Shown: positions 1-64,000 of the stretch, piece by piece | Position numbering within the stretch: position 1 is the stretch's first letter | Layout of the letters: each line of letters starts with the position of its first letter | Source of the DNA: Candidatus Latescibacterota bacterium | GTDB lineage: Bacteria > Latescibacterota > UBA2968 > UBA8231 | Direction of reading: 5' to 3' | Assembly: GCA_965261395.1 (NCBI GenBank) | Contig: OZ253462.1 | Span: 4,768,001 to 4,832,000 of the forward strand | Length of the DNA: 64,000 nucleotides | Program-made: the position numbers and the translations under genes | Notes under the pieces: model-generated | Databases searched by the model: none | The model's input: only the letters and a program-made list of their open reading frames with translations | Told to the model about the DNA's origin: nothing

Positions 1-280
1 CGAAATCGGCCCCAGCGTCTTGGGCCTCTTGCACTAGCGGTCCTTGGGTAATGACTAAGACCTGGAGTTCCTTCCCGGTGCCGTGAGGCAACATCACCGT
101 GCCGCGCAGCGCTTGGTCGGCCTGTCGGCCATCGATCCCTAGATTGCAAGAAAGCTCGATGGTCGGGTCGTAATTACACGTTGGGAATCCCCGGAGAATA
201 TTGATACCCTCTTCCCACGAATAGGCCCTGTCGCGGTCGAAAGACGCCAAGGCGTTCCTGTATTTTTTTCCTCTGGCCAT
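1..280 (-). CDS. rplA: 50S ribosomal protein L1 (5' part, runs off the window)
   Basis: Hand translation from ATG at 280: MARGKKYRNALASFDRDRAY...LGIDGRQADQALRGTVMLPHGTGK; directly downstream of rplK. Confidence 0.95.
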   Translation of the reverse strand, partial: MARGKKYRNALASFDRDRAYSWEEGINILRGFPTCNYDPTIELSCNLGIDGRQADQALRGTVMLPHGTGKELQVLVITQGPLVQEAQDAGADF

Positions 281-317
281 ATCTTAAACCTCTTATGAGG
301 GTTGCGATGCGAAGCAA

Positions 318-740
318 CTACTCGATCAGGAGCCCCATGCTACGGGCCGTCCCCGCGATCATCGACATCGCGGCTTCCATTGAGGCAGCGTTCAAATCAG
401 GCATTTTCAATTCGGCGATTTCGCGCACTTGGTCCGAAGATACAACGCCGATGTGGTCCCTGTTGGGCACGCCCGACCCCTTGGGTTTCCCTGCAGCCCT
501 CAAAAGCAGCACCGCAGCCGGCGGCGTCTTGGTGATAAACGAAAACGTGCGATCGGCGTACACTGTAATGATTACGGGAATGATCAACCCCTGCTGGTCT
601 TGGGTCTGGGCATTGAAGGTCTTGCAGAATTCCATGATATTGACGCCGTGTTGACCCAACGCCGGCCCAACGGGCGGCGTCGGATTCGCCTGACCGGCCG
701 GAACCTGCAGTTTTATTTGGGCTATTTCCTTTTTAGCCAT
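318..740 (-). CDS. rplK: 50S ribosomal protein L11
   Basis: [40 protein letters not shown], canonical L11. Confidence 0.98.
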
Positions 741-762
741 TTATTTTTTATCCCTCTGAAAA

Positions 763-1308
763 TCAGCCGACCGTCTCTTGGACCGGCTCGACCTGCAACA
801 CGTCCAATTCCACCGATGTACCACGTCCAAAAATGCTCACCATGATTTTCAACCGGCGCTTCTCCGGCAGCACCTCCTGCACGGTGCCGATAAAATCCTT
901 GAACGCGCCGTCGTTGACCTTGACCTGATCGTCAACGGCAAAGGGAATCTCCTCGACCTCTTGGTCTTTGCGGCGATCGACATGCCCCAAGATGCGGTCG
1001 ATTTCCTCTTGCCGCAGCGGTTGCGGCTTGCGCGCTGGGCCGACGAAGTTGGTCACCCCGGGAATGTTGGTCACCTGGTACCAAGCGTCCTTGGACATTT
1101 CCATTTCCACTAGCACATAACTAGGCAAAAACCGCTTCCTAGTCTTGGTCTTCTTGCCGGCGCGGAGTTCAACCACTTCCTCGGTCGGCACAACAACCTG
1201 AGCAATTGCACCGTTGGCAGCCTCCGACTCAATCAGCGACTCCAAGTAGGTCTTTACTTTATTTTCGTGCCCCGAATACGTATGCAGAGCGTACCAGCGC
1301 TGTGCCAT
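763..1308 (-). CDS. nusG: Transcription termination/antitermination factor NusG
   Basis: RWYALHTYSGHENKV NGN domain, C-terminal KOW with IMVSIFGR; secE-nusG-rplK synteny. Confidence 0.97.
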   Translation of the reverse strand: MAQRWYALHTYSGHENKVKTYLESLIESEAANGAIAQVVVPTEEVVELRAGKKTKTRKRFLPSYVLVEMEMSKDAWYQVTNIPGVTNFVGPARKPQPLRQEEIDRILGHVDRRKDQEVEEIPFAVDDQVKVNDGAFKDFIGTVQEVLPEKRRLKIMVSIFGRGTSVELDVLQVEPVQETVG

Positions 1309-1350
1309 GGCCTCAATCCGGTGTTAGCTCCCGTTTGCCGGGCGTAAACA

Positions 1351-1384
1351 AGGAAAAGAAGCGGTGCATGCGATGCGCCGCTTC
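1351..1384 (-). terminator. Intrinsic terminator-like hairpin between secE and nusG
   Basis: Minus strand GAAGCGGCGCAT-CGC-ATGCACCGCTTC followed by TTTTCCT. Confidence 0.5.
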
Positions 1385-1407
1385 CCTTAGATAGGCCCTA
1401 GCGGGAA

Positions 1408-1596
1408 TTACTGCCCTAGAAGTATCCCCCAAACAAAGGAGATAATCAGGTCGAACATGCCGATAAAAACCGCAAAGACCGCCGAAAAGACTAATACTAC
1501 TCCGGTGGAACTGACCAAATCCTCGCGAGTGGGCCAGCTCACTTTGGAGAATTCGGTCCGCACATCTTTGACGAAATTAGTAAGTTTATTCCACAT
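1408..1596 (-). CDS. secE: Preprotein translocase subunit SecE
   Basis: MWNKLTNFVKDVRTEFSKVSWPTREDL plus one TM helix; real start ATG 1596 because the longer ORF runs through tRNA-Trp. Confidence 0.95.
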   Translation of the reverse strand: MWNKLTNFVKDVRTEFSKVSWPTREDLVSSTGVVLVFSAVFAVFIGMFDLIISFVWGILLGQ

Positions 1597-1619
1597 CCCG
1601 TTCCCTAAATACAGAAGCC

Positions 1620-1695
1620 TGGCAGGGCAGACAGGACTTGAACCTGCAACCGCCGGTTTTGGAGACCGGAGCTCTACCAATTGAGCTACTGCCCT
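1620..1695 (-). tRNA. tRNA-Trp (CCA)
   Basis: AGGGCAGTAGCTCAATTGGTAGAGC...CCGGT-CT-CCA-AA-ACCGG...GGTTCAAGTCC...CCA, 76 nt. Confidence 0.97.
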
Positions 1696-1699
1696 ATGC

Positions 1700-1852
1700 C
1701 TAGCGGGCTTCCTTGTGGGCCGTGTGCTTGTGGCAAAAGCGGCAATATTTTTTGTACTCCACGCGGCTTGGCTGGCTTCGTCTATTTTTAGTTGTAGTGT
1801 AATTTTGCTGGCTGCATACTTCACATTCCAGCGTTATTTGATCTCTTGGCAT
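1700..1852 (-). CDS. rpmG: 50S ribosomal protein L33 (Zn-binding type), below ORF track cut-off
   Basis: [50 protein letters not shown], two CxxC pairs. Confidence 0.95.
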
Positions 1853-1890
1853 CAGAATTTGTCGTGTTTAGATAGAAGCACTTAGGAAAG

Positions 1891-1966
<76 letters not shown>

Positions 1967-1985
1967 TGCTATTGTTTTGGCGATC

Positions 1986-2062
1986 TGGAGCGGGAAACGG
2001 GACTCGAACCCGCGACCCCGAGCTTGGAAGGCTCGCGCTCTAGCCAACTGAGCTATTCCCGC
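1986..2062 (-). tRNA. tRNA-Gly (TCC)
   Basis: GCGGGAATAGCTCAGTTGGCTAGAGC...CGAGC-CT-TCC-AA-GCTCG...GGTTCGAGTCCC...CCA. Confidence 0.97.
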
Positions 2063-2101
2063 TCGAGCTGGATCAGTGCCCGTTTAATTTACAGAAGGCA
2101 T

Positions 2102-2130
2102 AATGTACAATAGTTTTTTTAATATGTCAA
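2102..2130 (-). promoter_or_regulatory. Sigma70-type promoter of the tRNA-Gly to rplA operon
   Basis: TTGACA-17 bp-TACATT about 40 bp upstream of tRNA-Gly. Confidence 0.75.
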
Positions 2131-2149
2131 GAAGACTCGGCGCGGATCC

Positions 2150-2191
2150 AAAACGCGAAACTCCCGGAAAGACGCGAGCCTTTCCGGGAGT
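2150..2191 (-). terminator. greA intrinsic terminator
   Basis: Stem ACTCCCGGAAAG/CTTTCCGGGAGT followed by TTCGCGTTTT on the minus strand, just after the greA stop. Confidence 0.65.
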
Positions 2192-2216
2192 CGCCAAGTA
2201 AACTGGATCCGCGCGT

Positions 2217-2687
2217 TCAGCGCGTGATCTTGACAATCCTGTAGTGCAGCTTGCCAACGGGCACTTGAATCTCGATTTCTTCCCCTTCTTCATGCCCGAG
2301 CAACCCCCTGCCTATCGGCGAAACCGTGGATATTTTCCCCGCTTCAAAATCCGCTTCCTCGGGCGCGACGAGCGTGTAGGTGAGCTGCCGCGCTTTCGCG
2401 AGGTCCTCTAGCTCTACGGTGGCACCGATGTAGACCTTGTCTTCTGGGATCGCCTCGTTTTCTAGCAGGCGGGCCCGGCTGAGTGTCTCTTCGAGCTTGC
2501 TGATGCGCTGTTCTAGGAAGAGCAACCTTTCTTTGGCCGCCGAATACTCGGCGTTCTCGGACAAGTCGCCAAACTCCCGCGCTCGCTGCAGCGCCTGGCG
2601 CACGGCCGGGCGTTCGGTCTCCTTGAGTCCCTTCAACTCGCCCTGAAGTTTTTCGTAGCCTTCTCGCGAAAGATATACTTCACTCAT
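2217..2687 (-). CDS. greA: Transcription elongation factor GreA
   Basis: AREFGDLSENAEYSAAKE motif and ISTVSPIGRGLLG; start taken as MSEVYLS. Confidence 0.97.
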   Translation of the reverse strand: MSEVYLSREGYEKLQGELKGLKETERPAVRQALQRAREFGDLSENAEYSAAKERLLFLEQRISKLEETLSRARLLENEAIPEDKVYIGATVELEDLAKARQLTYTLVAPEEADFEAGKISTVSPIGRGLLGHEEGEEIEIQVPVGKLHYRIVKITR

Positions 2688-2728
2688 ACCAAGCCTATAG
2701 CAGGAGAACAACATGCGCTATTCAATAC

Positions 2729-2758
2729 AAAAAGCGGAAGCGCGCTACCGCTTCCGCT
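2729..2758 (-). terminator. Terminator hairpin in the greA 5' leader (attenuator-like)
   Basis: Perfect 10-bp stem AGCGGAAGCG-GTAGCG-CGCTTCCGCT plus TTTT, between promoter and greA start. Confidence 0.65.
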
Positions 2759-2771
2759 GCTCAAGTAAATT

Positions 2772-2800
2772 AATGTACTAAAAACGGTGCCCAGGTGCAA
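2772..2800 (-). promoter_or_regulatory. Sigma70-type promoter of greA
   Basis: TTGCAC-17 bp-TACATT. Confidence 0.6.
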
Positions 2801-2809
2801 GTAAGGGAC

Positions 2810-2838
2810 TTGCCCAAGTTCGCCGCTCTCCTTTTAAT
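2810..2838 (+). promoter_or_regulatory. Divergent sigma70-type promoter of the sbcD operon
   Basis: TTGCCC-17 bp-TTTAAT; a TATAAT also lies at 2844-2849. Confidence 0.45.
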
Positions 2839-2903
2839 AAATTTATAATCCGATAACCCGAAACCCGAGCCATCCCTTCCCCAACAACGCACTCGCGCGT
2901 CTC

Positions 2904-4172
2904 ATGACCTTGACACTCCTGCACTTTGCCGATCTGCATCTAGGCGTCGAAAACCACGGCAGCCTGGACCCCAGCACCGGCCTGCATTCGCGGGTTCAAG
3001 ATTTTGCTGCCAGCCTAGAAGCGGTCTTCGACCTAGCCATTGAAAAGGCGGTCGATTTGGTCCTCTTCGCTGGCGACATGTACAAGAATTGCGATCCGAC
3101 CCCTACCCATCAGCGCGTCTTTGCCCGCCAACTCCAGCGCCTGCAAGCGGCCCGCATCCCCATCGTGCTGGTGGTGGGCAACCACGACGCGCCGGGGGCT
3201 TTCGGCAAAGCCACTTCGGTCGATATTTTCAGCACCCTACAGCTAGAGGGCATCCATGTCATCCGCCGCCCCGAGCTTCTGCGGATCGAAACAGCCAATG
3301 GCCCGGTGCAACTGGCCGGTCTGCCTTGGCCGACGCGCCATACCTTACTCACCCGCGACGAATACCGCGACCTGTCTATAGAGGAAATCCGCGTCGAGAT
3401 CCAAAAGATCTACGCGGCCCAGATCGACGAGTACGCCCGGCAGTTCGACCCAAAGCTGCCGGGCGTACTCATCGCCCACCTCGCCGCTGCCGATGCCGTC
3501 TATTCTGGGGGCGAGCGCACCGCCATCATCGGCCAAGACCCCGTTTTGCTCACCAGCACCCTTGCCAATCCCGCCTACGACTACGTCGCCTTGGGGCACA
3601 TTCACAAATATCAAGACCTCAACCCCGGCCAACATCCACCCGTGATCTATTCGGGCAGCCTAGAGCGTATTGACTTCGGCGAGGAAGGCGAAGACAAGGG
3701 CTTCTGCCTCGTACGCATCGAAGAGGACACAACCGCGCCGAGGGGCCGAGCAACTACTTTTGAGTTCGTCCCCGTCCCGTCCCGGCGCTTTGCGACCATC
3801 AAGCTAAAGGTGCTCGACGGCCAAGACGCCACCGAGCGCATCGTCGCGGCCTGCGCTAAGGCCGATCTGGCAGACGCCGTAGTCCGCGTCCTCTACGACC
3901 TGCCCGCAGGCTACACCACACCGGTGGACTTACAACAGGTGCGGCAGGCACTCGAACCGGCCTTCCACGTCGCCTCCATCCAGCCGCGCTTTGCCCCGGA
4001 AGTGATCCAACGCCGCGCCGAAATCAGCGAGGAGGCCGAGCTAGGCGATGCCCTCGACCGCTACATCGACAACAGCCCAGACCTGCAAGTACACCGTTCC
4101 GAGCTCAAAAACTACGCGCTCCACCTAGAGCGCGAGCTCGAATCCGGTCAACGCGACGAAGACGACGGATGA
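2904..4172 (+). CDS. sbcD: Exonuclease SbcCD subunit D (Mre11-like)
   Basis: HFADLHLG, FAGD, GNHD, ALGHIH and YSGS phosphoesterase motifs. Confidence 0.93.
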   Translation: MTLTLLHFADLHLGVENHGSLDPSTGLHSRVQDFAASLEAVFDLAIEKAVDLVLFAGDMYKNCDPTPTHQRVFARQLQRLQAARIPIVLVVGNHDAPGAFGKATSVDIFSTLQLEGIHVIRRPELLRIETANGPVQLAGLPWPTRHTLLTRDEYRDLSIEEIRVEIQKIYAAQIDEYARQFDPKLPGVLIAHLAAADAVYSGGERTAIIGQDPVLLTSTLANPAYDYVALGHIHKYQDLNPGQHPPVIYSGSLERIDFGEEGEDKGFCLVRIEEDTTAPRGRATTFEFVPVPSRRFATIKLKVLDGQDATERIVAACAKADLADAVVRVLYDLPAGYTTPVDLQQVRQALEPAFHVASIQPRFAPEVIQRRAEISEEAELGDALDRYIDNSPDLQVHRSELKNYALHLERELESGQRDEDDG

Positions 4173-7100
4173 TCCCCCTCTCCCTTTCGCTACGCAATTT
4201 TCTCAGCTACGGCGAGGAGGTGCCGACGCTCGACTTTACCCAGTTCCACGTCGCCTGCCTCACGGGCGGCAATGGCCACGGCAAGTCCGCCCTGCTCGAC
4301 GGGATTACCTACGCCTTGTGGGGCCAAGCCCGCAAAAGCCGCAGCGACGAAGAACTGTGTCGGATCGGAGCCATAGAAATGCGGGTTGACTTCGACTTCG
4401 CCCTCGGCGAAAAGCACTTCCGCGTCATCCGCAGTTGGCGCCGCACCAAGCGAGGCGTTCCGGCCCTAGACCTGCAAGTAGAAAGCGACGGCGTCTTCCG
4501 CACTCTCAGCGAAGGTGAGGGCATTAATCCCACCCAGCGGCGCATCAACGAACTCCTATCCATGGACTACGACACCTTTGTCAACTCGGCCTTCATTGTC
4601 CAAGGGCGCGCCGACGAGTTCACCCAGAAAAACGCTAGACAGCGCAAGGAGGTCCTAGGGCGCATTCTCGGCCTAGGACGCTACGACCAACTCCAGGGCA
4701 TGGCTCGGGTCCGCTATCAAGAGCACCAGCGCCAGAGCGAGGCTCTGCAAACCCGCCTCGGCGAGCTCGATGCCGAATTGGCCAAGCGCGAAGGCTACGA
4801 ATCCGATTTGCGCACCGTCGACGATCACCTCGCTCTACTCGGCAGCGAAATCAGCAATCGAGAAAAAGCGCAAGCCGAGTTGGATGCCCAGCGCCTAGCG
4901 CTGACGCAGATCCGCCAGCGCGTCGCCGAGCTAGTGAGGGAGCAGCAGCGCGTTGCCGAACGGGCGCAGCAGGTCGCCGCCGAACTCGAAAACCTGCGGG
5001 AGCAGCAGCGCCAAGACGGCGAAATCCTAGCGGCCGCTGAATCCATCGAGCGGGACTTTGCGACCTACAACCAGCTTCGCACGCAAATCCGCCTAATCGA
5101 ACAAAAAGCTCAAGAGCACGGCGAGTTAGAGGCCCGCCGCCGTCAGCTAGAAGAGCGAATCGCCCAGGCGCGCCAAGAAGTGGAGCGACAGCAAGAGCGC
5201 TGGGCGGCCACCCTCGGCGAGCGACAGCGACAGCTCGACGAGCACCGAGCCTTGCTCAATCGAGAACAGACCATCGCCATCCGCTACGTCCAATTCAAAA
5301 CCCTGAGCGAGCAGTACCAAGCGTTCGAGCAGGCGCGGATTCGCTATGAGGATCTCCTCGGCGAGCGCCGTCGCCTCGAACACGAACTATCACTCGCAGA
5401 GGAACGCCGCAAAAGCCAGCGCCAAGCACTAGCCAAGCAATTGTCTCAGTTAGAACGAGCCATCGCCGAAGGGGAAACTCTAGCAGCCCACAACCGTCAG
5501 TTACAAGCGCAACGGACCCAATTGCAGGCCAAAGTCGAGGAACAGGATCGCCTTAAGGACGAGGGCCACGATCTCAATGCCCAGATCATTGAACGGCAGC
5601 AGAAGCTCCGCGCCGAAGAGGAAGAACTGGCCAACGAGCGCCAACAGGCTCAGGTCTTGGCTAGTTCCGAGGACGCCAATTGCCCATTGTGCGGCAGCGC
5701 CCTCGACGTCGAACACCGCCAGCGGGTCGCGGCAGAACTCTCGCAGCGGGAAGACCGCCATCAAGAGCGCATCGCCGCCCTCGGTAGAGAACTCGTCACT
5801 CTCGACGACCAGTTGCAAAAGATGCGCGCGCACTACAAGACCCTCGGCGAGGAAATCGCTCCTCTCCAGCAGATACACCAAGAACTGGCCGCCGGGGAGG
5901 CCCGTCTTGGGCAATTGCGAGAGTCGGCCGCCGAGGCCCAGTCGCTAACCGAGCAATTAGCCACTCTCGACCGCGAACTCAGCGACCAATCATACGCCCC
6001 CAGCGAACGCGAACGCCTACACAAACTAGCCGGGGAAATCGAGCTATTGGGCTACAGCAGCGCCGAGCACGAGGCGCTGCGCCAAAAGCTCGCCGAGTTG
6101 CGCCCGGTCGAGGCCGAGCACGCCCGCTTGCAGGACGCCAAAAGCCAAGCCGAGCGGCTCAACAGCGATCGGGCCGAAGCCCAGAACCAACTCGACCAAG
6201 CAGACCGCCAGCTCGCCGAGGCCCGCTATGCCCAAGAGGAACGGGAACAACTCGGCCAAGTCGAGCAGCAGCTCGCAGCCCTAGGCTACGATAGTGCCGA
6301 GCACCAGCAGTTGCGCCTGCAACAAGACGACCTGCGCGACAGCGCGCGGCAATTCGAGCGCCTGCAAAACGCCCGCGAACGCCGTGCTTCGGCCAGTGAA
6401 TCGCGGGTGCGCTACGAGGCCGAAGCCTCTACTCTAGCTGAACAATTGCAGGCCGCGCAAAAAGAACAGGAAAGGTTACACCAACGAGCCTGTGAGTTGG
6501 AAGGCGTCGATAGGCAACTCGGCGAAAGCCAAGCCCTCTTGGAAAAGTTGCGGGTCGAGCGGGACCAACACCTCCAGCGCCGGGGCAGTATAGAAGCCCT
6601 GTGCGCGCGCTGCGCCGAACTGGCGCAGGAACGGGACGCGTTGCGCCAAGACCTGCAAGGCACCCAGCGACAGGCCTGGATCTACCAGCAGCTCGACAAG
6701 GCATTCGGCAAGGATGGGATCCAAGCGCTGATCATTGAAAATGCCGTACCGCAGATCGCCGACGAAGCCAACGCCATCCTCGCACGCCTAACCGACAACC
6801 GCATCCAAATCGCCTTTGAATCGCTGCGCGACCTCAAAAAAGGCGGCACCCGCGAAACTCTCGACGTCAAGATCGCCGACGAGATTGGCGAGCGCTCCTA
6901 TCACCTCTATTCCGGGGGCGAGGCATTCCGCACTAATTTCGCCTTGCGCATCGCGCTCTCCAAGGTGCTGGCCATGCGCTCGGGCACCCGTTTGCACACG
7001 CTCTTTATCGACGAGGGCTTTGGCACCCAAGACGAGCAGGGGCTGGAACAACTCATCGAAGCCATCCAAAAAATCAGCGAGGATTTCAAAAAGGTGTTGA

Positions 7101-7204
7101 TCGTCACGCATCTCGACCAACTTAAGGAGGCCTTTCCAGTGCAAATCGAAGTCGCCAAACACCCCGACTTAGGCTCGCGTTTCTCCGTGACGCAGCACGC
7201 CTAG
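4169..7204 (+). CDS. sbcC: Exonuclease SbcCD subunit C (Rad50/SMC-like ATPase)
   Basis: Walker A GGNGHGKS, long coiled coil, Zn-hook CPLCG, signature YSGGE, Walker B LFIDEGFG; ATGA overlap with sbcD. Confidence 0.95.
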   Translation: MIPLSLSLRNFLSYGEEVPTLDFTQFHVACLTGGNGHGKSALLDGITYALWGQARKSRSDEELCRIGAIEMRVDFDFALGEKHFRVIRSWRRTKRGVPALDLQVESDGVFRTLSEGEGINPTQRRINELLSMDYDTFVNSAFIVQGRADEFTQKNARQRKEVLGRILGLGRYDQLQGMARVRYQEHQRQSEALQTRLGELDAELAKREGYESDLRTVDDHLALLGSEISNREKAQAELDAQRLALTQIRQRVAELVREQQRVAERAQQVAAELENLREQQRQDGEILAAAESIERDFATYNQLRTQIRLIEQKAQEHGELEARRRQLEERIAQARQEVERQQERWAATLGERQRQLDEHRALLNREQTIAIRYVQFKTLSEQYQAFEQARIRYEDLLGERRRLEHELSLAEERRKSQRQALAKQLSQLERAIAEGETLAAHNRQLQAQRTQLQAKVEEQDRLKDEGHDLNAQIIERQQKLRAEEEELANERQQAQVLASSEDANCPLCGSALDVEHRQRVAAELSQREDRHQERIAALGRELVTLDDQLQKMRAHYKTLGEEIAPLQQIHQELAAGEARLGQLRESAAEAQSLTEQLATLDRELSDQSYAPSERERLHKLAGEIELLGYSSAEHEALRQKLAELRPVEAEHARLQDAKSQAERLNSDRAEAQNQLDQADRQLAEARYAQEEREQLGQVEQQLAALGYDSAEHQQLRLQQDDLRDSARQFERLQNARERRASASESRVRYEAEASTLAEQLQAAQKEQERLHQRACELEGVDRQLGESQALLEKLRVERDQHLQRRGSIEALCARCAELAQERDALRQDLQGTQRQAWIYQQLDKAFGKDGIQALIIENAVPQIADEANAILARLTDNRIQIAFESLRDLKKGGTRETLDVKIADEIGERSYHLYSGGEAFRTNFALRIALSKVLAMRSGTRLHTLFIDEGFGTQDEQGLEQLIEAIQKISEDFKKVLIVTHLDQLKEAFPVQIEVAKHPDLGSRFSVTQHA

Positions 7205-7217
7205 CCTCTTGCCCATT

Positions 7218-8183
7218 ATGACCCATTACGACGAATACCACGCCGCCCGCACTGGCGCGGCCCTACGCGACGCGCAAGCCTCGTTTCGCTTGTACATGCG
7301 CGGTGCCGATCATCTCGATTTCCTGCACCGCATGACCTCCAACGACTTCCATAACCTGCAACTAGGGCACGGCCTCGAAGCGGTCTTTATCGAACAGCGG
7401 GCGCGGATTCTCGACCTCGCCACCTGCTATCGCAGCCCAGACTCCACCGCCTTGATCCTAAGTCCCGATTCGCGCGCCACAATTCCCGCTTGGTTGGACC
7501 GCTTTATCTTTGCCGAGGCCCTCGAATTGGCAGACCGCACAGACGAGACGGCCATGTTCGAGCTTATCGGCCCACACGCCGTCCGGCTAGTCGCCCACCT
7601 ATTGGACGCGGATCTGGCAAAATTTCAGGATCACCAACTGCTCGATCCACAGGTTGTGGACGGCCTGTGGCTGGCGCGCACGGCCGAGCCAGGGCTGCGC
7701 GCCTTCGGGCCACCCGCCGCCGTGGATCCCCTTTGGCAGCGTCTTACCGCCGCAGGTGCTCATCCAATAGGGGCGGCGACGTGGGAAATCCTGCGCGTCG
7801 AACAGGGCCTTCCCCTGCTCGAGCGGGAGTTGACCCAAGATTACAACCCCTGGGAAGCGGGGCTTGATCGCGCTATTCATTTAGATAAAGGCTGCTATAT
7901 CGGCCAAGAAGTCATCGCCCGCCTAGACACCTACGACAAAGTCAAGCAGCATCTAGTCGGGCTGCGGCTCTCCGACGCCGAACTACCGGCAACGGGGCAA
8001 CCGCTGCGCGATGGAGCGCGCGAAGTAGGGCGCATCACTTCTGCGGTCCATTCTCCAAGCCTCGGCCCGATTGCTCTCGCCTATGTGCGGCGGAGCGCTT
8101 GCGCCGAGGGCACTGCGCTAGATGCGGCCGGAGCGCAGGCCACCGTAGTTTCCCTGCCTTTTTTGTTGCATGAGTCCCGCTAG
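7218..8183 (+). CDS. ygfZ: Folate-binding GcvT-like protein YgfZ/CAF17
   Basis: Signature KGCYIGQEVIAR and GcvT C-terminal barrel. Confidence 0.85.
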   Translation: MTHYDEYHAARTGAALRDAQASFRLYMRGADHLDFLHRMTSNDFHNLQLGHGLEAVFIEQRARILDLATCYRSPDSTALILSPDSRATIPAWLDRFIFAEALELADRTDETAMFELIGPHAVRLVAHLLDADLAKFQDHQLLDPQVVDGLWLARTAEPGLRAFGPPAAVDPLWQRLTAAGAHPIGAATWEILRVEQGLPLLERELTQDYNPWEAGLDRAIHLDKGCYIGQEVIARLDTYDKVKQHLVGLRLSDAELPATGQPLRDGAREVGRITSAVHSPSLGPIALAYVRRSACAEGTALDAAGAQATVVSLPFLLHESR

Positions 8184-9075
8184 GACCGGCGGACACCGCA
8201 AGATAGTCCACATTGGGATTGATAGCGGCCCGCCCAGCCGCGACACCCGGGTTTGCGCCGAATTCGCCGCGCTCCTGCGCGAATACACCGATTGGATCGA
8301 ATGGGGCGACGGCTACGCCATCCTCGACGTCACCGACAATAAGCTCGACATCCCCTTCGGAATGCGCGTCGCCAAGATGATCAAGAGCGATATCAAGCGG
8401 CAGCTAGGCTGGAGCGTTTCCGTGGGGTTAGCGCCCAGCAAGTTCTTGGCGCGGCTGGCCATGGAGCGCCAGCGGCCCGATGGCCTGACGGTCGTGCTGC
8501 CCGAACAGATACGGGAATTTCTCGCCGACGTGCCCATTGACCAACTCCCCGGCGTGGGGGCCATTACGCGCCAGCAACTCGCGGCCATGCAAATAGAGCG
8601 CGTCGGTTCGCTAGCCCAAGTGCCGCTGAACGAACTCGTGCGCCGCTTTGGCCAGCGGGGCAGCAGCTTTTGGCACCTCGCCCAAGGCTGGGACGACGAC
8701 CCCGTCTCCCCGGTCGAGCAACTCAGCCAAATCCGTGAGGAAACCTCCTTTGCCGCCCCGATGTACACCCGTGAGGAAATGCGCGATGCCTTGCGCGAAC
8801 TCGCCGCCGTGCTCTGTGGGCGCTTGCGGCGCAGGGGACTACAAGCGCGCGACGTCATCCTAGAGGTGCGCTATCCGGATTTTCGCACCGCGACGCGCAC
8901 ATCGCGCTTAGCCACCTTTACCGACCGCGCCCAAACCGTCTTCGCGGCCGCCTGCGAGCTGTTAGAGGACACAGAGGCCAGCGACTTGGGCACGCGCCTG
9001 CTCGGCATTGGGTTGGGGGGATTTGCCGACGGGGAGATCGAACAGCTCGATCTGTTCACCGGTGAAAAACGCTAG
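8170..9075 (+). CDS. Y-family polymerase (DinB-like), truncated with degenerate catalytic motifs
   Basis: SVGLAPSKFLARLA, PDGL, LPGVG thumb, little finger VRYPDF...RLLGIG, QLDLF clamp motif; palm motifs altered. Confidence 0.75.
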   Translation: MSPARTGGHRKIVHIGIDSGPPSRDTRVCAEFAALLREYTDWIEWGDGYAILDVTDNKLDIPFGMRVAKMIKSDIKRQLGWSVSVGLAPSKFLARLAMERQRPDGLTVVLPEQIREFLADVPIDQLPGVGAITRQQLAAMQIERVGSLAQVPLNELVRRFGQRGSSFWHLAQGWDDDPVSPVEQLSQIREETSFAAPMYTREEMRDALRELAAVLCGRLRRRGLQARDVILEVRYPDFRTATRTSRLATFTDRAQTVFAAACELLEDTEASDLGTRLLGIGLGGFADGEIEQLDLFTGEKR

Positions 9076-10334
9076 GCCGCGGCCTGCGGCAATACCGAAT
9101 CTCCATAGGGCAGCGTCCAGATCCGGGCCTCGGGGCCGACCACCTCATACGCGGCCGCCACAGCTTGGCCTAGGTCGTCAAAGGGCACTAAGCCGATGCG
9201 GCCGATGGCCTCAGCCGACAACGACGAGACCAAATGCACGCGGGCCTTTTTCAGTACCGCGGCAATGGCTGCGGCCTTGTGCCCACCCAAGACGAATTCC
9301 CGCTCAATGCGCGCGAGAATCCCGTCGGCCGAATCTGCCTCCTGCAACCAAGAGGCAAAGGTAGCGCTGCCTAGCCCCTCTCGACATTCGGCCACCCAAA
9401 CGATGACGCCTCCCTCACGCACGGCATGCACGGCGTTGTCGAGGGCCTTTTGCGCCTGGTACATATTGACATCTAGTGGATAGCCGCCCGCGCTGACGAG
9501 GACGATATCAGCGCATCGCGCAATGGGCACGGCCCCGCGCTCGGCCACCCGCTCGCACCCTTTGCAGTGGGCCTCTCGCGCGTGCCCGGCAAAGGCAGCG
9601 ACAATACGGTGGCGATCGTCGACGATCACATTGAGGATGAAGTCGATCCCCAGCATGGCCGCCCCTTCTTCTAAATCTTCCCGCACCGGGTTGCCCTCAA
9701 GTCGCCCGGTCTCCGCGCCAGGCCGGGCCATCAGGCCGTGGTTGGCCGCTATGGCGCTGGGAGAGGCACAGCCGGGCAAGACCGCCTTGGCCCCGCCCGA
9801 AAAGCCGGCGAAGTAGTGGAATTCCAAGTTGCCCAAACAGATCCGCACATCAGCCTCCACCAGGGGACGGAAGAGCTCCACGGGCGTACCGCGGGAAGTG
9901 ACGCCTAGCCGCACCACGTCTTGTGGATCGTGGTTCACCACCCGCACCCGAGCATAGACCTCCGACCCGACCAAGGCGGCCAGTTCGGCTGCGGTCTGCG
10001 CTCGGTGCAGCCCCAAGGCCACGACCACGGTCACGTCAGCGTCTGGCACGCCGGCCGCGGCGAGTTCCTCCAGCACCGGCGGCAACAGGCGACCCGTCGG
10101 GCAGGGCCGGGTCATATCACTTACGACAATCGAGACCTGCTGGCCGGGCCGCACCAGCGTGCGCAATGCCGACGTGCCCACGGGCCGGGCCAGCGCATCC
10201 TGCACCAATGCGTGCTCCGCGCCGTCGTTGCATTGTTCCGCTCTCGGCAGAACGATGCCTAGCAGGTGCTCACTAGGCACCGCGACTTGCAGGTGGGAGT
10301 CGCCAAAGGGCAACTCGATTTGAGTCACAGCCAT
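9072..10334 (-). CDS. larA: Nickel-pincer lactate racemase family protein
   Basis: SDMTRP, ALGLHR, HYFAGFSGGAKAVLPG, ANH, GGYPLDVNMYQAQKAL motifs. Confidence 0.9.
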   Translation of the reverse strand: MAVTQIELPFGDSHLQVAVPSEHLLGIVLPRAEQCNDGAEHALVQDALARPVGTSALRTLVRPGQQVSIVVSDMTRPCPTGRLLPPVLEELAAAGVPDADVTVVVALGLHRAQTAAELAALVGSEVYARVRVVNHDPQDVVRLGVTSRGTPVELFRPLVEADVRICLGNLEFHYFAGFSGGAKAVLPGCASPSAIAANHGLMARPGAETGRLEGNPVREDLEEGAAMLGIDFILNVIVDDRHRIVAAFAGHAREAHCKGCERVAERGAVPIARCADIVLVSAGGYPLDVNMYQAQKALDNAVHAVREGGVIVWVAECREGLGSATFASWLQEADSADGILARIEREFVLGGHKAAAIAAVLKKARVHLVSSLSAEAIGRIGLVPFDDLGQAVAAAYEVVGPEARIWTLPYGDSVLPQAAA

Positions 10335-10347
10335 AGCTCCTCCTCAA

Positions 10348-10569
10348 TTAGTCGAGGGCGCAGGCACCAGCACCGCGTGGATCGCCGCAGGTTCCACACG
10401 GCCCTATTGGCTCGCGCTCGCTGGCGGCGCGGCCGGCAACGGCAAAACTCGACAGCTTCTTCTCCAACCGCACGCTCTCACAAGACGGGCAAGCGGGCCT
10501 AGCCGCCCCTTGTATGAGCACGTCGAACTCCGCGCCGCACTCCTTGCAGGCGTATTCAAAAATCGGCAT
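10348..10569 (-). CDS. FmdB-family zinc-ribbon protein
   Basis: MPIFEYACKECG...ACPSC, C-terminal PCGTCGD. Confidence 0.85.
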   Translation of the reverse strand: MPIFEYACKECGAEFDVLIQGAARPACPSCESVRLEKKLSSFAVAGRAASEREPIGPCGTCGDPRGAGACALD

Positions 10570-10572
10570 GGC

Positions 10573-11097
10573 TCAGGCTCCGTGTAGGGCCGGCTGATAC
10601 AGGCCCACGCTGTAGAATTCATAAGAAGCAGCTTTGTCCGGGAAATCAACTACGTGCACCGTGAAGCGGGCTGGCACCCCGGTGTCGGGCATACAGTCGC
10701 GGAAAAAGCGGCTATAGGCTTGGGCGTATTCCTGATAAATGCGCTGTTGTTCCTCGTGAAAGCGCTGCGGATCAGTCAGCGGATTGACGTCCTTGGGCTG
10801 AGCGCCGAAAGCGTGTACCTCGATAAAATCTATCTGGGCAATCGAGTCGCAAATCTCGGCTTCCTGCAGCCACTTCTCCCAACAGCGGAAGACCAGCTCA
10901 ACCTCGACGGCAGGCGTCATCCTCACCAACTCGTCGCGGCCGAGGATCCCATGCGCCGAATGCCCGCCGGTCAAGCCGGCGAAATAGATCTTCAAGTCGC
11001 CATTGCCCAGCGCCTCGATCACCAAGGCCGATAAGGTGGGGTGGCCCCCGTTGTAGTAATAGGTCACTCGGCCGCGTTGCTTGACGTTAAATGCCAT
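10573..11097 (-). CDS. Hypothetical protein, possible divergent Rid/YjgF family
   Basis: Operonic; IYFAGLTG and AYSRFF...PARFTVHVVDFP...YEF resemble Rid motifs. Confidence 0.45.
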   Translation of the reverse strand: MAFNVKQRGRVTYYYNGGHPTLSALVIEALGNGDLKIYFAGLTGGHSAHGILGRDELVRMTPAVEVELVFRCWEKWLQEAEICDSIAQIDFIEVHAFGAQPKDVNPLTDPQRFHEEQQRIYQEYAQAYSRFFRDCMPDTGVPARFTVHVVDFPDKAASYEFYSVGLYQPALHGA

Positions 11098-11116
11098 AAA
11101 AGCCCTTTCGCTTGGG

Positions 11117-13972
11117 TTAGAGTGCTTCGACAAAAATCTCGGCCCAATGCCGCGCCCGACGCCCGGTAAAATCGGCAATCTGATGGCGGCACGAGGTGCC
11201 TACGGCCGCGATCTCCACGTCCTCCGCTGCCGCCTCTAGCACGGCAAAAAGCCGCTCCTGCCCCACCGCGCGCGATATTTCAAAGTGCTCTTTCTCATAG
11301 CCGAAACTGCCGGCCATCCCACAACAGCCCGACGGGATTTCCTCGGCGCGAAAGTAGGGTGGCATGTTGAGCACGGCCAATGTCGCGGCCGTGCCCGTCA
11401 GGGCCTTTTGATGGCAGTGGCCATGCACCAAAATATGGCGGATGGTCCCGGTAAACTCCAAATCGAGCGGGGATTCGCGGACGAGAAAGTCCTCGAGCAG
11501 GACCACCTGCTCGGCCACGAGTCGGCTTTGCGGATCGTCAACTAAGTCTAGGTAATCGTCGCTGAGAGCCGACGCGCAACTCGGCTCCAGCCCGATGATC
11601 GGCACCCCTTCCTCGGCCCAAGGCGCGAGTACCTCCACATTGTGCTGCGCCAAGGCGCGAGCGCGGTCGAGAAAGCCTTTGGATATGAACGGCCGGCCGC
11701 AACAGACCTTGTTGGCGACCAAGACGACCTCGTACCCGGCGCGCTCCAAGATAATCGTCGCCGCCATGCCAATAGCCGGCTCATTGTATTCGACGAAGGT
11801 GTCGTTGAACAGCACGACGCGCCCTTTGGTGCCTCGGGCCGGACGCCGCCCGGCAAACCAGCGCGAAAACGGCTGGCGGGCAAAGGCCGGCAGTCGCCGC
11901 CGCCGGTCAATGCCCAAAAACGCATCCAACAGCCAGCGATTGAACCGACTGCGACCGATCCAATTCGACAGCGGTGCCAACGCCGATCCCAAGCGGCTAA
12001 TGCGGGCTATGTTGGCAAAGAGCCGCGACCGCAGCGGATAGCCGTGTTCGCGATGGTAGTGGGCGAGAAATTCGTACTTGAGCTTGGCCATATCCACGCT
12101 CGACGGACACTCGGTCTTGCAGGCTTTGCACTCCAAGCAGAGATCCATCACGCGGTGGACTTCATGGCTGTGCAGGCCGTCGGGCAACGTGCCAGCGAGC
12201 GCGGCGCGCAAGGCATTGGCGCGTCCGCGAGTGGTGTGTTCCTCATCCAAAGTCGCCATGTATGAAGGGCACATCGTGCCCACCAGCTTTTTGCGACAGT
12301 GTCCCACCCCAGAGCACATTTCAACGGCTTCCTGAAAGCCACCCGCCTCGCTAAAGCTGAAAAACGTCTCCACTTGGGGCGTCTGATAATCCTCGTGGTA
12401 GCGCAGGTTCTCGTCCATCCGCGGGGGGCGGGTGATCTTGCCGGGGTTCATAATCCCCTGTGGATCAAAGGCGTCCTTAACCTCGACAAAAGCCGCGACC
12501 AGCTCCGGGCTAAACATCTTGGCGATCCACTCGCTGCGAGCCAAGCCATCGCCGTGCTCGCCCGACATGGCTCCGCCGTATTCGCGCACCATATCGCTCA
12601 TCCGCTCCTCGATCTGGCGCAGGAGCTTTATGCCCTCGGGATCTTTGAGATTGAAGATCGGCCTGATGTGCAACAGGCCGACGCTCGCGTGCCCATAGAA
12701 TTCGGCCTCAATCCCCAATTCCGCCATCAGCGCGACCACCCGGCGGACGTACTCGGGCAGCTTGGCCACCGGGACGCAGGTATCCTCCACCCCAGGTTGG
12801 GGCTTGGGGTCGCCCTTCATGCCCATCAAAAGTCCCAATCCGGCCTTGCGTATCCCCCAAATCGCCTGCTGGTCTGCCGGATCGACAGACTGCACCCAAG
12901 CGTAGCCCATCCCGCGCTCCCGCAATCGCTCTTCCAATCCGTCCAGCTTGCGGCCCAGCTCGGTGGCCGAATCCGCGTAGTACTCGACGACGAGCAGGGC
13001 GGCTGGGTCGCCCTGCAAAAAGCGGCGACCCGGGGCGTGTTCGCTGGAGTCCTTGGTCTGGTCGAGCAGGATGTCGTCCATCAGCTCGCTGGCGACGGGC
13101 GAGGTCTCCAACGCGGCCAAATTGGCCTCCGTGGCCTCGACTAAGTCGTGGAAGTGAACGGCCACCAAGCCCTTATGAGCGGGTAGCTCCACCAAGTTCA
13201 ACCGCGCTTCGACCACCGCGCAGAGTGTGCCTTCCGAGCCGACGACTAGCTTGCTCAGATCAAAGGGAGCGCCGTCGATGAACTCGTCGAGATTGTAGCC
13301 CGAGACGCGGCGCATCACCTGTGGGAAGCCCGCGCGGATCTGCGCTTCGCGCTCGCGGACGATGCGGCGCACTTCGCGGTAGATGCGACCTTCGAGGCTG
13401 TCCAAGCCCGCGCGGCGGTCGCACTCTTCGTCGTCTAGCGACCCGAATACCGCTTGCGAGCCGTCGGCCAGCACCACCTTTAGCTCCTGCACATGGTCGA
13501 TGGTCTTGCCGTATATAATGGAGTGCGCACCGCAGGAATTGTTGCCGATCATTCCGCCGATATTGGCCCGGCTACTCGTGGAGACATCGGGCGCGAAAAT
13601 CAGGCCATAGGGCTGCAAGTAGGCATTGAGCTCATCGAGCACTAAGCCCGGCTGGACCCGGACCCAGCGCTCGTCCGGATCGAACTCCAAGATCCGGTTC
13701 ATGTATTTGGAAAAGTCGAGATGGACCGCGGCCCCCACCGACTGGCCCGCCAAACTCGTACCGCCACCCCGTGGCAAGACCGCCGCCCCGTGCTCAGCGG
13801 CAATTTTTACCGTGGCGACTACATCGGCCTCGTCTTTAGGCACGACCAGCCCCAAGGGCTCCATCTCGTAGATGCTGGCGTCGGTGCGGTAGAGCATGCG
13901 CGAAACAGCGTCAAAGCGCACTTCGCCTTGGATGGCCTGCTGCAAGGCCATCTCCAATATATTTCTATCCAT
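11117..13972 (-). CDS. FAD-linked oxidase / Fe-S (GlcD+GlcF fusion, YdiJ-like) 2-hydroxy-acid dehydrogenase
   Basis: RGGGTSLAGQ, GSEGTL, GEHGDG, CxxCxxC clusters, CCGMAGSFGY; start taken as MDRNILE. Confidence 0.9.
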   Translation of the reverse strand: MDRNILEMALQQAIQGEVRFDAVSRMLYRTDASIYEMEPLGLVVPKDEADVVATVKIAAEHGAAVLPRGGGTSLAGQSVGAAVHLDFSKYMNRILEFDPDERWVRVQPGLVLDELNAYLQPYGLIFAPDVSTSSRANIGGMIGNNSCGAHSIIYGKTIDHVQELKVVLADGSQAVFGSLDDEECDRRAGLDSLEGRIYREVRRIVREREAQIRAGFPQVMRRVSGYNLDEFIDGAPFDLSKLVVGSEGTLCAVVEARLNLVELPAHKGLVAVHFHDLVEATEANLAALETSPVASELMDDILLDQTKDSSEHAPGRRFLQGDPAALLVVEYYADSATELGRKLDGLEERLRERGMGYAWVQSVDPADQQAIWGIRKAGLGLLMGMKGDPKPQPGVEDTCVPVAKLPEYVRRVVALMAELGIEAEFYGHASVGLLHIRPIFNLKDPEGIKLLRQIEERMSDMVREYGGAMSGEHGDGLARSEWIAKMFSPELVAAFVEVKDAFDPQGIMNPGKITRPPRMDENLRYHEDYQTPQVETFFSFSEAGGFQEAVEMCSGVGHCRKKLVGTMCPSYMATLDEEHTTRGRANALRAALAGTLPDGLHSHEVHRVMDLCLECKACKTECPSSVDMAKLKYEFLAHYHREHGYPLRSRLFANIARISRLGSALAPLSNWIGRSRFNRWLLDAFLGIDRRRRLPAFARQPFSRWFAGRRPARGTKGRVVLFNDTFVEYNEPAIGMAATIILERAGYEVVLVANKVCCGRPFISKGFLDRARALAQHNVEVLAPWAEEGVPIIGLEPSCASALSDDYLDLVDDPQSRLVAEQVVLLEDFLVRESPLDLEFTGTIRHILVHGHCHQKALTGTAATLAVLNMPPYFRAEEIPSGCCGMAGSFGYEKEHFEISRAVGQERLFAVLEAAAEDVEIAAVGTSCRHQIADFTGRRARHWAEIFVEAL

Positions 13973-14142
13973 TTTTAAGGCATTGATCGGTTGTGCGCTA
14001 CTCCTTCGCCCTGCAGAGGGCTGGTGCGCACTTTGGTCTTGTTGGTAGGGACACCTCAATAACTAAGACCGCACTCCACGGGCCGTCAAATTCCCGCACT
14101 GGCCGCGTTCCTCATTTTTATGAAAAAATATCCAATATGTAG

Positions 14143-14171
14143 TTGACAAACATTTTCGACCCCAATAGATT
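14143..14171 (+). promoter_or_regulatory. Sigma70-type promoter upstream of zapA
   Basis: TTGACA-17 bp-TAGATT. Confidence 0.7.
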
Positions 14172-14204
14172 GGTTACTTGCCACGTGGTTAGCGCGCAAA
14201 AGAG

Positions 14205-14250
14205 GGGGCTTCCGGGACAAGGGGAGATCGCGGAAGTCCCCACTTTTTTA
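14205..14250 (+). terminator. Terminator-like hairpin in the zapA leader
   Basis: GGGGGCTTCCG...CGGAAGTCCCC followed by ACTTTTTT. Confidence 0.5.
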
Positions 14251-14264
14251 TCTCCCAAAATCTC

Positions 14265-14594
14265 ATGTCGCAAGCACAGCCTGTCGCTGTCCGCATCTAC
14301 AATCAGACCTATCGTCTCGTCAACAGCGATGGCCAAGACCCCGAGTACATTCGGCTCGCTGCGGCCTATCTCGACGAGAAGATGCAGCAGACCGCCGCTA
14401 AGGTCGGGAACCGGTCACCGCTCGATATTGCCATCTTGGCCGCGCTCGACATCGCCGAAGAAGTGATCCGCGCCCGCCAGCACAAAGACGCGCTAATCAA
14501 CAGAGCCGATGCCCGCATCGACTCCTTCACCCAGTTGCTGTCCGACGATCCCCCCGCCACAGACAGCCCCTCCACCGATACCAAGCGGTTCTGA
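14265..14594 (+). CDS. zapA: Cell division protein ZapA
   Basis: VAVRIYNQTY...AAYLDEKM...IAILAALDIAEE. Confidence 0.88.
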   Translation: MSQAQPVAVRIYNQTYRLVNSDGQDPEYIRLAAAYLDEKMQQTAAKVGNRSPLDIAILAALDIAEEVIRARQHKDALINRADARIDSFTQLLSDDPPATDSPSTDTKRF

Positions 14595-14601
14595 CTCTTT
14601 C

Positions 14602-16341
14602 TTATATATAGTACTGAATTTCCCGATCCACAGACTCTTGGGAGTGAGGTACATTGAGCGGACACCGCTCTTTGTAATCGGGATGGAGCCGCGCCCATAA
14701 GAACTCGAGCGCGTGTTGATTCCAGCGAAAAAAGTGATCGCGGCCAATCTGCTCCATCAGCCCTGACCGCTCCAGCGCGTCGGTAAGCTGCCGTTTGGCC
14801 CGCGTGAAGTACAGGTCCAGCCCAACTTCGCGCAGGCGTTCAACCACGTCGCGCAACGCTTGTTCGCCAGAAGCGTCAATCCGGTTGATCCCGTCTGCAT
14901 CGAGAATCAAGTACCTTAGCTCGGGTGCCGAAGCGATCGTTTCGAGCACCTTATCCTCAAAATAACGGCCAGAACCAAAGTACAATTGGCCGTCAAAGCG
15001 CATAATCGCGATCTGCTGATCCGGCCTCAGGCCCGCGTCGCTCTCGCGCATCGTGCCGTCGAGGTGCCGGGCGAGAAAAACCACTCGGGGCCGCATGGTG
15101 CGGTAGAAGTTGAGCACTAGCGAGGCCCCCACCCCGAGGGCAACCCCCAAGTGCAGGTCCGGTGCCAAAACCAGCGTACCGACAAAAGTCGCGACCCCAA
15201 TCAACCCGTCGTGGACCTTAATGCGCCAAGCTGTCACTAGAGGCTGGATGCGCACCAAGCCGACCACAGCGGCGATGATAACAACGGCGAGAGTCGCCTG
15301 TGGCAGATAGTACAACAGCGGCGTAAGCCAAAGCAGCGTCGCGGCGATGACCAGCGACGCCACGACCGACGCAAAACCCGTCCGTGCTCCGCTTTGGTAG
15401 TTGACGGCCGACCGCGAAAACGAGCCCGAAGTTGCATAGCTTTGGAAGAGCCCGCCGATCACGTTGGCCATACCCTGGCCGATGAGTTCCTGATTGATGT
15501 CGAGATGCTGCCGCGTCCGAGCAGCGAGGGTTTTGGCAATGGCCATGGCCTCCATCAGGCCGAGCATGGTCAAGGTCAAGGCCCCCACGAAGAGCTGGGA
15601 CAGGATCTCCACGTCTAAGTCCGGCATCAAAGGCCGCGGCAAACCGCGCGGTACCTCGCCGACCACTTCTCCGCTGAACCCGACCAGCCAAGAAACGAGC
15701 GTGGTGACCGCCAGCGTCGTCAACATGCTCGGCAGATCCCAGCGCACGCGGCGCAAAACCACCAGCAGCCCCCCGGCCAACGCCGCCATCCCCAGCGTCG
15801 GCCAATGGACCTCTAACAGCGCCACGTCGATGACGCGGAGGGCTGCCAGCAAATGCCCCCCCTGTTGGGGCTCTACACCGAACACCTTGTGCAATTGGGA
15901 GATGGCGATGATAAAGGCCGCGGCATTGGTAAAGCCGACGACCACCGGGCTGGACAGCAGGTCGATTAACAAGCCCAATCGCAACGCGCCCAAGGCGATC
16001 CGTATCAGGCCGACGAGCAAGCCCAAGACCAGCGAGTAGGCGATATATAGCCCACCGTTCTCAGGGGCGAGCCCTTGCACGGTCGTCGCGCTGATGAGCG
16101 AAGCTATGGCCACCGGACCGGTGGACAAATGCCGGGAAGAGCCAAAGAGTGCGGCTACAGCCGGCGGCAGAAAGGCCGCGTACAGCCCATAGACCGGCGG
16201 CAGCCCCGCCAACTCGGCGTAGGCCATGGCCTGGGGCACGAGGATCGTCGCCACGGTGAGGCCCGCGACCAAATCGGCGCGCAAGACGCCCGGCTGGCCG
16301 AGTTCGGGCAGCCAACGGATAAATGGAAAAAATCGCTTCAT
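14602..16341 (-). CDS. SulP/SLC26 anion transporter with STAS domain
   Basis: DLVAGLTVA...PQAMAYA, FGSSRHLSTGP, SFSRSAVN, C-terminal STAS. Confidence 0.93.
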   Translation of the reverse strand: MKRFFPFIRWLPELGQPGVLRADLVAGLTVATILVPQAMAYAELAGLPPVYGLYAAFLPPAVAALFGSSRHLSTGPVAIASLISATTVQGLAPENGGLYIAYSLVLGLLVGLIRIALGALRLGLLIDLLSSPVVVGFTNAAAFIIAISQLHKVFGVEPQQGGHLLAALRVIDVALLEVHWPTLGMAALAGGLLVVLRRVRWDLPSMLTTLAVTTLVSWLVGFSGEVVGEVPRGLPRPLMPDLDVEILSQLFVGALTLTMLGLMEAMAIAKTLAARTRQHLDINQELIGQGMANVIGGLFQSYATSGSFSRSAVNYQSGARTGFASVVASLVIAATLLWLTPLLYYLPQATLAVVIIAAVVGLVRIQPLVTAWRIKVHDGLIGVATFVGTLVLAPDLHLGVALGVGASLVLNFYRTMRPRVVFLARHLDGTMRESDAGLRPDQQIAIMRFDGQLYFGSGRYFEDKVLETIASAPELRYLILDADGINRIDASGEQALRDVVERLREVGLDLYFTRAKRQLTDALERSGLMEQIGRDHFFRWNQHALEFLWARLHPDYKERCPLNVPHSQESVDREIQYYI

Positions 16342-16360
16342 GCGTTCGCTTAGAGATTAG

Positions 16361-16390
16361 TTGACACCTAGTCAGCGGCCAGTGTACACT
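16361..16390 (+). promoter_or_regulatory. Putative sigma70 promoter of the PhyH gene
   Basis: TTGACA-18 bp-TACACT. Confidence 0.5.
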
Positions 16391-16424
16391 TAGCGAGTAA
16401 TCACCTCGACAGCGGGAGTGCCGC

Positions 16425-17225
16425 ATGGACCCACACAAGCAGCGAGCCTTTTTCGAGCAGCAGGGCTACTTAATCGTCCCCGACCTGCTCAACAGCCGCG
16501 AAATCGCCGAATGCCAGCGCGAAATCCAACGCCTGCACCAACTAGCCGCCGCCCTAGAGGACCGCCAAGACCCGCTTAGCAGTCACTTTCAGCGCGAGCC
16601 TTTTTCTAAGGATCAAAACCGCAATGGTCTGCCGGTGCTGCGCAAAATCGAGAACACTCGCGCGCTATCGCCGTGCTTTGCCCAACTCGCGGCTCATCCC
16701 CGCCTCGTCGCCATCGTGCAATCGCTCCTCGGGGACGACCTGCTCCTCTTCCGCAGCACCCTAATGCTCAAGCCCGCCTTCCACGGCTCGGCCCACGCCT
16801 TGCACCAAGACTCGGCTTATTGGCCAATGGAGCCGCCCGCTCTCGCGACCGCGAGCATCGCCCTCGACGACGCCACCCCGGACAACGGCTGTATTAAAGT
16901 CATTCCCGGCAGCCACCACTGGGGCTTACAGGAATGGGGCCACATCGCCCAACAGCAAGGGGCACCGCTGACTAACCGCGAGGACATCGACCGCTCGCAC
17001 CAGATCGACGTGTCGCTCGCGGCCGGGTCCGCCGTGCTGTTCCACAGCTTGATGGTCCACGGTTCCGGCCCCAACCAGACGGACCGCTCGCGCAACACCG
17101 CGCTCTATGCCTATTTCTCACCGCACGTGCGCTACACACCCGGTGCCAACGGCCCGCGGTCGAAGTCCTTCCCGGTCATCGCCGGCCTCGACGGAGCAGC
17201 CGAACACGTGCTAGTCGCCTCCTGA
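16425..17225 (+). CDS. Phytanoyl-CoA dioxygenase (PhyH) family Fe/2OG oxygenase
   Basis: ALHQDSAYW (HxD), NGCIKVIPGSH, MVHGSGPN, distal Arg. Confidence 0.9.
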   Translation: MDPHKQRAFFEQQGYLIVPDLLNSREIAECQREIQRLHQLAAALEDRQDPLSSHFQREPFSKDQNRNGLPVLRKIENTRALSPCFAQLAAHPRLVAIVQSLLGDDLLLFRSTLMLKPAFHGSAHALHQDSAYWPMEPPALATASIALDDATPDNGCIKVIPGSHHWGLQEWGHIAQQQGAPLTNREDIDRSHQIDVSLAAGSAVLFHSLMVHGSGPNQTDRSRNTALYAYFSPHVRYTPGANGPRSKSFPVIAGLDGAAEHVLVAS

Positions 17226-17307
17226 AGAAACCAAGATAAAAAAAGAGTTCTATCCCTAAGTGCCAAAACCCTTGACGCGAGGCGGGCGACGGCAGAAGAG
17301 AAAAAAT

Positions 17308-17347
17308 AAAAAAGGCCGACGCCCGCAGTGCGGACACCGGCCTTTTT
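17308..17347. terminator. Bidirectional terminator between convergent PhyH and infC
   Basis: AAAAAGGCCG...CGGCCTTTTT inverted repeat with A/T tracts on both sides. Confidence 0.7.
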
Positions 17348-17365
17348 GCGCTCCCCGGATCAACC

Positions 17366-17887
17366 TCAGATAGGCCTGAGAATGAGCGACATTTCGCGGC
17401 CCTCCATTTTTGGATCCTGATCAACGACGGCTACATCCTCGAGCTTAGTAGCCAACTCTCGCAGAAGCTGGTGCCCCCGTTCCTGATAGGCCATCTGCCG
17501 CCCTTTGAAGCGGACGCTGACTTTGACCCGGTTCCCCTTTTCGATAAACGTGCGGATGTGGCCCATCCGGTATTCAAGATCGTGCTCAGAGATGTTGGAC
17601 CCGGCGATGCGGATGCCCTTCATCTGCACGTTTTGCTGCTTCTTGCGAGCTTCCTTGGCCTTTTTCTCTTGGTCGTAGCGGAACTTGCCGTAGTCGATAA
17701 TCCGGCAGACCGGCGGGCGCGCTTCGGCGGCCACTTCTACTAGGTCGAGATTGGCTTCCTCCGCCATGGCCAAGGCACGGGCCGTTTCGATGATTCCCAC
17801 CTGCCCTCCATCGGACCCGATGAGCCGAATTTGGGGCACGCGAATATCATCGTTTACTCTGGCAAAACTCTTTTTCTTTGCTGCGAT
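17366..17887 (-). CDS. infC: Translation initiation factor IF-3, non-canonical ATC start
   Basis: RVNDDIRVPQIRLIG, LDLVEVA, PPVCRIIDYGKF; in-frame ATC 8 nt after GGAGG. Confidence 0.95.
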   Translation of the reverse strand: MAAKKKSFARVNDDIRVPQIRLIGSDGGQVGIIETARALAMAEEANLDLVEVAAEARPPVCRIIDYGKFRYDQEKKAKEARKKQQNVQMKGIRIAGSNISEHDLEYRMGHIRTFIEKGNRVKVSVRFKGRQMAYQERGHQLLRELATKLEDVAVVDQDPKMEGREMSLILRPI

Positions 17888-18047
17888 TGCATCAACCTCC
17901 GTAAAGGATGGAAAGTGCGGGCGTTTCCCGCAGAAGTTTTAATATATTCGCAGTGCGAATTAAAACAAGCAAAGATTTGACCCTTCCTTCTTTGGCAGCC
18001 ATGAGCGAATAGGTTATTTTGCCTATTTTCCACCCGAAGGAAAGCCC

Positions 18048-19049
18048 ATGGCCCGCACGTACGATGTCTATGGAGTCGGCCACGCCCTAGTGGACATCCA
18101 ATATCAAGTCGCCCCAGAGTTTCTCGCCGAACATCAGGTCGAAAAGGGGATTATGACCCTCGTTGATGAGGCGCGGCAACGCAATCTCACCGCCGCGGTC
18201 GGCGGCGAGCCGGTCGCCTCGGCTTCGGGCGGCTCGGCGGCCAATACCCTCATCGGCGTCGCCCGCTATGGCGGCCTAACCTATTACGCCTGCCTGACCG
18301 GCCGCGACGCTTGGGGCGACTTTTACCAACGCGATCTCGAAGCAGCCGGTGTGGCCACTCATCCGGCCAACCGAGGCGCGGGCAAGACCGGCCAGTGCTT
18401 GGTTTTTATTACTCCAGACGCCGACCGCACCCTCAACACCTTTTTGGGCATCAGCAGCGCCATCGGCCCGGCCCAGCTCCAAGAGGAGGTCATCGCCGAC
18501 AGCCAATACCTTTATATAGAAGGGTATCTCCTCGGCTCGGACGACGGCTTTGCCGCCGCGTGCCAAGCACAGCAAATGGCCCAGCGGCACAGCACGGCCG
18601 TCGCCCTAACCCTGAGCGATCCCTTTGCCGTCCGGGCCTTTCGGGAGCGCTTTGACGTGCTCCTACAGCGTGGTGTAGATCTGTTCTTCTGCAATGAGGA
18701 AGAGGCCCTCGCCAGTACCGGGGTCAGCGACCGCGAGGCCGCTGGCGCGGCCTTAGCCTCCCAAGTCAGTACGGCCTACGTAACGTGCGGAGCCGACGGT
18801 GCCCTAGTGTACGCCGCCGGGGCCCACTACCAAGTCCCCGGCGTCCCCGTGCAAGCTATCGACACCAATGGTGCCGGCGATCTCTTTGCCGGTGGCGTGC
18901 TCTACGGGCTGTCCCACGGGTACAGCCCCTTAGACGCGGCGCGCCTAGGCTGCTATGCTGCCGCCCAAGTAGTAACCCGCTTCGGGCCGCGCCTAGAACA
19001 ATCGCTCGCCGATCGCATCAATCACATCCTATCCCATTTCTCAACCTAG
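18048..19049 (+). CDS. PfkB-family kinase (adenosine/inosine kinase-like)
   Basis: SGGSAANT, DRTLNTFLG, IDTNGAGDLFAGG. Confidence 0.88.
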   Translation: MARTYDVYGVGHALVDIQYQVAPEFLAEHQVEKGIMTLVDEARQRNLTAAVGGEPVASASGGSAANTLIGVARYGGLTYYACLTGRDAWGDFYQRDLEAAGVATHPANRGAGKTGQCLVFITPDADRTLNTFLGISSAIGPAQLQEEVIADSQYLYIEGYLLGSDDGFAAACQAQQMAQRHSTAVALTLSDPFAVRAFRERFDVLLQRGVDLFFCNEEEALASTGVSDREAAGAALASQVSTAYVTCGADGALVYAAGAHYQVPGVPVQAIDTNGAGDLFAGGVLYGLSHGYSPLDAARLGCYAAAQVVTRFGPRLEQSLADRINHILSHFST

Positions 19050-19062
19050 TTTGGAGGCTCGC

Positions 19063-20019
19063 GTGAAAATCCTAGTCCACTACCCATTCACCGACGAACA
19101 GCACGACCACTTGCGCCAAATAGCACGCGAAAACGGCGGCCACGAAGTCTTTGTGGCCAACGACGAGCAAGAGGCCATCGCCGTAGCCGGCGGGATCGAC
19201 ATCATTGTCGGCCACTTCCCGCCCGCAGTCTGCGCCGCCGCCCCCAACCTGCGCTGGGTCCAGTCCTTCAGCACCGGCATGGACAAGTTCCTCTTCCCCG
19301 AAATCATCGCCCGCGACGAAGTCGCCATTTCCAACGTGGCCGGGCTATACGCCCCCCAAGGCGGCGAACACGCCTGGGCCTTGCTCCTCGCCCTGACCCG
19401 AGGCATCAATCAGTCGATTCGCCAAAACGACCAGCGCAAGTGGGCCGGCGGTTCCACCGTCGAGTTGACTGGACAGACGTTGGGCCTTGTAGGGCTCGGA
19501 GGCTTTGGGCTTGAAATGGCCAAGCGGGCCGCCGGGTACGACATGCCGATCATCGCCATCGACCCGGTGCGCCGCGACTTGCCGCCGGGCATTTCCGAAC
19601 TCAGGGATAACAGCCGCGAAAACCTGCACGACCTCCTCCGTCGCGCCGACGTGGTGATGATGGCCTGTCCGCTCACCAAGGAGACGCACCATCTCATCGG
19701 GAGTGAAGAACTAGCACTGATGAAGGAGAGCGCCTATCTGATCAACGTGACGCGGGGCGGAATCATCGACGAGGACGCGCTCTGCCAAGCACTGCACGAC
19801 GGGCAGATCGCCGGGGCCGGTATCGACGTCACTGAGATCGAGCCGTTGCCCCCAGAATCCCCGCTGTGGGACGCGCCCAACATCATCCTCACTCCGCATC
19901 GGGCCGGAGCCTCACAGCACCGACCGCGCAAAGTCTACGAGTTCTTCTGCACCCAATTAGAGCGCTACCTCAAGGGCGAGCCGGTGCTCAATATTATCGA
20001 TAAGAAGAAAGGGTACTAG
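19063..20019 (+). CDS. D-2-hydroxyacid dehydrogenase (NAD-binding)
   Basis: GLGGFG, INVTRG, DVTEIEP, TPHRAG; GTG start after GGAGG. Confidence 0.9.
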   Translation: MKILVHYPFTDEQHDHLRQIARENGGHEVFVANDEQEAIAVAGGIDIIVGHFPPAVCAAAPNLRWVQSFSTGMDKFLFPEIIARDEVAISNVAGLYAPQGGEHAWALLLALTRGINQSIRQNDQRKWAGGSTVELTGQTLGLVGLGGFGLEMAKRAAGYDMPIIAIDPVRRDLPPGISELRDNSRENLHDLLRRADVVMMACPLTKETHHLIGSEELALMKESAYLINVTRGGIIDEDALCQALHDGQIAGAGIDVTEIEPLPPESPLWDAPNIILTPHRAGASQHRPRKVYEFFCTQLERYLKGEPVLNIIDKKKGY

Positions 20020-20136
20020 GGCATGGCATTTGCCCTAGGCGACGTCGTCTGCTTCGTCTCCAATCCGTCTGCCTGAACAACAGCCGCTGACCGCTTTGAT
20101 CGTCCGGCCAATTCGCCCCGACGAGGAGACTGTTAA

Positions 20137-20292
20137 ATGAACATTGGACTATTTACTCGCGAGGGAAAGAATTTGGTCGGACGCATCGGCCCGCTCGCGT
20201 TGGCTTGGGATCGGCACGAGGGCGGCAGACTGGCCATATCCCGGCTAGTCGCCGGAGAGCCGCTGCCGGTCGGTCGCTTCGCCATACCCTGA
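20137..20292 (+). CDS. Small ORF (51 aa) or gene fragment
   Basis: GAGGAG RBS then MNIGLFTREGKNLVGRIGPLALAWDRHEGGRLAISRLVAGEPLPVGRFAIP*. Confidence 0.35.
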   Translation: MNIGLFTREGKNLVGRIGPLALAWDRHEGGRLAISRLVAGEPLPVGRFAIP

Positions 20293-20335
20293 AGTTATGA
20301 TCAGTCCGTTCCGAATGCCATTGTCGTAAATATCA

Positions 20336-20381
20336 GGCATGAAACTGACTGAATTAACGTTAGTTCAGTCAGTTTCATGCC
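20336..20381. repeat. 46-bp near-perfect palindrome
   Basis: GGCATGAAACTGACTGAATTAAC|GTTAGTTCAGTCAGTTTCATGCC, one T/G mismatch. Confidence 0.9.
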
Positions 20382-20404
20382 CGTAATTACAGAGCGAGCA
20401 CCCG

Positions 20405-21160
20405 ATGGAACTGGAAATAACCTCCCTGCACCAAGAACAGTACGAGCGCGACGGCTATGCGATCGTCCGCAGCGGCTTTACCTACGACGAGTGCGATCGC
20501 TTTGTCGCCTACATGATGGATCTCCACACCGGCCGTTCCAGCGTCGAGGGCTATCCCCCGCGCCAGCCGGACGATTGGAGCCGCTTAATCAGCCGCAGCC
20601 TGCACCATCCCGCCGGCCTAGCCTGGATGCTCGATCCCAGGCTGCGCCAGCCGCTGCGCACCTTTCTCGGCGAGGATCCCGACGGAGTTCAGAGCATGTA
20701 CTTTTACAAGGGTTCCGAGCAACGCCGACACCAAGACGCCTTTTTCCTACCGGGCTGCATGTCGGCTTGGGTCGCTCTCCAGCCAGTCAGCGCCCGCAAC
20801 GGCAGCATTCACATTCAGGTAGGCTCCCACAAGGGGGACCTAATAGAAAAGCGCCATTTCCGCCGTGATGAAAACGACGAGCCAGGCCCTTGGTATGGCT
20901 GGGACCAGGACGACGCCTTTGACGCCCTTTTCGCGCGCAATGGGTTGCCGGAAATTGCCATTGAAGCAGACAAAGGCGACATCGTGTTCTTCAACGGCCG
21001 CTTAATCCACCGCGGCGGCCCCATTCTGGACGAGGGATCTTTTCGCCATAGCTGGGCCGGCCACTATATTCCCCACTCCTACAATCCGTGGCCCTACGAG
21101 AGCCACCCCAGATTGCGCGTCTTCTTCGACGGCGTGTGCCGCTTTACGCCCACCCACTGA
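20405..21160 (+). CDS. PhyH family Fe/2OG oxygenase
   Basis: RRHQDAFF, NGSIHIQVGSH, LIHRGG, distal Arg. Confidence 0.88.
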   Translation: MELEITSLHQEQYERDGYAIVRSGFTYDECDRFVAYMMDLHTGRSSVEGYPPRQPDDWSRLISRSLHHPAGLAWMLDPRLRQPLRTFLGEDPDGVQSMYFYKGSEQRRHQDAFFLPGCMSAWVALQPVSARNGSIHIQVGSHKGDLIEKRHFRRDENDEPGPWYGWDQDDAFDALFARNGLPEIAIEADKGDIVFFNGRLIHRGGPILDEGSFRHSWAGHYIPHSYNPWPYESHPRLRVFFDGVCRFTPTH

Positions 21161-21181
21161 GACCGCTTCGCCGGATTATTT

Positions 21182-21262
21182 ATGAGATTCTTCGGTATGT
21201 GGCTGGTTATCGACTATTTCACGGGTATGCAGGAAAACCGGAGCCTTCGTTTGAGAGGCTAA
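21182..21262 (+). pseudogene. C-terminal relic of a DUF6785/DUF6784 membrane protein gene
   Basis: Encodes GMWLVIDYFTGM (21194-21229), identical to the C-terminal segment of the paralogs at 29065 and 31133. Confidence 0.8.
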
Positions 21263-21289
21263 AACCAAAAGACAAGGAGGAGGTTGACC

Positions 21290-22660
21290 ATGAAACTATG
21301 GATGGATGTAATGCGCGATCTCGAGAGCGTGATGAACAATCACGAGCGCATACTCGATGCTTGGGCAGAGGGCGGCGTCGATGGAGTCGTGTTCGGTCCA
21401 CTCGTTTTCGGCACTTCGAAACTGTCGAAGGATACAGTGTCCGCTCCCACCGGCAATATCGTGGCGGAGGCGTACGATCCAAACCCGGCGGTGTACGCGC
21501 GGCTCGGAGTCGAGCCACCGCCACCACCGGCACAGAAGCTGCCCGAGAAAAGAGCCTTGTTAGAAAAGACGATGAACGCCGCCAAGGACCGCGGCATGCA
21601 AGTTTACTGCATGTACGCCGACGGTGGTGCCGGTCCAGGGGGTACGGGCCATCACCTGCACGACGATAAGACGCTGGCATCGCGGGTGGCGCGCATGGTC
21701 GATACGCTAGAGCACTTCCCGATGGCGGACGGCGCCGTGATGGACGGGCCGGAGTGGGGGTACGAAATCGCCCCCCATCACATGAATCACCGCTCCTATT
21801 TCTTTCACGACCTGCCAGAATCTGTGGCACCGATGGCCGAGGACCTGGGGTACGACTACGAGGCCATGGTGGCTGCAAAAGACAGGCTCCTGTCCCTGTT
21901 CCACAACCTCGATCCGGTGCGCATCCGCGGACACGCCCGCGGCGGCTTGGTCGGAGCCCACCGCATGCTCGGAGCCGATCCCGACCTGATGGCTTGGCTG
22001 TCGTTCCGCGCCGACTCGCTGACGCGCTATTTTCGCCACATCCGCGCAGGCGTCGCCGCCGAGCTAGAGCGCCCGGTGCGCCTCGGATGCGGCCCGCGCT
22101 CGGCCGCCTTCGCGCCCTTGTGCGGGTACGACTTCGTCGATCTGGCCCAGTTCATGGATTTCCTGCTGCCGAAACACTACTTCTTCCAGCGCGGCTTCGA
22201 CGGTTTCCTCGGCACGGTTTATCGCTACTCGCAGACACTCTTGGAGTGGAATCCGGGGATTAGTGTGGCCGACACCCTCGATGTCGTGCAGGCTCTCTTC
22301 GGCATCGTCCTACCGGGCGTAGGCGACGACATGCTCGACTTCGAGAGCGCCCTCAGTCCGGAGTTTTTCGAGCAGGTGGTAACGCAGGAGACGCGACGGG
22401 CGCTGGCCTCGGTTGACGACCCGGAGCGCATCGTGCCCTGGCTCGACACCGGTCGCTTTCCCCACGACGGCGACCCGATGTCGGCGCGCGACCTCAAGAT
22501 GTTGCTCGACGCCGCCGAAGCTGCGGGGCTGCGGCGCTTCAACTACCATCACCAAGGGAACCTTAGTCCAGGTGAATGGGTGGTCATTAGCGACAAATGC
22601 GGAACCCGCTGGGACCCGCGCAAGAGCGACTACGAGCCGCCGGACGAGTTGGTGTTGTAG
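21290..22660 (+). CDS. Conserved hypothetical protein, probable TIM-barrel
   Basis: Strong RBS (AGGAGGAGG), long ORF with host codon usage, alternating beta/alpha pattern (DGAVMDGPEWG). Confidence 0.7.
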   Translation: MKLWMDVMRDLESVMNNHERILDAWAEGGVDGVVFGPLVFGTSKLSKDTVSAPTGNIVAEAYDPNPAVYARLGVEPPPPPAQKLPEKRALLEKTMNAAKDRGMQVYCMYADGGAGPGGTGHHLHDDKTLASRVARMVDTLEHFPMADGAVMDGPEWGYEIAPHHMNHRSYFFHDLPESVAPMAEDLGYDYEAMVAAKDRLLSLFHNLDPVRIRGHARGGLVGAHRMLGADPDLMAWLSFRADSLTRYFRHIRAGVAAELERPVRLGCGPRSAAFAPLCGYDFVDLAQFMDFLLPKHYFFQRGFDGFLGTVYRYSQTLLEWNPGISVADTLDVVQALFGIVLPGVGDDMLDFESALSPEFFEQVVTQETRRALASVDDPERIVPWLDTGRFPHDGDPMSARDLKMLLDAAEAAGLRRFNYHHQGNLSPGEWVVISDKCGTRWDPRKSDYEPPDELVL

Positions 22661-22662
22661 CT

Positions 22663-24228
22663 CTACTCTTCCCTAGGTCCGATGACGCGGCGGGCGCGGT
22701 CGCTCAATCGCTGCGGGGTCCATTTCGGCTCGCGGACGAGGCGCACCTCGATTTCGCCGACGTCCTGCAAACGAGCGCGGAGCTGCTCCTCAATGCCAGC
22801 GGAAAACCAATCGAACCACGTTTCGCGTCCCGCGTACGGTATGACGATGTCGACGCGGATGTCGCTCCCTTGGATGACGACATCGCGCACGATTCCGATA
22901 TCTACGAAGCTAAGCTGGCGCTGTCCCCAGGGTGATCCCTGAACGTAGAGCTCGAATTCGTTGGTGGCCCGCAGCGCGTCCATGACATTGTCGAGGTTGA
23001 TCGGCCTAGGAGCTGGGAGGACCTCGCCTTGGGTGATCGGGTTGAGCAGGCGTTGCTGGTGGCTGACGAGGTCGGCGAGGCCGCCGTGCTCTCCCCCCTC
23101 TTCGTACCGATGCAGGACATAGGCGTTCCTTTCGTACACGTGCTCGCCAGCGCGCATCGCCGCGTGCTGTACCGGATAGCGGACCCAAGTGCCGGTGTGC
23201 GAGAATCCAGCGTGGGCCGGCTGCGGCCAACTTGGGTTGGTATTCTCGAATTCGAGGTGAATGCTGCCGAATCCTTCGCCGGTTTCGCGGTTGAAATGGG
23301 TCACCCAGCTCGGGTCCTCGCGCTGCCAGCCCCGGGCCCCAAAACCGATCTCTCCCTCCGGTCCCATCCAAGCTCGTTCGGGCAGGTGTTCGCCGATGAC
23401 GAACTCGTCGTTGCGGCAGTCGCGGAAACGCACATCCTCGAGAACCTCGAGTTTCGATTCCATAACGACGTAGGGCTGACCGGCCCAGAAGCTGTAAGTC
23501 ACGGTAGCCATGACCTTGTGGAGCCGACCGACTTGGGGCCCGATTGACAAGATCGGGTGGCCCCAGCGGCGGATGCGCACGCAGACCGGTCCCCTGACCA
23601 CATCGTAGTCGAACATGGGTGGACCATCCCAGTTGGTGAGCCGGTAGCGGCCGACGCGCTCGTCGCTCCAGTCAGGCCCCCAGTGAATGGTGCCTTCGAC
23701 TCCGTGGCCATGCCGATTTACGAGTTCTGCTGGCCCCCTTTTCGAGTAGTGATTCTTCCAGTTGCCGTTCATCTTCCCGAGGACAGCCCGATAATACTCG
23801 TTTTCCACCTCAAGGGCATACCCTTCGCCCGAGACCTTGAGCTCGGTGTCGTAGCAGGGTTCGGGTGCCTCCGGGTTGCCGTATAGCAGGAGGTAGGTCG
23901 CCGAACCCCTGGCGGCCACATCGGCAAGGAAAAACAGCCGACAGCGCAGCAGCTCGTCCTCGCGGTCCATGAGATGAGCCTGACTCGGCACGACTTCTAT
24001 AGGACCGTTTTCGCCGGAGAGACGAGCGACGCGGACCTCTCGGCCGAGGTCGGTGACGTGGGCGGCGTGAATGTCCACGTCCGCTTCGACCGGTTCGTCC
24101 CGGCGGTCGTGTGCGGTGTCGTTCACCAGCATCAGGCGCTTGGCGTACTGCCAGCCAAGAAGCGATTGCGGCAGGGATGCGGTCGAGTCCCAGTCGCAGG
24201 CGGGAATGTAGATCGAAGAGTCCTTCAT
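22663..24228 (-). CDS. Hypothetical beta-rich protein with C-terminal DUF59 (SufT/PaaD-like) domain
   Basis: C-terminus VMDALR...SFVDIGIVRDV...VRLVREPKWTPQRLSDRARRVIG matches DUF59. Confidence 0.7.
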   Translation of the reverse strand: MKDSSIYIPACDWDSTASLPQSLLGWQYAKRLMLVNDTAHDRRDEPVEADVDIHAAHVTDLGREVRVARLSGENGPIEVVPSQAHLMDREDELLRCRLFFLADVAARGSATYLLLYGNPEAPEPCYDTELKVSGEGYALEVENEYYRAVLGKMNGNWKNHYSKRGPAELVNRHGHGVEGTIHWGPDWSDERVGRYRLTNWDGPPMFDYDVVRGPVCVRIRRWGHPILSIGPQVGRLHKVMATVTYSFWAGQPYVVMESKLEVLEDVRFRDCRNDEFVIGEHLPERAWMGPEGEIGFGARGWQREDPSWVTHFNRETGEGFGSIHLEFENTNPSWPQPAHAGFSHTGTWVRYPVQHAAMRAGEHVYERNAYVLHRYEEGGEHGGLADLVSHQQRLLNPITQGEVLPAPRPINLDNVMDALRATNEFELYVQGSPWGQRQLSFVDIGIVRDVVIQGSDIRVDIVIPYAGRETWFDWFSAGIEEQLRARLQDVGEIEVRLVREPKWTPQRLSDRARRVIGPREE

Positions 24229-24558
24229 GCGGGGTTTTTCCTTGGCAAGAGAGTAAACTTCGTCAGATGGTCAAAGGCGGAGAGTACGCAGAACCTGTAG
24301 AGCCGTTTCAAAACCCGTTCTGTTTTAGGAACGCCTAGAAAGGACTATCCATTAAGCGACCTTTAGGTTTCCGCACAAAGTCTGCTTCAACCCGCCTACA
24401 CAGGCAGGGAAAGGTGCTATTGAGTACGTCTTCCCACGAATATGTAACGGATGTGACCGATACACAATGACAGCAGCCTGATCGACTGTTGCTGACGCAC
24501 CGATAGGTGATCGAATGGACGTTTCGGTGTGCCGTTGCGAAGTCCGCTGATCCCGCGG

Positions 24559-26772
24559 TCAGCCGAGCTGGCGTTGAACGTAGATTGGGCTGCTCCAAGC
24601 GCGGTGCTGATCGCACTGCGTCAGTTGCACCCAGTAGGGACATAGACCATTTGCCGTCCGCGCGTCCCGGAACGCGAGTTCTACTCGCCGCGGCAAGTTC
24701 GGGTTCGGAGCCGGTCCGACGATGACGTGCCGACTGACGCCCCCGGCATCCACTCTCATCGGTTGTTCTCGCACCTGAGCCAAGCCAAATTCAAAGGTCG
24801 CCGGGCAGGATTCAAAGCGGCACGATGTCGCCGCGTCTGCTTCGATTTCTAGGCACATCCCCATGCGGTTGCCGGCAGTGACCGTGTCGAAACAGACCGT
24901 TTGGTCGTCGGCCTGTTCGATGCGGTCGAAGGGAGAGACCAAAGCGACTGGCTCGACGTTGGCGATTCGTCCGTTTTCGACGACGAACCGGCCCTTCCAG
25001 CAGACGCGCTGATCGGGAGCACTGCCGTGCCGTTCGGTTCCTCCCCAAAGGATGCGCAAGGCTCCTTCGGCAGATGCCACCGTCGGTCGCCAGGTCCACA
25101 GCAGGTCGGGGCCGCACAGCAGGTCAATCTGCTCAATCCCCGCCGTTCCCTCGGCCTCGATTGACACAAGGGGAGCATCCGCGGTCGCGTATTCGCTGCC
25201 CATGAGATGGCCGTCGGCTCGGACGTCGAGCAGTATGCGGGGTCCGTCAGTAGCGTAACACCGCCGCGCTGCAATCGCTTCCCACAACGCATCCTGGGTG
25301 AGTTCGGAGGCTAGAAAAGCGGTGCCACCGCTGCGCGCGTTGCGGATAAGCCGGCTACCGGGATGGTCGCATCCGGGCCGGCCGGCAACGCCGTCGGTTC
25401 CAGCGGTTATTCCGACGCGGTAACCGCGACGCAAGGCGTCGAGCACGAACCAGTCCGAAGTGCCGTGGGTGGAGTGGATCTCGGCGAGGGTTTCGATTCC
25501 CGGCTCGTGGAAATCGAGATTAGTCGGCCGGCCGCCGGCGTGCATGTTGATGAATACCTCTTCATTTCGCATAACAGCCAAAAACTCGGTCGCTGTTTCG
25601 AGGTCGGGCTCCGGATCGGGCACGTCTTCGGTGAAGAAGCGACCAGAACGCCGCAAGCGCGGCTCATCGCGTCGGTACATGACGTTGCGGTCGCCGCCGT
25701 CCGGTGTGTAGGCGCTCCACTCGCACCCGAGAAAGGCGATGAAGCTTCCCTCCTCATTGGCGGCGGCTGACTCGCGGCGCGTTTGCTCCCACAGGTCCAG
25801 GCTGACGTGGTGGTCGTTCCCTTGGTGCGAGCAGACCTGCAGACCGGCTACGTAACGGGCGTAGTCGAAGTGGTGGCGCACCGAGCCAACGCCGCAGCCG
25901 ATTCGGCCCTGGCCAGCATGCAGGTCGCCCCAGAAGATGCGCAACGGAGGGGGCTTAGCGGCGATGCGCACCGGATTGGTTTCTGCCCGCAGTTGGCAGC
26001 GAGGAACAGCGACCGCAATGCGATGGATCCCCGGGCTGGCGATGCGCACCCGTGCTTGGTAAGCAGGCATGTCTCCAACCCTTTCGACGGCGACCACTCT
26101 GACCCCGTCGGCAGGGATTACCTCTGGAACGGAATCCTCAAGGAGCAAGGGATTTCCCCACTCGTCCTCAACGCGCAGCGTCAGTACGAGATCTTCGTCG
26201 ACGAGCCCGTCTGCCGGAGCGAGGGCGAACAGCCGCGCCGGGACTCCAGCTACAATGGGGAATCCGCGCACAGGCGGGAGCTGGATCCAACGGTCGCCGC
26301 CGTCCGGATTAATTAGAAAGAGCAGCTCGGCATCGGGCACTACAAAGGTGGGAGAACGCCACTCCCGGCAGATCAGTTCAACCACATCTCCCTCGGTCAG
26401 CACACCGGAGAGGACTTCGACATCGATATGGTGATTCCACGGAATCAGGTCGCCCCGGAAGGCAAAAGTCACCCGCAAGGCGACCTCGCGCCGCGAGCAG
26501 AATGCGTGGACGTACCCCGGAGCGCTGGGATCACTCGTCTGTAGCATGGCCCAGTCGAACGGCCACAGCCAAGCGACCCGTACGTGGCCGCCTGCGGGGA
26601 TTGCCGTCTCGCCAAGATCGAACCGCAGGGTCAGCTCGATATTATCTCCCGCCTGCACCGCGGTGGACCGCGCTATGTGACCGCTGCCGTGCAGGCGACG
26701 GCGTTCTTCGAGGTCGATAGCGGGAAAGTGGTGGATTTGAGGCCGGTTGGGGAAACCGCTTTTCACCAACAT
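24559..26772 (-). CDS. DUF3604 / PHP-like metallohydrolase
   Basis: FWGDLH, GCEWS, GGDRNV, EIHSTHG, AGTDG...PG, ARRCYATDG, AWSSPIY. Confidence 0.8.
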   Translation of the reverse strand: MLVKSGFPNRPQIHHFPAIDLEERRRLHGSGHIARSTAVQAGDNIELTLRFDLGETAIPAGGHVRVAWLWPFDWAMLQTSDPSAPGYVHAFCSRREVALRVTFAFRGDLIPWNHHIDVEVLSGVLTEGDVVELICREWRSPTFVVPDAELLFLINPDGGDRWIQLPPVRGFPIVAGVPARLFALAPADGLVDEDLVLTLRVEDEWGNPLLLEDSVPEVIPADGVRVVAVERVGDMPAYQARVRIASPGIHRIAVAVPRCQLRAETNPVRIAAKPPPLRIFWGDLHAGQGRIGCGVGSVRHHFDYARYVAGLQVCSHQGNDHHVSLDLWEQTRRESAAANEEGSFIAFLGCEWSAYTPDGGDRNVMYRRDEPRLRRSGRFFTEDVPDPEPDLETATEFLAVMRNEEVFINMHAGGRPTNLDFHEPGIETLAEIHSTHGTSDWFVLDALRRGYRVGITAGTDGVAGRPGCDHPGSRLIRNARSGGTAFLASELTQDALWEAIAARRCYATDGPRILLDVRADGHLMGSEYATADAPLVSIEAEGTAGIEQIDLLCGPDLLWTWRPTVASAEGALRILWGGTERHGSAPDQRVCWKGRFVVENGRIANVEPVALVSPFDRIEQADDQTVCFDTVTAGNRMGMCLEIEADAATSCRFESCPATFEFGLAQVREQPMRVDAGGVSRHVIVGPAPNPNLPRRVELAFRDARTANGLCPYWVQLTQCDQHRAWSSPIYVQRQLG

Positions 26773-26787
26773 GGGATGGACTCCATA

Positions 26788-28212
26788 CTATAAAGCCAGA
26801 TGCTCATCGAGCGCGGCGCTGAGCCGGTGCAGAACCTCGGGAAACGCGGAGGACACATCGTCCCTTTCGTTGTGCTCGAGATCGTACAGTATTTGGGGTC
26901 GATCGCGCTGAAGGCGCTTTGTCTCCTCAGGCGGAATATGCATCGGCTCGAAGATGTCTCCTCCGATGCGCTTCCCCGGGTCGTAGCCGCGAACCAACTT
27001 GAAACGGCCGTCGAAGACCATGCGCCAAGCACTCAGGCCAGAAAACACCAAATCGCGGTGTATGTCCCCACCTCCTCCGAGATAACCGACAAGGGAGCGA
27101 CTGTCGAAATCTTCACCAAGCATCAGCCCGGCCCACTCGAGGAAGCTAGCGGTCAGGTCGAGGGTCGTCATCGGAGCGTCGTCGCGACCGGCCGCAGCCA
27201 CCCCCGGGCCTGCTATTACCAAGGGGACCCCGACCGATGCCTGCAGGGGGGACAGCTTTTGCCACTGATTGTAATCCCCGAGCATCTCGCCGTGGTCGCT
27301 GGTAAAAACAACGACCGTGTTCTCTAGGTCCCCCCTCTCGCAAACACGCTCTACCAAGCGTCCGAGGCACTGATCGAGGTGTTCGACGGTGGCAGCCCAG
27401 CTGCGGCGCACCTCCTGATGAGTCTCAGGGGAAATATTCTCGGTGTTGAACAGGGGAAGAGGAAAATCGACCGGTGGTTCGCGGTACCACCGGTGCATCG
27501 ACTCGGTGACGTCCCAGGGGTGATGGGGATTCTGTAGATTCACCTCTAGGTACCACGGCTTGTCGTTGGGTGCCCAATCGATCAGGGTGAGGGCGTTGGT
27601 AGTAATCCAAGTATCGAAGTAGGCGTCGTCGGGCAACGTCGTTGGAAAAGTAGCTGTCCACACTCCCTCTTGGCTGCGGCGCACGTAGTCGGCAATGTGC
27701 TCCTGTGCCAAGCCGCGCTCGTGTAGGAACGCCATGTACGAATCCTGAGGAACCATGTCGTTGCGGCGCATCAGGATGGTCGCTTGGTTCAGGCCGGCGT
27801 TGAAGATGGCGTCGGAAAACCCCCATTCTTCCAGCCCCTGTCGGCCGTTGATCCCCCGGTGGAACTGTGGAGGGTTGCCAGATTGATTGCGGCCCACGTG
27901 GTGTTTGCCGGCCGCCATGACGTGGTATCCAGCCTCGTCGCGCAGACGCAGGTGGTACTTGGGCAGATTGTCAGGGGGGTAGGTGTCGTTGCCCCACACT
28001 TGGGTGCGGTCGTACTCCTGCCCGGCCACCAAGCAGGAGCGCGAAGGAGCGCAAACAGGCGACGGACAGATGGTATTGGCGAGCCAGATCCCGCGGTCAG
28101 CGAGTTGCCGCAGATGCGGGGTACGCACCGGGATGTCTGGGTTCATCTCGACCCACTCCGGCCGCTGCTGATCGGTGAGGACAAATAGTATGTTGGGGCG
28201 TTTGTTAGGCAT
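26788..28212 (-). CDS. Formylglycine-dependent sulfatase
   Basis: PNILFVLTDQQR, CAPSR (CxPxR), GKHH, PHHP, TSDHGEMLGD; start MPNKRP overlaps the upstream stop. Confidence 0.93.
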   Translation of the reverse strand: MPNKRPNILFVLTDQQRPEWVEMNPDIPVRTPHLRQLADRGIWLANTICPSPVCAPSRSCLVAGQEYDRTQVWGNDTYPPDNLPKYHLRLRDEAGYHVMAAGKHHVGRNQSGNPPQFHRGINGRQGLEEWGFSDAIFNAGLNQATILMRRNDMVPQDSYMAFLHERGLAQEHIADYVRRSQEGVWTATFPTTLPDDAYFDTWITTNALTLIDWAPNDKPWYLEVNLQNPHHPWDVTESMHRWYREPPVDFPLPLFNTENISPETHQEVRRSWAATVEHLDQCLGRLVERVCERGDLENTVVVFTSDHGEMLGDYNQWQKLSPLQASVGVPLVIAGPGVAAAGRDDAPMTTLDLTASFLEWAGLMLGEDFDSRSLVGYLGGGGDIHRDLVFSGLSAWRMVFDGRFKLVRGYDPGKRIGGDIFEPMHIPPEETKRLQRDRPQILYDLEHNERDDVSSAFPEVLHRLSAALDEHLAL

Positions 28213-29038
28213 GTGTAAGCTCTTGGGCGAGCAAGGCGGCGATATTAGGCCGACCCGGATTGTAAGGAGGCTCCATGATCGCCTGCTGCAGCGGTGTGAG
28301 TTCATCGTAGAACGGGCAGTACTCTTCGAGGCGGTTCATTCCCTTGGCGTTGACGAAGGGGCCAGCAGCGTAGCGGTAAAGGAGGGTACGGCGCTCGTGC
28401 TTGCCCTTCCAAGGCAACGTGCCATGGGTGAGCCCCTCAGTGAAGATGAGGGCGTCTCCAGCTTCCATTGCAACGTGGTGGTAGCAGCCGAGATCGTACT
28501 TCATGGTCCGGACATCGGCCGGAGTATCGAAGTTCGCCTTGTGGCTACCGGGAATGCAGACGAAGCCGCCGTCTCCGGGATTGACGTCGGCGAGTTGATA
28601 ACAAACGCCGACGAGATTATTCCACATGCGGCCATTGACGTAGCGATAGGTGTGCTTGTGGACGAGGGTGCCGCCCCCATGCAGCACACAACCTTCTGCC
28701 CCCTCGGTCATGCTGATACCATTGGCATTGCCAAAACGGAATTCGTCGCCGATCAGGTCGAACATGTAGCGCAGCGCCGGTGGGTGCGAAAGTAGATCGC
28801 GAAACGGCTGGCACCAAGGTTTCGGCCAATTGAGAATTCCCATGATGTCCCCGCGACCGTGGTCCCCTTTCAGCACGGGGGAATTTGCCGACAGCGATTG
28901 CTCTCCCTCGCGCAGTCGCACCCTATTCTGGTTGTGATCGATCGCCTCGTTCAAGGCCGCGACCAGATCCGGGCTCAGTATTTTCTGCACGACTAGGTAG
29001 CCGTTCACATCAAAAAAGTATTTCTCGTGTTCGTTCAT
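28205..29038 (-). CDS. PhyH family Fe/2OG enzyme with HxG in place of HxD
   Basis: FFDVNGYLVV, VLHGGG, DGGFVCIPGSHK, LTHGTLPW, RRTLLYRY. Confidence 0.85.
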   Translation of the reverse strand: MNEHEKYFFDVNGYLVVQKILSPDLVAALNEAIDHNQNRVRLREGEQSLSANSPVLKGDHGRGDIMGILNWPKPWCQPFRDLLSHPPALRYMFDLIGDEFRFGNANGISMTEGAEGCVLHGGGTLVHKHTYRYVNGRMWNNLVGVCYQLADVNPGDGGFVCIPGSHKANFDTPADVRTMKYDLGCYHHVAMEAGDALIFTEGLTHGTLPWKGKHERRTLLYRYAAGPFVNAKGMNRLEEYCPFYDELTPLQQAIMEPPYNPGRPNIAALLAQELTHA

Positions 29039-29064
29039 AAAAGCTCTCCAACTTTATTCGATTT

Positions 29065-31101
29065 TCAGACGAACGAGCCTCCGATGGGCTGGTTGCCGAC
29101 CATGCCGGTGAAATAGTCGATGACCAGCCACATCCCCGCGACGAAGATCTGTCCCATGATCAGACCTAGAAAAAACGGTTTGGTGCTATTGTACAGCGCC
29201 GGTCCTCCGTATTTGAGCACCACCGATTTGATCGCCCACGCTATGAATACACTGAACCATACATAGTTCATGATGAAGAAAGTACTGGTGGCGAAACCCA
29301 GAGGATGCACGGGCCACCACACGAAACGCGCCCTGATATAGGCCAGCAGGCCCATCACCAACGCTCCTAAGCCGGTGAACAACCAGCCCCCGATATGAGC
29401 GGAGGTGGGATTGGACAGGATGACGGCCATGTAGTTGGCCGCGTTTCGGGGTACGCCAATGAACCAGAACCCGTGGAGATTGACGCCCCCATAGGTGTAG
29501 GACAGCGTCATGACGCTCCATATAGAACTGGCTAAGGCGATCACCACGGCCAGAGCCACACCCCAGATCAGCATCCTCCTATCCCCTTTGAGCAGTTCGG
29601 CGATTTTCAAGGCGTTGGCAAAACAGGGCATAAAAAAGATGCGGATATTGGCCGCCCATACATAGGTAAAGCCCAGCGCCACGATGCCCGAGGCACCCAG
29701 CGCGCTGGTGCCCAAGCCCGACACGACGAAATCCGCCGGTGTCAGCGGCGTGCGGATGACTGCCACCCCCCCTTCCACCACGGCCCGAGTCAAGGCCATG
29801 AAGACGACGAAGACCGCAAAGAGAAAAACCGGGACGACCCACAGGGGGAGGCCCGACTTCCACAGCCAAGCACTGATGATCAGTAGGCCGACGAGCAGGC
29901 CCCAGACCGCGGTTCGGTAAGACAAGATTTCATCCCTGTCGTCTACCGCCTCATCCCCTTTGAAAGCCTTGCTAAATACACCCTTGAGGTGGCTTCTGCC
30001 CATCCACAGGCCAGACAGTACCAGCACGATCATGGCCCCCATAGCTTGGTGCGCTAAGTAGGGGCCGCTGGAATTGGCAAAGCGGCTCAACTTTTCGGCG
30101 CTCTGGATGCCCAGAATGTTGAAGACGCCCCGCTCGATATTGGATAAAAGGAAAAAAGACCAGAGCCCCAAGGCCACATCTCGGCTGAGCAGATAGGCAA
30201 ATCCGACCAAGCCCAAATTGAACATGACGATGAGCACGGTCGTATTCCTGAAGATGGTAAACTGGCTCGTCAGAATACCTTGGTCGCTGAACTGGCTCAT
30301 GCCCGGGATGAAGGGAAAATAGTTGTACAGAGCGCTGTACGAGCCCAACAGGAAGGGGATGGAAAAGCCTATCCACATGACCGGATTTTTGAAGAAAGGC
30401 TTGATCCAAGAACGCTTTTCGTCATGGCTGCCCCCCCCTCGCTCTTCATCCCGCATCATCTCGAGTGGGACCTGGACTAGCGGATAGAGCAGCTTTTCGT
30501 GTTCAATCCACTGCCGGCGCACCATGACCATCAGGCATATAGATACCCAATAGCTGGCGATAATGAACAGACACCAGTACAGAATGGGCTCGATCCAGAC
30601 GTTCCAAGGCACGGAGAGGCCCTTGGGCAACCCCTCATAGAAATACCTAATGGCGTCGGGATCCTGGGGGGCCATCCACTTGGGCACATAGGGGTGGATG
30701 ATCTCTTCCCATCTGTTTTCGGGCGAAGCATAATAGTAGATTCCGGCGACAATAGGCAGCAAATACTCGGAAAAACCGATAGTCGGGATGGCCGTGGCCA
30801 GCATCGCCATGATATAAATTACGGCCAACTCGGGAGGTGAAAGAGCATACTGCCGTCTGATGAAGCCCAAAACCACATTGACAATGCCGACAAAAATAAA
30901 AAAGACGAAGATCGCAGCCGGTGTATTGAGGTTGTGGGCCAGGAGCGAACCCTTGATGATCATATTGGTGTAGGGCAGGACGATGCCGATAAAAAGGGCC
31001 ATGAGTGAGCCGATTAGCAGAGACCGGAAAGTCACGCCTGGCTCGCCCATCCCGTCGTCATCTGGAAGGGCTGGGTGTCCTGCGCGGATATCTTTTCGCA
31101 T
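29065..31101 (-). CDS. DUF6785-DUF6784 polytopic membrane protein (putative transporter)
   Basis: VTFRSLLIG, ELAVIYIM, YYASPENRW, RRQWIEHEKLLYPLVQVP, WWPVHPLGF, LKYGG, PFFLGLIMG; start taken as MRKDIR. Confidence 0.85.
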   Translation of the reverse strand: MRKDIRAGHPALPDDDGMGEPGVTFRSLLIGSLMALFIGIVLPYTNMIIKGSLLAHNLNTPAAIFVFFIFVGIVNVVLGFIRRQYALSPPELAVIYIMAMLATAIPTIGFSEYLLPIVAGIYYYASPENRWEEIIHPYVPKWMAPQDPDAIRYFYEGLPKGLSVPWNVWIEPILYWCLFIIASYWVSICLMVMVRRQWIEHEKLLYPLVQVPLEMMRDEERGGGSHDEKRSWIKPFFKNPVMWIGFSIPFLLGSYSALYNYFPFIPGMSQFSDQGILTSQFTIFRNTTVLIVMFNLGLVGFAYLLSRDVALGLWSFFLLSNIERGVFNILGIQSAEKLSRFANSSGPYLAHQAMGAMIVLVLSGLWMGRSHLKGVFSKAFKGDEAVDDRDEILSYRTAVWGLLVGLLIISAWLWKSGLPLWVVPVFLFAVFVVFMALTRAVVEGGVAVIRTPLTPADFVVSGLGTSALGASGIVALGFTYVWAANIRIFFMPCFANALKIAELLKGDRRMLIWGVALAVVIALASSIWSVMTLSYTYGGVNLHGFWFIGVPRNAANYMAVILSNPTSAHIGGWLFTGLGALVMGLLAYIRARFVWWPVHPLGFATSTFFIMNYVWFSVFIAWAIKSVVLKYGGPALYNSTKPFFLGLIMGQIFVAGMWLVIDYFTGMVGNQPIGGSFV

Positions 31102-31132
31102 GTCTTTTAGGATATAGATGTTCGTCTTGAAC

Positions 31133-33082
31133 TTACAAGTAGCCCAAGACATTCCCCGTCATACCGGTGAAGTAGTCAATCACCAACCACATGCCCGCCA
31201 CCACTACTTGGCCTAGGATTAATCCGAGAAAAAAGGGCCGAGTCCGGCTGTAGGCGGCTGCTCCCCCGTACTTGAGAACGATTGTTTTGAACAGCCAAGC
31301 CAAAAAGATACTAAACCACACCCAATTCATAATGTAGAATGTGCCGGTGGCGAAGCCCAAGGGATGGATCGGCCACCACACAAAGCGGTAGCGAATATAG
31401 GTGAACAGACTCATCAAGAAGGCTCCCAGGCCAGTGAAGGCCCAGCCCGCTAGGCTGGCGGGTACGGGGCTGTCGAACTTGGGGCCTATATAGGTGAAAG
31501 CCATCTGCGGAACGAAGATGAAGAAGAAATTGTGCAGGTTGATGCCGCCGTGGGCATACGCCATTTCCATAACCAGATAGATAGAGCTGGACAAGGTGAG
31601 GACAATGGCTAGCAATACAGCCCAGAGCAGCTTTCTTTTGCTGCCTTTGATCTCTTCGGCCAGTTTGAGGGCATTGGCGAAGCAGGCCATAAAGAAAATG
31701 CGCACATTGGCGCTCCATACGTAGGTGAAGGCCACGCCGATCAATCCGGAGGCTCCCAAGGCGGTCGTACCTAGGCCGGAGATGGTAAAATCAGCGGGGG
31801 TGATAGGCGTGCGCAGGACGGAAATCCCCCCTTCGACCACAGCCCGAGTAAGCGCTATAAGGACAACGGCAGCCCCGAAGAGAAACACCAAGACGATCCA
31901 CAGCGGGATGCCCGACTTCCACAACCAGCCGATCATCACCGCTAGGCCAGCCACCAAGCCCAGTACGGCGTTGCGGTAGGATAGGACCTCTCCAGAATCG
32001 TCAATATGGGCATCCCCCCGCAACGCCTTGATGAAGACATCGCGCAAATGCCCCCGTCCCATCCACAGCCCAGAGAGCACCAGTACGATCATGGCCCCCA
32101 TGGCTTGGTGGGCCATGTGCGGCCCGACTAGGTTGGCGAAACGGCTCAGGTTTTCCTCACTGTAGATGCCCAGCACATTGAAGACACCTCGCTGCAGAGA
32201 GGATAGCAAAAAGAAAAACCAGAACCCTAGGGCAATATCCCGGCTCAATAGGTAGGCAAAGCCGATCAGCGCTAGGTTCATATCTAGGCGGAGGTACGTA
32301 GTGCCACGGAAGAGGTGAAAGCCGGTCGAGGTGGTGATGCGAGGCACGAATTCGTAGTAGCTATTCAGGGCATTTATAAGGCCGATAAGGAAGGGGATGG
32401 CAAAACCCAGCCACATAGCCGTATTAGAAAAAAAAGGGGCCAGCAGCGTCCGTCTCCCATCACCCTGAATCATCTCTAGGGGAACCTGGGCCAAGGGATA
32501 AAGCAGTTTTTCGCTTTCCATCCACTGTCGGCGCACGATCACCATGGCGCAGATGGATACCCAGTAGAAGGCAAGGATGAACAGGCACCAGTAGGTCAAG
32601 GGCTCGACCCAAGCACCCCAAGGTAGTGGCCGCCCCTCGGGTAGCCCTTCGTAGAAATAGCGAATAGCGTCGGGGTCCTGGGGGACCATCCACTCGGGCA
32701 CATGGGGGTGAATCAAGTCTGCCCAGTTGTTTTCAGGGGTGGCAAAGTAGTAGAGCCCCGTGGTGATGGGCAGAACGTATTCGGTGAAGCCAATCGTGGG
32801 GATGGAAGTGGCTACCATCGCCATGATATAGACCACGGCCAATTCCCCTCTCGACAGGGCCAAGCCCCGGTGGAACAGGTGCAACAGTGGATTGAGGAAA
32901 AGGACGAGGATGAAGAAGATAAAGAGGGCAACAGGAGTGCTGAAGTTGTGCGCTAGTACCGTCCCCTTGATGACCATATTGGAATAAGGTACGGCAACGC
33001 CGATGAAGATCGAGGCAACGCCGCCGATTAGCAGGGCTTTGAAGGTGACACCGCCGCCCGAGTTTTTCCCCTCAGTTGCCAT
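31133..33082 (-). CDS. DUF6785-DUF6784 polytopic membrane protein (putative transporter)
   Basis: Same motif set; tandem paralog. Confidence 0.85.
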   Translation of the reverse strand: MATEGKNSGGGVTFKALLIGGVASIFIGVAVPYSNMVIKGTVLAHNFSTPVALFIFFILVLFLNPLLHLFHRGLALSRGELAVVYIMAMVATSIPTIGFTEYVLPITTGLYYFATPENNWADLIHPHVPEWMVPQDPDAIRYFYEGLPEGRPLPWGAWVEPLTYWCLFILAFYWVSICAMVIVRRQWMESEKLLYPLAQVPLEMIQGDGRRTLLAPFFSNTAMWLGFAIPFLIGLINALNSYYEFVPRITTSTGFHLFRGTTYLRLDMNLALIGFAYLLSRDIALGFWFFFLLSSLQRGVFNVLGIYSEENLSRFANLVGPHMAHQAMGAMIVLVLSGLWMGRGHLRDVFIKALRGDAHIDDSGEVLSYRNAVLGLVAGLAVMIGWLWKSGIPLWIVLVFLFGAAVVLIALTRAVVEGGISVLRTPITPADFTISGLGTTALGASGLIGVAFTYVWSANVRIFFMACFANALKLAEEIKGSKRKLLWAVLLAIVLTLSSSIYLVMEMAYAHGGINLHNFFFIFVPQMAFTYIGPKFDSPVPASLAGWAFTGLGAFLMSLFTYIRYRFVWWPIHPLGFATGTFYIMNWVWFSIFLAWLFKTIVLKYGGAAAYSRTRPFFLGLILGQVVVAGMWLVIDYFTGMTGNVLGYL

Positions 33083-33210
33083 GTACCAATCCGTTCCAGC
33101 CGCCGGCGATGGACTTCGTTTGGCACCGAGGTGCCACAGACGGGAGACAGGCAGCCCAAACCTGCCTCATCCCAAGCCCAGTGCTATCAGGGGCCAGATC
33201 GACCGCCTAC

Positions 33211-34593
33211 TCAGTCGGCGTAGTAATAGCCGTAGAGAATCATCATTTCATCGGCGCGCGTGAACCCGAAGTTGAGATTCCGCTCGGTGTCATTGTCGTA
33301 GGTGGCCCTAATCCTGAAGCCTTGGCCCTCTTCGACCATGAGCGGCGGATCGAATCTAAGAGGAGCCGGGTGTTCCCAGTCGTAGCCGATGTAGATCAGT
33401 TCCCCATCCCGGGGTCCGCCGATGAGTTCGGCGGTGAATTCCTCCATGCGGTCATGGGTGTGGGAAACAAGTTGGAAGATGTGCCTGTCCTCCTTAAAGA
33501 TGAACTCTTTCTCTAGGGAAGTGACTTGGCCAGCGGGCAGATCAATATCGAAGTTGCTCAGGGCGAAGACCTCGGCTACCCGTTCTACTTCCGAGGGTTC
33601 AATAAGATGCAGGTTGACAAATACTTCGCCGATCGCGGCCTGATCGGTGGCATTGGCATAGTGGGAGTTCATATCAAGTCCCGTTCCAGCGGGCAGACGC
33701 ATGGCCACGCCGGGAGGCAAGCTGAAGTCAAGGCGCGTAGATTGGGCGATTACGATGGGAACCTGGTACTGCATGACCCGCCAGTCGAACAGATCGTACC
33801 CTTCGGCGTCTTGGTAATTGCCTGCGGTGTCGCGCAGGTCGCGGTAGATCTCTGGCTGGGGAATAACATCGGTCGGGGTGTAGCCGGGAAACTGGTTGAG
33901 GATGAAGTGGTGACTCCCCGATCGCATGGACAATTCAAAGCGATTGACGAAGAGATCCTCGGCGTGGTCGAGGGGCTGATAAAAATAGACCTCGCGCTCG
34001 TACTGGGGTGCCACCTCGAAGGGACCCAAGTAGAGTTGGATGCCATTGAACGGCGGATTTAGCGGCGTGAACTCCGGTACTGCATAGCGCTCCTCGTCCT
34101 GCAGCAGGGCCAAGTCTGCTACCACCCTTTCTTCGGGGGCTCCGGCGCGGATCCACTGGCGTATGAATTCCAGTTGGCCGTTAGTCAGCGGCGGACGACC
34201 CAGCGGCATCTGCTCGCCATAAGTGGGATGATCAGCGTAAAAGTGCTCTTGGTCGGGCGCGTTGATCTTTTCCCATAGATAGCTCTTGAAAAGACCCCCA
34301 AGTCCCTCGTCGCTCAGCAAGACTAAGCCGTCTTGGGCGGCCGCAGCATTGCGCGGTACAGTATTGATCAGTTGGCTATACGCCAAATCTGGAGTCAGAA
34401 CCAAGTCTGACTGCCGAGCGAAGGAGGCACCGGCACTGTGGCAGCTAACGCAGTTGGAGGCGAAGATATCGTGCTGGATCACGTTCCAAGTCGATACTTC
34501 CTGGGGCTCTACCGAGCGGCCGGAATCGCAGCCGCTCAGAGAACAACTCATAGCGCTGAGCAATGCGCTTAGTACAAAGCCGATTCGCCGCAT
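33211..34593 (-). CDS. Lipoprotein: c-type heme domain fused to a copper type II (PHM/DBM-like) monooxygenase
   Basis: Lipobox LSGC, CVSCH, MPLG, SHHF, NSHY, SHTH, DEMM. Confidence 0.75.
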   Translation of the reverse strand: MRRIGFVLSALLSAMSCSLSGCDSGRSVEPQEVSTWNVIQHDIFASNCVSCHSAGASFARQSDLVLTPDLAYSQLINTVPRNAAAAQDGLVLLSDEGLGGLFKSYLWEKINAPDQEHFYADHPTYGEQMPLGRPPLTNGQLEFIRQWIRAGAPEERVVADLALLQDEERYAVPEFTPLNPPFNGIQLYLGPFEVAPQYEREVYFYQPLDHAEDLFVNRFELSMRSGSHHFILNQFPGYTPTDVIPQPEIYRDLRDTAGNYQDAEGYDLFDWRVMQYQVPIVIAQSTRLDFSLPPGVAMRLPAGTGLDMNSHYANATDQAAIGEVFVNLHLIEPSEVERVAEVFALSNFDIDLPAGQVTSLEKEFIFKEDRHIFQLVSHTHDRMEEFTAELIGGPRDGELIYIGYDWEHPAPLRFDPPLMVEEGQGFRIRATYDNDTERNLNFGFTRADEMMILYGYYYAD

Positions 34594-35010
34594 AGCTATC
34601 CTCCACAAGTGCGGGGATAATAAGATGATAGGCCAATGCCACAGACGTGCGAGAAAATCACTAGCCTACGTCTGTTAACCTATTATATTCCAGATACCAC
34701 CATTTTGGGAGATTGTCAAGTTTTACTGCGTGGCCAAGATCTCTGGGTGCCGATTTGCCGCAACTTTTTAGTTAGCCCAAGCGAGGTCTTTGTTATCCGT
34801 GAGCAGATAGAGCGAGCAATTTTGATTGATATACTCGTTGATTTCTTGTAGTATTTTCTCTTCTGCATGGATAATCGCTATTTTGTTTTCGAATATTCAA
34901 CTTTTCACAATCTGGGCCGAATTGCGGATCTTTTGAAGATGCCATTCGTCGCTCTGCAATGGCTCCTGTGATTTTCGCCCTTCCACAATAGCGAGATCAA
35001 TGCCCACCCT

Positions 35011-36897
35011 ATGGCTGACTTATCTCGTTTGTTGATCTGGAGCCTCTCCTTGTGGACTGGTTTCGCGGCCGGACCGGCCTCCGGGTTGGTTATCTACCGA
35101 TTGGGCGGCGAAGCATTGGCCCCGCCTCCAGAAGCAGGCCATGAAGGCGTGGAATTCATCCAACTAAACTGGACGGATTTCAATCCTCCCCTAGGCGGGG
35201 CCGCCATTGATTTGGATATAGACACCGCCGCTATCCGGCCTCTCAAACGCGATCCGAATTTCAATATAGCCCCCGGCATTGAAGCAAATGGAGGGGAGCA
35301 CGTCAGGCCCAATGTGAATGTGGAAGTATGGGATGGAGATGTCAGTACGGCTTGGGTGGCGGCCAGTTATCTGTGCGGCGCACTCAGCAGGTTTTTCTGC
35401 GTAGATGATTTTGGCCGACAGGGCACGGCTAATATCAACCTAGGCAATCCCTATCTTATTGACCGGGTGCGGATTATATCCGGCCTGACCGATCCGAGCA
35501 AAATAGTGCGGACGGTCCGCATTTACATCGCGCCGGAGTTGCCTTGGAAAAAAAGAACTCTCATTGATCATCCCCCGCCGTATTCACCCTGGGTCGTCGA
35601 GGTGCGGGACAATCGAGAGCAGATCATCGACATTCCCCTCCCCCCACAAGAGGGAACGACCTTTGTGCAGGTAGCCGCCAGCGAGCACGGCGAGGACTGG
35701 GAAGTAAACGAGATAGAAATCTACGCCAAAGGGCTAGTCAAAAAGGCCAGCTACATCTCGAACATTCTCGATTTTGGTCAGCCGATGGCCTGGGGCGACC
35801 TGCGCTGGTCCGGACGCCAAGACCCCAAAGCCCGCATCCTCATCCAATCCCGATCCGGACAAGACCAAGACCCCGACCTGTTCTGGCGCTTCACCGGACG
35901 AGGCGACGAAAAAATACCCGTCAGCCGTTCCGAATACGCCGACTTGGCCGTAGGCGAAAAAGCCGGCACCGGCTACGATCAAGCCAACTGGACCTTCTGG
36001 TCGGCCCCCTACGCCTTTGCCGACAGCAGTGGCACCCCCATCGTGTCGCTAAGCCCACGACGCTATCTCCAACTCAAAGTCGACTTTCTGCCTCAAGACG
36101 ACGACGGCGGACAGGTGGACTTTCTCGAAGTGCGCGCTTCCCCGCCGGTGGCCACGCAGTTGATCGGCGAGGTCTGGCCCGTCGAGGTCGCTGTGGGCCA
36201 GCCGCAGCAGTTTACCTATGTGGTGCGACCAACCTTGGGGGGTGACAGTGGAGGCTTTGACCGGTTGGAGGTGGCTACAGCGGCACGGCTGGGGACCGTA
36301 ACCCAAGTGCGCATGGGCGATGAGCCGGTCGACTATGCGGTGGAGGTGGCTGAACTGCACCGGGTGGTGGTGAGTTTCCCCCGGCTGACAGCTCAGGATT
36401 CGGGTGCTTTGGTGGAGGTAGTCTTCGAGGCGGAGGTATTGCGCTATGGCTCTACTTTTTCGGTGCGGGTGTGGGACAGTGCCCAGCCGTTGGAGGTGCC
36501 CCAGAGCGTGCAGGAGGGTGATGCCAGTCCAGCCTATGAGGGCAATCGGGTGTGGGTAGCCACCAAGGCGGAGCATCAGGGGGTGTTGCAGGTGGGTCGG
36601 CAGCCAGTGGTCTTGACGCCCAATGGGGATGGGCGCAACGACGCGGTGGGGTTGGGATATCGTTTGGTAGAGTTGACGGGTCGGTCCTGGGTGACGGTGG
36701 CGGTGTGGGATTTGTCGGGTCGCCGGGTTCGTCAGGTGTATGCGGGGTTGGATGGTGTGGGTGCGTATGAGCGGGTGTGGGATGGTCGGGACGAGTCGGG
36801 TCGGCTGGTGTCGCCGGGCCTTTACCTCTACCGCGTCTCCGTCGAAGCCGACCACCAAACCGTCTCGGCCGTAAAACCACTACAGGTCGCCTATTAA
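35011..36897 (+). CDS. Exported protein with discoidin-like segment and C-terminal FlgD-Ig/CHU_C-like domain
   Basis: Signal peptide; WSAPY, RYLQLKVDF, LTPNGDGRND, WDGRDESGRLVSPGLYLYRV. Confidence 0.8.
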   Translation: MADLSRLLIWSLSLWTGFAAGPASGLVIYRLGGEALAPPPEAGHEGVEFIQLNWTDFNPPLGGAAIDLDIDTAAIRPLKRDPNFNIAPGIEANGGEHVRPNVNVEVWDGDVSTAWVAASYLCGALSRFFCVDDFGRQGTANINLGNPYLIDRVRIISGLTDPSKIVRTVRIYIAPELPWKKRTLIDHPPPYSPWVVEVRDNREQIIDIPLPPQEGTTFVQVAASEHGEDWEVNEIEIYAKGLVKKASYISNILDFGQPMAWGDLRWSGRQDPKARILIQSRSGQDQDPDLFWRFTGRGDEKIPVSRSEYADLAVGEKAGTGYDQANWTFWSAPYAFADSSGTPIVSLSPRRYLQLKVDFLPQDDDGGQVDFLEVRASPPVATQLIGEVWPVEVAVGQPQQFTYVVRPTLGGDSGGFDRLEVATAARLGTVTQVRMGDEPVDYAVEVAELHRVVVSFPRLTAQDSGALVEVVFEAEVLRYGSTFSVRVWDSAQPLEVPQSVQEGDASPAYEGNRVWVATKAEHQGVLQVGRQPVVLTPNGDGRNDAVGLGYRLVELTGRSWVTVAVWDLSGRRVRQVYAGLDGVGAYERVWDGRDESGRLVSPGLYLYRVSVEADHQTVSAVKPLQVAY

Positions 36898-36938
36898 CAA
36901 GGCGTTTTGTACGAATCTAATTAGAGATTGGTTCTCCC

Positions 36939-39142
36939 ATGCAAGCGGACTTTAGTTCGAATTTACGCTCATATCTGATTATAGGGGTCTTGCTCTCCGT
37001 CTACGGGTCTGTGGGTACAGGAGCCACCAAGGAGTTGATCATTCTCGGCGGCGAGGAAGGCCGACCTTGGCAAGAAGGAGGAGGAGGATTAGATCCGGTG
37101 ATCATCTTAGGGCCCCAGGAGGTGACAAACGAAAACGTACCTGGGGGGGTTATCGACTTTTCTGCGCGGGAGGGATGGATTTTTCCCGAAAAGGCCGACC
37201 AAACTGACAACATCGCCTTACAACTGCGAGACCGAGGTGGATCTGTAACCGCGCCCACTGTTCTCACAGATCTAGCGGCAGACCTGTTAAAAATGATAGA
37301 CAATAATGCCAGCTCGGCCTTTGAAAGGAAAAGCGCTCCTGGTCGGAATGTCCGGGCGCTGGGCGTGGTCCTCCAGTTCGACCTAGGAGCGCGATTTGGT
37401 GTGAGTCGCATCCGCTTCTTCCCCAGGAACGCCGCTCCAGATTTTCTCGCTCCAGATTTTCCCTTTCAAGACGATTATATGAGGGCCTATGAGATTTTTC
37501 TCAACGACGGCACGCGAGAAACACTAGCCGCCGGCCTGCCGGTATTCACCAGCGTTCTGCTCGTACTGCAGAACGACCAACCGGTAGTAGATGTGCAGAT
37601 AGAGCCCCAGTACGTGCGCTATCTCCAGCTAAAATCCCAGACCACAGTGGGCTTTGAAATAGGAGAGTTCCAAGTCTTCGGAGAGGGTTTCGTGCCCACG
37701 GCGGAGTATCATTCGGATATATTCGATCTGGGAGAAAATTTGGCCCTTTGGGGAAATCTGCGCTGGGAGGAGGAGAGCCAAGGCGACCCGATCCGCTCCC
37801 AAGTGCCCATCAGCACTAGGAGCGGCTTTGATGATTCTCCAGTCGTGTTCAATCGCCTCCGCAGCGACCTCGACGGGGCCGAAGTGGCTTGGAAGACGGC
37901 CGATGAATTCGACGAAGGCAGCCAAGCGTGGGAAATCGTCAGTCAACTCGACGCGCCCGATTTCGATATAAAGCAGGCTCGGCAGTTCTACAAAGATTTG
38001 CCCCTCGATAGGAGGAATGAGATATCGCTGACCCAATCCGACTACAATAAACTGAGGTCGGGCAACAAGGGCTCGGTGCGGGACGACTTGGAAAACTGGA
38101 GCGCTTGGTCGCCGCCCTATGCGGCTACGGGTATAACTAGCGCCGATGAAGTATCCGCAGGGATGGGCGGAGTGCCCATCGTTTCGCCCGGTCCAGGGCG
38201 TTACTTTCAGTTCAAAGTGGATTATTTGAGTGAAGATCTCTTTTCGGCCAAAGGCATCGGTTCACTGTCCCTCGATTTTTCCAGGCCGGTACTGGCCGCA
38301 GAGATCGTGGGAGAGATCACCCCACGCCAAGCGGATCTGGGGCAAAAAACAGCTTTTTCCTTGGCACTCATTCCGATATGCGGCCCGAAATCGATCAGGG
38401 CTTCAGTTCCCTCGAAATCAGCACACCCGTAAAAGTGGACGCAGTAGATCGGATTGGCATGTCGCTACCGGATGGATCCCGCCTCGAACAAGATTTCTCG
38501 GATTCGGACCTGAGCGACCTGCCGGTGGAACGCGGGGATTTCCGCATTGATTTGGTCGAGGAAGATCGCTTCCAGATTAGTTTCCCCAAAGTAGAGAATA
38601 GTCGCATAGAAGTGGGACAGATGACCGTCTTGGAAGTGGTTTTCCAATGCGTAGTGCTGCGGACTGGAACCGCCTTTTCCCCCCTAGCCCTGTCCGAAAC
38701 CCCCGGCGAAGTTCCACAACGGGTAGTGGGAGGCAATGTCTTTTACTTGAGCCAAGAAAGTTCCAATGCCACTCTCATTCGCGACCCGGGAAATCTGGTG
38801 GTGCAAGTGGCGAAAAAAGGGGACTTGCTGATCAACGTCAACGCCGTACCAGCAGTCTTTACGCCCAATGGGGATCAGATCAACGATATTGCGCAGATAC
38901 ATTTTGATATCACCGATCTCATCAGCGGGGCCGGCGTAGCGCTGCGGATATACGACTTGTCTGGTGGCATGGTGCGGGAAGTCTATCGCGGAATCGACCA
39001 GAGTGGTCGCTTCACCAAGACGTGGGACGGTACCGATGGCCGAGGTAACACCGTGCCGCCTGGCCTCTACATTTTCAACATTGATTTGGACACCGACGGC
39101 GGCAAGGCCGAGGCGAGCGGCCTCATAGGCGTGGCCTATTGA
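36939..39142 (+). pseudogene. Second FlgD/CHU_C-tailed exported protein, split by a 1-nt frameshift near 38373 (ORFs 36939-38432 and 38378-39142)
   Basis: The two ORFs are colinear with the N- and C-halves of the upstream paralog; adding one base at ATT CC_ GAT gives about 734 aa. Confidence 0.75.
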
Positions 39143-39201
39143 AGGCTGGACCGGGGTATGGATTGCTTCTGAGAAGCGCTTGCTAACGGGAGGGACACCT
39201 G

Positions 39202-41982
39202 ATGGTAGATACAGGTTACAGAGTATGGATAGCACTGTGGATAGTCGCGGCTTTGAGTACGACGGCTTTTCCCCAAGACTACAACAACCGCCTTGGGCAG
39301 CAAAGGGGTGGCAAGGTCACCTTTGAACCCTTGGGACCAGGGGTGTTTTTCGATGCCCTTGATCCCACAGTGAAACGGTGGTATGTCCCCCAAGAACTCT
39401 ACCACGATTACCGCTTCCAGACTTGGGAATACTCCAACTATGCCCGAGATCGCTATGAGCGCTACGTCAACACTACTCGGGAAGGCGAATATTTCTACGA
39501 CACGTTCGGCAATTTCGTCAACCGGGGATGGCTCATCTACGACTGGCGTCAGGAAGCCTTGACCCCTTTGGGCAGTTCCATCTACCAAGATTCGAGGTAT
39601 CAGGGTTGGTTCAACCAAGTGTTGATCGCCGCGGATTCAAAAGGCGGTGCTCTCTACTCCATAACTACAGGGGATCAGATACGCACCACGCTCACCCCCA
39701 TGACCTTTTCCAAGCCGGCATTCAACGGCATTCAGCTAGATTTCGCCGCCGATAAATACGCTGGCACGCTCCTCCTTTCAAGGATTAGTAGCCCAGTCAG
39801 GTCGTCCGTCTCCAGTGCCGATACCCGGACCAATGCCACCAATCTGATCGGCGGCCGGGCCCTAGCCCAGGTGGGCGATTTCGTCACCGTCGGCGCGACT
39901 TGGGTCAATGCCCACAACACCCGTACCACGCTGGGCTCCAGCAACCCCACCAAGGGCACACTGGGCGACGGGCAGGCCAGAGTGCCTATCAACGCTATCG
40001 CCCTCGTGCTCAGCGATGATTCTCCCGAAGACGGGGAGGGAGGAACCGCGCTCTTTTCCCACGATTTAGTCGTGGTGCGCGAAGATTTCCAAAACGGAAT
40101 CCGCGAAACGCTCAGCCTTGCCGACCTAACCAACGATCCAACGCGCTGGCCAGTCATAGAAGGCGGTTTTCGGGAAGAGGGTTTCTTGGCCGCCAACGGC
40201 ATTCAGCGGATCATCATCAACTACGATTTTAACGATCCGGCCTATATCGGTCCCGACCCGACTGAGATCGTAAAAATGACCTTTGATTTGGTACTGGCCA
40301 ACGACTACAAAGTCGAGGTGTGGTCCGACCGCCAGACCGGGCAGGAAACCCCGCCGGAAGCGCCTCTGACTAGAGCGATCCTCGACGAGAGGAATCCGGT
40401 CTTACTCGAGATCGCCCGTGCGCTCGACAATACCAAGGACGGCTCCAACCGGAGAAGGCTGGTTTTCGACTACGGCCTACCCACTGCCACGCAGATTTAT
40501 GGCTTTACCATTGAGGCGCAGGACATCCTAGGTTTCAACTTCTACGGCGAGTACGACATCAACCATAAATTCAGGCAGTATCCCAACCTAGCCTTGTTTA
40601 CCGACGACCGTTCCTTTGAGGACGCTTCGACCCGAGCGGATGCTTGGATGATGAACCTCTCCTTTCAGGATTATCCTTGGTTCTTCTTCGGCGAGGCCTT
40701 TTCCATGGACCACGACTACTCCACTAGTTCCTTCCTACTCAACCAAAATGGCGATATCAACTACGACCAGCCTTCCCAGTTTTTCTACGAGTTCGTCGAA
40801 GACAACGACGATCAGGATCGCACTCCCGATTGGCAGCGAGGCGGTCAGCCGGGTCCCGATTTTTCTATTTTCCCCGGCTGGGACGAAAACAACGACTTCG
40901 TAAGCGATTTCAACCAGAATGACAATCGGACAATCAGCAATCGCATCCCCGATTACGACGAGCCCTTTCTCAGGTATGAGGTCGACCGGCCGGAATTTCT
41001 CTTTGGCATTGACTTGAACAACAACGACTGGATTGACCGTTTCGAGAACGACGACGAGCCAGATTTTCCCTACAAGAGGGACCACAGAGGCTACAATGCC
41101 TATTCCGGCGCTCATGTCATCCCAGGTGTCAGGGTGAGCGTGGGACAGACCCGCGAGGAACTGCTCTCCTCTGAGCGAGAGAATACGACTACCTACGGGC
41201 TGGCGACCGTGGATGGGAATTGGGCCGGTCTAGGGCGCTTGCGGGTGTTCGATATGGTAAAACGAGCCAAAGACACCATCCCCGATGACCGCCGTGCGCC
41301 CCAGGGATTTCTCTTGGCGGGTCTGCCCGCCAAGGTCGCCGATATTCTGCCCGCCCAGGATACCTGGGTGAACTCCCTGTTTATCGGATTCGACTATACG
41401 CGGATTCCGCAACTGAACATCCGCAATAAGATCAAATACGATCTGTACGTTCAGCGCAGCGATGATCTCAGGGCTTTGGACAGAAGTCCACTTCACGATA
41501 GGTCGTCCTTCCTCGGGCTTATCAACAAAGTGGATTATACCTACCGCCTTGAAGGTCTGAGCATTCAGCCGCGCTTCAAAAGCCAGTACTTGAAGCGCAC
41601 ACCATTCTTGCGCCGCGAGGCAGATATCGAGGAATGGGATGGATTCTTGTCGGTGATCCTCAAATTCCCCGTGCTGAGGCATTCGATGATTGAAATGGGC
41701 ACGGAGTTCAGACAGCTAAGAGAATTGAAGGCAGACGAAGATGCCTTGGTCCAGGAGAGCGTAGTGGGACCGACGGGAGATCTAAACGAGACTAACCTAG
41801 CCGTTCAGTGGTCAACCAAGACGGATTACCTAGGGTACGTATTACTGCTACAGACAGGGTTCCGACTGTCTAGGAAATCCTTAGAGACCATCGAGATTAT
41901 GGATCTGGAGGTCGACAAAAAGTCCACCATCGAGACTGGCACCACCACCTTCATAACCATCTACGCCGGGGTGGAACAGTAA
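39202..41982 (+). CDS. Large exported protein, putative outer-membrane beta-barrel with Ca-binding-like motifs
   Basis: Signal peptide; DNDDQD, WDENNDFVSD, IDLNNNDWID; amphipathic strands ending TTFITIYAGVEQ. Confidence 0.7.
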   Translation: MVDTGYRVWIALWIVAALSTTAFPQDYNNRLGQQRGGKVTFEPLGPGVFFDALDPTVKRWYVPQELYHDYRFQTWEYSNYARDRYERYVNTTREGEYFYDTFGNFVNRGWLIYDWRQEALTPLGSSIYQDSRYQGWFNQVLIAADSKGGALYSITTGDQIRTTLTPMTFSKPAFNGIQLDFAADKYAGTLLLSRISSPVRSSVSSADTRTNATNLIGGRALAQVGDFVTVGATWVNAHNTRTTLGSSNPTKGTLGDGQARVPINAIALVLSDDSPEDGEGGTALFSHDLVVVREDFQNGIRETLSLADLTNDPTRWPVIEGGFREEGFLAANGIQRIIINYDFNDPAYIGPDPTEIVKMTFDLVLANDYKVEVWSDRQTGQETPPEAPLTRAILDERNPVLLEIARALDNTKDGSNRRRLVFDYGLPTATQIYGFTIEAQDILGFNFYGEYDINHKFRQYPNLALFTDDRSFEDASTRADAWMMNLSFQDYPWFFFGEAFSMDHDYSTSSFLLNQNGDINYDQPSQFFYEFVEDNDDQDRTPDWQRGGQPGPDFSIFPGWDENNDFVSDFNQNDNRTISNRIPDYDEPFLRYEVDRPEFLFGIDLNNNDWIDRFENDDEPDFPYKRDHRGYNAYSGAHVIPGVRVSVGQTREELLSSERENTTTYGLATVDGNWAGLGRLRVFDMVKRAKDTIPDDRRAPQGFLLAGLPAKVADILPAQDTWVNSLFIGFDYTRIPQLNIRNKIKYDLYVQRSDDLRALDRSPLHDRSSFLGLINKVDYTYRLEGLSIQPRFKSQYLKRTPFLRREADIEEWDGFLSVILKFPVLRHSMIEMGTEFRQLRELKADEDALVQESVVGPTGDLNETNLAVQWSTKTDYLGYVLLLQTGFRLSRKSLETIEIMDLEVDKKSTIETGTTTFITIYAGVEQ

Positions 41983-42071
41983 ATGGCAGGCGCTGATTAC
42001 ACCTGTGGAGCAAGCGAGAATTTTGCTTTGAGCACTCCGTCCTTTTGCGCACAGTCCAATAGGAGGGATCC

Positions 42072-44849
42072 ATGCTAAAAAGGTACGGCTCGTGGTATGT
42101 TGTGGGGATACTCTGCGTACTAGCTTTATCGTCCGCTACTGGCTGGGCTGCGCAAAACTATGGGGCTCTCTTAGGGCACCAAGCCAATGACGGCACAGTG
42201 GTGTATCGCTCTGAGGGTCCCAAGACCCTGCTGGGCAACGTGGAGCCATCGGTGCGGAAACGGTATCTGCCCCAAGAGCTGTATCAGGAGTACCAGTGGC
42301 AGACTTGGCAGTACACTAACTACGCTGGCAATCCCTATCAGAGATATGTGGCGCAAAGCCTCTGGGGCGATTATTTCTACGATGTGTACGGAAATTTCCT
42401 GACCAGAGGATGGTTGGTCTACGACTGGACCGAGGATCACCCGCGAATCTCCGAGGGCAGTCGTCTGCTGAAAAGAGGAGCATATTCCGGTTTCTTTAGC
42501 TCATTGATTGTAGCCTCCGACCAGAAAGGTCAATATTCCTTTTCCATTTCCGTTGGCGACGAACTGGTCACGACCCTGACGCCAATGACCTTTCGCAAGT
42601 CTGTGTACAACGGTGCCCAAGTCGATCTCATGTCGGACGCGGTCGAGCTGACTGGTATCTTTTCCCGCATCAGCGCACCGGGCTTCATCACCGATCCGAA
42701 TCCGGCCTCTTTCAACAACTACACCAACCTGATAGGGGGCCGGACTAGGGTCCGACTAGGTGATGCCATTACCTTGGGAGGGGTCTTCGTCAATTCCCAC
42801 AACGGCCGGGGGACCGTGCAGAGCTTTGAGGGCAATCCCTTCAAAGGGGAATTAACCTCGCTGCAGTTACAAAACCAGATCAGTACTATTGTCATCCGGC
42901 TGAGCGACGACTCACCGGCCGATGATATCGGGGGGAGCGTCCTACTAGCGGATAATGTAGAAATAGCGACGACTATCGGAGACAGAGACACCGTGCTAGT
43001 CGGCAATGAGATCGGCTTCACACCCCATAGGCAGGGAGGCACCATCATAGAAGGCGTGCGCACGGCCAACGGTACGGAACAGATCACCTTGCGTTACGAC
43101 TTAAACGACCTAGCCGTGATTCTCGACGACAAGGATGCCATCAACAACATCCGGGATCTCCGCTTCAGACTGGTCCTAGTCAACGACTATCGGATCGAGA
43201 TCACTTCCGATCAGCAGACCAACTTTGAAGGACAACCGGTCTTTCTGCTGATGGCCCAGGCCGAAGGCAATATTCAGGACGGATCGAATAAGCGCGAAGT
43301 GGTCTTCAACTACGGCTTGCCCACTGCTAACCAGCTATTGGGCTTCACGATCGAGGCCCGAGATTTCCTAGGATTTGACTTTTACACCGAGTTCGATGTG
43401 AACCACCAGTACAGAAAATACCCCAACCGCCGGGTGCAGACGCACAGGGCTTACTCGGGACTCGTCGGCGACGAAAACGCCAAAGCCTGGATGATGAATC
43501 TGTCCAAATCGGTCTTCTCTTGGTCCCTCTTTGTCGAGGGCTTCTACATGGATGAGGCCTACAATACCAGTCCCTTCATATCGGATGGTAGCGGCCGCGT
43601 AGATTACGAAGACGGAACCAGGAGCATCTACGACTTCGTCGACGACAACGACGATCAGGACAAGAAACCCGACCAAAAGCGGCGCTACCAAGATCCTAGG
43701 ACTGGCGAGGAATTCCGCGCCGATAGAACCGGAAGATCCGCCGAAGGTTTCGCCGACGAGGCGGTGTTCCCCGGCTGGGATCAGAACAACGATTTCATCT
43801 CCGACTTCAACCAAAACAGCAACATCTTCAGTGATAACCGCTTCCCGGACTACGAGGAACCCTTCCTGCGCTATGGTTCAGACCGACCTGAATACCTCTT
43901 CGGTATCGATCTCAACAACAACGGCTGGGTCGATCAGTTCGAAAACGACAACCTGCCCGATTATCCTTACAAGAGGGATCGCAAGGGCTACAACCTGTAC
44001 CTGCGCAATCAGGTAACTCCGCACTTGCAACTCACCGCCGGGCAGGCCCGCGAACAGCTCCTTTCAGACGACCGCCAAAATCTGACCACCTACGCCCTAG
44101 TGAGCTTTGAACAGGAGTACGCCCGGATCGGACGGGTGAGCATCTTCGACATGCTCAAAAAGGCGGCAGACGATATTCAGGACGACCTCTTTCAATGGGT
44201 ACAAGTTCCAGGTCTGCCCGGATCGCACCAAGCAATAGACGACCCCCTCTTCGCCCAAGATACCTATATCAATACCTTTTGGCTGGGTTTGGACCGTCGG
44301 ACAAATATCGGGGTCAATTTTTCCAATAAATTCAAGTACGAGACCGTGAGACAGCGGGAGAAAGGTAACAATCTAGGTTTTAAGGACGATACGCGTTTCC
44401 TCGGGATCATCAATAAGGCCGACTATCTGTACCAGTACAAAACTCTGACGATGCGACCGAAGATCAAGAGCGAATTTCTCAAGGACAATACTCCCTATTC
44501 TATGGGAGGTGTGCGCCCTGTGCGAGATCAATGGACTGGTTTGTTCTTCTTGACCCTCAAATTCCCCGTTCTGCGGCGAACGACCATAGAGACGGGTATA
44601 GAACAACTCTTTTTCAGGGATTCGGTGGTTGATGAGGACGATTTAGCAGCGGGTGAATTCACCGAGGATTTCAACAGCACGGTCTTGGCTATGCAACTTT
44701 CGAACAGGGGGGAGTACCTAGGCTATGTGCTCACGGCCCAACTCGGCTACAGTATCCGTAGAATCAGTCAAGAGCGAGTCGAAAGAGATGACCGGTCACA
44801 GATAGATAGTACCGTGTTTATGACGATGTACGCCAGCCTGAAAGATTGA
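42072..44849 (+). CDS. Paralog of the preceding putative outer-membrane protein
   Basis: Shares PQELY, TTLTPMTF, NLIGGR, LSDDSP, YGLPTA, FPGWDxNNDFxSDFNQN, RPExLFGIDLNNN, LKFPVLR. Confidence 0.7.
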   Translation: MLKRYGSWYVVGILCVLALSSATGWAAQNYGALLGHQANDGTVVYRSEGPKTLLGNVEPSVRKRYLPQELYQEYQWQTWQYTNYAGNPYQRYVAQSLWGDYFYDVYGNFLTRGWLVYDWTEDHPRISEGSRLLKRGAYSGFFSSLIVASDQKGQYSFSISVGDELVTTLTPMTFRKSVYNGAQVDLMSDAVELTGIFSRISAPGFITDPNPASFNNYTNLIGGRTRVRLGDAITLGGVFVNSHNGRGTVQSFEGNPFKGELTSLQLQNQISTIVIRLSDDSPADDIGGSVLLADNVEIATTIGDRDTVLVGNEIGFTPHRQGGTIIEGVRTANGTEQITLRYDLNDLAVILDDKDAINNIRDLRFRLVLVNDYRIEITSDQQTNFEGQPVFLLMAQAEGNIQDGSNKREVVFNYGLPTANQLLGFTIEARDFLGFDFYTEFDVNHQYRKYPNRRVQTHRAYSGLVGDENAKAWMMNLSKSVFSWSLFVEGFYMDEAYNTSPFISDGSGRVDYEDGTRSIYDFVDDNDDQDKKPDQKRRYQDPRTGEEFRADRTGRSAEGFADEAVFPGWDQNNDFISDFNQNSNIFSDNRFPDYEEPFLRYGSDRPEYLFGIDLNNNGWVDQFENDNLPDYPYKRDRKGYNLYLRNQVTPHLQLTAGQAREQLLSDDRQNLTTYALVSFEQEYARIGRVSIFDMLKKAADDIQDDLFQWVQVPGLPGSHQAIDDPLFAQDTYINTFWLGLDRRTNIGVNFSNKFKYETVRQREKGNNLGFKDDTRFLGIINKADYLYQYKTLTMRPKIKSEFLKDNTPYSMGGVRPVRDQWTGLFFLTLKFPVLRRTTIETGIEQLFFRDSVVDEDDLAAGEFTEDFNSTVLAMQLSNRGEYLGYVLTAQLGYSIRRISQERVERDDRSQIDSTVFMTMYASLKD

Positions 44850-44900
44850 TACCGGGCGGCAGATTCTACTCCCGATTCCATAAAGAAGGAAGCACCAATT

Positions 44901-46190
44901 ATGCGAAGTACCGTCTCTGCACCAGATCTGGGATTGGTGGAGTCTCTCTTTGCAGAAATTGAAAAAATTCCGTGTATCAACTCCCACTCCCACATGGGGC
45001 CGGAAGCCGAGCGCCTAGCGCAGCAGATAGACGCTCTCGCCTTTTTCAACCACGCCTATCCGGCTGCCGACTTGGTGGTGGCCGGCCTCTCTCCCGAGAA
45101 TAAAGAGGCCCTTTTCGACGCTCGACGCCCGCTGGACCAGCGGTGGTGTCTGTTCGAGCCGTACTGGAACCGGATCCGCCTGACCGGGTACTCCCAGTGC
45201 ATCTTGACCGGCTGCCGCGATCTGCTCGGCTTCGACGATCTGACAGCCGCCACAGTTGGACCACTCTCTGAGGCCATCCAAGCACATAGCAAACCGGGCT
45301 TCTACAAAACGGTGCTGCAGCAGCGAGCCAATCTCGCAAGGTCAGTGGTCAATATGGAAGATCTGATTGAGGTGGACCGGACCTTATTCCTGCCCCTGCC
45401 CCGCCTCAACCGCTTCAGCATGCTCCGCACGGCTGAGCAAATCCACGCGATAGAGCGCGACTACGATGTGTCCATCGGCGATCTGCGCCAGCACGTCGCA
45501 GTCATTCGACAGGTGTGCCAAGACTGGAAGGAAGCCCGGGTGGCCGGGGTCAAGATGTCGCAATCCTACCACCGCCGCATGGACTTCAAAGAACGGGACG
45601 CCGGCCAAGCCGCTGTTATTTTCGACCGTCTGTTGCAAGACGACTACGCTGGGCTTGATTCGGCAGAAGGTGCACTGCTGGAGGACTACCTAGTCTTCGA
45701 ATGCTGCCAGGCCGCTGCGGAAGCTGACCTGACCGTCCAGTTCCACCTAGGCATGCGGGCGGGCAACAATGGGGGTATGGAAGGGTGCAGTCCAGTGCCG
45801 CTCATCCCCTTGCTGCAGGCCTTCCCCCAAGTCCGCTTTGACCTCTCCCACGCCGGCTTCCCCTATCTGCGCGAGGGCGCCGTGTTGGGCAAGACCTTTG
45901 CCAATGTCTATCTGAACATGTCTTGGATCCACATCATCTCCCCCTTCGGGTCTCGGCTAGATCTGCGAGAGTGGCTCCAGATGGTGCCCTACAACAAAAT
46001 TATCGCCTTTGGGGATGACTTACAGCAGGTCGAGACGGTCTACGGGCACTTGCAGATGGCACGCCGGAATTTCGCCTATGCGCTGGGAGCTCTGCTGGAA
46101 GAGGGCTTGCTGTCCGAGTCGATGGCTCTCGACGTGGCCCAAGCGACCTTTCGCGACAATCCGGCGATGGTCTACGGAGTCAATGCCTGA
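44901..46190 (+). CDS. Amidohydrolase family protein (uronate isomerase-like barrel)
   Basis: INSHSH, VQFHLG, LSHAGFPY, KIIAFGDD. Confidence 0.82.
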   Translation: MRSTVSAPDLGLVESLFAEIEKIPCINSHSHMGPEAERLAQQIDALAFFNHAYPAADLVVAGLSPENKEALFDARRPLDQRWCLFEPYWNRIRLTGYSQCILTGCRDLLGFDDLTAATVGPLSEAIQAHSKPGFYKTVLQQRANLARSVVNMEDLIEVDRTLFLPLPRLNRFSMLRTAEQIHAIERDYDVSIGDLRQHVAVIRQVCQDWKEARVAGVKMSQSYHRRMDFKERDAGQAAVIFDRLLQDDYAGLDSAEGALLEDYLVFECCQAAAEADLTVQFHLGMRAGNNGGMEGCSPVPLIPLLQAFPQVRFDLSHAGFPYLREGAVLGKTFANVYLNMSWIHIISPFGSRLDLREWLQMVPYNKIIAFGDDLQQVETVYGHLQMARRNFAYALGALLEEGLLSESMALDVAQATFRDNPAMVYGVNA

Positions 46191-48146
46191 TTACCAGTCA
46201 TGCACATTGTGGCCCTGCAAGGGAAACCAGATTACATCCACTACTCCCGAGAGCACGACGCCGATTACATAGCCCACGCCCAAGCCGTAAAAAAAGGGCT
46301 TGCCCTTGCGGTACGCTCTGACTCCGCCGTAGCGCAGCAGTAGCAATTTAGCTATCCAGACCAAAAACAGGCTGAACCAATAGATGGATGTGCCCGAGGT
46401 ATGCTGAAAGGCCAGCCCAATGGGATGGAGCGAGAACCAGTGAAAGCGGGCCCGTAACAGCGCTAGGCCTCCCGACTGCAACAAGCCCCAGCCCCAGACG
46501 CCCCACTTCCCCGGATCCCCAACTCTGGGATTTTGCAGCAGATGCACTGTTTCGTCTAAGAGGCCGGTCGCACCCATCAGAAAAACGCCCCCCCCTTTGT
46601 CATAGGCCATCTCGAGGCTGGCCCATACCGCGGTTAGAAAACCCACTGCAAAGGCGACTAGCACCGTAGCGGTCACCAGCCACGGCTGATCCCGTAGCGA
46701 GAAAATGCGCAGATGGTGTGGGATGGCGGGCCAAGCCGGCAGACGGATATTGCCGAAAAAAGCATGACCGGTGAACATCTTGAAGGCGACTAGGTCCTGC
46801 GGTGACAGGCGGGCCGAGCCCACCAAATCGACGATGAAAGAACTCCCCTTGGCATTGGGCCAACTGGGCATGAGGTAGGGAAAGCCCGTGGCCGCAATGA
46901 GTTTGATGGTGACGAAAAAGGTCGATACCATCAGGACAAAGGCACCGGTGGCCAGCGGTAAACTCGCCCCCAGACTGCAAGCCCAAGCGATGACATAGAG
47001 GGCCGACAGGATCAGACCGACCAAGGCCAAGCGATAGATCCCGACTTGGCGCCGGTCCCCCTCCCCGGTGCGTACCTGTCGCCACACTTCTCGCAAGTGC
47101 CGGCGGGCTAAGTACACAGACCAGCAGGCCACAAAGACGATGGCCCCCAAGCTTTCCAGCGAGAGGATCGCCTGCGGTGCCAAAGGCTGCCCCTCTGCAC
47201 CTATGACTAGTCCCACCCGATCCATCAGCCCTATTTTGACCGTAGCCAGCAGAGCGAAGACGACTAGGCTGCCCAGGATATCCAGCGGACATAGATAGGT
47301 CAAAGCCATAACCAAAGGCAGAACGCGGATGGTCAGACCCGGGAAAGGTTGGGGCAATTCGAGGTGGAAGCGTTTGGTATAGAGTTCAAACAGCGGCAAA
47401 CCCGGCGTGAAGTATGCGCCGATATTGTAGAGTAGGGGCAATAAGACAACCCCGCAGCCGATCCAGAACAGACCCGAGCAGAACAGGTCGGGCACCCGTC
47501 GCGGCCCGTCGAAGCCCCGCGTCAGATCAAGGGGCATCTGCGCCAGCGGGAAAGAGAGTTTTTCGGCTTCCATCCACTGGCGCTGGAATAGTACCACCAA
47601 GCAAAAGCCGAATACCACCATGCCCAGCGAGGCCCCCATCCACTGGATAATTGCCCCGACCCAGCCATCCCACGGCACCGCCGCCCCCTGAGGTAGCCCC
47701 ATCCAGAAGGTATCTAGCACCCGAGGCGAGGAGTCGGGAAAGACGCCCCAGGGCAAATAGGGAAAGAGCAGGTCCGACCACTGGTTTTCAGGTGTGGCCA
47801 TGTAGAAGGGCGCTCCGAGAATGGCGATCCAGTAGTCGCTCCAGCCCCACTGCGGCAAAGCACCCACCACCCAGAGCATGGTGAAAATAGTCAGCAGTTC
47901 GCCCCGGTCTAGGGCCAGCCGGGGCCACATGCGCCCGCAGGCGGCGTTGAGGAAAAGCCACAGCACGAAGGGCATAAAGACCACCATGGGGAACTGCGAG
48001 CGGACATAGCTCCCCGACCCCGATGCTTGTCCGACCTCGAGGATGAGGTAGTAGAATACAGCGACAATGGTCAGCCCCCCTAGAATCAGGGCACGCAAGG
48101 TAATCCGAGGGGGCTTGGAGTCGTCTAATGAACGGATGTTACGCAC
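46191..48146 (-). CDS. DUF6785-DUF6784 membrane protein (more divergent paralog)
   Basis: ITLRALILG, ATPENQW, RQWMEAEKLSFPLAQMP, LHPIGL, LRYGG, KPFFYGL. Confidence 0.82.
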   Translation of the reverse strand: MRNIRSLDDSKPPRITLRALILGGLTIVAVFYYLILEVGQASGSGSYVRSQFPMVVFMPFVLWLFLNAACGRMWPRLALDRGELLTIFTMLWVVGALPQWGWSDYWIAILGAPFYMATPENQWSDLLFPYLPWGVFPDSSPRVLDTFWMGLPQGAAVPWDGWVGAIIQWMGASLGMVVFGFCLVVLFQRQWMEAEKLSFPLAQMPLDLTRGFDGPRRVPDLFCSGLFWIGCGVVLLPLLYNIGAYFTPGLPLFELYTKRFHLELPQPFPGLTIRVLPLVMALTYLCPLDILGSLVVFALLATVKIGLMDRVGLVIGAEGQPLAPQAILSLESLGAIVFVACWSVYLARRHLREVWRQVRTGEGDRRQVGIYRLALVGLILSALYVIAWACSLGASLPLATGAFVLMVSTFFVTIKLIAATGFPYLMPSWPNAKGSSFIVDLVGSARLSPQDLVAFKMFTGHAFFGNIRLPAWPAIPHHLRIFSLRDQPWLVTATVLVAFAVGFLTAVWASLEMAYDKGGGVFLMGATGLLDETVHLLQNPRVGDPGKWGVWGWGLLQSGGLALLRARFHWFSLHPIGLAFQHTSGTSIYWFSLFLVWIAKLLLLRYGGVRAYRKGKPFFYGLGVGYVIGVVLSGVVDVIWFPLQGHNVHDW

Positions 48147-48188
48147 CTTCCCATTTTCTGTTAGTCTCGCGCCTTCGAAGCATCCTGC

Positions 48189-50219
48189 TCAAAAATACCC
48201 CAACACATTCCCGGTCTTTCCGGTGCAGGCGTCAATGACCAGCCACAAACCGGCCACTACAACTTGGCCCAAAATTAAACCGAGAAAAAACGGCCGCGTC
48301 TTCACGTACCCCGCGGAGCCGCCGTACTTGAGTATGGCGATCTTCAGCACCCAAGCGGTGAAGATACTGAACCACACCCAGTTCATAATGTTGAACGTAC
48401 CTGTGGCAAAGCCCAACGGATGGATCGGCCACCACACAAAGTGGTAGCGGATATAAGTCAACAGGCCCATGAGTACCGCGCCCAAAGCCGTGAAGCCCCA
48501 ACCAGATATGCTAGCCGGGACCGGATCGACGAATTTAGGAGCGATAAAATTGAATGCATTGCGCGGCACTCCCACGAACCAGAACTCGTGGAGGTTGATC
48601 CCACCGTACTTATAGGACAGGGTCATAACGGACCACACCGAGCTGAGCAAAGTGACGGCTATAGCCAAGAAAACCGCCCACAGCAGGCCTCTTTTACTGC
48701 CGCGAATCTCCTCGGCCAGCTTCAGCGCATTGGCAAAACAGGGCATGAAGAAGATGCGTATATTGGCGCTCCACACATAGGTGAAGGCCAGCCCGGTCAG
48801 ACCGGAGGCACCCAACGCGCTGGTGCCCACTCCAGAAATCACAAAATCGGCCGGGGTCAAGGGCGTGCGAATCACGGAAATTCCGCCTTCCGCTACCGCT
48901 CTGGTGATGGCGATAAAGATCGCGGTCATTCCGAATAGAAAGACCGGGACAACCCACAGCGGAACCCCGGACTGCCACAACCAAGTCCCCATCACCCCCA
49001 GCCCCACGAGCAGGCCCCAGACCGCCGTGCGATAGGAGATAATTTCGTCGCTATCGTCGATGGACGGGTCGTGGTTGAATACCTTGCGATAGACGGCTTG
49101 CAGATGCCGGCGCGCCATCCACACGCTGGACAAGACTAGCACGATCATGGCACCCATGGCTTGGTGAGCCAGATAGGGGCCAACCGAATTGGCGAACCGG
49201 CTCAAGGTCTCCGTGCTTTGTATACCCAAGACATTGAAGACTCCCCGTTGCACAGTCGACAGCAGGAAGAAGAACCAGAATCCCAGAGCTACATCGCGGC
49301 TGAGCAGATAGGCGAAACCGATCAGGCCTAGGTTCAGGTCGAGACGCAGGTAGGTGCTGCCTCTGAACAGACGCATCTCGGAATCGGTGTCGATGTGCGG
49401 CAGAAAAGGAAAATAGCCGCTGAGCGCGTTCGCCGTACCTATGAGGAAAGGCACGGCGAACCCGACCCACATGGCCCGGTTCCTAAAGTAAGGTTTGACG
49501 AGCGAGCGCCGCTCGTTAGGGCCGCCCCCCTCGCGCTCTTCATCCTGAATCATCTCTAACGGGACTTGGACTAAGGGATAGGGCAGCTTTTCGTATTCTG
49601 CCCATTGTTTGCGCAGAATGGTCATCATACATATAGACACCCAGTAGAATGAGAAGATGAACAGGCACCAGTAGAAGAGCGGCTCGATCCAAGCATCCCA
49701 AGGCAGAGCCATGCCTTGGGGCAAGCCCTCGTAAAAATAAGTGATGGCCTCCATATCTTGCGGGGCGATCCACCTAGGCACATGTGGGTGGATCAATTCA
49801 TGCCACTTATTTTCGGGGGTGGCGTAGTAGTAAAGCCCTGCGATGACAGGCAGCAGATTTTCGGTGAAACCAATGGTGGGGATGGAGGTGGCTAGCATCG
49901 CCATGATGTAAACCACCGCCAACTCGGAACGGCTCAGGGCAAATCTAGGGCTTGGCAGGGCCAAGGCTGTGTTTATTAGGAAAGCGAATACGAAGAATAC
50001 AAAAAGGGCGGCCGGTGTGCTGAAATTGTGGGCCATGACCGTGCCCTTGATGATCATATTGGTATAAGGCACAGCCGCGCCGATGAACAGCGACAAAAAG
50101 GCACCAATTGACACGGCCCGAAAGGTAATACCTGATGTCTGTTCCTCGGGCTGGGCCGCGCCGCGCCGGGTCTTTAGGTGGCGCTGGAAGATTGGAGGGA
50201 TCTCTTTTTTTATATTCAA
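48189..50219 (-). CDS. DUF6785-DUF6784 membrane protein
   Basis: Close paralog of 31133-33082 (AHNFSTP, YLRLDLNL, WSANIRIFF); start uncertain. Confidence 0.85.
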   Translation of the reverse strand: MNIKKEIPPIFQRHLKTRRGAAQPEEQTSGITFRAVSIGAFLSLFIGAAVPYTNMIIKGTVMAHNFSTPAALFVFFVFAFLINTALALPSPRFALSRSELAVVYIMAMLATSIPTIGFTENLLPVIAGLYYYATPENKWHELIHPHVPRWIAPQDMEAITYFYEGLPQGMALPWDAWIEPLFYWCLFIFSFYWVSICMMTILRKQWAEYEKLPYPLVQVPLEMIQDEEREGGGPNERRSLVKPYFRNRAMWVGFAVPFLIGTANALSGYFPFLPHIDTDSEMRLFRGSTYLRLDLNLGLIGFAYLLSRDVALGFWFFFLLSTVQRGVFNVLGIQSTETLSRFANSVGPYLAHQAMGAMIVLVLSSVWMARRHLQAVYRKVFNHDPSIDDSDEIISYRTAVWGLLVGLGVMGTWLWQSGVPLWVVPVFLFGMTAIFIAITRAVAEGGISVIRTPLTPADFVISGVGTSALGASGLTGLAFTYVWSANIRIFFMPCFANALKLAEEIRGSKRGLLWAVFLAIAVTLLSSVWSVMTLSYKYGGINLHEFWFVGVPRNAFNFIAPKFVDPVPASISGWGFTALGAVLMGLLTYIRYHFVWWPIHPLGFATGTFNIMNWVWFSIFTAWVLKIAILKYGGSAGYVKTRPFFLGLILGQVVVAGLWLVIDACTGKTGNVLGYF

Positions 50220-50402
50220 GTTGCGATCCGGCTCCAGAGAGGAGGTTAGTCAGTTAAACCTAAATCGAGGCTGCACTACAGCTTAGATTGTTATCGTGTA
50301 CTTAGCTCGCTCCTACAATTCCGTGGCCCTACGAGAGCCGCCCCAGATTGTGTATCTCCTTCGATGGCGTGTGCCGCTCTACGCCTAGCTTCGCCGGCTT
50401 CT

Positions 50403-50792
50403 TTACGGAGTATGATCGCTTGCTGAGGGAACTTGGTAGGCAGTGTATTTGAGGTTTTTGCCCCGGGCCTTTTCCACCGGATAGCGCTGGGCCGAAATGG
50501 CCAATTTCTCCTCCAGCATTTGCGCGGCGTCCAAGCCGAAGCGGTCGCACATAAGCAGGACAAAGTACAGCGCGTCGGCCAATTCGTGGCCGATAGCCCG
50601 GCGGAAGGATTCGTCTGCTAGGCGGGTGGCGATCTCTTGGTCGGAGCGAAAGCGGAAGTGCTCCAAGACTTCGGCCGCTTCGGTCGAAAGCCCAATAGCC
50701 AAGTCCTTGGGGGTATGGAATTGCGCCCAGTCGCGCTCCTCCACGAAGCAGCGAATTTGGGCAGTGAGCTGGGCCAGCGTAGCTTCGCTCAT
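50403..50792 (-). CDS. MazG-like nucleotide pyrophosphohydrolase (DCTPP1/RS21-C6 type)
   Basis: FVEERDWAQFHTPKDLAIGLSTEAAEVLEHF, HELAD, RYPVEKARG...KY. Confidence 0.9.
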   Translation of the reverse strand: MSEATLAQLTAQIRCFVEERDWAQFHTPKDLAIGLSTEAAEVLEHFRFRSDQEIATRLADESFRRAIGHELADALYFVLLMCDRFGLDAAQMLEEKLAISAQRYPVEKARGKNLKYTAYQVPSASDHTP

Positions 50793-53099
50793 GATGCGTT
50801 AGACTGAGTTTGGAGAATCGCCTTCACGTCTAGCCGGTGAGTCTGCACAAACCGGATGCTTTTCTCTAACTCTCCCAATTTCAGCGGGACCTCAAGATCG
50901 TCCGAGTCTTCCAAAGCGCGATGCAACTCTTTCATTGCGTCTTCGTCACATATCACAAATTCCTTGTACATTGCCGCGCACAGGGGGCATAACGCGAGGA
51001 ATTGAGCTTCGTGTTCCTTGATAAAATAGTCTTTTGAAAGTGCCTCTACTGCTTCAAAGTAATACTCTCCATCTCGTTTTTTGAACGGCATTTCCTTCTG
51101 GCAAATCTGGCATACCATCTCACTGAAATCATTCGTATATTGCTCTTTAAGATCAATTTTAGGGACCACAGCTCCCCGTGAAATTCGGATGCTTCTTTCT
51201 TGAAGCTCGTATTCTTTTTCAGGAGAACTGTCGAGTTGCTCCTCAACTCTTCTTTGCCTACGATCTGGATTATTTGACGCTCTCTCTGGAAATGTCGGCC
51301 TCTGCTTTTTCGCCTTCTGCTGCTGAATAAATTCTTTCACCGCTTCGGGATCTTCTTTATTTACCTTTGCAAACTCTTGAGCTTGCTCGACGGAAGCAAA
51401 TCCGATGCTTTTGGCAACCTCTTCTTTGCGTTGATATTCTTGAGTGGCTTGTTCCTTTTCTTTTTGTTCCTGTTCCTCACGATCCCGCCTGCTTTTTCCG
51501 AATTCGATTGATTCCAACCATTGCGCTCTGGGCTTATACGAAAACTCTTCTGGGAGCAACTCTGCAACGGCTTCATAAGGCTTCACGAATCTCTCTCTAC
51601 CGTTTTCTATTTGCGGCACCCACCCTCCTCTTCTTAATCTCCAGATAAGCGTAGAATTCGCTGTCCTAATAGAATAGCTGGCATTGGGTCTATACCTAGC
51701 TTCGAGATACTCAATTTCAGGCAATCCATTCATTGTATTCCAGATAAGTTGGGAGTTTCTCAAACCAGGTTCCTTCAATAATACATTAAACTCTGGTATA
51801 TCATAGTCTCTATTTATTTCATTGTCGTTTATCCTAGCACCAGATACTCTTAACTCATCTCTCTCTGGATGAGACCACGGGATATATTGTTTTTTAACGC
51901 ATAGTTTAGTTCGTACGCCAACTTCTTTTGCAAACTTTCCAATTCTCTCTGCACTAATCCCGCACTTTTCATAATCTTCGGATAACGCCCGACGTTTTGC
52001 ATCATTGCCTAATGCCTCATAATAGGCTAATAGTCCGGTTTCATAGAACGGCGAATCAAGATAAACCTCTCTCGGCTTATCCCACTTCCCGTCAGTCAGT
52101 TTGAATATGGAGTAATCTGCAAACATATACGCCTGTTCGGGGTGTTGTTCCACAAAGTCAATGAAGTGCTTGATGTCCTTAATTTTTGATTCCAATCCTT
52201 CATTACTTCTATATCTATCCTTCAGAATCGCCTCAATTCGCTCTTTTTCACCGACTTCACGAACCCCGATTTTTTCAAGGAATTCGCGGGCTTTATCCTG
52301 TTGATTCTTGTCTTTGCCTGACAAACAGAGATTCTTGGCGACGCGGGGCATAGCTTCATCATGCTCCACTCCGTCACTTGGAAAATAGCACTCCGTTCCT
52401 CTTTTGTAGGTTTTATCATTGCATCGAATAATGCGAAGGTTCCATAACTTGTAGGACCTGTCTCTTCCTAATTCATCCAATAACAAAACATAGAATCTCT
52501 GGTGCCACTCGTATGTTTTTCTTTTAAGCCATTTTATCATCGTATCAGACTTTTCGGATAATTCATCTACAAGGTCTAAGGTCGTCCATTCTGTGATCTC
52601 CAGCATGGATAAGAAACGATCTTCCCGCTGGTTTCGTTGCTGAGGATTTGCAATCCACAGCGGTGGGGAGTGTCCATCACCTAGAATCGTTGCCAAATCT
52701 TTGTCTTCGATATGATCGGATAATCGCGCTAGCCCTCTGAAGGCATCCTTTGCAGGGGTATGACCTCCCTGTTTCATCGGGACCAGTTCTTCATTATTGA
52801 ACACCTCAACCAGTTTTTCCATGATGGGTACGTAGGACAAAGGCACGTTGTCTTGATCATTAGGGAGCGTTGCCAAAAATCCTACGGTCAACAGCCCCCG
52901 GTCGCGTATAGTGTTCATTGATTCCGCGATTAAATCCGCCATGTGATCCCGCAGTTCATCATTTTCTGGACAATCACGGACGCTATCGCGGGCAACGGTT
53001 GAAGCAAAAGGTGCATGAAGATGAAACCGCAAATTGGACGTTTCCTTTTCGGCCGGGAAGTAAATTGAAATCTTGCCTAGCAACGGTATAATGCTCCAT

Positions 53100-54677
53100 G
53101 GGCACCTTAGCCGATTGTTATGGCACGATTTCGGTACGTATGTGTATATTTTACAGTAACTTGTTCTATTCTTTTGCCGCCTCCCCCGCGGCACGCTCCC
53201 CTCGATTGAGAAAGAAGGGGAGCAATGCCTGCGATTCTCTCTCTGGCGCCCTTTCAGCAGCGGCAGCAGTGGGCGCGCTTTCGAAGTAGAGCGCATGAAG
53301 CCCTGGACGAGTTGCTGGATCGGGTGGAGACGCAAATGAGCGAGCACGGATCTACTCCGCCGACGTTGATGGAGATTACCGAGGCGGTGTCGCAAGAGCG
53401 CTCCGGGCTTACCGCGGCGGTGGTGGAAGCCTTCATCGAACGCCGCCACGGCCAGTTCCTGGCGCAAGAAGAGGCGGCCTGCCCGAAGTGTGAGCGCGTC
53501 CTGCGTGCGCGACCGTCGCGCTCGCGCACGGTGGAGACGCTGCTCGGGCCGGTGCCCTTGGAGCGGCCCTATTTCTACTGCGTTTCCTGTGAGCACGGCT
53601 TTTATCCGCTGGACGAGGCCCTGGGCCTGTCGGGGCACCGCAAGCAGTGGGACGTTCAAAACGCCGGGGTCAAGCTGGCGCTGGAGATGCCCCACCAGCG
53701 CGCCGCGAAGCTGCTGGACGAGCTGACCGACGCGTCGATGAGCGACTGTGTGATTCACGAGGTGCTGCAACAGACCGGGTCGTTGGACGTGCTGCAGGTG
53801 TGTCCGGACGCGGCCGACATCCAGGATCGCATTGCTCAAGCCGCCGCCGCTCGCAAGTGGCGGCCCATCGTGGTGTTGGCCATCGACGCGGCCGACGTGC
53901 CCAGTCGTCCCGAGACCGCCAAAGGGACTCGTCCGGGGCGCAAGAAGAGCCGGGCTCGGCGAAGGCGTTGGCAGGGTGAATACCACGAAGCCAAGGGCTT
54001 TCGCTTCTACTTGGTAGACGATGAGCGCATCGAGCAGCTGATCTCCTGGCACCAGATGGGCGACGAACAGGCCTTCGGCTCGGCCTTGCGCCAGGTCAAG
54101 GAGGCGGGGCTGATCCCGGAGGAGCAGGTGCGCTTGTGTGCCATCGGGGACGGAGCCCCGTGGATCTGGAAATGGGTGGAGGAACTGTTCCCGAGCGCCC
54201 GTCAGATCCTCGACTACTACCATTGTAGCCGCTACCTGCACGCGGTGGCCGAGGCTCAATACGGCACCGATGCGGCGCGCGCCAGCCATTGGCTGGAAGC
54301 GACTCTGGCGCGCCTGTTCTGCGGTGAGGGCACCGGCGTGGTTTGGGGTCTGCAGCGCATGCAGGCGGTCTCGGAAGAGGCCGAAGAAGCGATCGGCACG
54401 GCCTTGACGTACCTGCAAAAGCGATTGCATCAAGTCGATTTCGGCAGCCATCGCAAGGGCGGATACCCGATCGGGTCGGGTGCGATCGAATCGGCGCATC
54501 GCTTCATCGGCCATGTTCGTCTGAAACGCTCGGGCGCTTGGTGGTATAAGGAAAACAGCAACGCCATTCTTGCCCTGCGTTGCGCCTTGTACAATGGAAC
54601 GCTTGACCGGGTCTTTCAGCAGTACCGAGACAACCTAAAAACAACCACCAAAACCGTAACAATCACCTAATGCACCC
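53100..54677 (+). mobile_element. ISKra4-family insertion sequence (1578 bp) with 8-bp target duplication
   Basis: IRL GGGCACCTTAGCCGATTGTTATGG vs IRR GGGTGCATTAGGTGATTGTTACGG (18/24); TGCTCCAT at 53092-53099 and 54678-54685. Confidence 0.92.
53225..54670 (+). CDS. ISKra4-family DDE transposase
   Basis: CPKC/CVSC Zn motif, LAIDA, IGDGAPWIW, LDYYH, PIGSGAIESAH, RLKRSGAWW. Confidence 0.92.
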   Translation: MPAILSLAPFQQRQQWARFRSRAHEALDELLDRVETQMSEHGSTPPTLMEITEAVSQERSGLTAAVVEAFIERRHGQFLAQEEAACPKCERVLRARPSRSRTVETLLGPVPLERPYFYCVSCEHGFYPLDEALGLSGHRKQWDVQNAGVKLALEMPHQRAAKLLDELTDASMSDCVIHEVLQQTGSLDVLQVCPDAADIQDRIAQAAAARKWRPIVVLAIDAADVPSRPETAKGTRPGRKKSRARRRRWQGEYHEAKGFRFYLVDDERIEQLISWHQMGDEQAFGSALRQVKEAGLIPEEQVRLCAIGDGAPWIWKWVEELFPSARQILDYYHCSRYLHAVAEAQYGTDAARASHWLEATLARLFCGEGTGVVWGLQRMQAVSEEAEEAIGTALTYLQKRLHQVDFGSHRKGGYPIGSGAIESAHRFIGHVRLKRSGAWWYKENSNAILALRCALYNGTLDRVFQQYRDNLKTTTKTVTIT

Positions 54678-55514
54678 TGCTCCATTGCTCTGAGATTTTC
54701 TTTTGTTTCTTTCGCTTTTCTGTCTTTTTAGCAGTTTGTTCTTGTTTTCTCTCCAAACGGAAAGCAGCGGCAATTCGGCACGACTTCAACTCACCGTTTT
54801 CGTCCTTCACCTCAACCTCCTTTTCAAATCGAAGAAAAGAGACTGAAGCCGGTTTCGAGTCTCCTGGACGCTGGACGAGAATCTCAATTCTATTTTCCTG
54901 ATCTATTTCTTTCCGCTCGATAAAACCCTCAGTTGAATCAGGCAGCCGATATTCTATCTTTTTAATATTGCTGAGAAAGAGAAGCGTGCTTTCGTCCAAC
55001 CGCAGCAGATTTCTTTCTATTTCAGCACGAGCTTTTTCAGGTGGCTTTGCGTCATTATCAAAAGGGAAAGAGAAGTAGGTTTGTTTTTCGCCCCGAGGAC
55101 AGGAAGCCAATCCCTTCGTATCGGGCACGACTAAATCACGGATGTGGAAATGATATTCGCCTGATGTAATTTCAGGCGTCTCCGTATAGGCAAATACAGC
55201 TTTGAAACCAACACCAAACTTGCCGATGCTGGTCTGATCTTCTCTCTTTTTGCTGAAACCGATACTTGTAATAGAGTCCACATCCTCCAGAGTGAATAGT
55301 CGAGCTCCGTTGTGTTCAAATTCGACACTGTCCTCTCTGAGAGTGAAGCGCACTTCTGTTGCGTGAGCATCCTCAGCATTTTGCAGAAGCTCATAAATGA
55401 AGTGCGCGTTGTCGGGATATAGATCGGTTAGTAAACGTCTGATGCCATCATCAAAGCCGTTTTCGCGGTTCGCCTCTACCCACTTCAAACGCTTCTCTCG
55501 TAATTCTTCCAGGC

Positions 55515-58500
55515 TCATTTTATCTCCTCAATGTTGAGAACCCCATACGCCACTGGCTCCGCGACAATATCGACTTTCTCCTCGGCCCTATCCAAATCCT
55601 CAACGTGCCGGTTGTAGTCAGCCTCTGCTCGGCCTATCTGCGATCGCCGCATCCTTTGTATCCTCTCATTACTTGCATTTTCAAGCTGCTCTCCAAGGAG
55701 TGCCATCTGCGCCCGATGGCTCGTCGTCAAACTCTCTCTGCGGTACGCTGCCAATTCCTCAGTCCGTTGCCGGTGCTCTGCCCGTGCCTCAGACCACAAC
55801 CGATGATGCTGTGCCTCCAGTTCGTCCCACTCGCCCTGTTCCCCTGCCTCAGCATCCTCCGCCTTCTCTAAAAGGCGACCCAAATGCGGCACTACTGCGT
55901 CCGACGAGGCAACCAGCTTGAGCTTTAAATCTTCCCGGATGCCGTAGAATCGCCACTGATAAACGACGAACTGATACTGGCCAGTAGGCGCATCATCGTC
56001 CCGCACCTTTAGGTTGACAACGGCCCGTTCATCACTATCAAAAAAACGGGCTGCCTGTTTCACCAAAGGATGCAGTGGCATGACAAATGCGGCCTCTGGA
56101 TGCTGGGTGGCACAATCCTGCTCAAAGGTTATTTGCAGATGCTGGTCTTCCCCTTTCAGCCATGTCTCCCACTCCCGATAGGTGCTCTGCCTAGGAAGCT
56201 GTTGAAAATCGCCCAACAAGAGATTGCGCGCATCCTGTGCAAGCCTCAGCGTTTTCAGGGGCCTCTCGCCGAGGATGAAATCCCGCTCTTCCCCACATCG
56301 CTGCTGTAAATAGAGCGCGGCGAGCCTTTGTAGTGAACCCGGCGTCAACCAAAAGCTCGAAGCGTCTCTAATCTCCCTCTTCATCTGGTCTTCAGGGAGA
56401 CGAATACCAAAAAGCTTCATCTGATTCTGTTCCAATCCTTCCTGTTCTTGTATTAAGCGAATTTTATTGTCTGCCAACTGCTGGAGTTGAGCCTGGCGCT
56501 CCTCTTCACTGAAGGTATAGTTCTCGGCGATGTCCTTTATTTCTTTGGAAATCTCCCCGAGGATTTCTTCGCTACCGCCGAGAGCCTGCTCAAACACGCC
56601 TATGCGTTTGAGGCAACGCTCATAAATGTCCGCGTCAACAGTGCCCGGCGTGATCAGGTTGACGATAGCGACGCTCTCACTCTGCTGGCCGTTGCGGTCA
56701 ATGCGACCGATCCGCTGCTCCACCCGCATCGGGTTCCAAGGCAAGTCATAGTTCACAATGCAATCGCAGAACTGGTAATCCAAGCCCTCGCAACCAATCT
56801 CCGAGAACAGCAAGACATCGAGAGCGTCGCTGTCCTCACTCGATCTCTCAAACATACGCCGCAGTTCAACACGCTCCTCATCTGGCGTCCCGCCGTGGAC
56901 CATGGCGACGCGCACGCCATCCGCCCTGAGCCTCTCGTAAAGATAGTGCAGTGTGTGGCGAAAACTGCTGAACAGCATGACTTTGTTGTTAGGTAAGGCT
57001 TGCTTGTCCTCGATGATTTTGCACAGTTCCTCCAACTTGGGATCGTAGGGGTCAAGTGTGCTCGCTTTCTCAAGTACGTCCTTGATTTGAGATCGGATCG
57101 AAGCGACGACATCGCTTGGCGGGACGGGCTCCCCGTCGTCAGCCTCTTCCCATTCCAATTCGTCGAGCCGACGATTCAGAATGCTCTCAAGGAAAGGGGC
57201 CAATCCATACAGACAACTCGCCGCTTGGCGTCTAATCGTGGTCATCATAAACTTGACATTCTTATCCCCGTGAAGCCGACTGAACATGTCCGCCTGAACA
57301 GCGAGTAATTCGTCGTGAAGCTGCTTTTGGCTGGGAGTGAACTCAACATGTACTGTTTTCGGCTTTCTCACGGTGAATGCCCCAATATCGCGTCGTCGCG
57401 TCCTGTTGATCATGCTCGCAAAAGTATGCAGCACTTCCATGTCCGTGATGAGTTGGATGCGTTCATCCACAGCCACGTAGCCCTCAGCAAGTTGCCCTCT
57501 GACCCTCTTAAATTCAGGATTGTGCCTGAGAATGGCTCGTCCCCAACCCGTAGCGGCCGCTTCGTCGAGTGCTTCCATGGCCTGAGCCATCCAATCTGCC
57601 GCTTGGGTCCGCGCATGGTCCACCGCTTTATTGATAAACGGATTCGGCTCGGCCATGCGCTTAAAGCTCTCCATATCCTGAATTAGGTCGGGCCGCAGCA
57701 CGTTCAGCAGCACAAATAGGTCTTCGCTACCAAGCTGGACCGGGGTCGCGGTCAAAAAGACCGCAGACTCGGCGTAATCACAGAAAAATCGGACGGCCTC
57801 GTGAGAACGAGTGTTCGGATTGCGGATATGATGCGCTTCATCCACGATCACGAGATCGAAACGCGGCGGCGGGTTCAAATCCAGCAGTCCTTTCCCCTGC
57901 CTTCTTCTGCCCCTTCCCTCTGGTCCGTAAAGAAGTTCTTCGCCAAACAGCGAGTACGGAAGAATCGCTTTCTGATACTGAACGGGCCATTCGCCTTCCA
58001 GATCCATCTCCTTGATGCAATAACTTAGCGTTGAGCCATCCAAATGGGTGAACTGTTCGCCAAACCGCTTCATCTCACTTCTCCACTTGCCCTCGGCCAC
58101 CAATGGACGGGGACATATAATGAGTACAGACTTGATCTCCCGCCTCGCTTGCAACTCCCGCAGGATCAATCCGGCCTCAATGGTCTTGCCGACCCCGACG
58201 CCATCCGCGATCAACAGGCGCGGACGGTCTGACCGAATGAACCTCAGCACGGGCCGGAACTGATAAGGGATGAAATTGACGCGCGCCGCGTTCAGCGAAT
58301 ACAATGTCGATAGGCTGGGATGCCGAATCTGTAGCGCGGTCAGGTAGGCATGAAACAGGTCGCGCGAAAGCGGCTGCAAGCCATCAGCGGGCCGCTCCTC
58401 GGCCTGTAACTGAGAGGCATAATACGTCTGCACACTGCCATCCACAAACACCTTCACCCGGCTTTCACCTTCACCCGGCAGCACTTCCACAACCGCACCT

Positions 58501-59333
58501 TTCACAGAAGGATCGGACTTTAAGAAGACGATTTGACCTGGTACAAACACAGTTTGGTCTGGCATATATTTTTCGGCCATCTGCGAGGCGCTAGCGGCAA
58601 GCAGACGACCGAGCACTTCCAAATCGATCATTCGTGCATGTTCGCAGACAGCTAGTACTTGGTCAAAATGCTTATCGAGGTCTTGGTGTATCTGGTGATT
58701 TCCGTCCACGACATCATCGGTCACGTAGTGGACCAAAATCTCGGCTGCCTTGACTAGATGATAGAGTCCTATCAATTCGAGCGCGACCACCTTGGCATGG
58801 GCCGTTTCTTGTCCTACAAGATACTTCTTTTCAAAACCAGATTGGGCATCGCGCAGGCGGGAGGTTCGTTTCAAAACTACGTCGAGGTCGGTATAGCGAT
58901 CCTTGCGGATCAGTCGTAGCCAAACATCAAGGACTGTTGCCCAAGTGCGCTTATGCCAATCTTCCGAATCAACGGGAAGCTCATCCCAAGGTTCTTTCTC
59001 TAACCATAGCACTGCATCAGCCTCTTTATCTCCCAATACGGCAAGGATTCCCGCTCTCAATAGGAATTTCCCGGCATCGAGTGCGTCGGCCGGACGAGGC
59101 AAGGCGTGCAGCAAATAAAAGGCAGCAGCAGCGGCGAGTTGCAGTTCCCTTTGCTTTTTCTCGTCATCCGCTACGTCCTCAAGCATGAGATCGAGCACAG
59201 CCATTTCCAGCACGTCGGCAGCACGTCGGAACAATTTTTCGTCTACCAGCTTGTGCGAATTCTGTGCAAGTTGAGCTTGATTCAGCGCTTGTTGGCACAT
59301 CTCTTTCTGGTCTTCAAGCAGCCAATGACTCAT
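55515..59333 (-). CDS. SNF2/RapA-like helicase with an extra ~256-aa N-terminal helical domain
   Basis: PYQ, LIADGVGVGKT, VDEAHH, LTATP, EGLDYQ, YDLPWNPMRVEQRIGRIDR; ATGA-coupled on both sides. Confidence 0.92.
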   Translation of the reverse strand: MSHWLLEDQKEMCQQALNQAQLAQNSHKLVDEKLFRRAADVLEMAVLDLMLEDVADDEKKQRELQLAAAAAFYLLHALPRPADALDAGKFLLRAGILAVLGDKEADAVLWLEKEPWDELPVDSEDWHKRTWATVLDVWLRLIRKDRYTDLDVVLKRTSRLRDAQSGFEKKYLVGQETAHAKVVALELIGLYHLVKAAEILVHYVTDDVVDGNHQIHQDLDKHFDQVLAVCEHARMIDLEVLGRLLAASASQMAEKYMPDQTVFVPGQIVFLKSDPSVKGAVVEVLPGEGESRVKVFVDGSVQTYYASQLQAEERPADGLQPLSRDLFHAYLTALQIRHPSLSTLYSLNAARVNFIPYQFRPVLRFIRSDRPRLLIADGVGVGKTIEAGLILRELQARREIKSVLIICPRPLVAEGKWRSEMKRFGEQFTHLDGSTLSYCIKEMDLEGEWPVQYQKAILPYSLFGEELLYGPEGRGRRRQGKGLLDLNPPPRFDLVIVDEAHHIRNPNTRSHEAVRFFCDYAESAVFLTATPVQLGSEDLFVLLNVLRPDLIQDMESFKRMAEPNPFINKAVDHARTQAADWMAQAMEALDEAAATGWGRAILRHNPEFKRVRGQLAEGYVAVDERIQLITDMEVLHTFASMINRTRRRDIGAFTVRKPKTVHVEFTPSQKQLHDELLAVQADMFSRLHGDKNVKFMMTTIRRQAASCLYGLAPFLESILNRRLDELEWEEADDGEPVPPSDVVASIRSQIKDVLEKASTLDPYDPKLEELCKIIEDKQALPNNKVMLFSSFRHTLHYLYERLRADGVRVAMVHGGTPDEERVELRRMFERSSEDSDALDVLLFSEIGCEGLDYQFCDCIVNYDLPWNPMRVEQRIGRIDRNGQQSESVAIVNLITPGTVDADIYERCLKRIGVFEQALGGSEEILGEISKEIKDIAENYTFSEEERQAQLQQLADNKIRLIQEQEGLEQNQMKLFGIRLPEDQMKREIRDASSFWLTPGSLQRLAALYLQQRCGEERDFILGERPLKTLRLAQDARNLLLGDFQQLPRQSTYREWETWLKGEDQHLQITFEQDCATQHPEAAFVMPLHPLVKQAARFFDSDERAVVNLKVRDDDAPTGQYQFVVYQWRFYGIREDLKLKLVASSDAVVPHLGRLLEKAEDAEAGEQGEWDELEAQHHRLWSEARAEHRQRTEELAAYRRESLTTSHRAQMALLGEQLENASNERIQRMRRSQIGRAEADYNRHVEDLDRAEEKVDIVAEPVAYGVLNIEEIK

Positions 59334-60124
59334 GGCTCACCTCCAGGTATGCGAGATGGAAGGTCACCGATGGCGCAAGGCAGATATATTGCGATCAAGC
59401 AGCATGTTGTCGGGCATTGCAGTTTTCCCGCCATAGTTATTCCTCGTGTCCGTAAATCCAACTCATTGGGCTGCGTATCCCGAATCAGAACCCCAAAGAG
59501 CGCAAGTGCCTTGTTTCCCGACTTAAGGAATATTCTAACCGCAGCTTTGAATAATGTTTCATGGTCCGTTCCTTTACAGCGTGGTAAAAGCCATATAAGA
59601 AGCTGACTAACCAAGGACAGATCGTTTGCTAAGTTGTCTATCTGGTGCATTAAACCGCTCCGACCGTTCATTACACTCGGTGGTGTCCCGGAGTGAGTGG
59701 ATGATTTCACCTCACCCAGTACGAGGCGCGTAGCCCCACCTTCAACTATAAATCCGACCAAATCTGCACCTGGAAGGCTCGCATTAGGATGCCGCTTATC
59801 GCGTTCCATGTTCCAAGGCCATGTAATTTCATACTCGCGACTCAGGTACACTTCAGCTACTGCTTCCCCCGCCGCCCAACTTGGCTTTTCACTTATTTCG
59901 GCTGCCAGGATTTCCTCAAGGCTATCTCGAGCGAATCCTGTGTCGGCTAAGTCTTGAAGATACGCTTCAAATTCGGCCTTGCCTTCTTCATCGTAAAGCC
60001 GCACCGAAACTTCGTTGGATATGAACAAATTGAACGCATCGCCGTCTTTCATACTTACACCCTGCCAAGATACCTGACGGTCCTGTCTTTTATAGTCTGT
60101 GGTTAATAGATCTGGCTCTGTCAT
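59330..60124 (-). CDS. PD-(D/E)xK nuclease, Hachiman HamA-like
   Basis: GEAVAEVYL...SLPGADLVGF...LVLGEVKSS. Confidence 0.65.
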   Translation of the reverse strand: MTEPDLLTTDYKRQDRQVSWQGVSMKDGDAFNLFISNEVSVRLYDEEGKAEFEAYLQDLADTGFARDSLEEILAAEISEKPSWAAGEAVAEVYLSREYEITWPWNMERDKRHPNASLPGADLVGFIVEGGATRLVLGEVKSSTHSGTPPSVMNGRSGLMHQIDNLANDLSLVSQLLIWLLPRCKGTDHETLFKAAVRIFLKSGNKALALFGVLIRDTQPNELDLRTRGITMAGKLQCPTTCCLIAIYLPCAIGDLPSRIPGGEP

Positions 60125-60302
60125 ACCCTCATCTCGCGGACTCTCAGCCGCGCTACCGTTTTAATTTGCCCCACCAGCACGGTCGCTTGGGGTGCTATTC
60201 TAAAAGAAATACCAATACACTGCGCTGTACACCAAGAGCAATACCACCCTTCTCATCGAATAAATCTGATCCTGCTTCCGGCTCGGCATCGACGCCGTGT
60301 CC

Positions 60303-60348
60303 AGCAGCGAGCCTAGGCGATAATCTGGATCAGTGTAGCGTCGCTCAC
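60303..60348 (-). repeat. Degenerate copy of the MazG-like gene 5' end (partner at 50747-50792)
   Basis: 33/46 nt identical, ungapped; VSDATLIQIIA*ARC vs MSEATLAQLTAQIRC. Confidence 0.7.
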
Positions 60349-61154
60349 TAGCACCCCAACCCGCGCAAATACTGGCGTATCCCCGCACTCCGCCGCGCCT
60401 CACTGACCGCGTCCTCGCCCTCGTAGGCGGGCTCGCCCGGACAACTGGTCACCCAGCGGTCAAAGCCCCGCTCGGCGAGCGTGTTGAGCACCCCGGCAAA
60501 GTCGAGGCACTCGCCCTCGCCGACCGAAACCCACTCGGGATTGTAGCGTCCCGGCTCGCGCACCGTGCAAGACGTATAGTCCTGGAGGTGGACGTAATTG
60601 AGCTGGTGCCAAAAGTCGATTAGCGACTGCACTGGATCGTAGTCCCACAGCTCGGCGTGCGAGACATCGATGCACAGCCGCGCCTTGTCCAGCAAGCTCA
60701 TGTACAGCCGCCAATCCTCAGCCGAATCCACCAGCAAGTTGGTGTGGATGTGGTAGCTTAGCTCCAGCCCGTACTGGGAGGCGTACTCGGCCCACTGCTC
60801 GGCCCCCTCGGCCGCCCGCTCAATATCGGCGCGTTCCACCGGCCGCCCTTCCGGCTTGCGGCCGCTCATAAACATAAAGCAATCCACGCCCATCTCGGCG
60901 GCGAAATCCATCCGCCGCTTGTTGCGCTCGGTGTGCTCCCAGTCGCGGTCTTCGGGCGAGCCACTAGCCGTAAACACGCACAGCGGCATATCCGCGTCCT
61001 CGCACACTTGCTTCAGCCGCTTCGGCGGCCCCAACCAGTCGAGCGGCAATCGCCCCTCCCAGCCGTCCCAGCCAGCCTTTTTGAGTTCGGGCAGGGCCTT
61101 TGCCAAATCCGGCTGCCGCCAGCGCAGGGTCGCGTATCCCATCTTGAGTGCCAT
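60348..61154 (-). CDS. Sugar phosphate isomerase/epimerase (xylose isomerase-like TIM barrel)
   Basis: GWDGWEG, LSYHIH, LCIDVSH, YVHLQD, VGEG. Confidence 0.85.
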   Translation of the reverse strand: MALKMGYATLRWRQPDLAKALPELKKAGWDGWEGRLPLDWLGPPKRLKQVCEDADMPLCVFTASGSPEDRDWEHTERNKRRMDFAAEMGVDCFMFMSGRKPEGRPVERADIERAAEGAEQWAEYASQYGLELSYHIHTNLLVDSAEDWRLYMSLLDKARLCIDVSHAELWDYDPVQSLIDFWHQLNYVHLQDYTSCTVREPGRYNPEWVSVGEGECLDFAGVLNTLAERGFDRWVTSCPGEPAYEGEDAVSEARRSAGIRQYLRGLGC

Positions 61155-61254
61155 AATCCGTCTCCTTTGTCGTGTGGTCTAACTTAAAGCCAAACAGAGA
61201 GCTACAAGCAACGTTCATTGCCCTTTTCTGACATCGCAACGATATTTTTTCACT

Positions 61255-63549
61255 ATGGAAAATGCACCTTCTCTCTCGCGCGGCCAAGTGCATCGCGCCC
61301 TCCGCTCCTTCGTCGTCGCCAGCGGCTTGTGGGGCGCTTGGGGGCAAGCCTGTGGCTTGGGGACGGCGGCCTTTACCGGCTTTGCCCTGTACTTAGGTGC
61401 CGACGGTGCCTTTATCGCCTTCTTCACCTCCGCCGCGTACTTCCTCGCTTTGACGCAATTGCTCGCCCCTCTGTTGAGCGCCCACGTCCGCGACAAGAAG
61501 CGCTTTGTCGTCGTCGGCGGCTACGTGGAAATCGCCTTTCGCGGGCTACCGCTGGTCATCCCCCTCCTCGTCCCAGAGCAATACCGACTCGCAGCCTTGG
61601 TGGGCATGGTCTGCCTCAGCTTGTTCGGTGGCTATGCGATTTTGCCCTTTTACAGCACTTGGATCGCCAACGCCGTGCCGGAGAATATCCGCGCGCGGTT
61701 TGCCAGCCGCCAGACCATCGTCAGCACCATAGTGGCAATGGTTGCCGGTTTCGCGATCGGCCAATTCCTCGACCTTTTCCCCGAGGGCGGCGGCTTTGTC
61801 TGGGTCTTTGCGGCTGGGACGCTCTTTGGATTCTTGGGCTACTCCAATCTCCTCCGCGCGCCCTTTCCCCAACAGACGGCCACCACCGACGAACAAAGCA
61901 CGCGCTTGCGCGATCTCTTGCAGCCCTTCCACGACGCCAACTTCCGCCGCGCTGCCCTCTTTTTTGGCCTGTGGACCTTTGGCGTTGGGCTGGCCGGGCC
62001 GCTCTATAGCGTCTTTATGCTCGACCGCCTGCAGATCTCCTATACCGAGGTCTCAATTTTCAACGCCCTGTTCATGCTGACCAGCATCGCTGGCTACCGG
62101 CTCTGGGCCGGCCTCATCGACCGCTTCGGCTCCAGACCCGTCCTGCAAATCCTGATGACGCCGGCCGCGTTCCTGCCTCTTGTTTGGGCCTTCAACCAGC
62201 CGGGGGACTACCACCTGATACCCGTGGCCTTGGTCCTGAGCGGCATTCTATTCTCTGGGATCGGGGTTGGCATCAACCCCCTGCTCTACGGCCTGTTGCC
62301 CCGAGGCGAAAAGCGCACGATGTACCTAGCAACTTGGTCGGTGACGGTCAACTTAATGGGTGCGCTTGGCCCCTTGTTGGGCGGCCTGCTCGTCGCCCAA
62401 CTAGAGGGCTTGCGCTTTTCCGTTTTCGGCGTGCCCATGGGCGAATTACAAGTCATCTTTGCCCTCAGCACCTTGGCCCGGCTAGCGCCTTTGTTCATCC
62501 TCCGCACCGTCAAGGACGCGCGGAGCGCGACTTCGCGCAGCCTGCTCTCGCGGATGCTGCGTGGCAACGTCCTCAGCTACGCCTACAACGCCACCATCTT
62601 CAGCCTAGCCACTGCCGAGGGAACTAGGGCGCGCGCCGCCGAGGCCCTAGGTCGCTCGGGCAATCCCCTCGCCATCGAGCAATTGGTCCAAGCCCTAGCC
62701 GACGCCAGTCCCCGGGTGCGCCGCGCCGCCGCCCGCGCCTTGGGCGAGAGCCGGTCGGAAAGCGCCACCGAACCCCTGATGCGCGAGCTGCTCGACGGGG
62801 CCTCGGACATCCGCAGCGAAGCCGCCGAGGCCCTAGGCCGCCTCGGATCCTCCACTAGCATCGATCCACTAGTCGATGCGCTGGCCGACGCCGATCCCCG
62901 GGTGCGCATCAGCGCCATCCGCGGCCTAGCCAGCCTCCGTGGGGACGAAGTCCACGAGCTATTATTCTGGCAATTTGGCAGCGATTTCGACCCCCTGACG
63001 TTCCCGACGCTGGTCGATGTTCTCGGCGAGCGCCAAGACCGCCGCATCATCAGACCCGCGCTCGGCCGCTTGACCGACTTTCCTTCCCCCGCCGTGCGCT
63101 TGCAGCTACTCAACGGGGTCTGCCGTGCGCTAGGCGCTGGCGACCAGTTCTATCGCTTGCTCTCGCGCGAGGATACCGACCGCGTCGCCGCCATCACCCG
63201 CCTGCTGCGCCGGGCAACGGACTCCTTGGGAGCGGCCCGCTGCATCGACACCGAATACCGCGCGCAGTTAAAGACCCTGTGCCGGGAGGTGGTCGTCGCT
63301 TATGAAGAGGAAAAGGTCGAGGCGCTAGTCGAGGCCATGCGGCAGGTCGTGCGCACCGTGCGCGACGGACTCTCCGCTACTAGCGACCAAGCATACGATG
63401 TGCTCTCGGTATACGTGGTTCTCATCGCCATCGGCCGCTTCATCAACAGCCCGGTGCGGCAAGAATCGCCCGTTGCCCAAGAGATTTTTCTCACCGTGTG
63501 CCTAGGGCGCCTAGCCGCTTTGATCCGCCAGATCGACGACAGGGATTGA
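61255..63549 (+). CDS. MFS transporter fused to HEAT-repeat domain
   Basis: 12-TM region with GLIDRFGSRP, followed by repeats ALADASPRVRRAAARALG / DIRSEAAEALG / DADPRVRISAIRGL. Confidence 0.88.
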   Translation: MENAPSLSRGQVHRALRSFVVASGLWGAWGQACGLGTAAFTGFALYLGADGAFIAFFTSAAYFLALTQLLAPLLSAHVRDKKRFVVVGGYVEIAFRGLPLVIPLLVPEQYRLAALVGMVCLSLFGGYAILPFYSTWIANAVPENIRARFASRQTIVSTIVAMVAGFAIGQFLDLFPEGGGFVWVFAAGTLFGFLGYSNLLRAPFPQQTATTDEQSTRLRDLLQPFHDANFRRAALFFGLWTFGVGLAGPLYSVFMLDRLQISYTEVSIFNALFMLTSIAGYRLWAGLIDRFGSRPVLQILMTPAAFLPLVWAFNQPGDYHLIPVALVLSGILFSGIGVGINPLLYGLLPRGEKRTMYLATWSVTVNLMGALGPLLGGLLVAQLEGLRFSVFGVPMGELQVIFALSTLARLAPLFILRTVKDARSATSRSLLSRMLRGNVLSYAYNATIFSLATAEGTRARAAEALGRSGNPLAIEQLVQALADASPRVRRAAARALGESRSESATEPLMRELLDGASDIRSEAAEALGRLGSSTSIDPLVDALADADPRVRISAIRGLASLRGDEVHELLFWQFGSDFDPLTFPTLVDVLGERQDRRIIRPALGRLTDFPSPAVRLQLLNGVCRALGAGDQFYRLLSREDTDRVAAITRLLRRATDSLGAARCIDTEYRAQLKTLCREVVVAYEEEKVEALVEAMRQVVRTVRDGLSATSDQAYDVLSVYVVLIAIGRFINSPVRQESPVAQEIFLTVCLGRLAALIRQIDDRD

Positions 63550-63553
63550 CCGC

Positions 63554-64000
63554 TTAGGATCGGCGGCGATGCGCCCAGCGGATCCGCGCCAGATCTTTGA
63601 GATTGGCCAGCGTCCCAGTCACCGGATTAAAGCGGCTGTCCGGGTCGAAACGCCACTTCACGGGGATCTTTGCGATGCGGTAGCCCAATTGGCGCGTCAG
63701 CAGCAACAACTCCACATCGAACATGAAGCCGGCGACCTGCTGCCGCGCGCAGAGGTCGCGCGCCACCGCGGCCTGAAAAAACTTAAATCCACACTGGGTA
63801 TCGCCGAACTCGCCCAAGCCCATCAGCCTGCGCAAGAGCCAGCCAAACGCCTCGGTCCCCCACTGCCGGTAGCGCCGGCGCGCGACGACGAATTCGGTCG
63901 CACTCAGCGTCCGGTCGCCGATCACCCCGTCCCACCCGGCTGCCAATAGGGGCATCACCTGGTCCAGCGCAGCGATGTCGGTCTTGTAATCGCCGTCCAT
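63554..64000 (-). CDS. GT2 glycosyltransferase (polyprenyl-phosphate glycosyltransferase-like), 3' part
   Basis: DGD, VIGDR, DTQCGFKFF, FMFDVELL, IPVKW. Confidence 0.85.
   Translation of the reverse strand: MDGDYKTDIAALDQVMPLLAAGWDGVIGDRTLSATEFVVARRRYRQWGTEAFGWLLRRLMGLGEFGDTQCGFKFFQAAVARDLCARQQVAGFMFDVELLLLTRQLGYRIAKIPVKWRFDPDSRFNPVTGTLANLKDLARIRWAHRRRS

Follow-up and report, generated by a model that had tools for sequence, protein, structure and literature searches.

The window is a stretch of 64,000 nucleotides from an uncultured Latescibacterota-like bacterium, of a lineage known from sponge metagenomes. The locus studied here carries the following genes and features, given with coordinates and strand.

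29065–31152, minus: D1, DUF6785+DUF6784 inner-membrane protein, 695 aa (Pfam E 2e-135 and 6e-30)
31133–33082, minus: D2, DUF6785+DUF6784 protein, 649 aa, predicted OPT/Yellow-Stripe transporter fold
33211–34608, minus: lipoprotein-like exported protein, 465 aa, with a CxxCH motif
35011–36897, plus: F1, exported protein, 628 aa; family core conserved, FlgD-Ig/CHU_C tail at the C-terminus
36939–39142, plus: F2, member of a second F subfamily, ~734 aa (CHU_C 39.5 bits, above the Pfam cut-off)
39202–41982, plus: B1, 926 aa, barrel family member of the B1 clade, assigned by homology to B2
42072–44849, plus: B2, 925 aa, predicted outer-membrane beta-barrel of at least 22 strands
42150–42503, plus: N-terminal segment of B2 (model residues 1–118), candidate luminal plug
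43551–43979, plus: Asp-rich insertion of B2 (model residues 468–610) with DDNDD/DxNxD repeats
44901–46190, plus: amidohydrolase-fold enzyme, predicted cytoplasmic, 429 aa (PF04909, E 4e-8)
46191–48146, minus: D3, divergent DUF6785+DUF6784 protein, 651 aa (Pfam E 4e-78)
48189–50219, minus: D4, DUF6785+DUF6784 protein, 676 aa (Pfam E 1e-136)

Sequence and Pfam searches placed all genes where the first-pass annotation had put them and, as it had stated, no SusC/D, TonB or ABC gene was matched among the 11 locus ORFs in Pfam or NCBIfam. The D pairs do flank the operon on both sides, with the correction that both lie on the strand opposite to it. The view that every component is doubled is too broad: the amidohydrolase is single, and F1 and F2 are 26–29% identical. 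This doubling overlies a genome-wide expansion, with 46 B, 57 D and 149 F matches above 100 bits in the genome carrying the locus (G000; other G numbers denote the relatives compared); one D gene lies in two pieces and is counted twice among the 57. This Latescibacterota gene set has been multiplied to dozens of copies, of which the locus is one. The gene for the 465-aa lipoprotein-like protein, absent from the earlier annotation, has 2 copies in the genome and is kept at 3/3 same-genus loci; its product matches PF03712 (copper-monooxygenase C-terminal) at E 0.002, below cut-off. The amidohydrolase is weakly similar to glucuronate isomerase (NF002794, E 1e-5, far below cut-off), and its gene comes after B2 at 3 of the 10 relative loci. 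A promoter scan gave 4 sites against 9.2 expected and a terminator scan 25 against 17.2.

B carries a signal peptide. The AF2 model of B2 (pTM 0.79) shows antiparallel strands whose turns are short at one end of the barrel and whose loops are long at the opposite end, with a closing strand at the C-terminus. It places 22 strands at residues 129–896, and in the fold search the best 50 matches were all membrane barrels. Since the fold comparisons covered the Foldseek pdb_via set alone, a relative of B may have been missed. B is thus predicted from the model to be a large outer-membrane beta-barrel, and B1, 42% identical to B2 over the full length, would be one by homology; the possibility that the 925-aa proteins are not barrels, on which the earlier reading could have fallen, is not what the model indicates. 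The N-terminal segment of B2 is aromatic-rich and conserved (invariant residues N57, G73, Y77, D78, G81 and G87) and lies outside the 22 assigned strands, with pLDDT block means of 31–75, most below 55. It is a candidate luminal plug in the model, and the N-terminus may add 1–2 further strands, which would exceed the 22 of a TonB-dependent transporter. Two large insertions are found on the long-loop side. The Asp-rich one is a 143-residue loop between strands with near-invariant Asp/Asn columns and repeats that we take to be of a Ca-binding type; judged from its sequence, it is likely Ca-binding and extracellular.

No sequence match to B1 or B2 was found in Pfam, NCBIfam or PDB-HMM. The PF07715 plug and PF00593 barrel profiles matched neither B1 and B2 nor 25 divergent members, and PF00593 matches 20 other places in the genome. 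The nearest named Atlas cluster, the TBDR-like DUF6029 (score 0.89), is a lead only. Searching 1.84 billion representatives with B returned 1,245 clusters at E<=0.001, of which 436 reach E<=1e-30; among 10 divergent clusters, the 3 with a taxon name all belong to Latescibacterota or Handelsmanbacteria. B1 and B2 form two clades of 8 with mirrored trees, and their order is always B1 then B2. Of the hetero-pairing proposed earlier, the B1/B2 part is upheld at the level of the genes; the D pairs do not bear it out.

The tail of F1 matches FlgD_ig (30.7 bits, above cut-off) and, below cut-off, CHU_C (23.2 bits); it contains a TPNGDGxND motif and ends in Tyr. F1 is likely a T9SS type-B-like surface protein on these sequence features, although it stays below the TIGR04131 cut-off, as does F2 (26.9 bits, cut-off 35). 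Among the 149 F paralogues of the genome, 145 end in Tyr and 89 carry the type-B-like tail motif, against 0 of 76 other tailed proteins. Weak F5/8-type sugar-binding matches were seen in 2 F paralogues. In the window, F2 is split into two ORFs. An extra base after 38372 was present at full depth in 4/4 runs and likewise in 2/2 aligned relatives, which identifies the split as a one-base assembly error and rules out a genuine frameshift; F2 is a single ORF of 737–751 aa in most relatives. F2 is always directly upstream of B1 and forms its own upstream-of-B1 clade in the tree. More generally, 45 of the 46 B genes of this genome lie within 3 kb of an F gene, and F subfamilies track B subfamilies.

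A check for T9SS core genes, proposed in the first-pass annotation, found SprA and PorU above NCBIfam cut-offs and a PorV-family gene adjoining porU; GldM and GldN profile searches were blank, and their controls were equally silent. SprA is present in 151/151 genomes, including all 60 without B, and one relative (G004) has 106 FlgD-tail matches and no B, showing that B is not a general part of the type IX system. A PorP search of the genome gave no match at E<=0.1, and protein-level scans gave weak matches on a separate small barrel of 286–351 aa. In 4/4 cases seen, this PorV/PorP-like barrel comes immediately after F in the core operon, and so provides another candidate for the shuttle role.

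The model of D2 follows the Yellow Stripe 1 fold along the whole chain. The D proteins are accordingly predicted to be OPT/YSL-fold transporters, D1 by its homology to D2 (62% identical), and the comparison of DUF6785 with OPT and other carriers suggested earlier thus returned the OPT fold. PF03169 had no sequence match in D1–D4 in Pfam and a PDB-HMM search with D gave no match, so that the fold search alone decided the assignment; hhalign of D against PF03169 gave a probability of 6.4% and E 0.006, collinear over 511 columns, with E 0.33 for the reversed control. D1, D2 and D4 are 62–69% identical to one another (D4 64–69% to D1/D2), form a clade with support 100 and share no more than 50.5% identity with any of the 51 remaining full-length D paralogues. 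D3 is ~28% identical to them and sits on a long branch in a different clade.

The B, F and D families co-localise in other genomes, a point on whose failure the earlier reading would have been abandoned. In this genome, 19 of 57 D genes lie within 10 kb of B (7.3 expected) and 34 within 20 kb (12.3 expected; p 0.001), while D is not enriched within 3 kb and none of six other expanded families shows enrichment around B; in G003, a relative from another class, the count is 7/19 against 2.0 expected (p 0.026). Members of the D1/D2/D4 clade (at least 62% identical) occur within 26 kb of the F2-B1-B2 triad at 8 of the 10 relative loci; 2 of these come from another class. Order and strand vary across loci, and in G002 and G009 the clade shares the strand of the triad. 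The partnership of D with B is not an obligate one: their distributions across genomes differ. Near D, PhyH dioxygenases (19/79, 9.1 expected) and small amidohydrolases (6/20, 2.2 expected) are enriched. Near B, the enriched genes are those for PPIases, GT-C/TPR proteins and lipoproteins, and catabolic families are not enriched in this genome; the analogy with PULs drawn earlier is therefore weak on enzymes.

A likely energy source, missed in the first-pass annotation, is encoded elsewhere in the genome: B is linked with an ExbB-ExbD motor and a TonB-like DUF4159 arm. The arm protein combines a DUF4159 head and a basic/Pro linker with a single transmembrane helix (His in 9/11 aligned rows), and directly follows ExbB-ExbD or ExbB-ExbD-ExbD in three operons (at 5503220 in G000, in G006 and in G012). 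Its profile scored E<=2.6e-32 in 91/91 genomes with B and no better than 5.8e-23 in 60/60 genomes without B, 56 of them of G000's own class. In G003, it adjoins 8 of 10 B clusters. By its transmembrane His, linker and exbB-exbD neighbour, the protein resembles TonB/TolA-like force transducers. TonB_C is absent from it in Pfam and DUF4159 stands in its place, which rules out a plain TonB.

We propose, at a probability of about 0.5, that the locus works as a Ton-like two-membrane importer made of F, B1/B2, the DUF4159 arm, the motor and D. The type IX system would export F to the cell surface, where it would rest on the predicted B1/B2 barrels as a substrate-binding lid; the TonB-like arm, driven by ExbB-ExbD, would open the barrel, and D, with its predicted OPT fold, would bring the product into the cytoplasm, to the neighbouring enzymes. 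The cargo would likely be scarce organic molecules, taken up at the expense of a proton motor encoded elsewhere; our best guess is dissolved organic matter of a glycoconjugate or peptide-like kind. We observe the gene content, copy numbers, linkage and co-duplication, and the co-occurrence and gene order of B with motor and arm; models predict the barrel and OPT folds. From these we infer the surface export of F, the F-B and arm-B contacts, a B1/B2 heterodimer, the plug and the direction of transport. The non-Sus utilisation locus suggested earlier is thus partly supported, by co-localisation, barrel and OPT fold, but not by enzymes or D pairing.

The same pairing of F with B could instead serve powered surface display or assembly, in which B docks glycosylated T9SS-exported F adhesins and ExbB-ExbD-ExbD, the DUF4159 arm and a giant TPR protein drive release, spreading or movement, as in Agl-Glt/Nfs-type machines, with D as a side partner. 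The tight F-B linkage, the type-B-like tails and the gene classes enriched near B all fit this reading, as do the AgmX/PglI C-terminal domain of one f10 lipoprotein, the triad adjoining sprA in genus g10 (2 genomes) and three single B genes of f10 that adjoin other tailed proteins; in Bacteroidota, type-B cargo binds cognate barrels, according to PMC9143113 and PMC12618676. We nevertheless regard it as rather unlikely. In G003, F accompanies only 1 of the 10 clusters into which 15 B genes fall (a search across its class returned this genome alone), B has a length of ~900 aa, at least 22 strands and no PorP/SprF match, and a specific OPT-fold clade accompanying the triad across classes would be left unexplained. 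The earlier alternative of B as a PorP-like export or anchor partner is disfavoured in its simple shuttle form, for which the small barrel behind F is available; what survives of it is this display or anchor role.

That B and F form an envelope module while the DUF6785 permeases and enzymes are independent uptake units gathered in the same variable regions appears improbable. It would account for the opposite strand of the D pairs, their distance from B at the 3-kb scale, the differing distributions, some D clades whose neighbours are instead a peptidase-FtsX giant and another OPT-like gene, and RNA contigs that span D genes only as short pieces; it does not account for D enrichment at 10–20 kb in two distant genomes, absent from the six other families, or for the same D clade near the same triad despite altered order and strand. 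Least probable is a structural coat, with B as an abundant SlpA/OmpM-like barrel that forms with F on top a protein surface layer rather than a transporter: the SlpA/OmpM matches are weak and of a generic barrel type, and a coat needs neither 46 diverged paralogues nor a motor arm beside B (G003) nor a linked permease.

If the importer reading is true, energised import across the outer membrane would have a second, independently assembled solution; its barrel family and its force-transducer head would both be new, and DUF6785 would gain a first role. Much of the unannotated genome would be explained, as B, F and D make up ~250 of ~5,100 called genes, and paralogue-to-enzyme links suggest substrates. 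More speculatively, and with the odds against it, Latescibacterota may own a Sus/Ton counterpart built from unrelated parts (heterodimeric giant barrels, T9SS-delivered lectin-like lids, a DUF4159-headed transducer and OPT-fold permeases) that is the main dissolved-organic-matter route in sponge and marine bacteria; the copy load would then reach up to ~50 barrels and 150 lids per genome. If display is true, type IX surface display would have a powered branch outside Bacteroidota that is new.

No published description of the gene set, of DUF6785 or of DUF4159 with TonB was found in the literature, including that on Latescibacterota envelope, transport and type IX secretion, covered with few subscription papers and main texts only. 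The Agl-Glt/Nfs machinery of Myxococcus combines one ExbB-like and two ExbD-like genes with TPR proteins and outer-membrane barrels, all shared with the set described here, as is the AgmX/PglI-type domain in one lipoprotein; here the partner proteins are T9SS-tailed and OPT-fold permeases are linked. D resembles OPT/YSL transporters (PF03169; barley Yellow Stripe 1, PDB 7wsr/7wst) in its predicted fold at 10% identity, but has 57 matches in one genome. With T9SS type-B cargo and PorP/SprF, as described in PMC9143113 and PMC12618676, the locus shares the CHU_C-like tail on F, a cargo gene directly upstream of the barrel, paired subfamilies and SprA/PorU/PorV in the genome. In contrast, B (~925 aa) is three times the size of PorP (~300 aa), is unrelated to it by HMM (no match to PF11751/TIGR03519) and occurs without F in G003, and a separate PorV/PorP-like gene lies in the core operon. 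The vWA-headed motor-driven transducers of PMC12204202 share the transmembrane His, a linker, a non-TonB head and a TPR-tolQ-tolR-tolR type order; the head is DUF4159 here, the main text of that paper mentions neither DUF4159 nor Latescibacter, and the passages considered here name no partner barrel.

Ton/TBDT systems and SusC/SusD PULs share with the locus a large barrel with an N-terminal segment, a partner surface protein, a permease and many paralogous loci, and Ton systems also an ExbB/ExbD motor with a His-bearing single-pass arm. Unlike a TBDT, B has no plug or barrel match, and the arm ends in DUF4159 instead of TonB_C. Compared with a SusC/SusD PUL, a degradative enzyme, the amidohydrolase, is present at the locus, but enzymes are enriched genome-wide near D and not clustered at the barrel genes; there is no SusD, F has a T9SS-type tail in place of a lipoprotein anchor, the permease is predicted to be OPT-fold, and B1/B2 are a fixed unlike pair.

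The series F1-F2-B1-B2-amidohydrolase lies on the plus strand, flanked on both sides by minus-strand pairs of DUF6785+DUF6784 inner-membrane proteins (D1-D4); F1 and F2 are exported FlgD/CHU_C-tailed paralogs, B1 and B2 are predicted outer-membrane barrels of ~925 aa, and F, B and D alone denote the genome-wide families. All eleven ORFs were found where the first-pass annotation had placed them, with an additional lipoprotein-like gene on the left side of the locus. F2 is a split reading frame in the window sequence. Since one more base follows 38372 in all four runs examined and in both aligned relatives, the natural F2 is unbroken. Named homologues come from Latescibacterota and, in the case of F1, also bear the label Gemmatimonadota. 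RNA runs with a readable label derive from sponge metagenomes, and the stretch is present in six RNA runs out of three studies. In the two runs examined, a single contig covers 36831-46605 and three overlapping contigs cover 35869-45835, respectively; these contigs show that the stretch occurs in RNA libraries and do not demonstrate one continuous transcript.

Left of the locus, a catabolic cluster (16425-29038) encodes three PhyH dioxygenases, a sulfatase, a DUF3604 protein, a PfkB kinase, a 2-hydroxyacid dehydrogenase and a 458-aa protein with no Pfam match (21284-22660), homologues of which occur near the F2-B1-B2 triad in 7/11 relative stretches. The cluster is a possible substrate clue. 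Further left, the IMS match of a 301-aa DNA polymerase IV-like ORF (8170-9075) begins at profile position 74, so that its N-terminus may be truncated or mis-called. A defence-like island of lower GC occupies 50789-60124 on the minus strand:

within 50789-60124, minus strand, SNF2 helicase (1272 aa)
within 50789-60124, minus strand, sacsin/HATPase gene, broken by a UPF0236 transposase-like ORF
53225-54670, plus strand, the UPF0236 transposase-like ORF inside the sacsin/HATPase gene
within 50789-60124, minus strand, MazG-like gene

The genome of the window, G000 (6.55 Mb), contains 46 B, 57 D and 149 F matches, and 45 of the 46 B genes have an F within 3 kb (6.7 expected). In a quick IQ-TREE search, B1 and B2 formed two clades of eight members each with mirrored branching, the order always being B1 then B2. 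The F genes that immediately precede B1 group in a single clade that branches in the same way (seven rows, the split F2 of the window omitted). Together, these results indicate that F2-B1-B2 is the unit of duplication. The mirrored sequence trees support a putative unlike pair of barrels; copying alone would also give shared trees. The hetero-pairing proposed by the first-pass annotation is borne out at gene level for B1/B2 but not for the D pairs, which are no ancient hetero-pairs: D1, D2 and D4 belong to a single recent clade, with D3 falling outside it. Its expectation of co-localisation in other genomes held, the triad order being kept in 10/11 relative stretches, another class included; the 11th stopped short of the triad. 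Most relatives' loci also carry a long-type F, the small exported protein H with its TWGxxK tail, a SurA-like PPIase and GT-C/TPR genes, which makes the copy in the window a reduced version.

A [TS]WGx[IVL]K-type C-terminal motif, which looks like a further sorting signal, ends 45 G000 proteins, 27 of them in the H family; 23 of the 45 lie within 10 kb of a B gene. Many F genes of G000 are arrayed without a B, frequently as pairs of a long-type and a short-type F (e.g. C1:3570696-3586680), and for 53/149 the nearest B is over 10 kb away. In genus g10 (G071 and G084; stretches L024-L027) the triad lies no further than ~6-10 kb from sprA, which is not so in G000.

The most divergent B loci form an operon, F - small PorV/PorP-like barrel - B(-B) - giant TPR - ExbB - ExbD - ExbD, found in G000, G003 (another class), G006 and G012. 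In G006 and G012 it runs on into a TonB-built protein with a DUF4159 head (the arm), and in G000 an arm gene directly follows exbB-exbD at 5503220. Among 151 genomes of the phylum, strong arm-profile matches occur in exactly the 91 that bear B, the 60 B-less genomes having weak DUF4159 matches or none; these kin are not independent (14 families). Most B-less genomes (56/60) fall in G000's own class, and positives come from classes further away. All 151 encode SprA, so neither arm nor barrel is a general component of the T9SS. In the barrel clusters of G003 the arm gene is adjacent in 8/10 and F in 1/10. Family f10 has single B genes at 5/7 loci viewed, with no F core or arm nearby; other tailed proteins adjoin three of these five. 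The lipoprotein ending the f10 core operon (L096:16533-17729) has an AgmX/PglI (TonB_C-like) C-terminal domain, and its G000 counterparts are mostly only ~255 aa.

D is not an obligate partner of B, since D occurs in 60 genomes that lack B and B in 11 that lack D, and the 3 kb around B show no enrichment of D. Enrichment does appear at 10-20 kb, clearly in G000 and more weakly in G003 (contig C2 only, two D on C1 omitted; 5 kb not significant); it is not shared by six other expanded families of enzymes. In 8/10 relative loci, the D clade of this locus occurs no more than 26 kb from the orthologous triad, despite changes of order and strand; this is not an unbiased rate, because several of these loci were chosen after D coordinates had been noted nearby. 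Enzyme genes cluster with D, not with B. An FG-GAP/ASPIC-UnbV (CRTAC1-like) family of 53 G000 members is enriched near both B (21/53) and D (16/53). Some D genes stand beside a giant M28-peptidase-like/FtsX protein and a second OPT-like family (G000:C1:5283585-5297610 = L052:585-14610; G000:C1:5207158-5213532), and one is fused to such a giant in a 2124-aa ORF.

We favour energised import, at a probability of roughly 0.5, as the simplest reading because it accounts for the barrel, the per-barrel motor arm of G003 and the travelling D clade with its predicted oligopeptide-transporter (OPT) fold. In lineages where F has expanded, F proteins would be delivered by the T9SS and serve as binding lids. 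Powered surface display, for which the close pairing of F with B and the presence of chaperones and glycosyltransferases nearby speak, is a serious rival if a somewhat unlikely one. That B/F and D are separate systems which merely adjoin appears improbable, and a structural coat more improbable still.

The accessible text of PMC9143113 and PMC12618676 describes type-B cargo with cognate PorP shuttles, and that of PMC12204202 non-TonB force transducers next to TPR-tolQ-tolR-tolR; DUF4159 is absent from the main text of the latter, as far as accessible, as are TonB, FlgD and secretion from that of the sponge Latescibacterota genome paper (PMC12993501). A search covering the main texts of largely open-access journals found no paper on DUF6785 or on DUF4159 with TonB. 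The locus adds a tested link between barrel cassette and OPT-fold permease, a barrel-arm profile and F-less barrel loci. By sequence, B does not qualify as a TBDT, SusC/D or PorP protein, and the likeness to Ton/Sus systems that we propose would lie in the mode of working.

Follow-up and report, generated by a model that had tools for sequence, protein, structure and literature searches.

A probable three-gene defence-type operon in one Latescibacterota genus, combining a HamA-family nuclease, a chimeric SNF2 ATPase and a Tiamat-like ATPase

Introduction

SNF2 helicases, GHKL ATPases, HNH nucleases and MazG-like enzymes recur in defence islands, and a locus that joins them raises the question of which genes belong to the system and whether their combination is already known. 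In a 64,000-nucleotide stretch of DNA from a Candidatus Latescibacterota bacterium, referred to in full as the window, four co-oriented genes are joined end to end. A preliminary description read them as a four-gene antiphage system of unrecognised type, made up of a HamA-like nuclease, an SNF2 helicase, a GHKL ATPase-HNH protein and a MazG-like enzyme. The features at issue are the following.

59330-60124, minus strand: gene 1, predicted HamA-family PD-(D/E)xK nuclease (PADLOC PDC-M23A), 264 aa
55515-59333, minus strand: gene 2, putative chimeric ATPase, 1272 aa
58572-59333, minus strand: gene 2 residues 1-254, helical N-terminal domain common to PDC-M23B/HamB-like helicases, proposed docking site of gene 1
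55515-58571, minus strand: gene 2 residues 255-1272, SNF2-family ATPase (DrmD-like, RapA-like) from Pfam and PADLOC
54667-55518 and about 50789-53099, minus strand: gene 3, Tiamat-like, in two ORF pieces, split by an insertion sequence (IS)
54678-55518, minus strand: gene 3 N-terminal fragment, codons 1-280, sacsin-type GHKL ATPase domain, Tiamat-like
53100-54677, plus strand: the IS that splits gene 3, 1578 bp, transposase ORF 53225-54670 (Pfam UPF0236)
50789-53099, minus strand: gene 3 C-terminal fragment, Tiamat-like core and C-terminal Cys4 HNH-like zinc domain
50403-50792, minus strand: MazG-like gene, 129 aa, conserved host gene at the island flank
60348-61154, minus strand: xylose-isomerase-like TIM-barrel gene (AP_endonuc_2; Pfam PF01261, E 1.1e-28), host gene at the other island edge

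Operon layout and base composition

As described earlier, all four genes are minus-strand ORFs, and ATGA overlaps are found at all three junctions on the coding strand (gene 1/2, gene 2/3 and gene 3/MazG). The first two overlaps also occur in the homologous loci L020 and L030; the one between gene 3 and MazG has no counterpart in homologous loci and is a secondary junction. The GC content is 0.489 in gene 1, 0.537 in gene 2, 0.44-0.45 in gene 3 and 0.587 in MazG, with flanking host genes at 0.55-0.65 and the whole window at 0.577. GC3 is 0.45, 0.52-0.62 and 0.44 in genes 1 to 3, and 0.715 in MazG versus 0.70-0.83 in host genes. Genes 1-3 are therefore AT-richer than the host, as first noted, and MazG is host-like. 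PADLOC matches for genes 1, 2 and 3 bear out their defence-type character, and profile searches with Pfam and PADLOC found no methylase in the operon, in agreement with the preliminary description, and no DrmA, DrmB or DrmC. From sequence, the defence-type operon probably consists of three genes at 50793-60347 of the window, with MazG excluded.

Gene 1 and its canonical relatives

Gene 1 is covered over its full length by PADLOC PDC-M23A (PDLC04527, E 4.6e-97) and weakly matched by a HamA profile (E 0.0018). Pfam returned no match, its HamA profile included, and that profile matches just 8 of 74 gene 1 relatives; moreover, a profile built from 18 gene 1 homologs did not find HamA among PDB sequences. 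The structural evidence comes from an AF2 model (pLDDT 93.5), the best PDB matches of which are E. coli HamA (8vxy_A, E 7.8e-7; 8vx9_A, E 1.3e-6; probability 1.00, TM 0.58-0.61), followed by a first non-Hachiman structure at E 0.048. Across the 74 relatives, residues D121, E138 and K140 show little or no variation. Because the Pfam HamA and PDB-sequence profile searches gave nothing, membership rests on fold and partner; judged from these, gene 1 is a HamA-family PD-(D/E)xK nuclease, and its first reading as HamA-like holds.

At loci L004, L005, L006, L029 and L031, the gene 1 homolog is paired with a DEAD/Ski2-like helicase of 1053-1075 aa, whose score on PDC-M23B is about 1350-1400 bits, whose E-values on HamB profiles lie between 1e-58 and 1e-69, and which matches the solved HamB 8vx9_B (E 5.1e-16) from residue 286 on. 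These canonical PDC-M23 loci consist of two genes and often lie inside type I R-M operons (e.g. L006 and L029).

Gene 2 as a chimera

Gene 2 has the Pfam domains SNF2-rel_dom, Helicase_C and ResIII, and so is the SNF2 helicase, not a Ski2-like HamB, that it was first taken for. Residues 1-254 are the sole part it has in common with the canonical DEAD/Ski2-like helicases: the N-terminal domain is 54% identical to canonical PDC-M23B in a 334-column alignment, with similarity stopping at about residue 254. The PADLOC check proposed earlier thus gave a full match for gene 1, but for gene 2 a match to PDC-M23B at residues 8-255 only (E 1.5e-54). After an in-frame linker of about 8 residues, residues 263-1272 are 73% identical to a stand-alone SNF2 protein, with whose residues 21-1035 they align end-to-end. 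The SNF2 part matches PADLOC DrmD (E 1.8e-120), RapA is its closest sequence in the PDB (E 6.7e-33), and the ATPase motifs GKT (382-384) and DEAH (498-501) are intact. Among the 120 N-domain carriers in the matches listed, all 26 with at least 75% identity have Pfam SNF2, and all 94 with at most 67% identity have DEAD. By sequence comparison, gene 2 is a chimera in which the PDC-M23B N-terminal domain is fused before a complete SNF2 protein.

The two partners were also modelled together. Complex predictions pairing gene 1 with residues 1-260 of gene 2 gave ipSAE values of 0.83, 0.82 and 0.82 (best control 0.00); the runs shared at least 73% of contacts, and partner pLDDT was at least 80. Among solved complexes in the tool's calibration, 116 of 157 reached this ipSAE mark, and among mismatched pairs 2 of 215 did; the counts apply only roughly here because own alignments served as input. 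The predicted contact segments of gene 1 (48-84, 104-119 and 169-204) correspond to the HamA interface of E. coli HamAB (30-63, 102-117 and 159-199), in which, according to passages of PMC12278908, the N-terminal helical bundle of HamB binds HamA and receives RecA2 motion. The models support docking of gene 1 on the gene 2 N-domain, a prediction that may pass via likeness to the solved HamAB complex.

Gene 3 and its interruption

The N-terminal fragment of gene 3 matches Pfam SACS (E 2.5e-21) and HATPase_c_3, and carries the motif E43-N47-D50. PADLOC TmtA matches both fragments (E 8.9e-43 and 9.4e-17, N- and C-terminal, respectively), spanning the first ~690-800 profile positions. In the uninterrupted 1047-aa allele P0398, residues 1-280 are identical to the N-terminal fragment (280/280) and residues 282-1047 nearly so to the C-terminal fragment (763/766). 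The last 170 aa (model pLDDT 71) have weak matches, the top ones being HNH nucleases (EcoKMcrA, E 0.028). Across 45 sequences, the CxxC...CPxC of this domain is invariant and no His is. The end of gene 3 is, on this pattern, a catalytically degenerate HNH-like zinc domain; the GHKL ATPase and an HNH-like end were thus correctly recognised, and "HNH nuclease" was an overstatement because the domain has no invariant catalytic histidine.

The IS (GC 0.625) is bounded by imperfect 24-nt inverted repeats (53100-53123 and 54654-54677) and an 8-bp target duplication, TGCTCCAT (53092-53099 and 54678-54685). At least seven full-length copies at 100% identity are listed in the same genome. These sequence features indicate that the window copy is disabled in gene 3 by a recent IS insertion.

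Distribution, selection and decay

A close SNF2 homolog is present at 27 loci in the phylum, 26 of them assessable. A Tiamat-like gene follows SNF2 in 24 of the 26, and gene 1 and the N-domain are both missing in 17 of these 24; the SNF2 and Tiamat-like pair without gene 1 is common in the phylum, a widespread cassette. All chimeras found belong to a single Latescibacterota genus (7 loci, 6 genomes). A quick ML tree places the chimeric SNF2s in one clade (SH-aLRT 100), with stand-alone SNF2s from the same family as its sister group (94). Comparing chimeric copies, at dS 0.04-0.41, gave dN/dS ratios of 0.21-0.45 in gene 1, 0.16-0.64 in the N-domain and 0.15-0.20 in SNF2, values indicating that all three parts are under purifying selection after fusion.

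The synteny search suggested earlier yielded two intact copies, L002 and L020, the latter at a second site in the same genome and with both junction overlaps kept. Damage is frequent in the chimeric SNF2 clade, affecting five of its eight loci.

Window copy: IS in gene 3
G022: gene 3 split by insertions
G018: gene 1 truncated, gene 2 frameshifted
G006: remnant
G142 (L037): gene 1 and N-domain lost, SNF2 and gene 3 kept

Proposed mechanism and alternative explanations

The explanation that appears likely is a three-gene operon of a HamA-family nuclease, a PDC-M23B-N-domain/SNF2 chimera and a Tiamat-like ATPase, grafted together in one genus, with a Hachiman-like mechanism, an IS-broken copy in the window and MazG as a host gene. 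In that genus, recombination would have placed the nuclease gene, along with the first ~254 codons of the helicase it was paired with, onto the 5ʹ end of an SNF2 gene belonging to a resident two-gene SNF2 and Tiamat-like cassette. The gene 1 nuclease would be held on the gene 2 N-terminal helical domain, as in E. coli HamAB, until ATP-driven movement of the motor releases or licenses it to degrade DNA. The motor role would fall to an SNF2 dsDNA translocase and the sensor role to the Tiamat-like ATPase acting with it; abortive infection would be the likely outcome. In this reading an SNF2/Tiamat-like sensor would release a Hachiman-type nuclease, the SNF2 translocase being presumed to pass on the conformational signal that a Ski2 helicase transmits, and gene 3 to interact with gene 2.

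The gene 3/MazG overlap suggested a fourth, translationally coupled member that might act, for example, by depleting nucleotides, and MazG-like enzymes are found in some defence contexts. This is highly improbable. The gene (Pfam MazG-like, E 1.3e-10) occurs in 23 of 24 same-genus genomes versus 4 of 24 for gene 1, directly follows an FGE-sulfatase gene in 10 of 11 relatives' loci, has host-like GC3 and is absent from the homologous operons L001, L002, L003, L007, L020 and L030. Nucleotide homology to the relatives' MazG loci starts within about 3 nt of the MazG ATG, and homology to the island stops about 3 nt before it. A TAA, the original stop codon of gene 3, can still be seen and is bypassed via a 1-nt deletion in an A-run; the overlap thus stems from a deletion junction together with this frameshift, and a deletion of ~30-40 kb would have brought the host core gene beside gene 3. 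The MazG-like gene, near-universal in the genus and missing from related operons, was rejected as a member of the system. At the other edge, L001, L002 and L007/L026 have the xylose-isomerase-like gene directly upstream of the system; in L034 it adjoins a remnant of gene 2, and in L037 an SNF2 and gene 3 pair.

The remaining three genes could also be two systems merely joined, with the nuclease and N-domain as a toxin/anti-toxin-like module and the SNF2 and Tiamat-like pair separate from it, no signal passing from motor to nuclease. At 17 loci the pair works, or is at any rate maintained, in the absence of gene 1, and G142 retains it after losing gene 1 and the N-domain. However, the N-domain is in frame with the motor across the short linker, the junction overlaps are kept in an intact copy, all three parts are under apparent purifying selection post-fusion, and passages of PMC12278908 describe control of HamA through a helicase-attached bundle in the solved HamAB, which makes this reading rather unlikely. 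The damage at most chimeric-clade loci and the multicopy IS in the window copy would also fit non-functional recombination debris, an accidental chimera decaying in a variable chromosomal region. This is improbable given intact full-length copies at two sites in the chromosome and across several genomes (L020, L002, L038 over the part covered, and P0398), dN/dS well below 1, and intact catalytic and ATPase motifs.

Comparison with known systems

A published description of a HamA-like nuclease combined with SNF2 and a Tiamat-like ATPase was not found in the literature searched. The combination thus stands as undescribed there, but its parts are known as the Hachiman-like candidate pair PDC-M23 and the SNF2 and sacsin-like ATPase cassette; what is new is probably the placing of a Hachiman-type nuclease and its docking domain on the SNF2-Tiamat-like cassette.

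Hachiman comprises the HamA nuclease and the Ski2-like helicase HamB, with E. coli ECOR31 structures 8vx9/8vxy (passages of PMC12278908). The operon resembles it in the predicted HamA fold and D...ExK motif of gene 1, in an N-terminal helical domain of gene 2 predicted to bind gene 1 via the three surface segments used in HamAB, and in having no methylase. Unlike Hachiman, it has an SNF2 motor and a third coupled gene, the Tiamat-like ATPase, and gene 1 fails the Pfam HamA profile.

PDC-M23 (A and B) is termed a "phage defence candidate" from guilt-by-embedding in a passage of 10.1101/2024.01.29.577857. Gene 1 corresponds to PDC-M23A at full length and gene 2 residues 8-255 to the start of PDC-M23B. 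However, the match covers only 247 of the 1060 positions in the PDC-M23B profile, SNF2 taking the place of the DEAD/Ski2 core and C-terminal parts, and the operon has three genes where canonical loci have two.

Like Tiamat, gene 3 is a sacsin/Hsp90-type ATPase with a TmtA profile match. However, curated Tiamat requires a C-terminal PD-(D/E)xK domain (DUF3883/NOV_C), which gene 3 lacks, and is described as a stand-alone protein, which gene 3 is not. The Cys4 HNH-like end without conserved catalytic His and the SNF2 partner recall Tiamat-like proteins: in parts of bioRxiv 10.64898/2026.09.30.754977, Type IV-A is described as having an HNH-like fold that lacks catalytic residues, and the helicase neighbourhoods listed include those of Type IV-B and include Swi/Snf helicases. 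Its main-text sections 21 and 23 mention no HamA-family partner of Tiamat-like proteins.

The SNF2 part of gene 2 resembles DISARM DrmD, as its profile match indicates, but the operon has none of DrmA, DrmB, DrmC or a methylase. More generally, an SNF2 motor coupled to a nuclease is a theme shared with the defence SNF2 ATPases DrmD, BrxHII, DpdE and ZorD. A nuclease-fused Snf2 defence protein is reported from Halomonas (PMC11232893); the present operon differs in having a separate HamA-family nuclease, predicted to dock on a borrowed domain.

Operon architecture and insertion in gene 3

The operon lies on the minus strand and comprises a HamA-like nuclease gene (gene 1), a fusion of an N-domain to an SNF2 motor (gene 2, the chimera) and a Tiamat-like GHKL ATPase gene (gene 3). 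These three genes, here termed the island, are followed by a MazG-like gene, and the host gene AP_endonuc_2 lies at the other edge. The features are:

59330-60124, minus strand: gene 1, open reading frame of 264 aa
55515-59333, minus strand: gene 2, open reading frame of 1272 aa
between gene 2 and the MazG-like gene, minus strand: gene 3, in two pieces split by an insertion sequence (IS)
53100-54677: the IS splitting gene 3, 1578 bp, with 24-nt imperfect inverted repeats and a 481-aa transposase (Pfam UPF0236)
50403-50792, minus strand: MazG-like gene, open reading frame of 129 aa (Pfam MazG-like)

ATGA is read on the coding strand at all three gene junctions. GC content is 0.489 in gene 1, 0.537 in gene 2 and 0.44-0.45 in gene 3, compared with 0.587 in the MazG-like gene and 0.55-0.65 in flanking host genes; GC3 is 0.44-0.62 in genes 1-3, 0.715 in the MazG-like gene and 0.70-0.83 in host genes. 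Coordinates, junction reads and GC/GC3 thus bear out the preliminary description of four co-oriented reading frames joined by ATGA overlaps, the first three of them AT-rich.

The IS in gene 3 is flanked by an 8-bp target duplication, TGCTCCAT. By coordinate arithmetic, removal of the IS and one repeat copy yields a gene 3 frame of 1047 codons, and a public protein of 1047 aa (P0398) is identical to the N-terminal piece at 280/280 positions and to the C-terminal piece at 763/766. The genome carries at least seven full-length IS copies at 100% identity, namely the window copy and six elsewhere. Because seven copies are listed at 100% identity, the insertion into gene 3 is recent, and the element itself is apparently still active here. 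In another genome, G022 (L001:14586-19822, L022:297-2081), gene 3 is independently disrupted; its reading frame ends at 753 aa and is followed by an IS1595-family transposase gene, an fn3-domain gene and, downstream, further gene 3 fragments.

Gene 1 is a PDC-M23A protein with a predicted HamA fold

Gene 1 encodes the PDC-M23A component of PDC-M23, a phage defence candidate in PADLOC. It matches profile PDLC04527 at E = 4.6e-97, residues 7-261 aligning with positions 6-260 of 263. The preliminary description had called gene 1 a HamA-like nuclease, which stands for the fold, closest to that of HamA, but not for Pfam, where gene 1 matches no family, HamA (PF08878) included. Among relatives of gene 1, 1215 are found at E<=1e-3, some with Pfam HamA, and 8 of 74 diverse ones reach this family at E<=0.01. 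On gene 1 itself the PADLOC HamA profile is weak (E = 0.0018), and a profile of 18 gene 1 homologs searched against PDB sequences retrieved no HamA, the best match (E = 0.46) being unrelated.

The AF2 model of gene 1 has a pLDDT of 93.5, and its best PDB matches in a fold search are to E. coli HamA (8vxy_A, E = 7.8e-7; 8vx9_A, E = 1.3e-6; TM ~0.6), the next non-Hachiman match lying at E = 0.048. The putative link between gene 1 and solved HamA came from this search of a predicted model alone, where sequence profiles failed. Within the catalytic motif, E138 and K140 are invariant among gene 1 relatives and D121 is nearly so; E. coli HamA is reported to be inactivated by mutating E138/K140 (PMC12278908).

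Gene 2 joins a PDC-M23B N-domain to an SNF2 motor

The two halves of gene 2 match different families. In PADLOC, the sole match of the first 255 residues is PDC-M23B (E = 1.5e-54), and a DrmD profile covers residues 264-1144 (E = 1.8e-120). The PDC-M23B match is confined to residues 8-255, corresponding to profile positions 18-264 of 1060, whereas true PDC-M23B members span positions 4-1059 at about 1390-1400 bits. Pfam recognises SNF2-rel_dom (PF00176), Helicase_C and ResIII in gene 2, and a PDB sequence search places RapA and SNF2 at the top, with no HamB or Ski2 among the best 60 of 127 matches.

Similarity between gene 2 and the canonical helicase is continuous up to residue ~254, and beyond it only generic helicase motifs are shared. 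Residues 263-1272, for their part, align from end to end with a stand-alone SNF2 protein (locus L030, residues 21-1035) at 73% identity. As judged from these comparisons, the junction is sharp, at residue ~254. Among the 120 listed of 201 N-domain carriers at E<=1e-3, Pfam SNF2 is found in 26/26 of those at >=75% identity and DEAD in 94/94 of those at <=67%. The N-domain sits ahead of the motor; the core begins at residue ~299 in HamB and at ~286 in PDC-M23B.

Two parental types in the same phylum

The first parental type, canonical PDC-M23, is represented by three loci in Anaerolineales, Brocadiaceae and Nitrospirae MAGs (L004-L006) and by two in other Latescibacterota (L029, L031). In each, a homolog of gene 1 at 40-69% identity is partnered by a DEAD-box helicase of 1053-1075 aa that fills the PDC-M23B profile at about 1350-1400 bits and matches HamB profiles at E = 1e-58 to 1e-69. 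The canonical helicase also matches Ski2/Brr2/Hel308 structures and, from residue 286 onward, solved HamB (E = 5.1e-16). Because its helicase matches HamB profiles, Ski2-type structures and solved HamB, PDC-M23 is a divergent Hachiman-like pair.

At two of these loci (L006:4985-13466 and L029:9190-17647) the PDC-M23 pair lies directly upstream of type I restriction hsdR. The L006 pair is flanked by hsdS and hsdR, and the one in L029 is preceded, ~0.6 kb upstream, by an OLD-type AAA_15/TOPRIM gene. Such placement within type I restriction operons agrees with the candidate's "guilt-by-embedding" origin in PADLOC.

The second parental type is a two-gene cassette of SNF2 and a gene 3-like gene. 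The SNF2 part was searched in 168 genomes of the phylum, 29 of which had a match at E<=1e-60; 27 loci with a close SNF2 homolog (>=52% identity) were fetched, and 26 were assessable, one being cut by a contig end. A gene 3-like gene follows SNF2 at 24 of the 26. Of these 24, seven also have gene 1 and the N-domain; they are spread over six genomes, all from one genus, and the member in G018 is pseudogenised. The other 17 have neither. At L030, for example, an SNF2 gene of 1035 aa overlaps a Tiamat-like gene of 1090 aa by 4 nt, both lying among housekeeping neighbours. Both parental types occur in the same phylum, and one genome, G035, carries both (canonical PDC-M23 at L029, the cassette at L030); within a single genus, both the two-gene cassette and the three-gene chimera are represented.

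A quick ML tree built on SNF2 parts gives the chimeric clade an SH-aLRT of 100 and places stand-alone SNF2s from that family as its sister group (94). Nested inside the chimeric clade (SH-aLRT 90-93) are two loci at the same chromosomal site without gene 1, those of G142 and G006, a position suggestive of a later loss. G142, where SNF2 and gene 3 lie beside AP_endonuc_2 without gene 1 or the N-domain, was considered as the chimera's ancestor; because it is nested in the chimeric clade of this quick tree, it was rejected as such and is taken as a secondary loss.

At a separate locus, L050 (G146:C13:1346176-1352214), only the C-terminal part of gene 3 matches after SNF2 (45% identity), starting right behind it. 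The ATPase domain of this Tiamat-like partner may be missing or unrecognisable.

Gene 3 and its C-terminal domain

The N-terminal part of gene 3 matches Pfam SACS (E = 2.5e-21) and HATPase_c_3 and the TmtA (Tiamat) profiles (E = 8.9e-43), and the E43-N47-D50 motif is present. Pfam finds no match on the C-terminal 803 aa, nor on the C-terminus of intact paralogs. The end is a Cys4 domain whose CxxC…CPxC motif is invariant in 45 sequences; the single histidine lying between the Cys pairs is variable (H/Y). The model of the last 170 aa has a pLDDT of 71.4, and Foldseek retrieved nothing for it at E<=0.001. Above that threshold, the leading matches, all weak, are HNH nucleases: EcoKMcrA (E = 0.028, 50 columns, rmsd 2.0), Cap5, TagI, the Cas9 HNH and PacI. 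The modelled end is thus weakly HNH-like. Of the earlier assignment of gene 3 as a GHKL ATPase-HNH protein, the GHKL domain is upheld, and the HNH end is reduced to a weak structural likeness with no invariant His.

A Type IV-A Tiamat-like class is described as having an HNH-like fold without catalytic residues, and many Tiamat-like proteins as having helicase neighbours, Swi/Snf included (bioRxiv 10.64898/2026.09.30.754977). The end of gene 3 fits this class, as far as that text describes it. For B. cereus Tiamat, the same source reports ATPase activity, ssDNA cleavage and nicking. The C-terminal module of gene 3 is found in 820 proteins at E<=1e-3; among the 120 listed, most are ~985-1085 aa with SACS, and about ten are shorter and lack SACS annotation.

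Among gene 3 homologs, identity can fall to 34-36% in the N-terminal ATPase domain and stay at 53-64% in the rest, as when L002:14660-17770 is compared with the window gene; L039, L040, L042, L046 and L047 show the same. The pattern suggests module exchange within the Tiamat-like gene itself.

The MazG-like gene is a bystander

The preliminary description had counted the MazG-like gene as the fourth member of an anti-phage system. This was rejected, since its linkage with genes 1-3 is not conserved: it is absent from the related operons examined and is a genus-wide core gene, carried at 70-98% identity by 23 of the 24 genomes from this genus; the same genomes carry gene 1 in 4/24 cases and the C-part of gene 3 in 7/24. 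In G022, G012 and G018 the island adjoins AP_endonuc_2, as it does on its other side in the window, and MazG lies 30-40 kb off.

The junction with gene 3 is likewise secondary. Nucleotide homology between the window and relatives' MazG loci begins no more than about 3 nt from the ATG of MazG. The gene that ends there is an FGE-sulfatase in 10 of 11 relatives' loci and AP_endonuc_2 in the remaining one (G001). The native end of gene 3 (…CTCCAAAACTCAGTCTAA in L002 and L020) is kept in the window minus one A, and because this A is missing the frame stays open for another five codons and closes at the TGA within the MazG ATGA. On these sequences, the gene 3/MazG overlap is a product of deletion and frameshift, not of co-evolution. 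A plausible-looking translational coupling can therefore be an accident of deletion.

The interval between AP_endonuc_2 and MazG was also considered as a defence island and rejected, the ~30 kb in G022 consisting of ordinary-looking genes (TPR/PMT, CHU_C secretion-signal proteins, rotamase, DUF6785, GMC oxidoreductase, FGE-sulfatase). In G001 (L021/L018; G001:C1, about 5694600-5695830), MazG begins 5 nt after AP_endonuc_2, with neither island nor 30-kb interval. It follows that this interval is deleted from no fewer than two genomes, G000 and G001, or that one of them derives from the other. Downstream of MazG in the window (46191-50219) lie tandem paralogs of 651 and 676 aa with DUF6785 and DUF6784, and more such paralogs are found in the relatives' 30-40 kb interval (L022-L028).

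Maintenance of the chimera

A second, intact operon copy in the same genome (L020) encodes proteins of 264, 1288 and 1062 aa and retains both 4-nt overlaps; downstream of it is a convergent gene, and no fourth operon gene. L002 is also intact. Compared in pairs, five chimeric copies give dN/dS values of 0.21-0.45 in gene 1, 0.16-0.64 in the N-domain and 0.15-0.20 in SNF2. Counting against maintenance, damage is seen at five of the eight loci that make up the chimeric clade. The window copy is broken. Among the genomes searched, the chimera was found in one genus.

Predicted docking and possible mechanism

In E. coli HamAB, HamA is bound by the N-terminal helical bundle of HamB, and movement of RecA2 on DNA and ATP is passed to the bundle, so that HamA is released and degrades DNA, as reported in PMC12278908. 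The complex predicted for gene 1 and residues 1-260 of gene 2 scored ipSAE 0.83, 0.82 and 0.82, against 0.00 in 3/3 controls, with at least 73% of contacts shared between runs and partner pLDDT of at least 80. On calibration, 116/157 solved complexes and 2/215 mismatches reach this ipSAE mark, figures that apply only approximately here, own alignments having been supplied. On gene 1, contacts are predicted in residues 48-84, 104-119 and 169-204, in line with the segments published for the HamA interface (30-63, 102-117, 159-199; PMC12278908). Because HamAB is already solved, this result speaks for likeness and is not proof of binding.

By analogy, the Hachiman latch would now be attached to an SNF2 motor. 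It is possible, if somewhat short of probable, that HamA and the helicase N-terminal bundle form a portable "nuclease-on-a-latch" module drivable by another motor class, here an SNF2 dsDNA translocase with a Tiamat-like GHKL ATPase; a sensor cassette whose HNH-like domain is catalytically degenerate would thereby acquire an effector nuclease. If so, Hachiman activation, in which motor movement frees a docked nuclease, would not be bound to Ski2 helicases, and these loci would form a natural before-and-after pair: cassette and three-gene chimera share a genus, and cassette and canonical PDC-M23 share genome G035. Such a pair could serve to dissect what SNF2-Tiamat-like systems sense. Such material could allow a test of the latch with a non-Ski2 motor and give a handle on the mechanism of SNF2-partnered Tiamat-like proteins.

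Comparison with known systems

The earlier view that this combination is not a named system agrees with the literature search, in which no HamA-family nuclease was found described with an SNF2 partner or a Tiamat-like gene; a search for PDC-M23 by name found nothing. Annotation pipelines would split the operon into "PDC-M23 (partial)", "DrmD" and "Tiamat". Its composition differs from that of DISARM, in which DrmA and DrmB, with DrmC and a methylase, stand alongside DrmD: DrmD profiles match the SNF2 part only, the DrmA match is limited to the shared helicase core, and no operon gene matches DrmB, DrmC or a methylase among PADLOC profiles. From PADLOC PDC-M23 it differs in that gene 2 is not a full-length PDC-M23B helicase. 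Gene 3 has the N-terminal Hsp90/sacsin-like GHKL ATPase of strict Tiamat (TmtA) but not the C-terminal PD-(D/E)xK (DUF3883/NOV_C) domain that the curation rule demands (10.64898/2026.09.30.754977). Tiamat-like Type IV combines an HNH-like fold lacking catalytic residues with a conserved helicase neighbour; here the HNH-like matches agree with this but are weak (best E = 0.028, pLDDT 71), no His is invariant, and an SNF2 neighbour is present at 24/26 assessable loci.

Compared with Hachiman, gene 1 resembles HamA (DUF1837 PD-(D/E)xK) in predicted fold, yet escapes the Pfam HamA profile, and the core of gene 2 is SNF2 rather than the Ski2-like SF2 core of HamB. Compared by position, the N-domain of gene 2 stands before the motor, at the same place as the HamA-binding N-terminal helical bundle of E. 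coli HamB. The operon is, by these comparisons, a new combination built from known kinds, with a predicted function.

What the first reader, a model, noticed from the sequence alone, without database searches (positions are those of the whole stretch)
58563..59333. Helicase appears chimeric: HamB-type N-terminal helical domain on a SNF2 motor
Seen: residues 1-256 are all-helical (MSHWLL...LELIGLYHLVKAAEIL...HFD), then an internal Met (MPDQ, 58565) starts an SH3/Tudor-like plus SNF2 unit. From memory (unverified), this N-terminus normally heads the Ski2-like helicases that follow this nuclease type. Known: HamA docks on the HamB N-terminal helical region. Inference: a domain swap that rewires the nuclease to a different sensor motor.
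Basis: inference. Interest (0 to 1): 0.7.

Follow-up and report, generated by a model that had tools for sequence, protein, structure and literature searches.

The report
Hachiman nuclease dock grafted onto SNF2
In one bacterial genus, the domain that holds the Hachiman anti-phage nuclease was cut off its own helicase and joined to an unrelated SNF2 motor of a second defence system, so two immune systems appear to have been spliced into one.

Summary
The chimera is real. Residues 1-254 of the 1272-aa ORF are the whole HamA-binding helical domain (NAH) of a HamB-type Ski2 helicase: PADLOC PDC-M23B, 56-67% identical to ~1055-aa helicases, fold match to HamB 7-269 at Z 17.1. Residues 257-1272 are a RapA/DrmD-like SNF2, 71-75% identical to SNF2s that sit before a Tiamat/sacsin-like ATPase. 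The fusion occurs in 26 clusters at 90% identity and arose once in a Ca. Latescibacterota genus. It is under purifying selection (dN/dS 0.36; the upstream nuclease 0.34, catalytic D-E-K invariant). A nuclease-NAH complex is predicted (0.80 against best control 0.52). Ancestral members of this SNF2 family carry a HEPN RNase at the same N-terminal position. And HamB-type proteins repeatedly break at this exact boundary (69 of 150 representatives), relaxing the same residues that changed in the fusion. Best reading: NAH tethers the nuclease to the SNF2/Tiamat-like system as a replacement effector, without HamB's allosteric trigger (0.45). A passive nuclease-NAH pair riding on the SNF2 is the main rival (0.3). 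Functional coupling is not shown. New variant; interest 0.6.

The parts
59330..60124 (-). HamA-like PD-(D/E)xK nuclease (PDC-M23A), 264 aa; putative catalytic D121, E138, K140; stop overlaps the start of the fusion gene
   Evidence: PADLOC PDC-M23A E 4.6e-97, HamA1 E 0.0018; 19 of 120 listed homologues carry PF08878/DUF1837; D/E/K present in 17 of 17 fused-clade and 103 of 103 other homologues; dN/dS 0.335
58572..59333 (-). HamB-type N-terminal helical domain (NAH), residues 1-254 of the fusion; predicted HamA dock
   Evidence: PDC-M23B E 1.7e-54; 56-67% identity to 94 DEAD/DEAH helicases; model matches HamB 8vx9_B 7-269, Z 17.1, rmsd 3.2, 231 aligned; complex score 0.80 against best control 0.52; dN/dS 0.36
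58566..58571 (-). Fusion junction, short linker (K255-Y256); a 22-aa in-frame linker in other members
   Evidence: 10 short and 16 long among 26 fused proteins; codon view; both forms in one public run
55515..58565 (-). RapA/DrmD-like SWI2/SNF2 ATPase, residues 257-1272
   Evidence: Pfam SNF2-rel_dom and Helicase_C; DrmD E 1.8e-120; best PDB hit RapA E 1.8e-33; five motor motifs intact in 26 of 26 fused proteins; core dN/dS 0.15
54678..55518 (-). 5' part of a Tiamat/sacsin-like GHKL ATPase gene, interrupted by an IS
   Evidence: Pfam SACS E 2.5e-21; TmtA E 8.9e-43; intact 1062-aa form at the genome's second copy
53100..54677 (+). Insertion sequence (UPF0236 transposase ORF 53225-54670) with an 8-bp target duplication; recent
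   Evidence: 7 copies in the genome at 99.7% identity or more; ends read; Pfam UPF0236
50789..53099 (-). 3' part of the Tiamat/sacsin-like gene, ending in a CxxC...CxxC HNH-like module with no His between the Cys pairs in the window copy
   Evidence: TmtA E 8.2e-17; motif view in 8 loci
50403..50792 (-). MazG-like nucleotide pyrophosphohydrolase, overlapping the previous stop; accessory
   Evidence: Pfam MazG-like E 1.3e-10; among the fetched loci found again only in G066

Best explanation
A Hachiman-like operon (nuclease plus Ski2 helicase, PDC-M23) lost its helicase core exactly at the end of the NAH domain. The NAH was joined in frame to a RapA/DrmD-like SNF2 whose ancestors carried a HEPN RNase at that position and which works beside a Tiamat/sacsin-like GHKL ATPase. 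The NAH still binds the HamA-like nuclease 1:1 and so hangs it, on a flexible linker, from the SNF2. The most likely working: the SNF2 (a dsDNA translocase) with the Tiamat-like ATPase finds or engages the DNA target, and the tethered nuclease cuts it, giving abortive or restriction-type anti-phage defence. The coupling would be delivery by tethering, not HamB's RecA2-to-NAH ratchet. Shown: the chimera, its boundary, one origin, purifying selection, intact catalytic and motor motifs, and the order HEPN present, HEPN lost, NAH gained, NAH lost again in some lineages. Modelled only: nuclease-NAH binding. Inferred: anti-phage function and any dependence of the nuclease on the SNF2.
For: The NAH is complete (HamB 7-269, Z 17.1) and contains none of RecA1. 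Complex score 0.80 against best control 0.52; runs agree in at least 79% of contacts; partner pLDDT at least 85; the mark was reached by 116 of 157 solved and 2 of 215 mismatched pairs; a like complex (HamAB) is solved, so the pass shows likeness, not binding. Across 6 intact loci dN/dS is NAH 0.36 [0.27-0.48], nuclease 0.335 [0.25-0.46], SNF2 core 0.15. NAH, nuclease and SNF2 each form one fused clade (support 99, 100, 100). The frame is kept with two linker lengths, and the SNF2's own Met is Ile in 2 of 26. HEPN_Swt1 occupies the same slot in 10 of 120 listed SNF2 homologues (4 scanned and confirmed) and in 60 of 62 JGI loci with upstream room (biased by a HEPN query). HEPN forms are basal in the rooted tree. 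A Tiamat-like gene follows in 54 of 54 JGI loci with room and in 6 of 6 intact fusion loci. All 3 decayed genomic loci lost or broke nuclease and NAH together. Published HamA alone was insoluble (PMC12278908), inactive (PMC11914072, a type I-B form) or appears not to slow growth (PMC13064477, passage cut short), which fits a folding and tethering role for NAH better than an antitoxin role.
Against: HEPN-less standalone SNF2s are common: 81 of 120 listed, and 13 of 13 fetched loci with downstream sequence have a Tiamat-like gene or its pieces. So the slot need not be filled. The fusion clade lost all or part of the NAH at least 3 times while keeping the SNF2. The Tiamat-like gene is broken in 2 of 5 fully seen intact loci, including this window. 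NAH stubs arise often with no fused motor, so NAH retention does not need an SNF2. Both published systems need HamB's own ATPase for defence. Better conservation at the predicted interface is a trend only (p 0.06-1.0; p 0.09-0.21).
Confidence: 0.45

Rival explanations
1. Passenger pair: nuclease plus NAH is a self-contained unit (a toxin-antitoxin-like or otherwise autonomous pair), as in the many NAH-only stubs. The stub's tail simply ran into the next gene. The SNF2/Tiamat-like module works on its own, and the fusion at most makes it costly to lose.
For: 69 of 150 NAH representatives end within 10 columns of the same boundary, against 4 and 6 in the flanking 20-column bins. They are polyphyletic (21 changes, at least 10 forced). 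They relax the same residues as the fusion (R109, W147, G207; Spearman 0.41, p 0.005 over 46 conserved columns). The linker varies by 20 aa. No genomic locus kept the nuclease while losing the NAH (0 of 9).
Against: Free HamA was insoluble, inactive or apparently harmless in three papers (passages). Neither NAH-only genomic locus I could read has an intact nuclease beside it: G163's has a shifted C-terminus and G025 has none. The co-losses can be single deletions of adjacent genes.
Confidence: 0.3
2. True allosteric rewiring, the first reader's strong form: SNF2 motor movements are transmitted to the NAH and release or activate the nuclease, as HamB's ratchet does.
For: Some changed positions are newly fixed in the fused clade (R150L, F200L and A201V at 100%, W147Y at 92%), and the stem is long (0.34). 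This could be a new NAH-SNF2 surface.
Against: Two linker lengths are intermixed on the tree. The 20-residue windows that lost donor conservation (141-160, 201-220) are also the most variable within the fused clade (0.75, 0.74). The same sites drift in motor-less stubs.
Confidence: 0.12
3. Neutral deletion scar on its way out.
For: 3 of 9 genomic loci are decayed, 5 clusters of the clade lack part or all of the NAH, and an IS breaks the partner gene here.
Against: dN/dS intervals exclude 1; open frames and an invariant catalytic triad at 75-99% identity across 26 clusters.
Confidence: 0.08

Closest known systems
Hachiman type I (HamA + HamB; PDB 8VX9; PMC12278908)
   Same: D-ExK nuclease gene directly upstream; NAH fold (Z 17.1 over the whole domain); predicted 1:1 nuclease-NAH interface
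   Different: No Ski2 RecA1/RecA2, winged-helix, CAH or OB part; the motor is an SNF2; the RecA2-NAH ratchet cannot exist in its known form
PADLOC candidate system PDC-M23 (M23A + M23B)
   Same: Direct donor: nuclease up to 71% and NAH 56-67% identical; same gene order
   Different: M23B is cut after residue 254 and its ~790-aa helicase part is replaced by 1016 aa of SNF2
HEPN(Swt1)-SNF2 plus Tiamat/sacsin-like GHKL ATPase with an HNH-like end (nearest classes in print: Swt1-like HEPN fused to SWI2/SNF2 in PMC3710099; Tiamat-like Type IV in bioRxiv 10.64898/2026.09.30.754977)
   Same: SNF2 71-75% identical; Tiamat-like gene directly downstream
   Different: The N-terminal slot holds a protein-binding NAH that would recruit a DNase in trans, not a fused RNase
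DISARM DrmD / RapA-type SNF2; ietHAS (PMC13069673), where a DrmD-like SNF2 was added to another defence system
   Same: Motor family; precedent for DrmD-like SNF2 recruitment
   Different: No other DISARM gene or methylase among the operon's genes; in ietHAS the helicase is described as an added helicase, not a domain graft

Membership tests
Hachiman | HamA DUF1837-type nuclease with D-ExK | tested here: met
   Remote member: HamA1 HMM E 0.0018, PDC-M23A E 4.6e-97; PF08878 on 19 of 120 homologues but not on this protein; triad invariant. No sequence hit to solved HamA.
Hachiman | HamB NAH domain | tested here: met
   Top hit 8vx9_B 7-269, Z 17.1, next Z 11.0; Foldseek top two hits are HamB, prob 1.00 but E 0.025-0.037
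Hachiman | Ski2-like helicase core on the same chain as the NAH | tested here: not met
   The core is SNF2/RapA-like; the donor P0035 is Ski2-like and hits HamB at E 1e-19
Hachiman | HamA-NAH heterodimer | tested here: inconclusive
   Model passes (0.80 against 0.52) but a like complex is solved; binding not measured
Hachiman | DNA-damage-triggered, ATP-dependent nuclease activation and phage defence | not testable with these tools
   Needs bench assays
PDC-M23 | M23A followed by full-length M23B | tested here: not met
   M23B model matched only at positions 18-264 of 1060
HEPN-SNF2 / Tiamat-like module | SNF2 of this family with intact motor motifs | tested here: met
   Nested in the family tree; motifs intact in 26 of 26
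HEPN-SNF2 / Tiamat-like module | Downstream sacsin/TmtA-like GHKL ATPase | tested here: met
   Present but IS-interrupted in the window; intact in G000's second copy, G012 and G069
HEPN-SNF2 / Tiamat-like module | N-terminal HEPN RNase | tested here: not met
   No Pfam family on residues 1-256; the fold is NAH
DISARM class I | drmA, drmB, drmC and a methylase beside drmD | tested here: inconclusive
   The three other proteins of the operon gave no Drm or methylase hit in PADLOC; the rest of the genome was not searched

The most novel reading that the evidence does not exclude
The HamB NAH is a portable adaptor. Hachiman-type helicases shed it again and again at one boundary, creating a widespread pool of NAH-only proteins that keep their core and the HamA-binding face. 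Here one was captured by an SNF2/Tiamat-like system and replaced an ancestral HEPN RNase effector with a trans-recruited DNase: a working hybrid of two defence systems, and a natural way to plug HamA into any motor.
Probability: 0.35. Interest if true: 0.8.

Novelty: new variant of a known kind. Interest (0 to 1): 0.6.

Why it matters
The Hachiman structure paper (PMC12278908) leaves open whether HamB's helicase does more than sense damage and release HamA, and whether cleavage is in cis or in trans. This natural chimera, and the NAH-only stubs, separate the docking domain from the Ski2 motor, so those questions become directly testable with three constructs. If the hybrid defends, it shows effector exchange between immune systems through a protein-docking domain rather than by fusing the effector itself. 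It also gives a handle on the little-studied SNF2/Tiamat-like modules.

Tried and rejected
Assembly chimera: rejected (26 clusters, 6 intact genomic loci, junction bridged in two other studies). Two origins for short and long linkers: not supported, the forms intermix in one clade (P0025 was dropped there by a motif-matching slip, and; P0010 and P0025 were left out of the SNF2 trees as partial). P0247 as a pre-fusion donor: it looked basal but nests inside the fused clade in the rooted tree. Other NAH fusions to SNF2 or to a recognisable new domain: none among the best 150 of 518 representatives, nor among 120 of 201 listed; 7 proteins with tails over 60 aa were read by eye only and looked like frameshift tails. 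Interface enrichment tests were not significant. The single-sequence model of donor P0035 failed (pLDDT 36), so helicase-facing NAH residues could not be mapped directly. No sequence match of the nuclease profile to solved HamA. Expression: one RNA run laid, small share, little or no cover over most of the NAH, contigs only; uninformative. No sigma-70 promoter in 58300-60500. Plasmid searches with a NAH stub and with the nuclease found nothing. Viral scans gave 3 and 1 loci, none fused. Atlas searches gave only sub-0.9 leads. Three look-ups of earlier findings returned nothing.

Full report
Observation. It sits in a run of overlapping genes: a 264-aa gene (59330-60124), the 1272-aa gene, a sacsin-like gene broken by an IS, and a MazG-like gene. 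PADLOC assigns the first gene to PDC-M23A (E 4.6e-97; HamA1 weakly, E 0.0018), residues 8-255 of the long protein to PDC-M23B (E 1.5e-54) and residues 264-1144 to DrmD (E 1.8e-120).

The two halves have different relatives. With residues 1-256 as query, 120 of 201 hits were listed: 26 carry SNF2 domains (75-99% identical) and 94 are DEAD/DEAH helicases, mostly about 1055 aa (56-67%). Their similarity to the query ends at ...ASQMAE, just before the donor's NSIW linker and the first motor motifs. A donor (P0035) is Ski2-like and hits HamB at E 1e-19. With residues 257-1272 as query, the best 120 of 6444 hits were 24 fused proteins, 5 members of the same clade lacking part or all of the N-terminus, 81 standalone SNF2s and 10 with an N-terminal HEPN_Swt1. 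The closest solved relative is RapA.

The graft is a whole domain. The AlphaFold2 model of 1-256 (pLDDT 88.3, all helix) matches HamB 8vx9_B residues 7-269 at Z 17.1, rmsd 3.2, 231 aligned; the next hit is Z 11.0. In PMC12278908 (passages read) this NAH binds and solubilises HamA and receives motion from RecA2. The predicted nuclease-NAH complex scored 0.80 against a best control of 0.52, with at least 79% contact agreement and partner pLDDT of at least 85. The mark was reached by 116 of 157 solved and 2 of 215 mismatched pairs, and since HamAB is solved, the pass shows likeness rather than binding.

Distribution and history. Among 168 genomes of the phylum, the NAH profile hit 17; the in-frame fusions were all in the window's genus. 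A same-genus record is titled Ca. Latescibacterota. There are 6 intact loci (two in this genome, at different sites, plus G012, G013, G022, G069) and 3 decayed ones (G006, G018, G066), in each of which nuclease and NAH are both deleted or broken. G018's frameshifts could be sequencing errors. NAH, nuclease and SNF2 of the fused loci each form one clade (support 99, 100, 100; quick or FastTree trees). In an SNF2 tree rooted on a distant HEPN-bearing homologue (a long branch), HEPN forms are basal, HEPN-less forms are one clade (99), the fusion nests inside it, and at least 3 secondary losses nest inside the fusion (54 rows chosen from those held). dN/dS over the 6 intact loci: NAH 0.36 [0.27-0.48], nuclease 0.335 [0.25-0.46], residues 257-345 0.23, SNF2 core 0.15, C-terminus 0.24 (pairwise means, not independent). 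The catalytic D121/E138/K140 are invariant, and five SNF2 motifs are intact in 26 of 26. The linker is 2 aa in 10 and 22 aa in 16 proteins, always in frame; Met257 is Ile in 2.

The acceptor system. In 75 JGI loci found with a HEPN-SNF2 query, a sacsin/Tiamat-like gene follows in 54 of 54 with room. A HEPN precedes the SNF2 in 60 of 62 with room; one miss is a script artefact and one is real, and the query biases this fraction. All 13 standalone loci from relatives with downstream sequence also have the Tiamat-like gene or its pieces. Its C-terminus is a CxxC...CxxC module, resembling the catalytically degenerate HNH-like end of Type IV Tiamat-like proteins, whose IV-B neighbourhood has a nuclease-fused helicase (bioRxiv 10.64898/2026.09.30.754977; passages only; figures and supplements not seen, so this class assignment is tentative). 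Swt1-like HEPN fused to SWI2/SNF2 is listed in PMC3710099 (passages). The NAH therefore occupies the position of an ancestral nuclease effector, though the immediate acceptor had already lost it.

An unexpected pattern. Of the best 150 (of 518) NAH-bearing representatives, 69 stop being homologous to full-length donors within 10 columns of the same boundary, against 4 and 6 in the flanking 20-column bins and 26 full-length. Several are recurrent, same-length proteins on long contigs (for example 5 members of 284 aa, up to 3.8 Mb; 20 looked up). They are scattered over the tree (21 changes, at least 10 forced). Clustering at 50% favours divergent stubs, so their share is inflated. They keep the core (W126, R161, Q164, E168, L187, Y191, F223 at 0.89-1.00) and relax R109, R143, K144, W147 and G207. 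The fusion changed largely the same sites (Spearman 0.41, p 0.005). From helix topology I infer these loops lie at the end of the bundle that leads into the helicase; I could not map this directly. Better retention at the predicted nuclease interface is only a trend. The two NAH-only genomic loci I could read do not show an intact nuclease beside them.

Mechanism. The retained catalytic triad, intact motor, kept frame and effector-slot position make tethered delivery of the nuclease by the SNF2/Tiamat-like system the best reading (0.45). Published HamA alone was insoluble (PMC12278908), inactive (PMC11914072, passages) or apparently harmless on expression (PMC13064477, passage cut short), which weakens a simple antitoxin role. 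Against it stand the many effector-less standalone modules, repeated loss of nuclease plus NAH, the broken Tiamat-like gene in 2 of 5 fully seen loci (here by a 1578-bp IS with 7 near-identical copies), and the frequency of motor-less stubs. These support a passenger pair (0.3). Strict allosteric rewiring (0.12) and a neutral scar (0.08) fit less well.

Novelty. Six full-text searches listed no paper whose title or abstract start describes an NAH-SNF2 fusion or NAH-only proteins; 'PDC-M23' had 0 hits. I read passages of eight papers, none in full. These include 10.1101/2025.07.10.664194, PMC13069673 (a DrmD-like SNF2 added to ietAS) and the PDC paper 10.1101/2024.01.29.577857, whose closed supplements define PDC-M23 and may bear on this. 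All parts are known kinds; the graft is new as far as these searches reach. Verdict: new variant of a known kind, interest 0.6.

Noticed in passing
Proteins P0339-P0488; L176:9907-10749 (G163); L033:5959-6825 (G025): Recurrent NAH-only proteins ending at the HamB domain boundary: 69 of 150 representatives, polyphyletic, with core residues kept. Possibly an undescribed two-gene module, antitoxin or HamA decoy; genomic partners mostly unknown.
   Followed up: partly
L179:343-1197 and L180 (IMG/VR contigs): NAH-only ORF at the edge of viral contigs, beside phage-like genes; it could be host flank or a decoy against Hachiman. The ORF is interrupted by short repeats.
   Followed up: partly
L082-L156; L030:6040-12765: Widespread two-gene HEPN(Swt1)-SNF2 plus Tiamat/sacsin-like module with an intact RNRWAH motif; PADLOC has only partial matches to the SNF2 and Tiamat-like parts tested here.
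   Followed up: partly
G000:C1:2815780-2823624 (L020:9783-17625): Second, fully intact copy of the three-gene operon in the same genome at another site, 84-87% identical, with the long linker and Ile in place of the internal Met.
   Followed up: yes
window 53100-54677: Recent IS with an 8-bp target duplication and 7 near-identical genomic copies; in G022 the same gene is also split, around IS-like ORFs.
   Followed up: partly
L022:9891-13001, L027, L036, L076: The Tiamat-like partner comes in two N-terminal ATPase variants (64-90% against about 36-39% identity to the window's), and G012 pairs the fusion with the other variant: modular exchange downstream.
   Followed up: no
L031, L032, L033, L176: Donor PDC-M23 operons in family f2 lie beside type I restriction genes, before an hsdR-like ORF, and several are decaying.
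   Followed up: no
window 60125-60347 and 50403: The island sits downstream of a xylose-isomerase-like gene, a site reused in G006, G012, G018, G022, G066 and G069 with varying cargo.
   Followed up: partly
P0248, P0253, P0274, P0291, P0295, P0297: Several HEPN-less SNF2s carry unrelated 50-75 aa N-terminal extensions that look like pieces of small antitoxin-type proteins (my impression, untested), so this N-terminus picks up foreign sequence readily.
   Followed up: no
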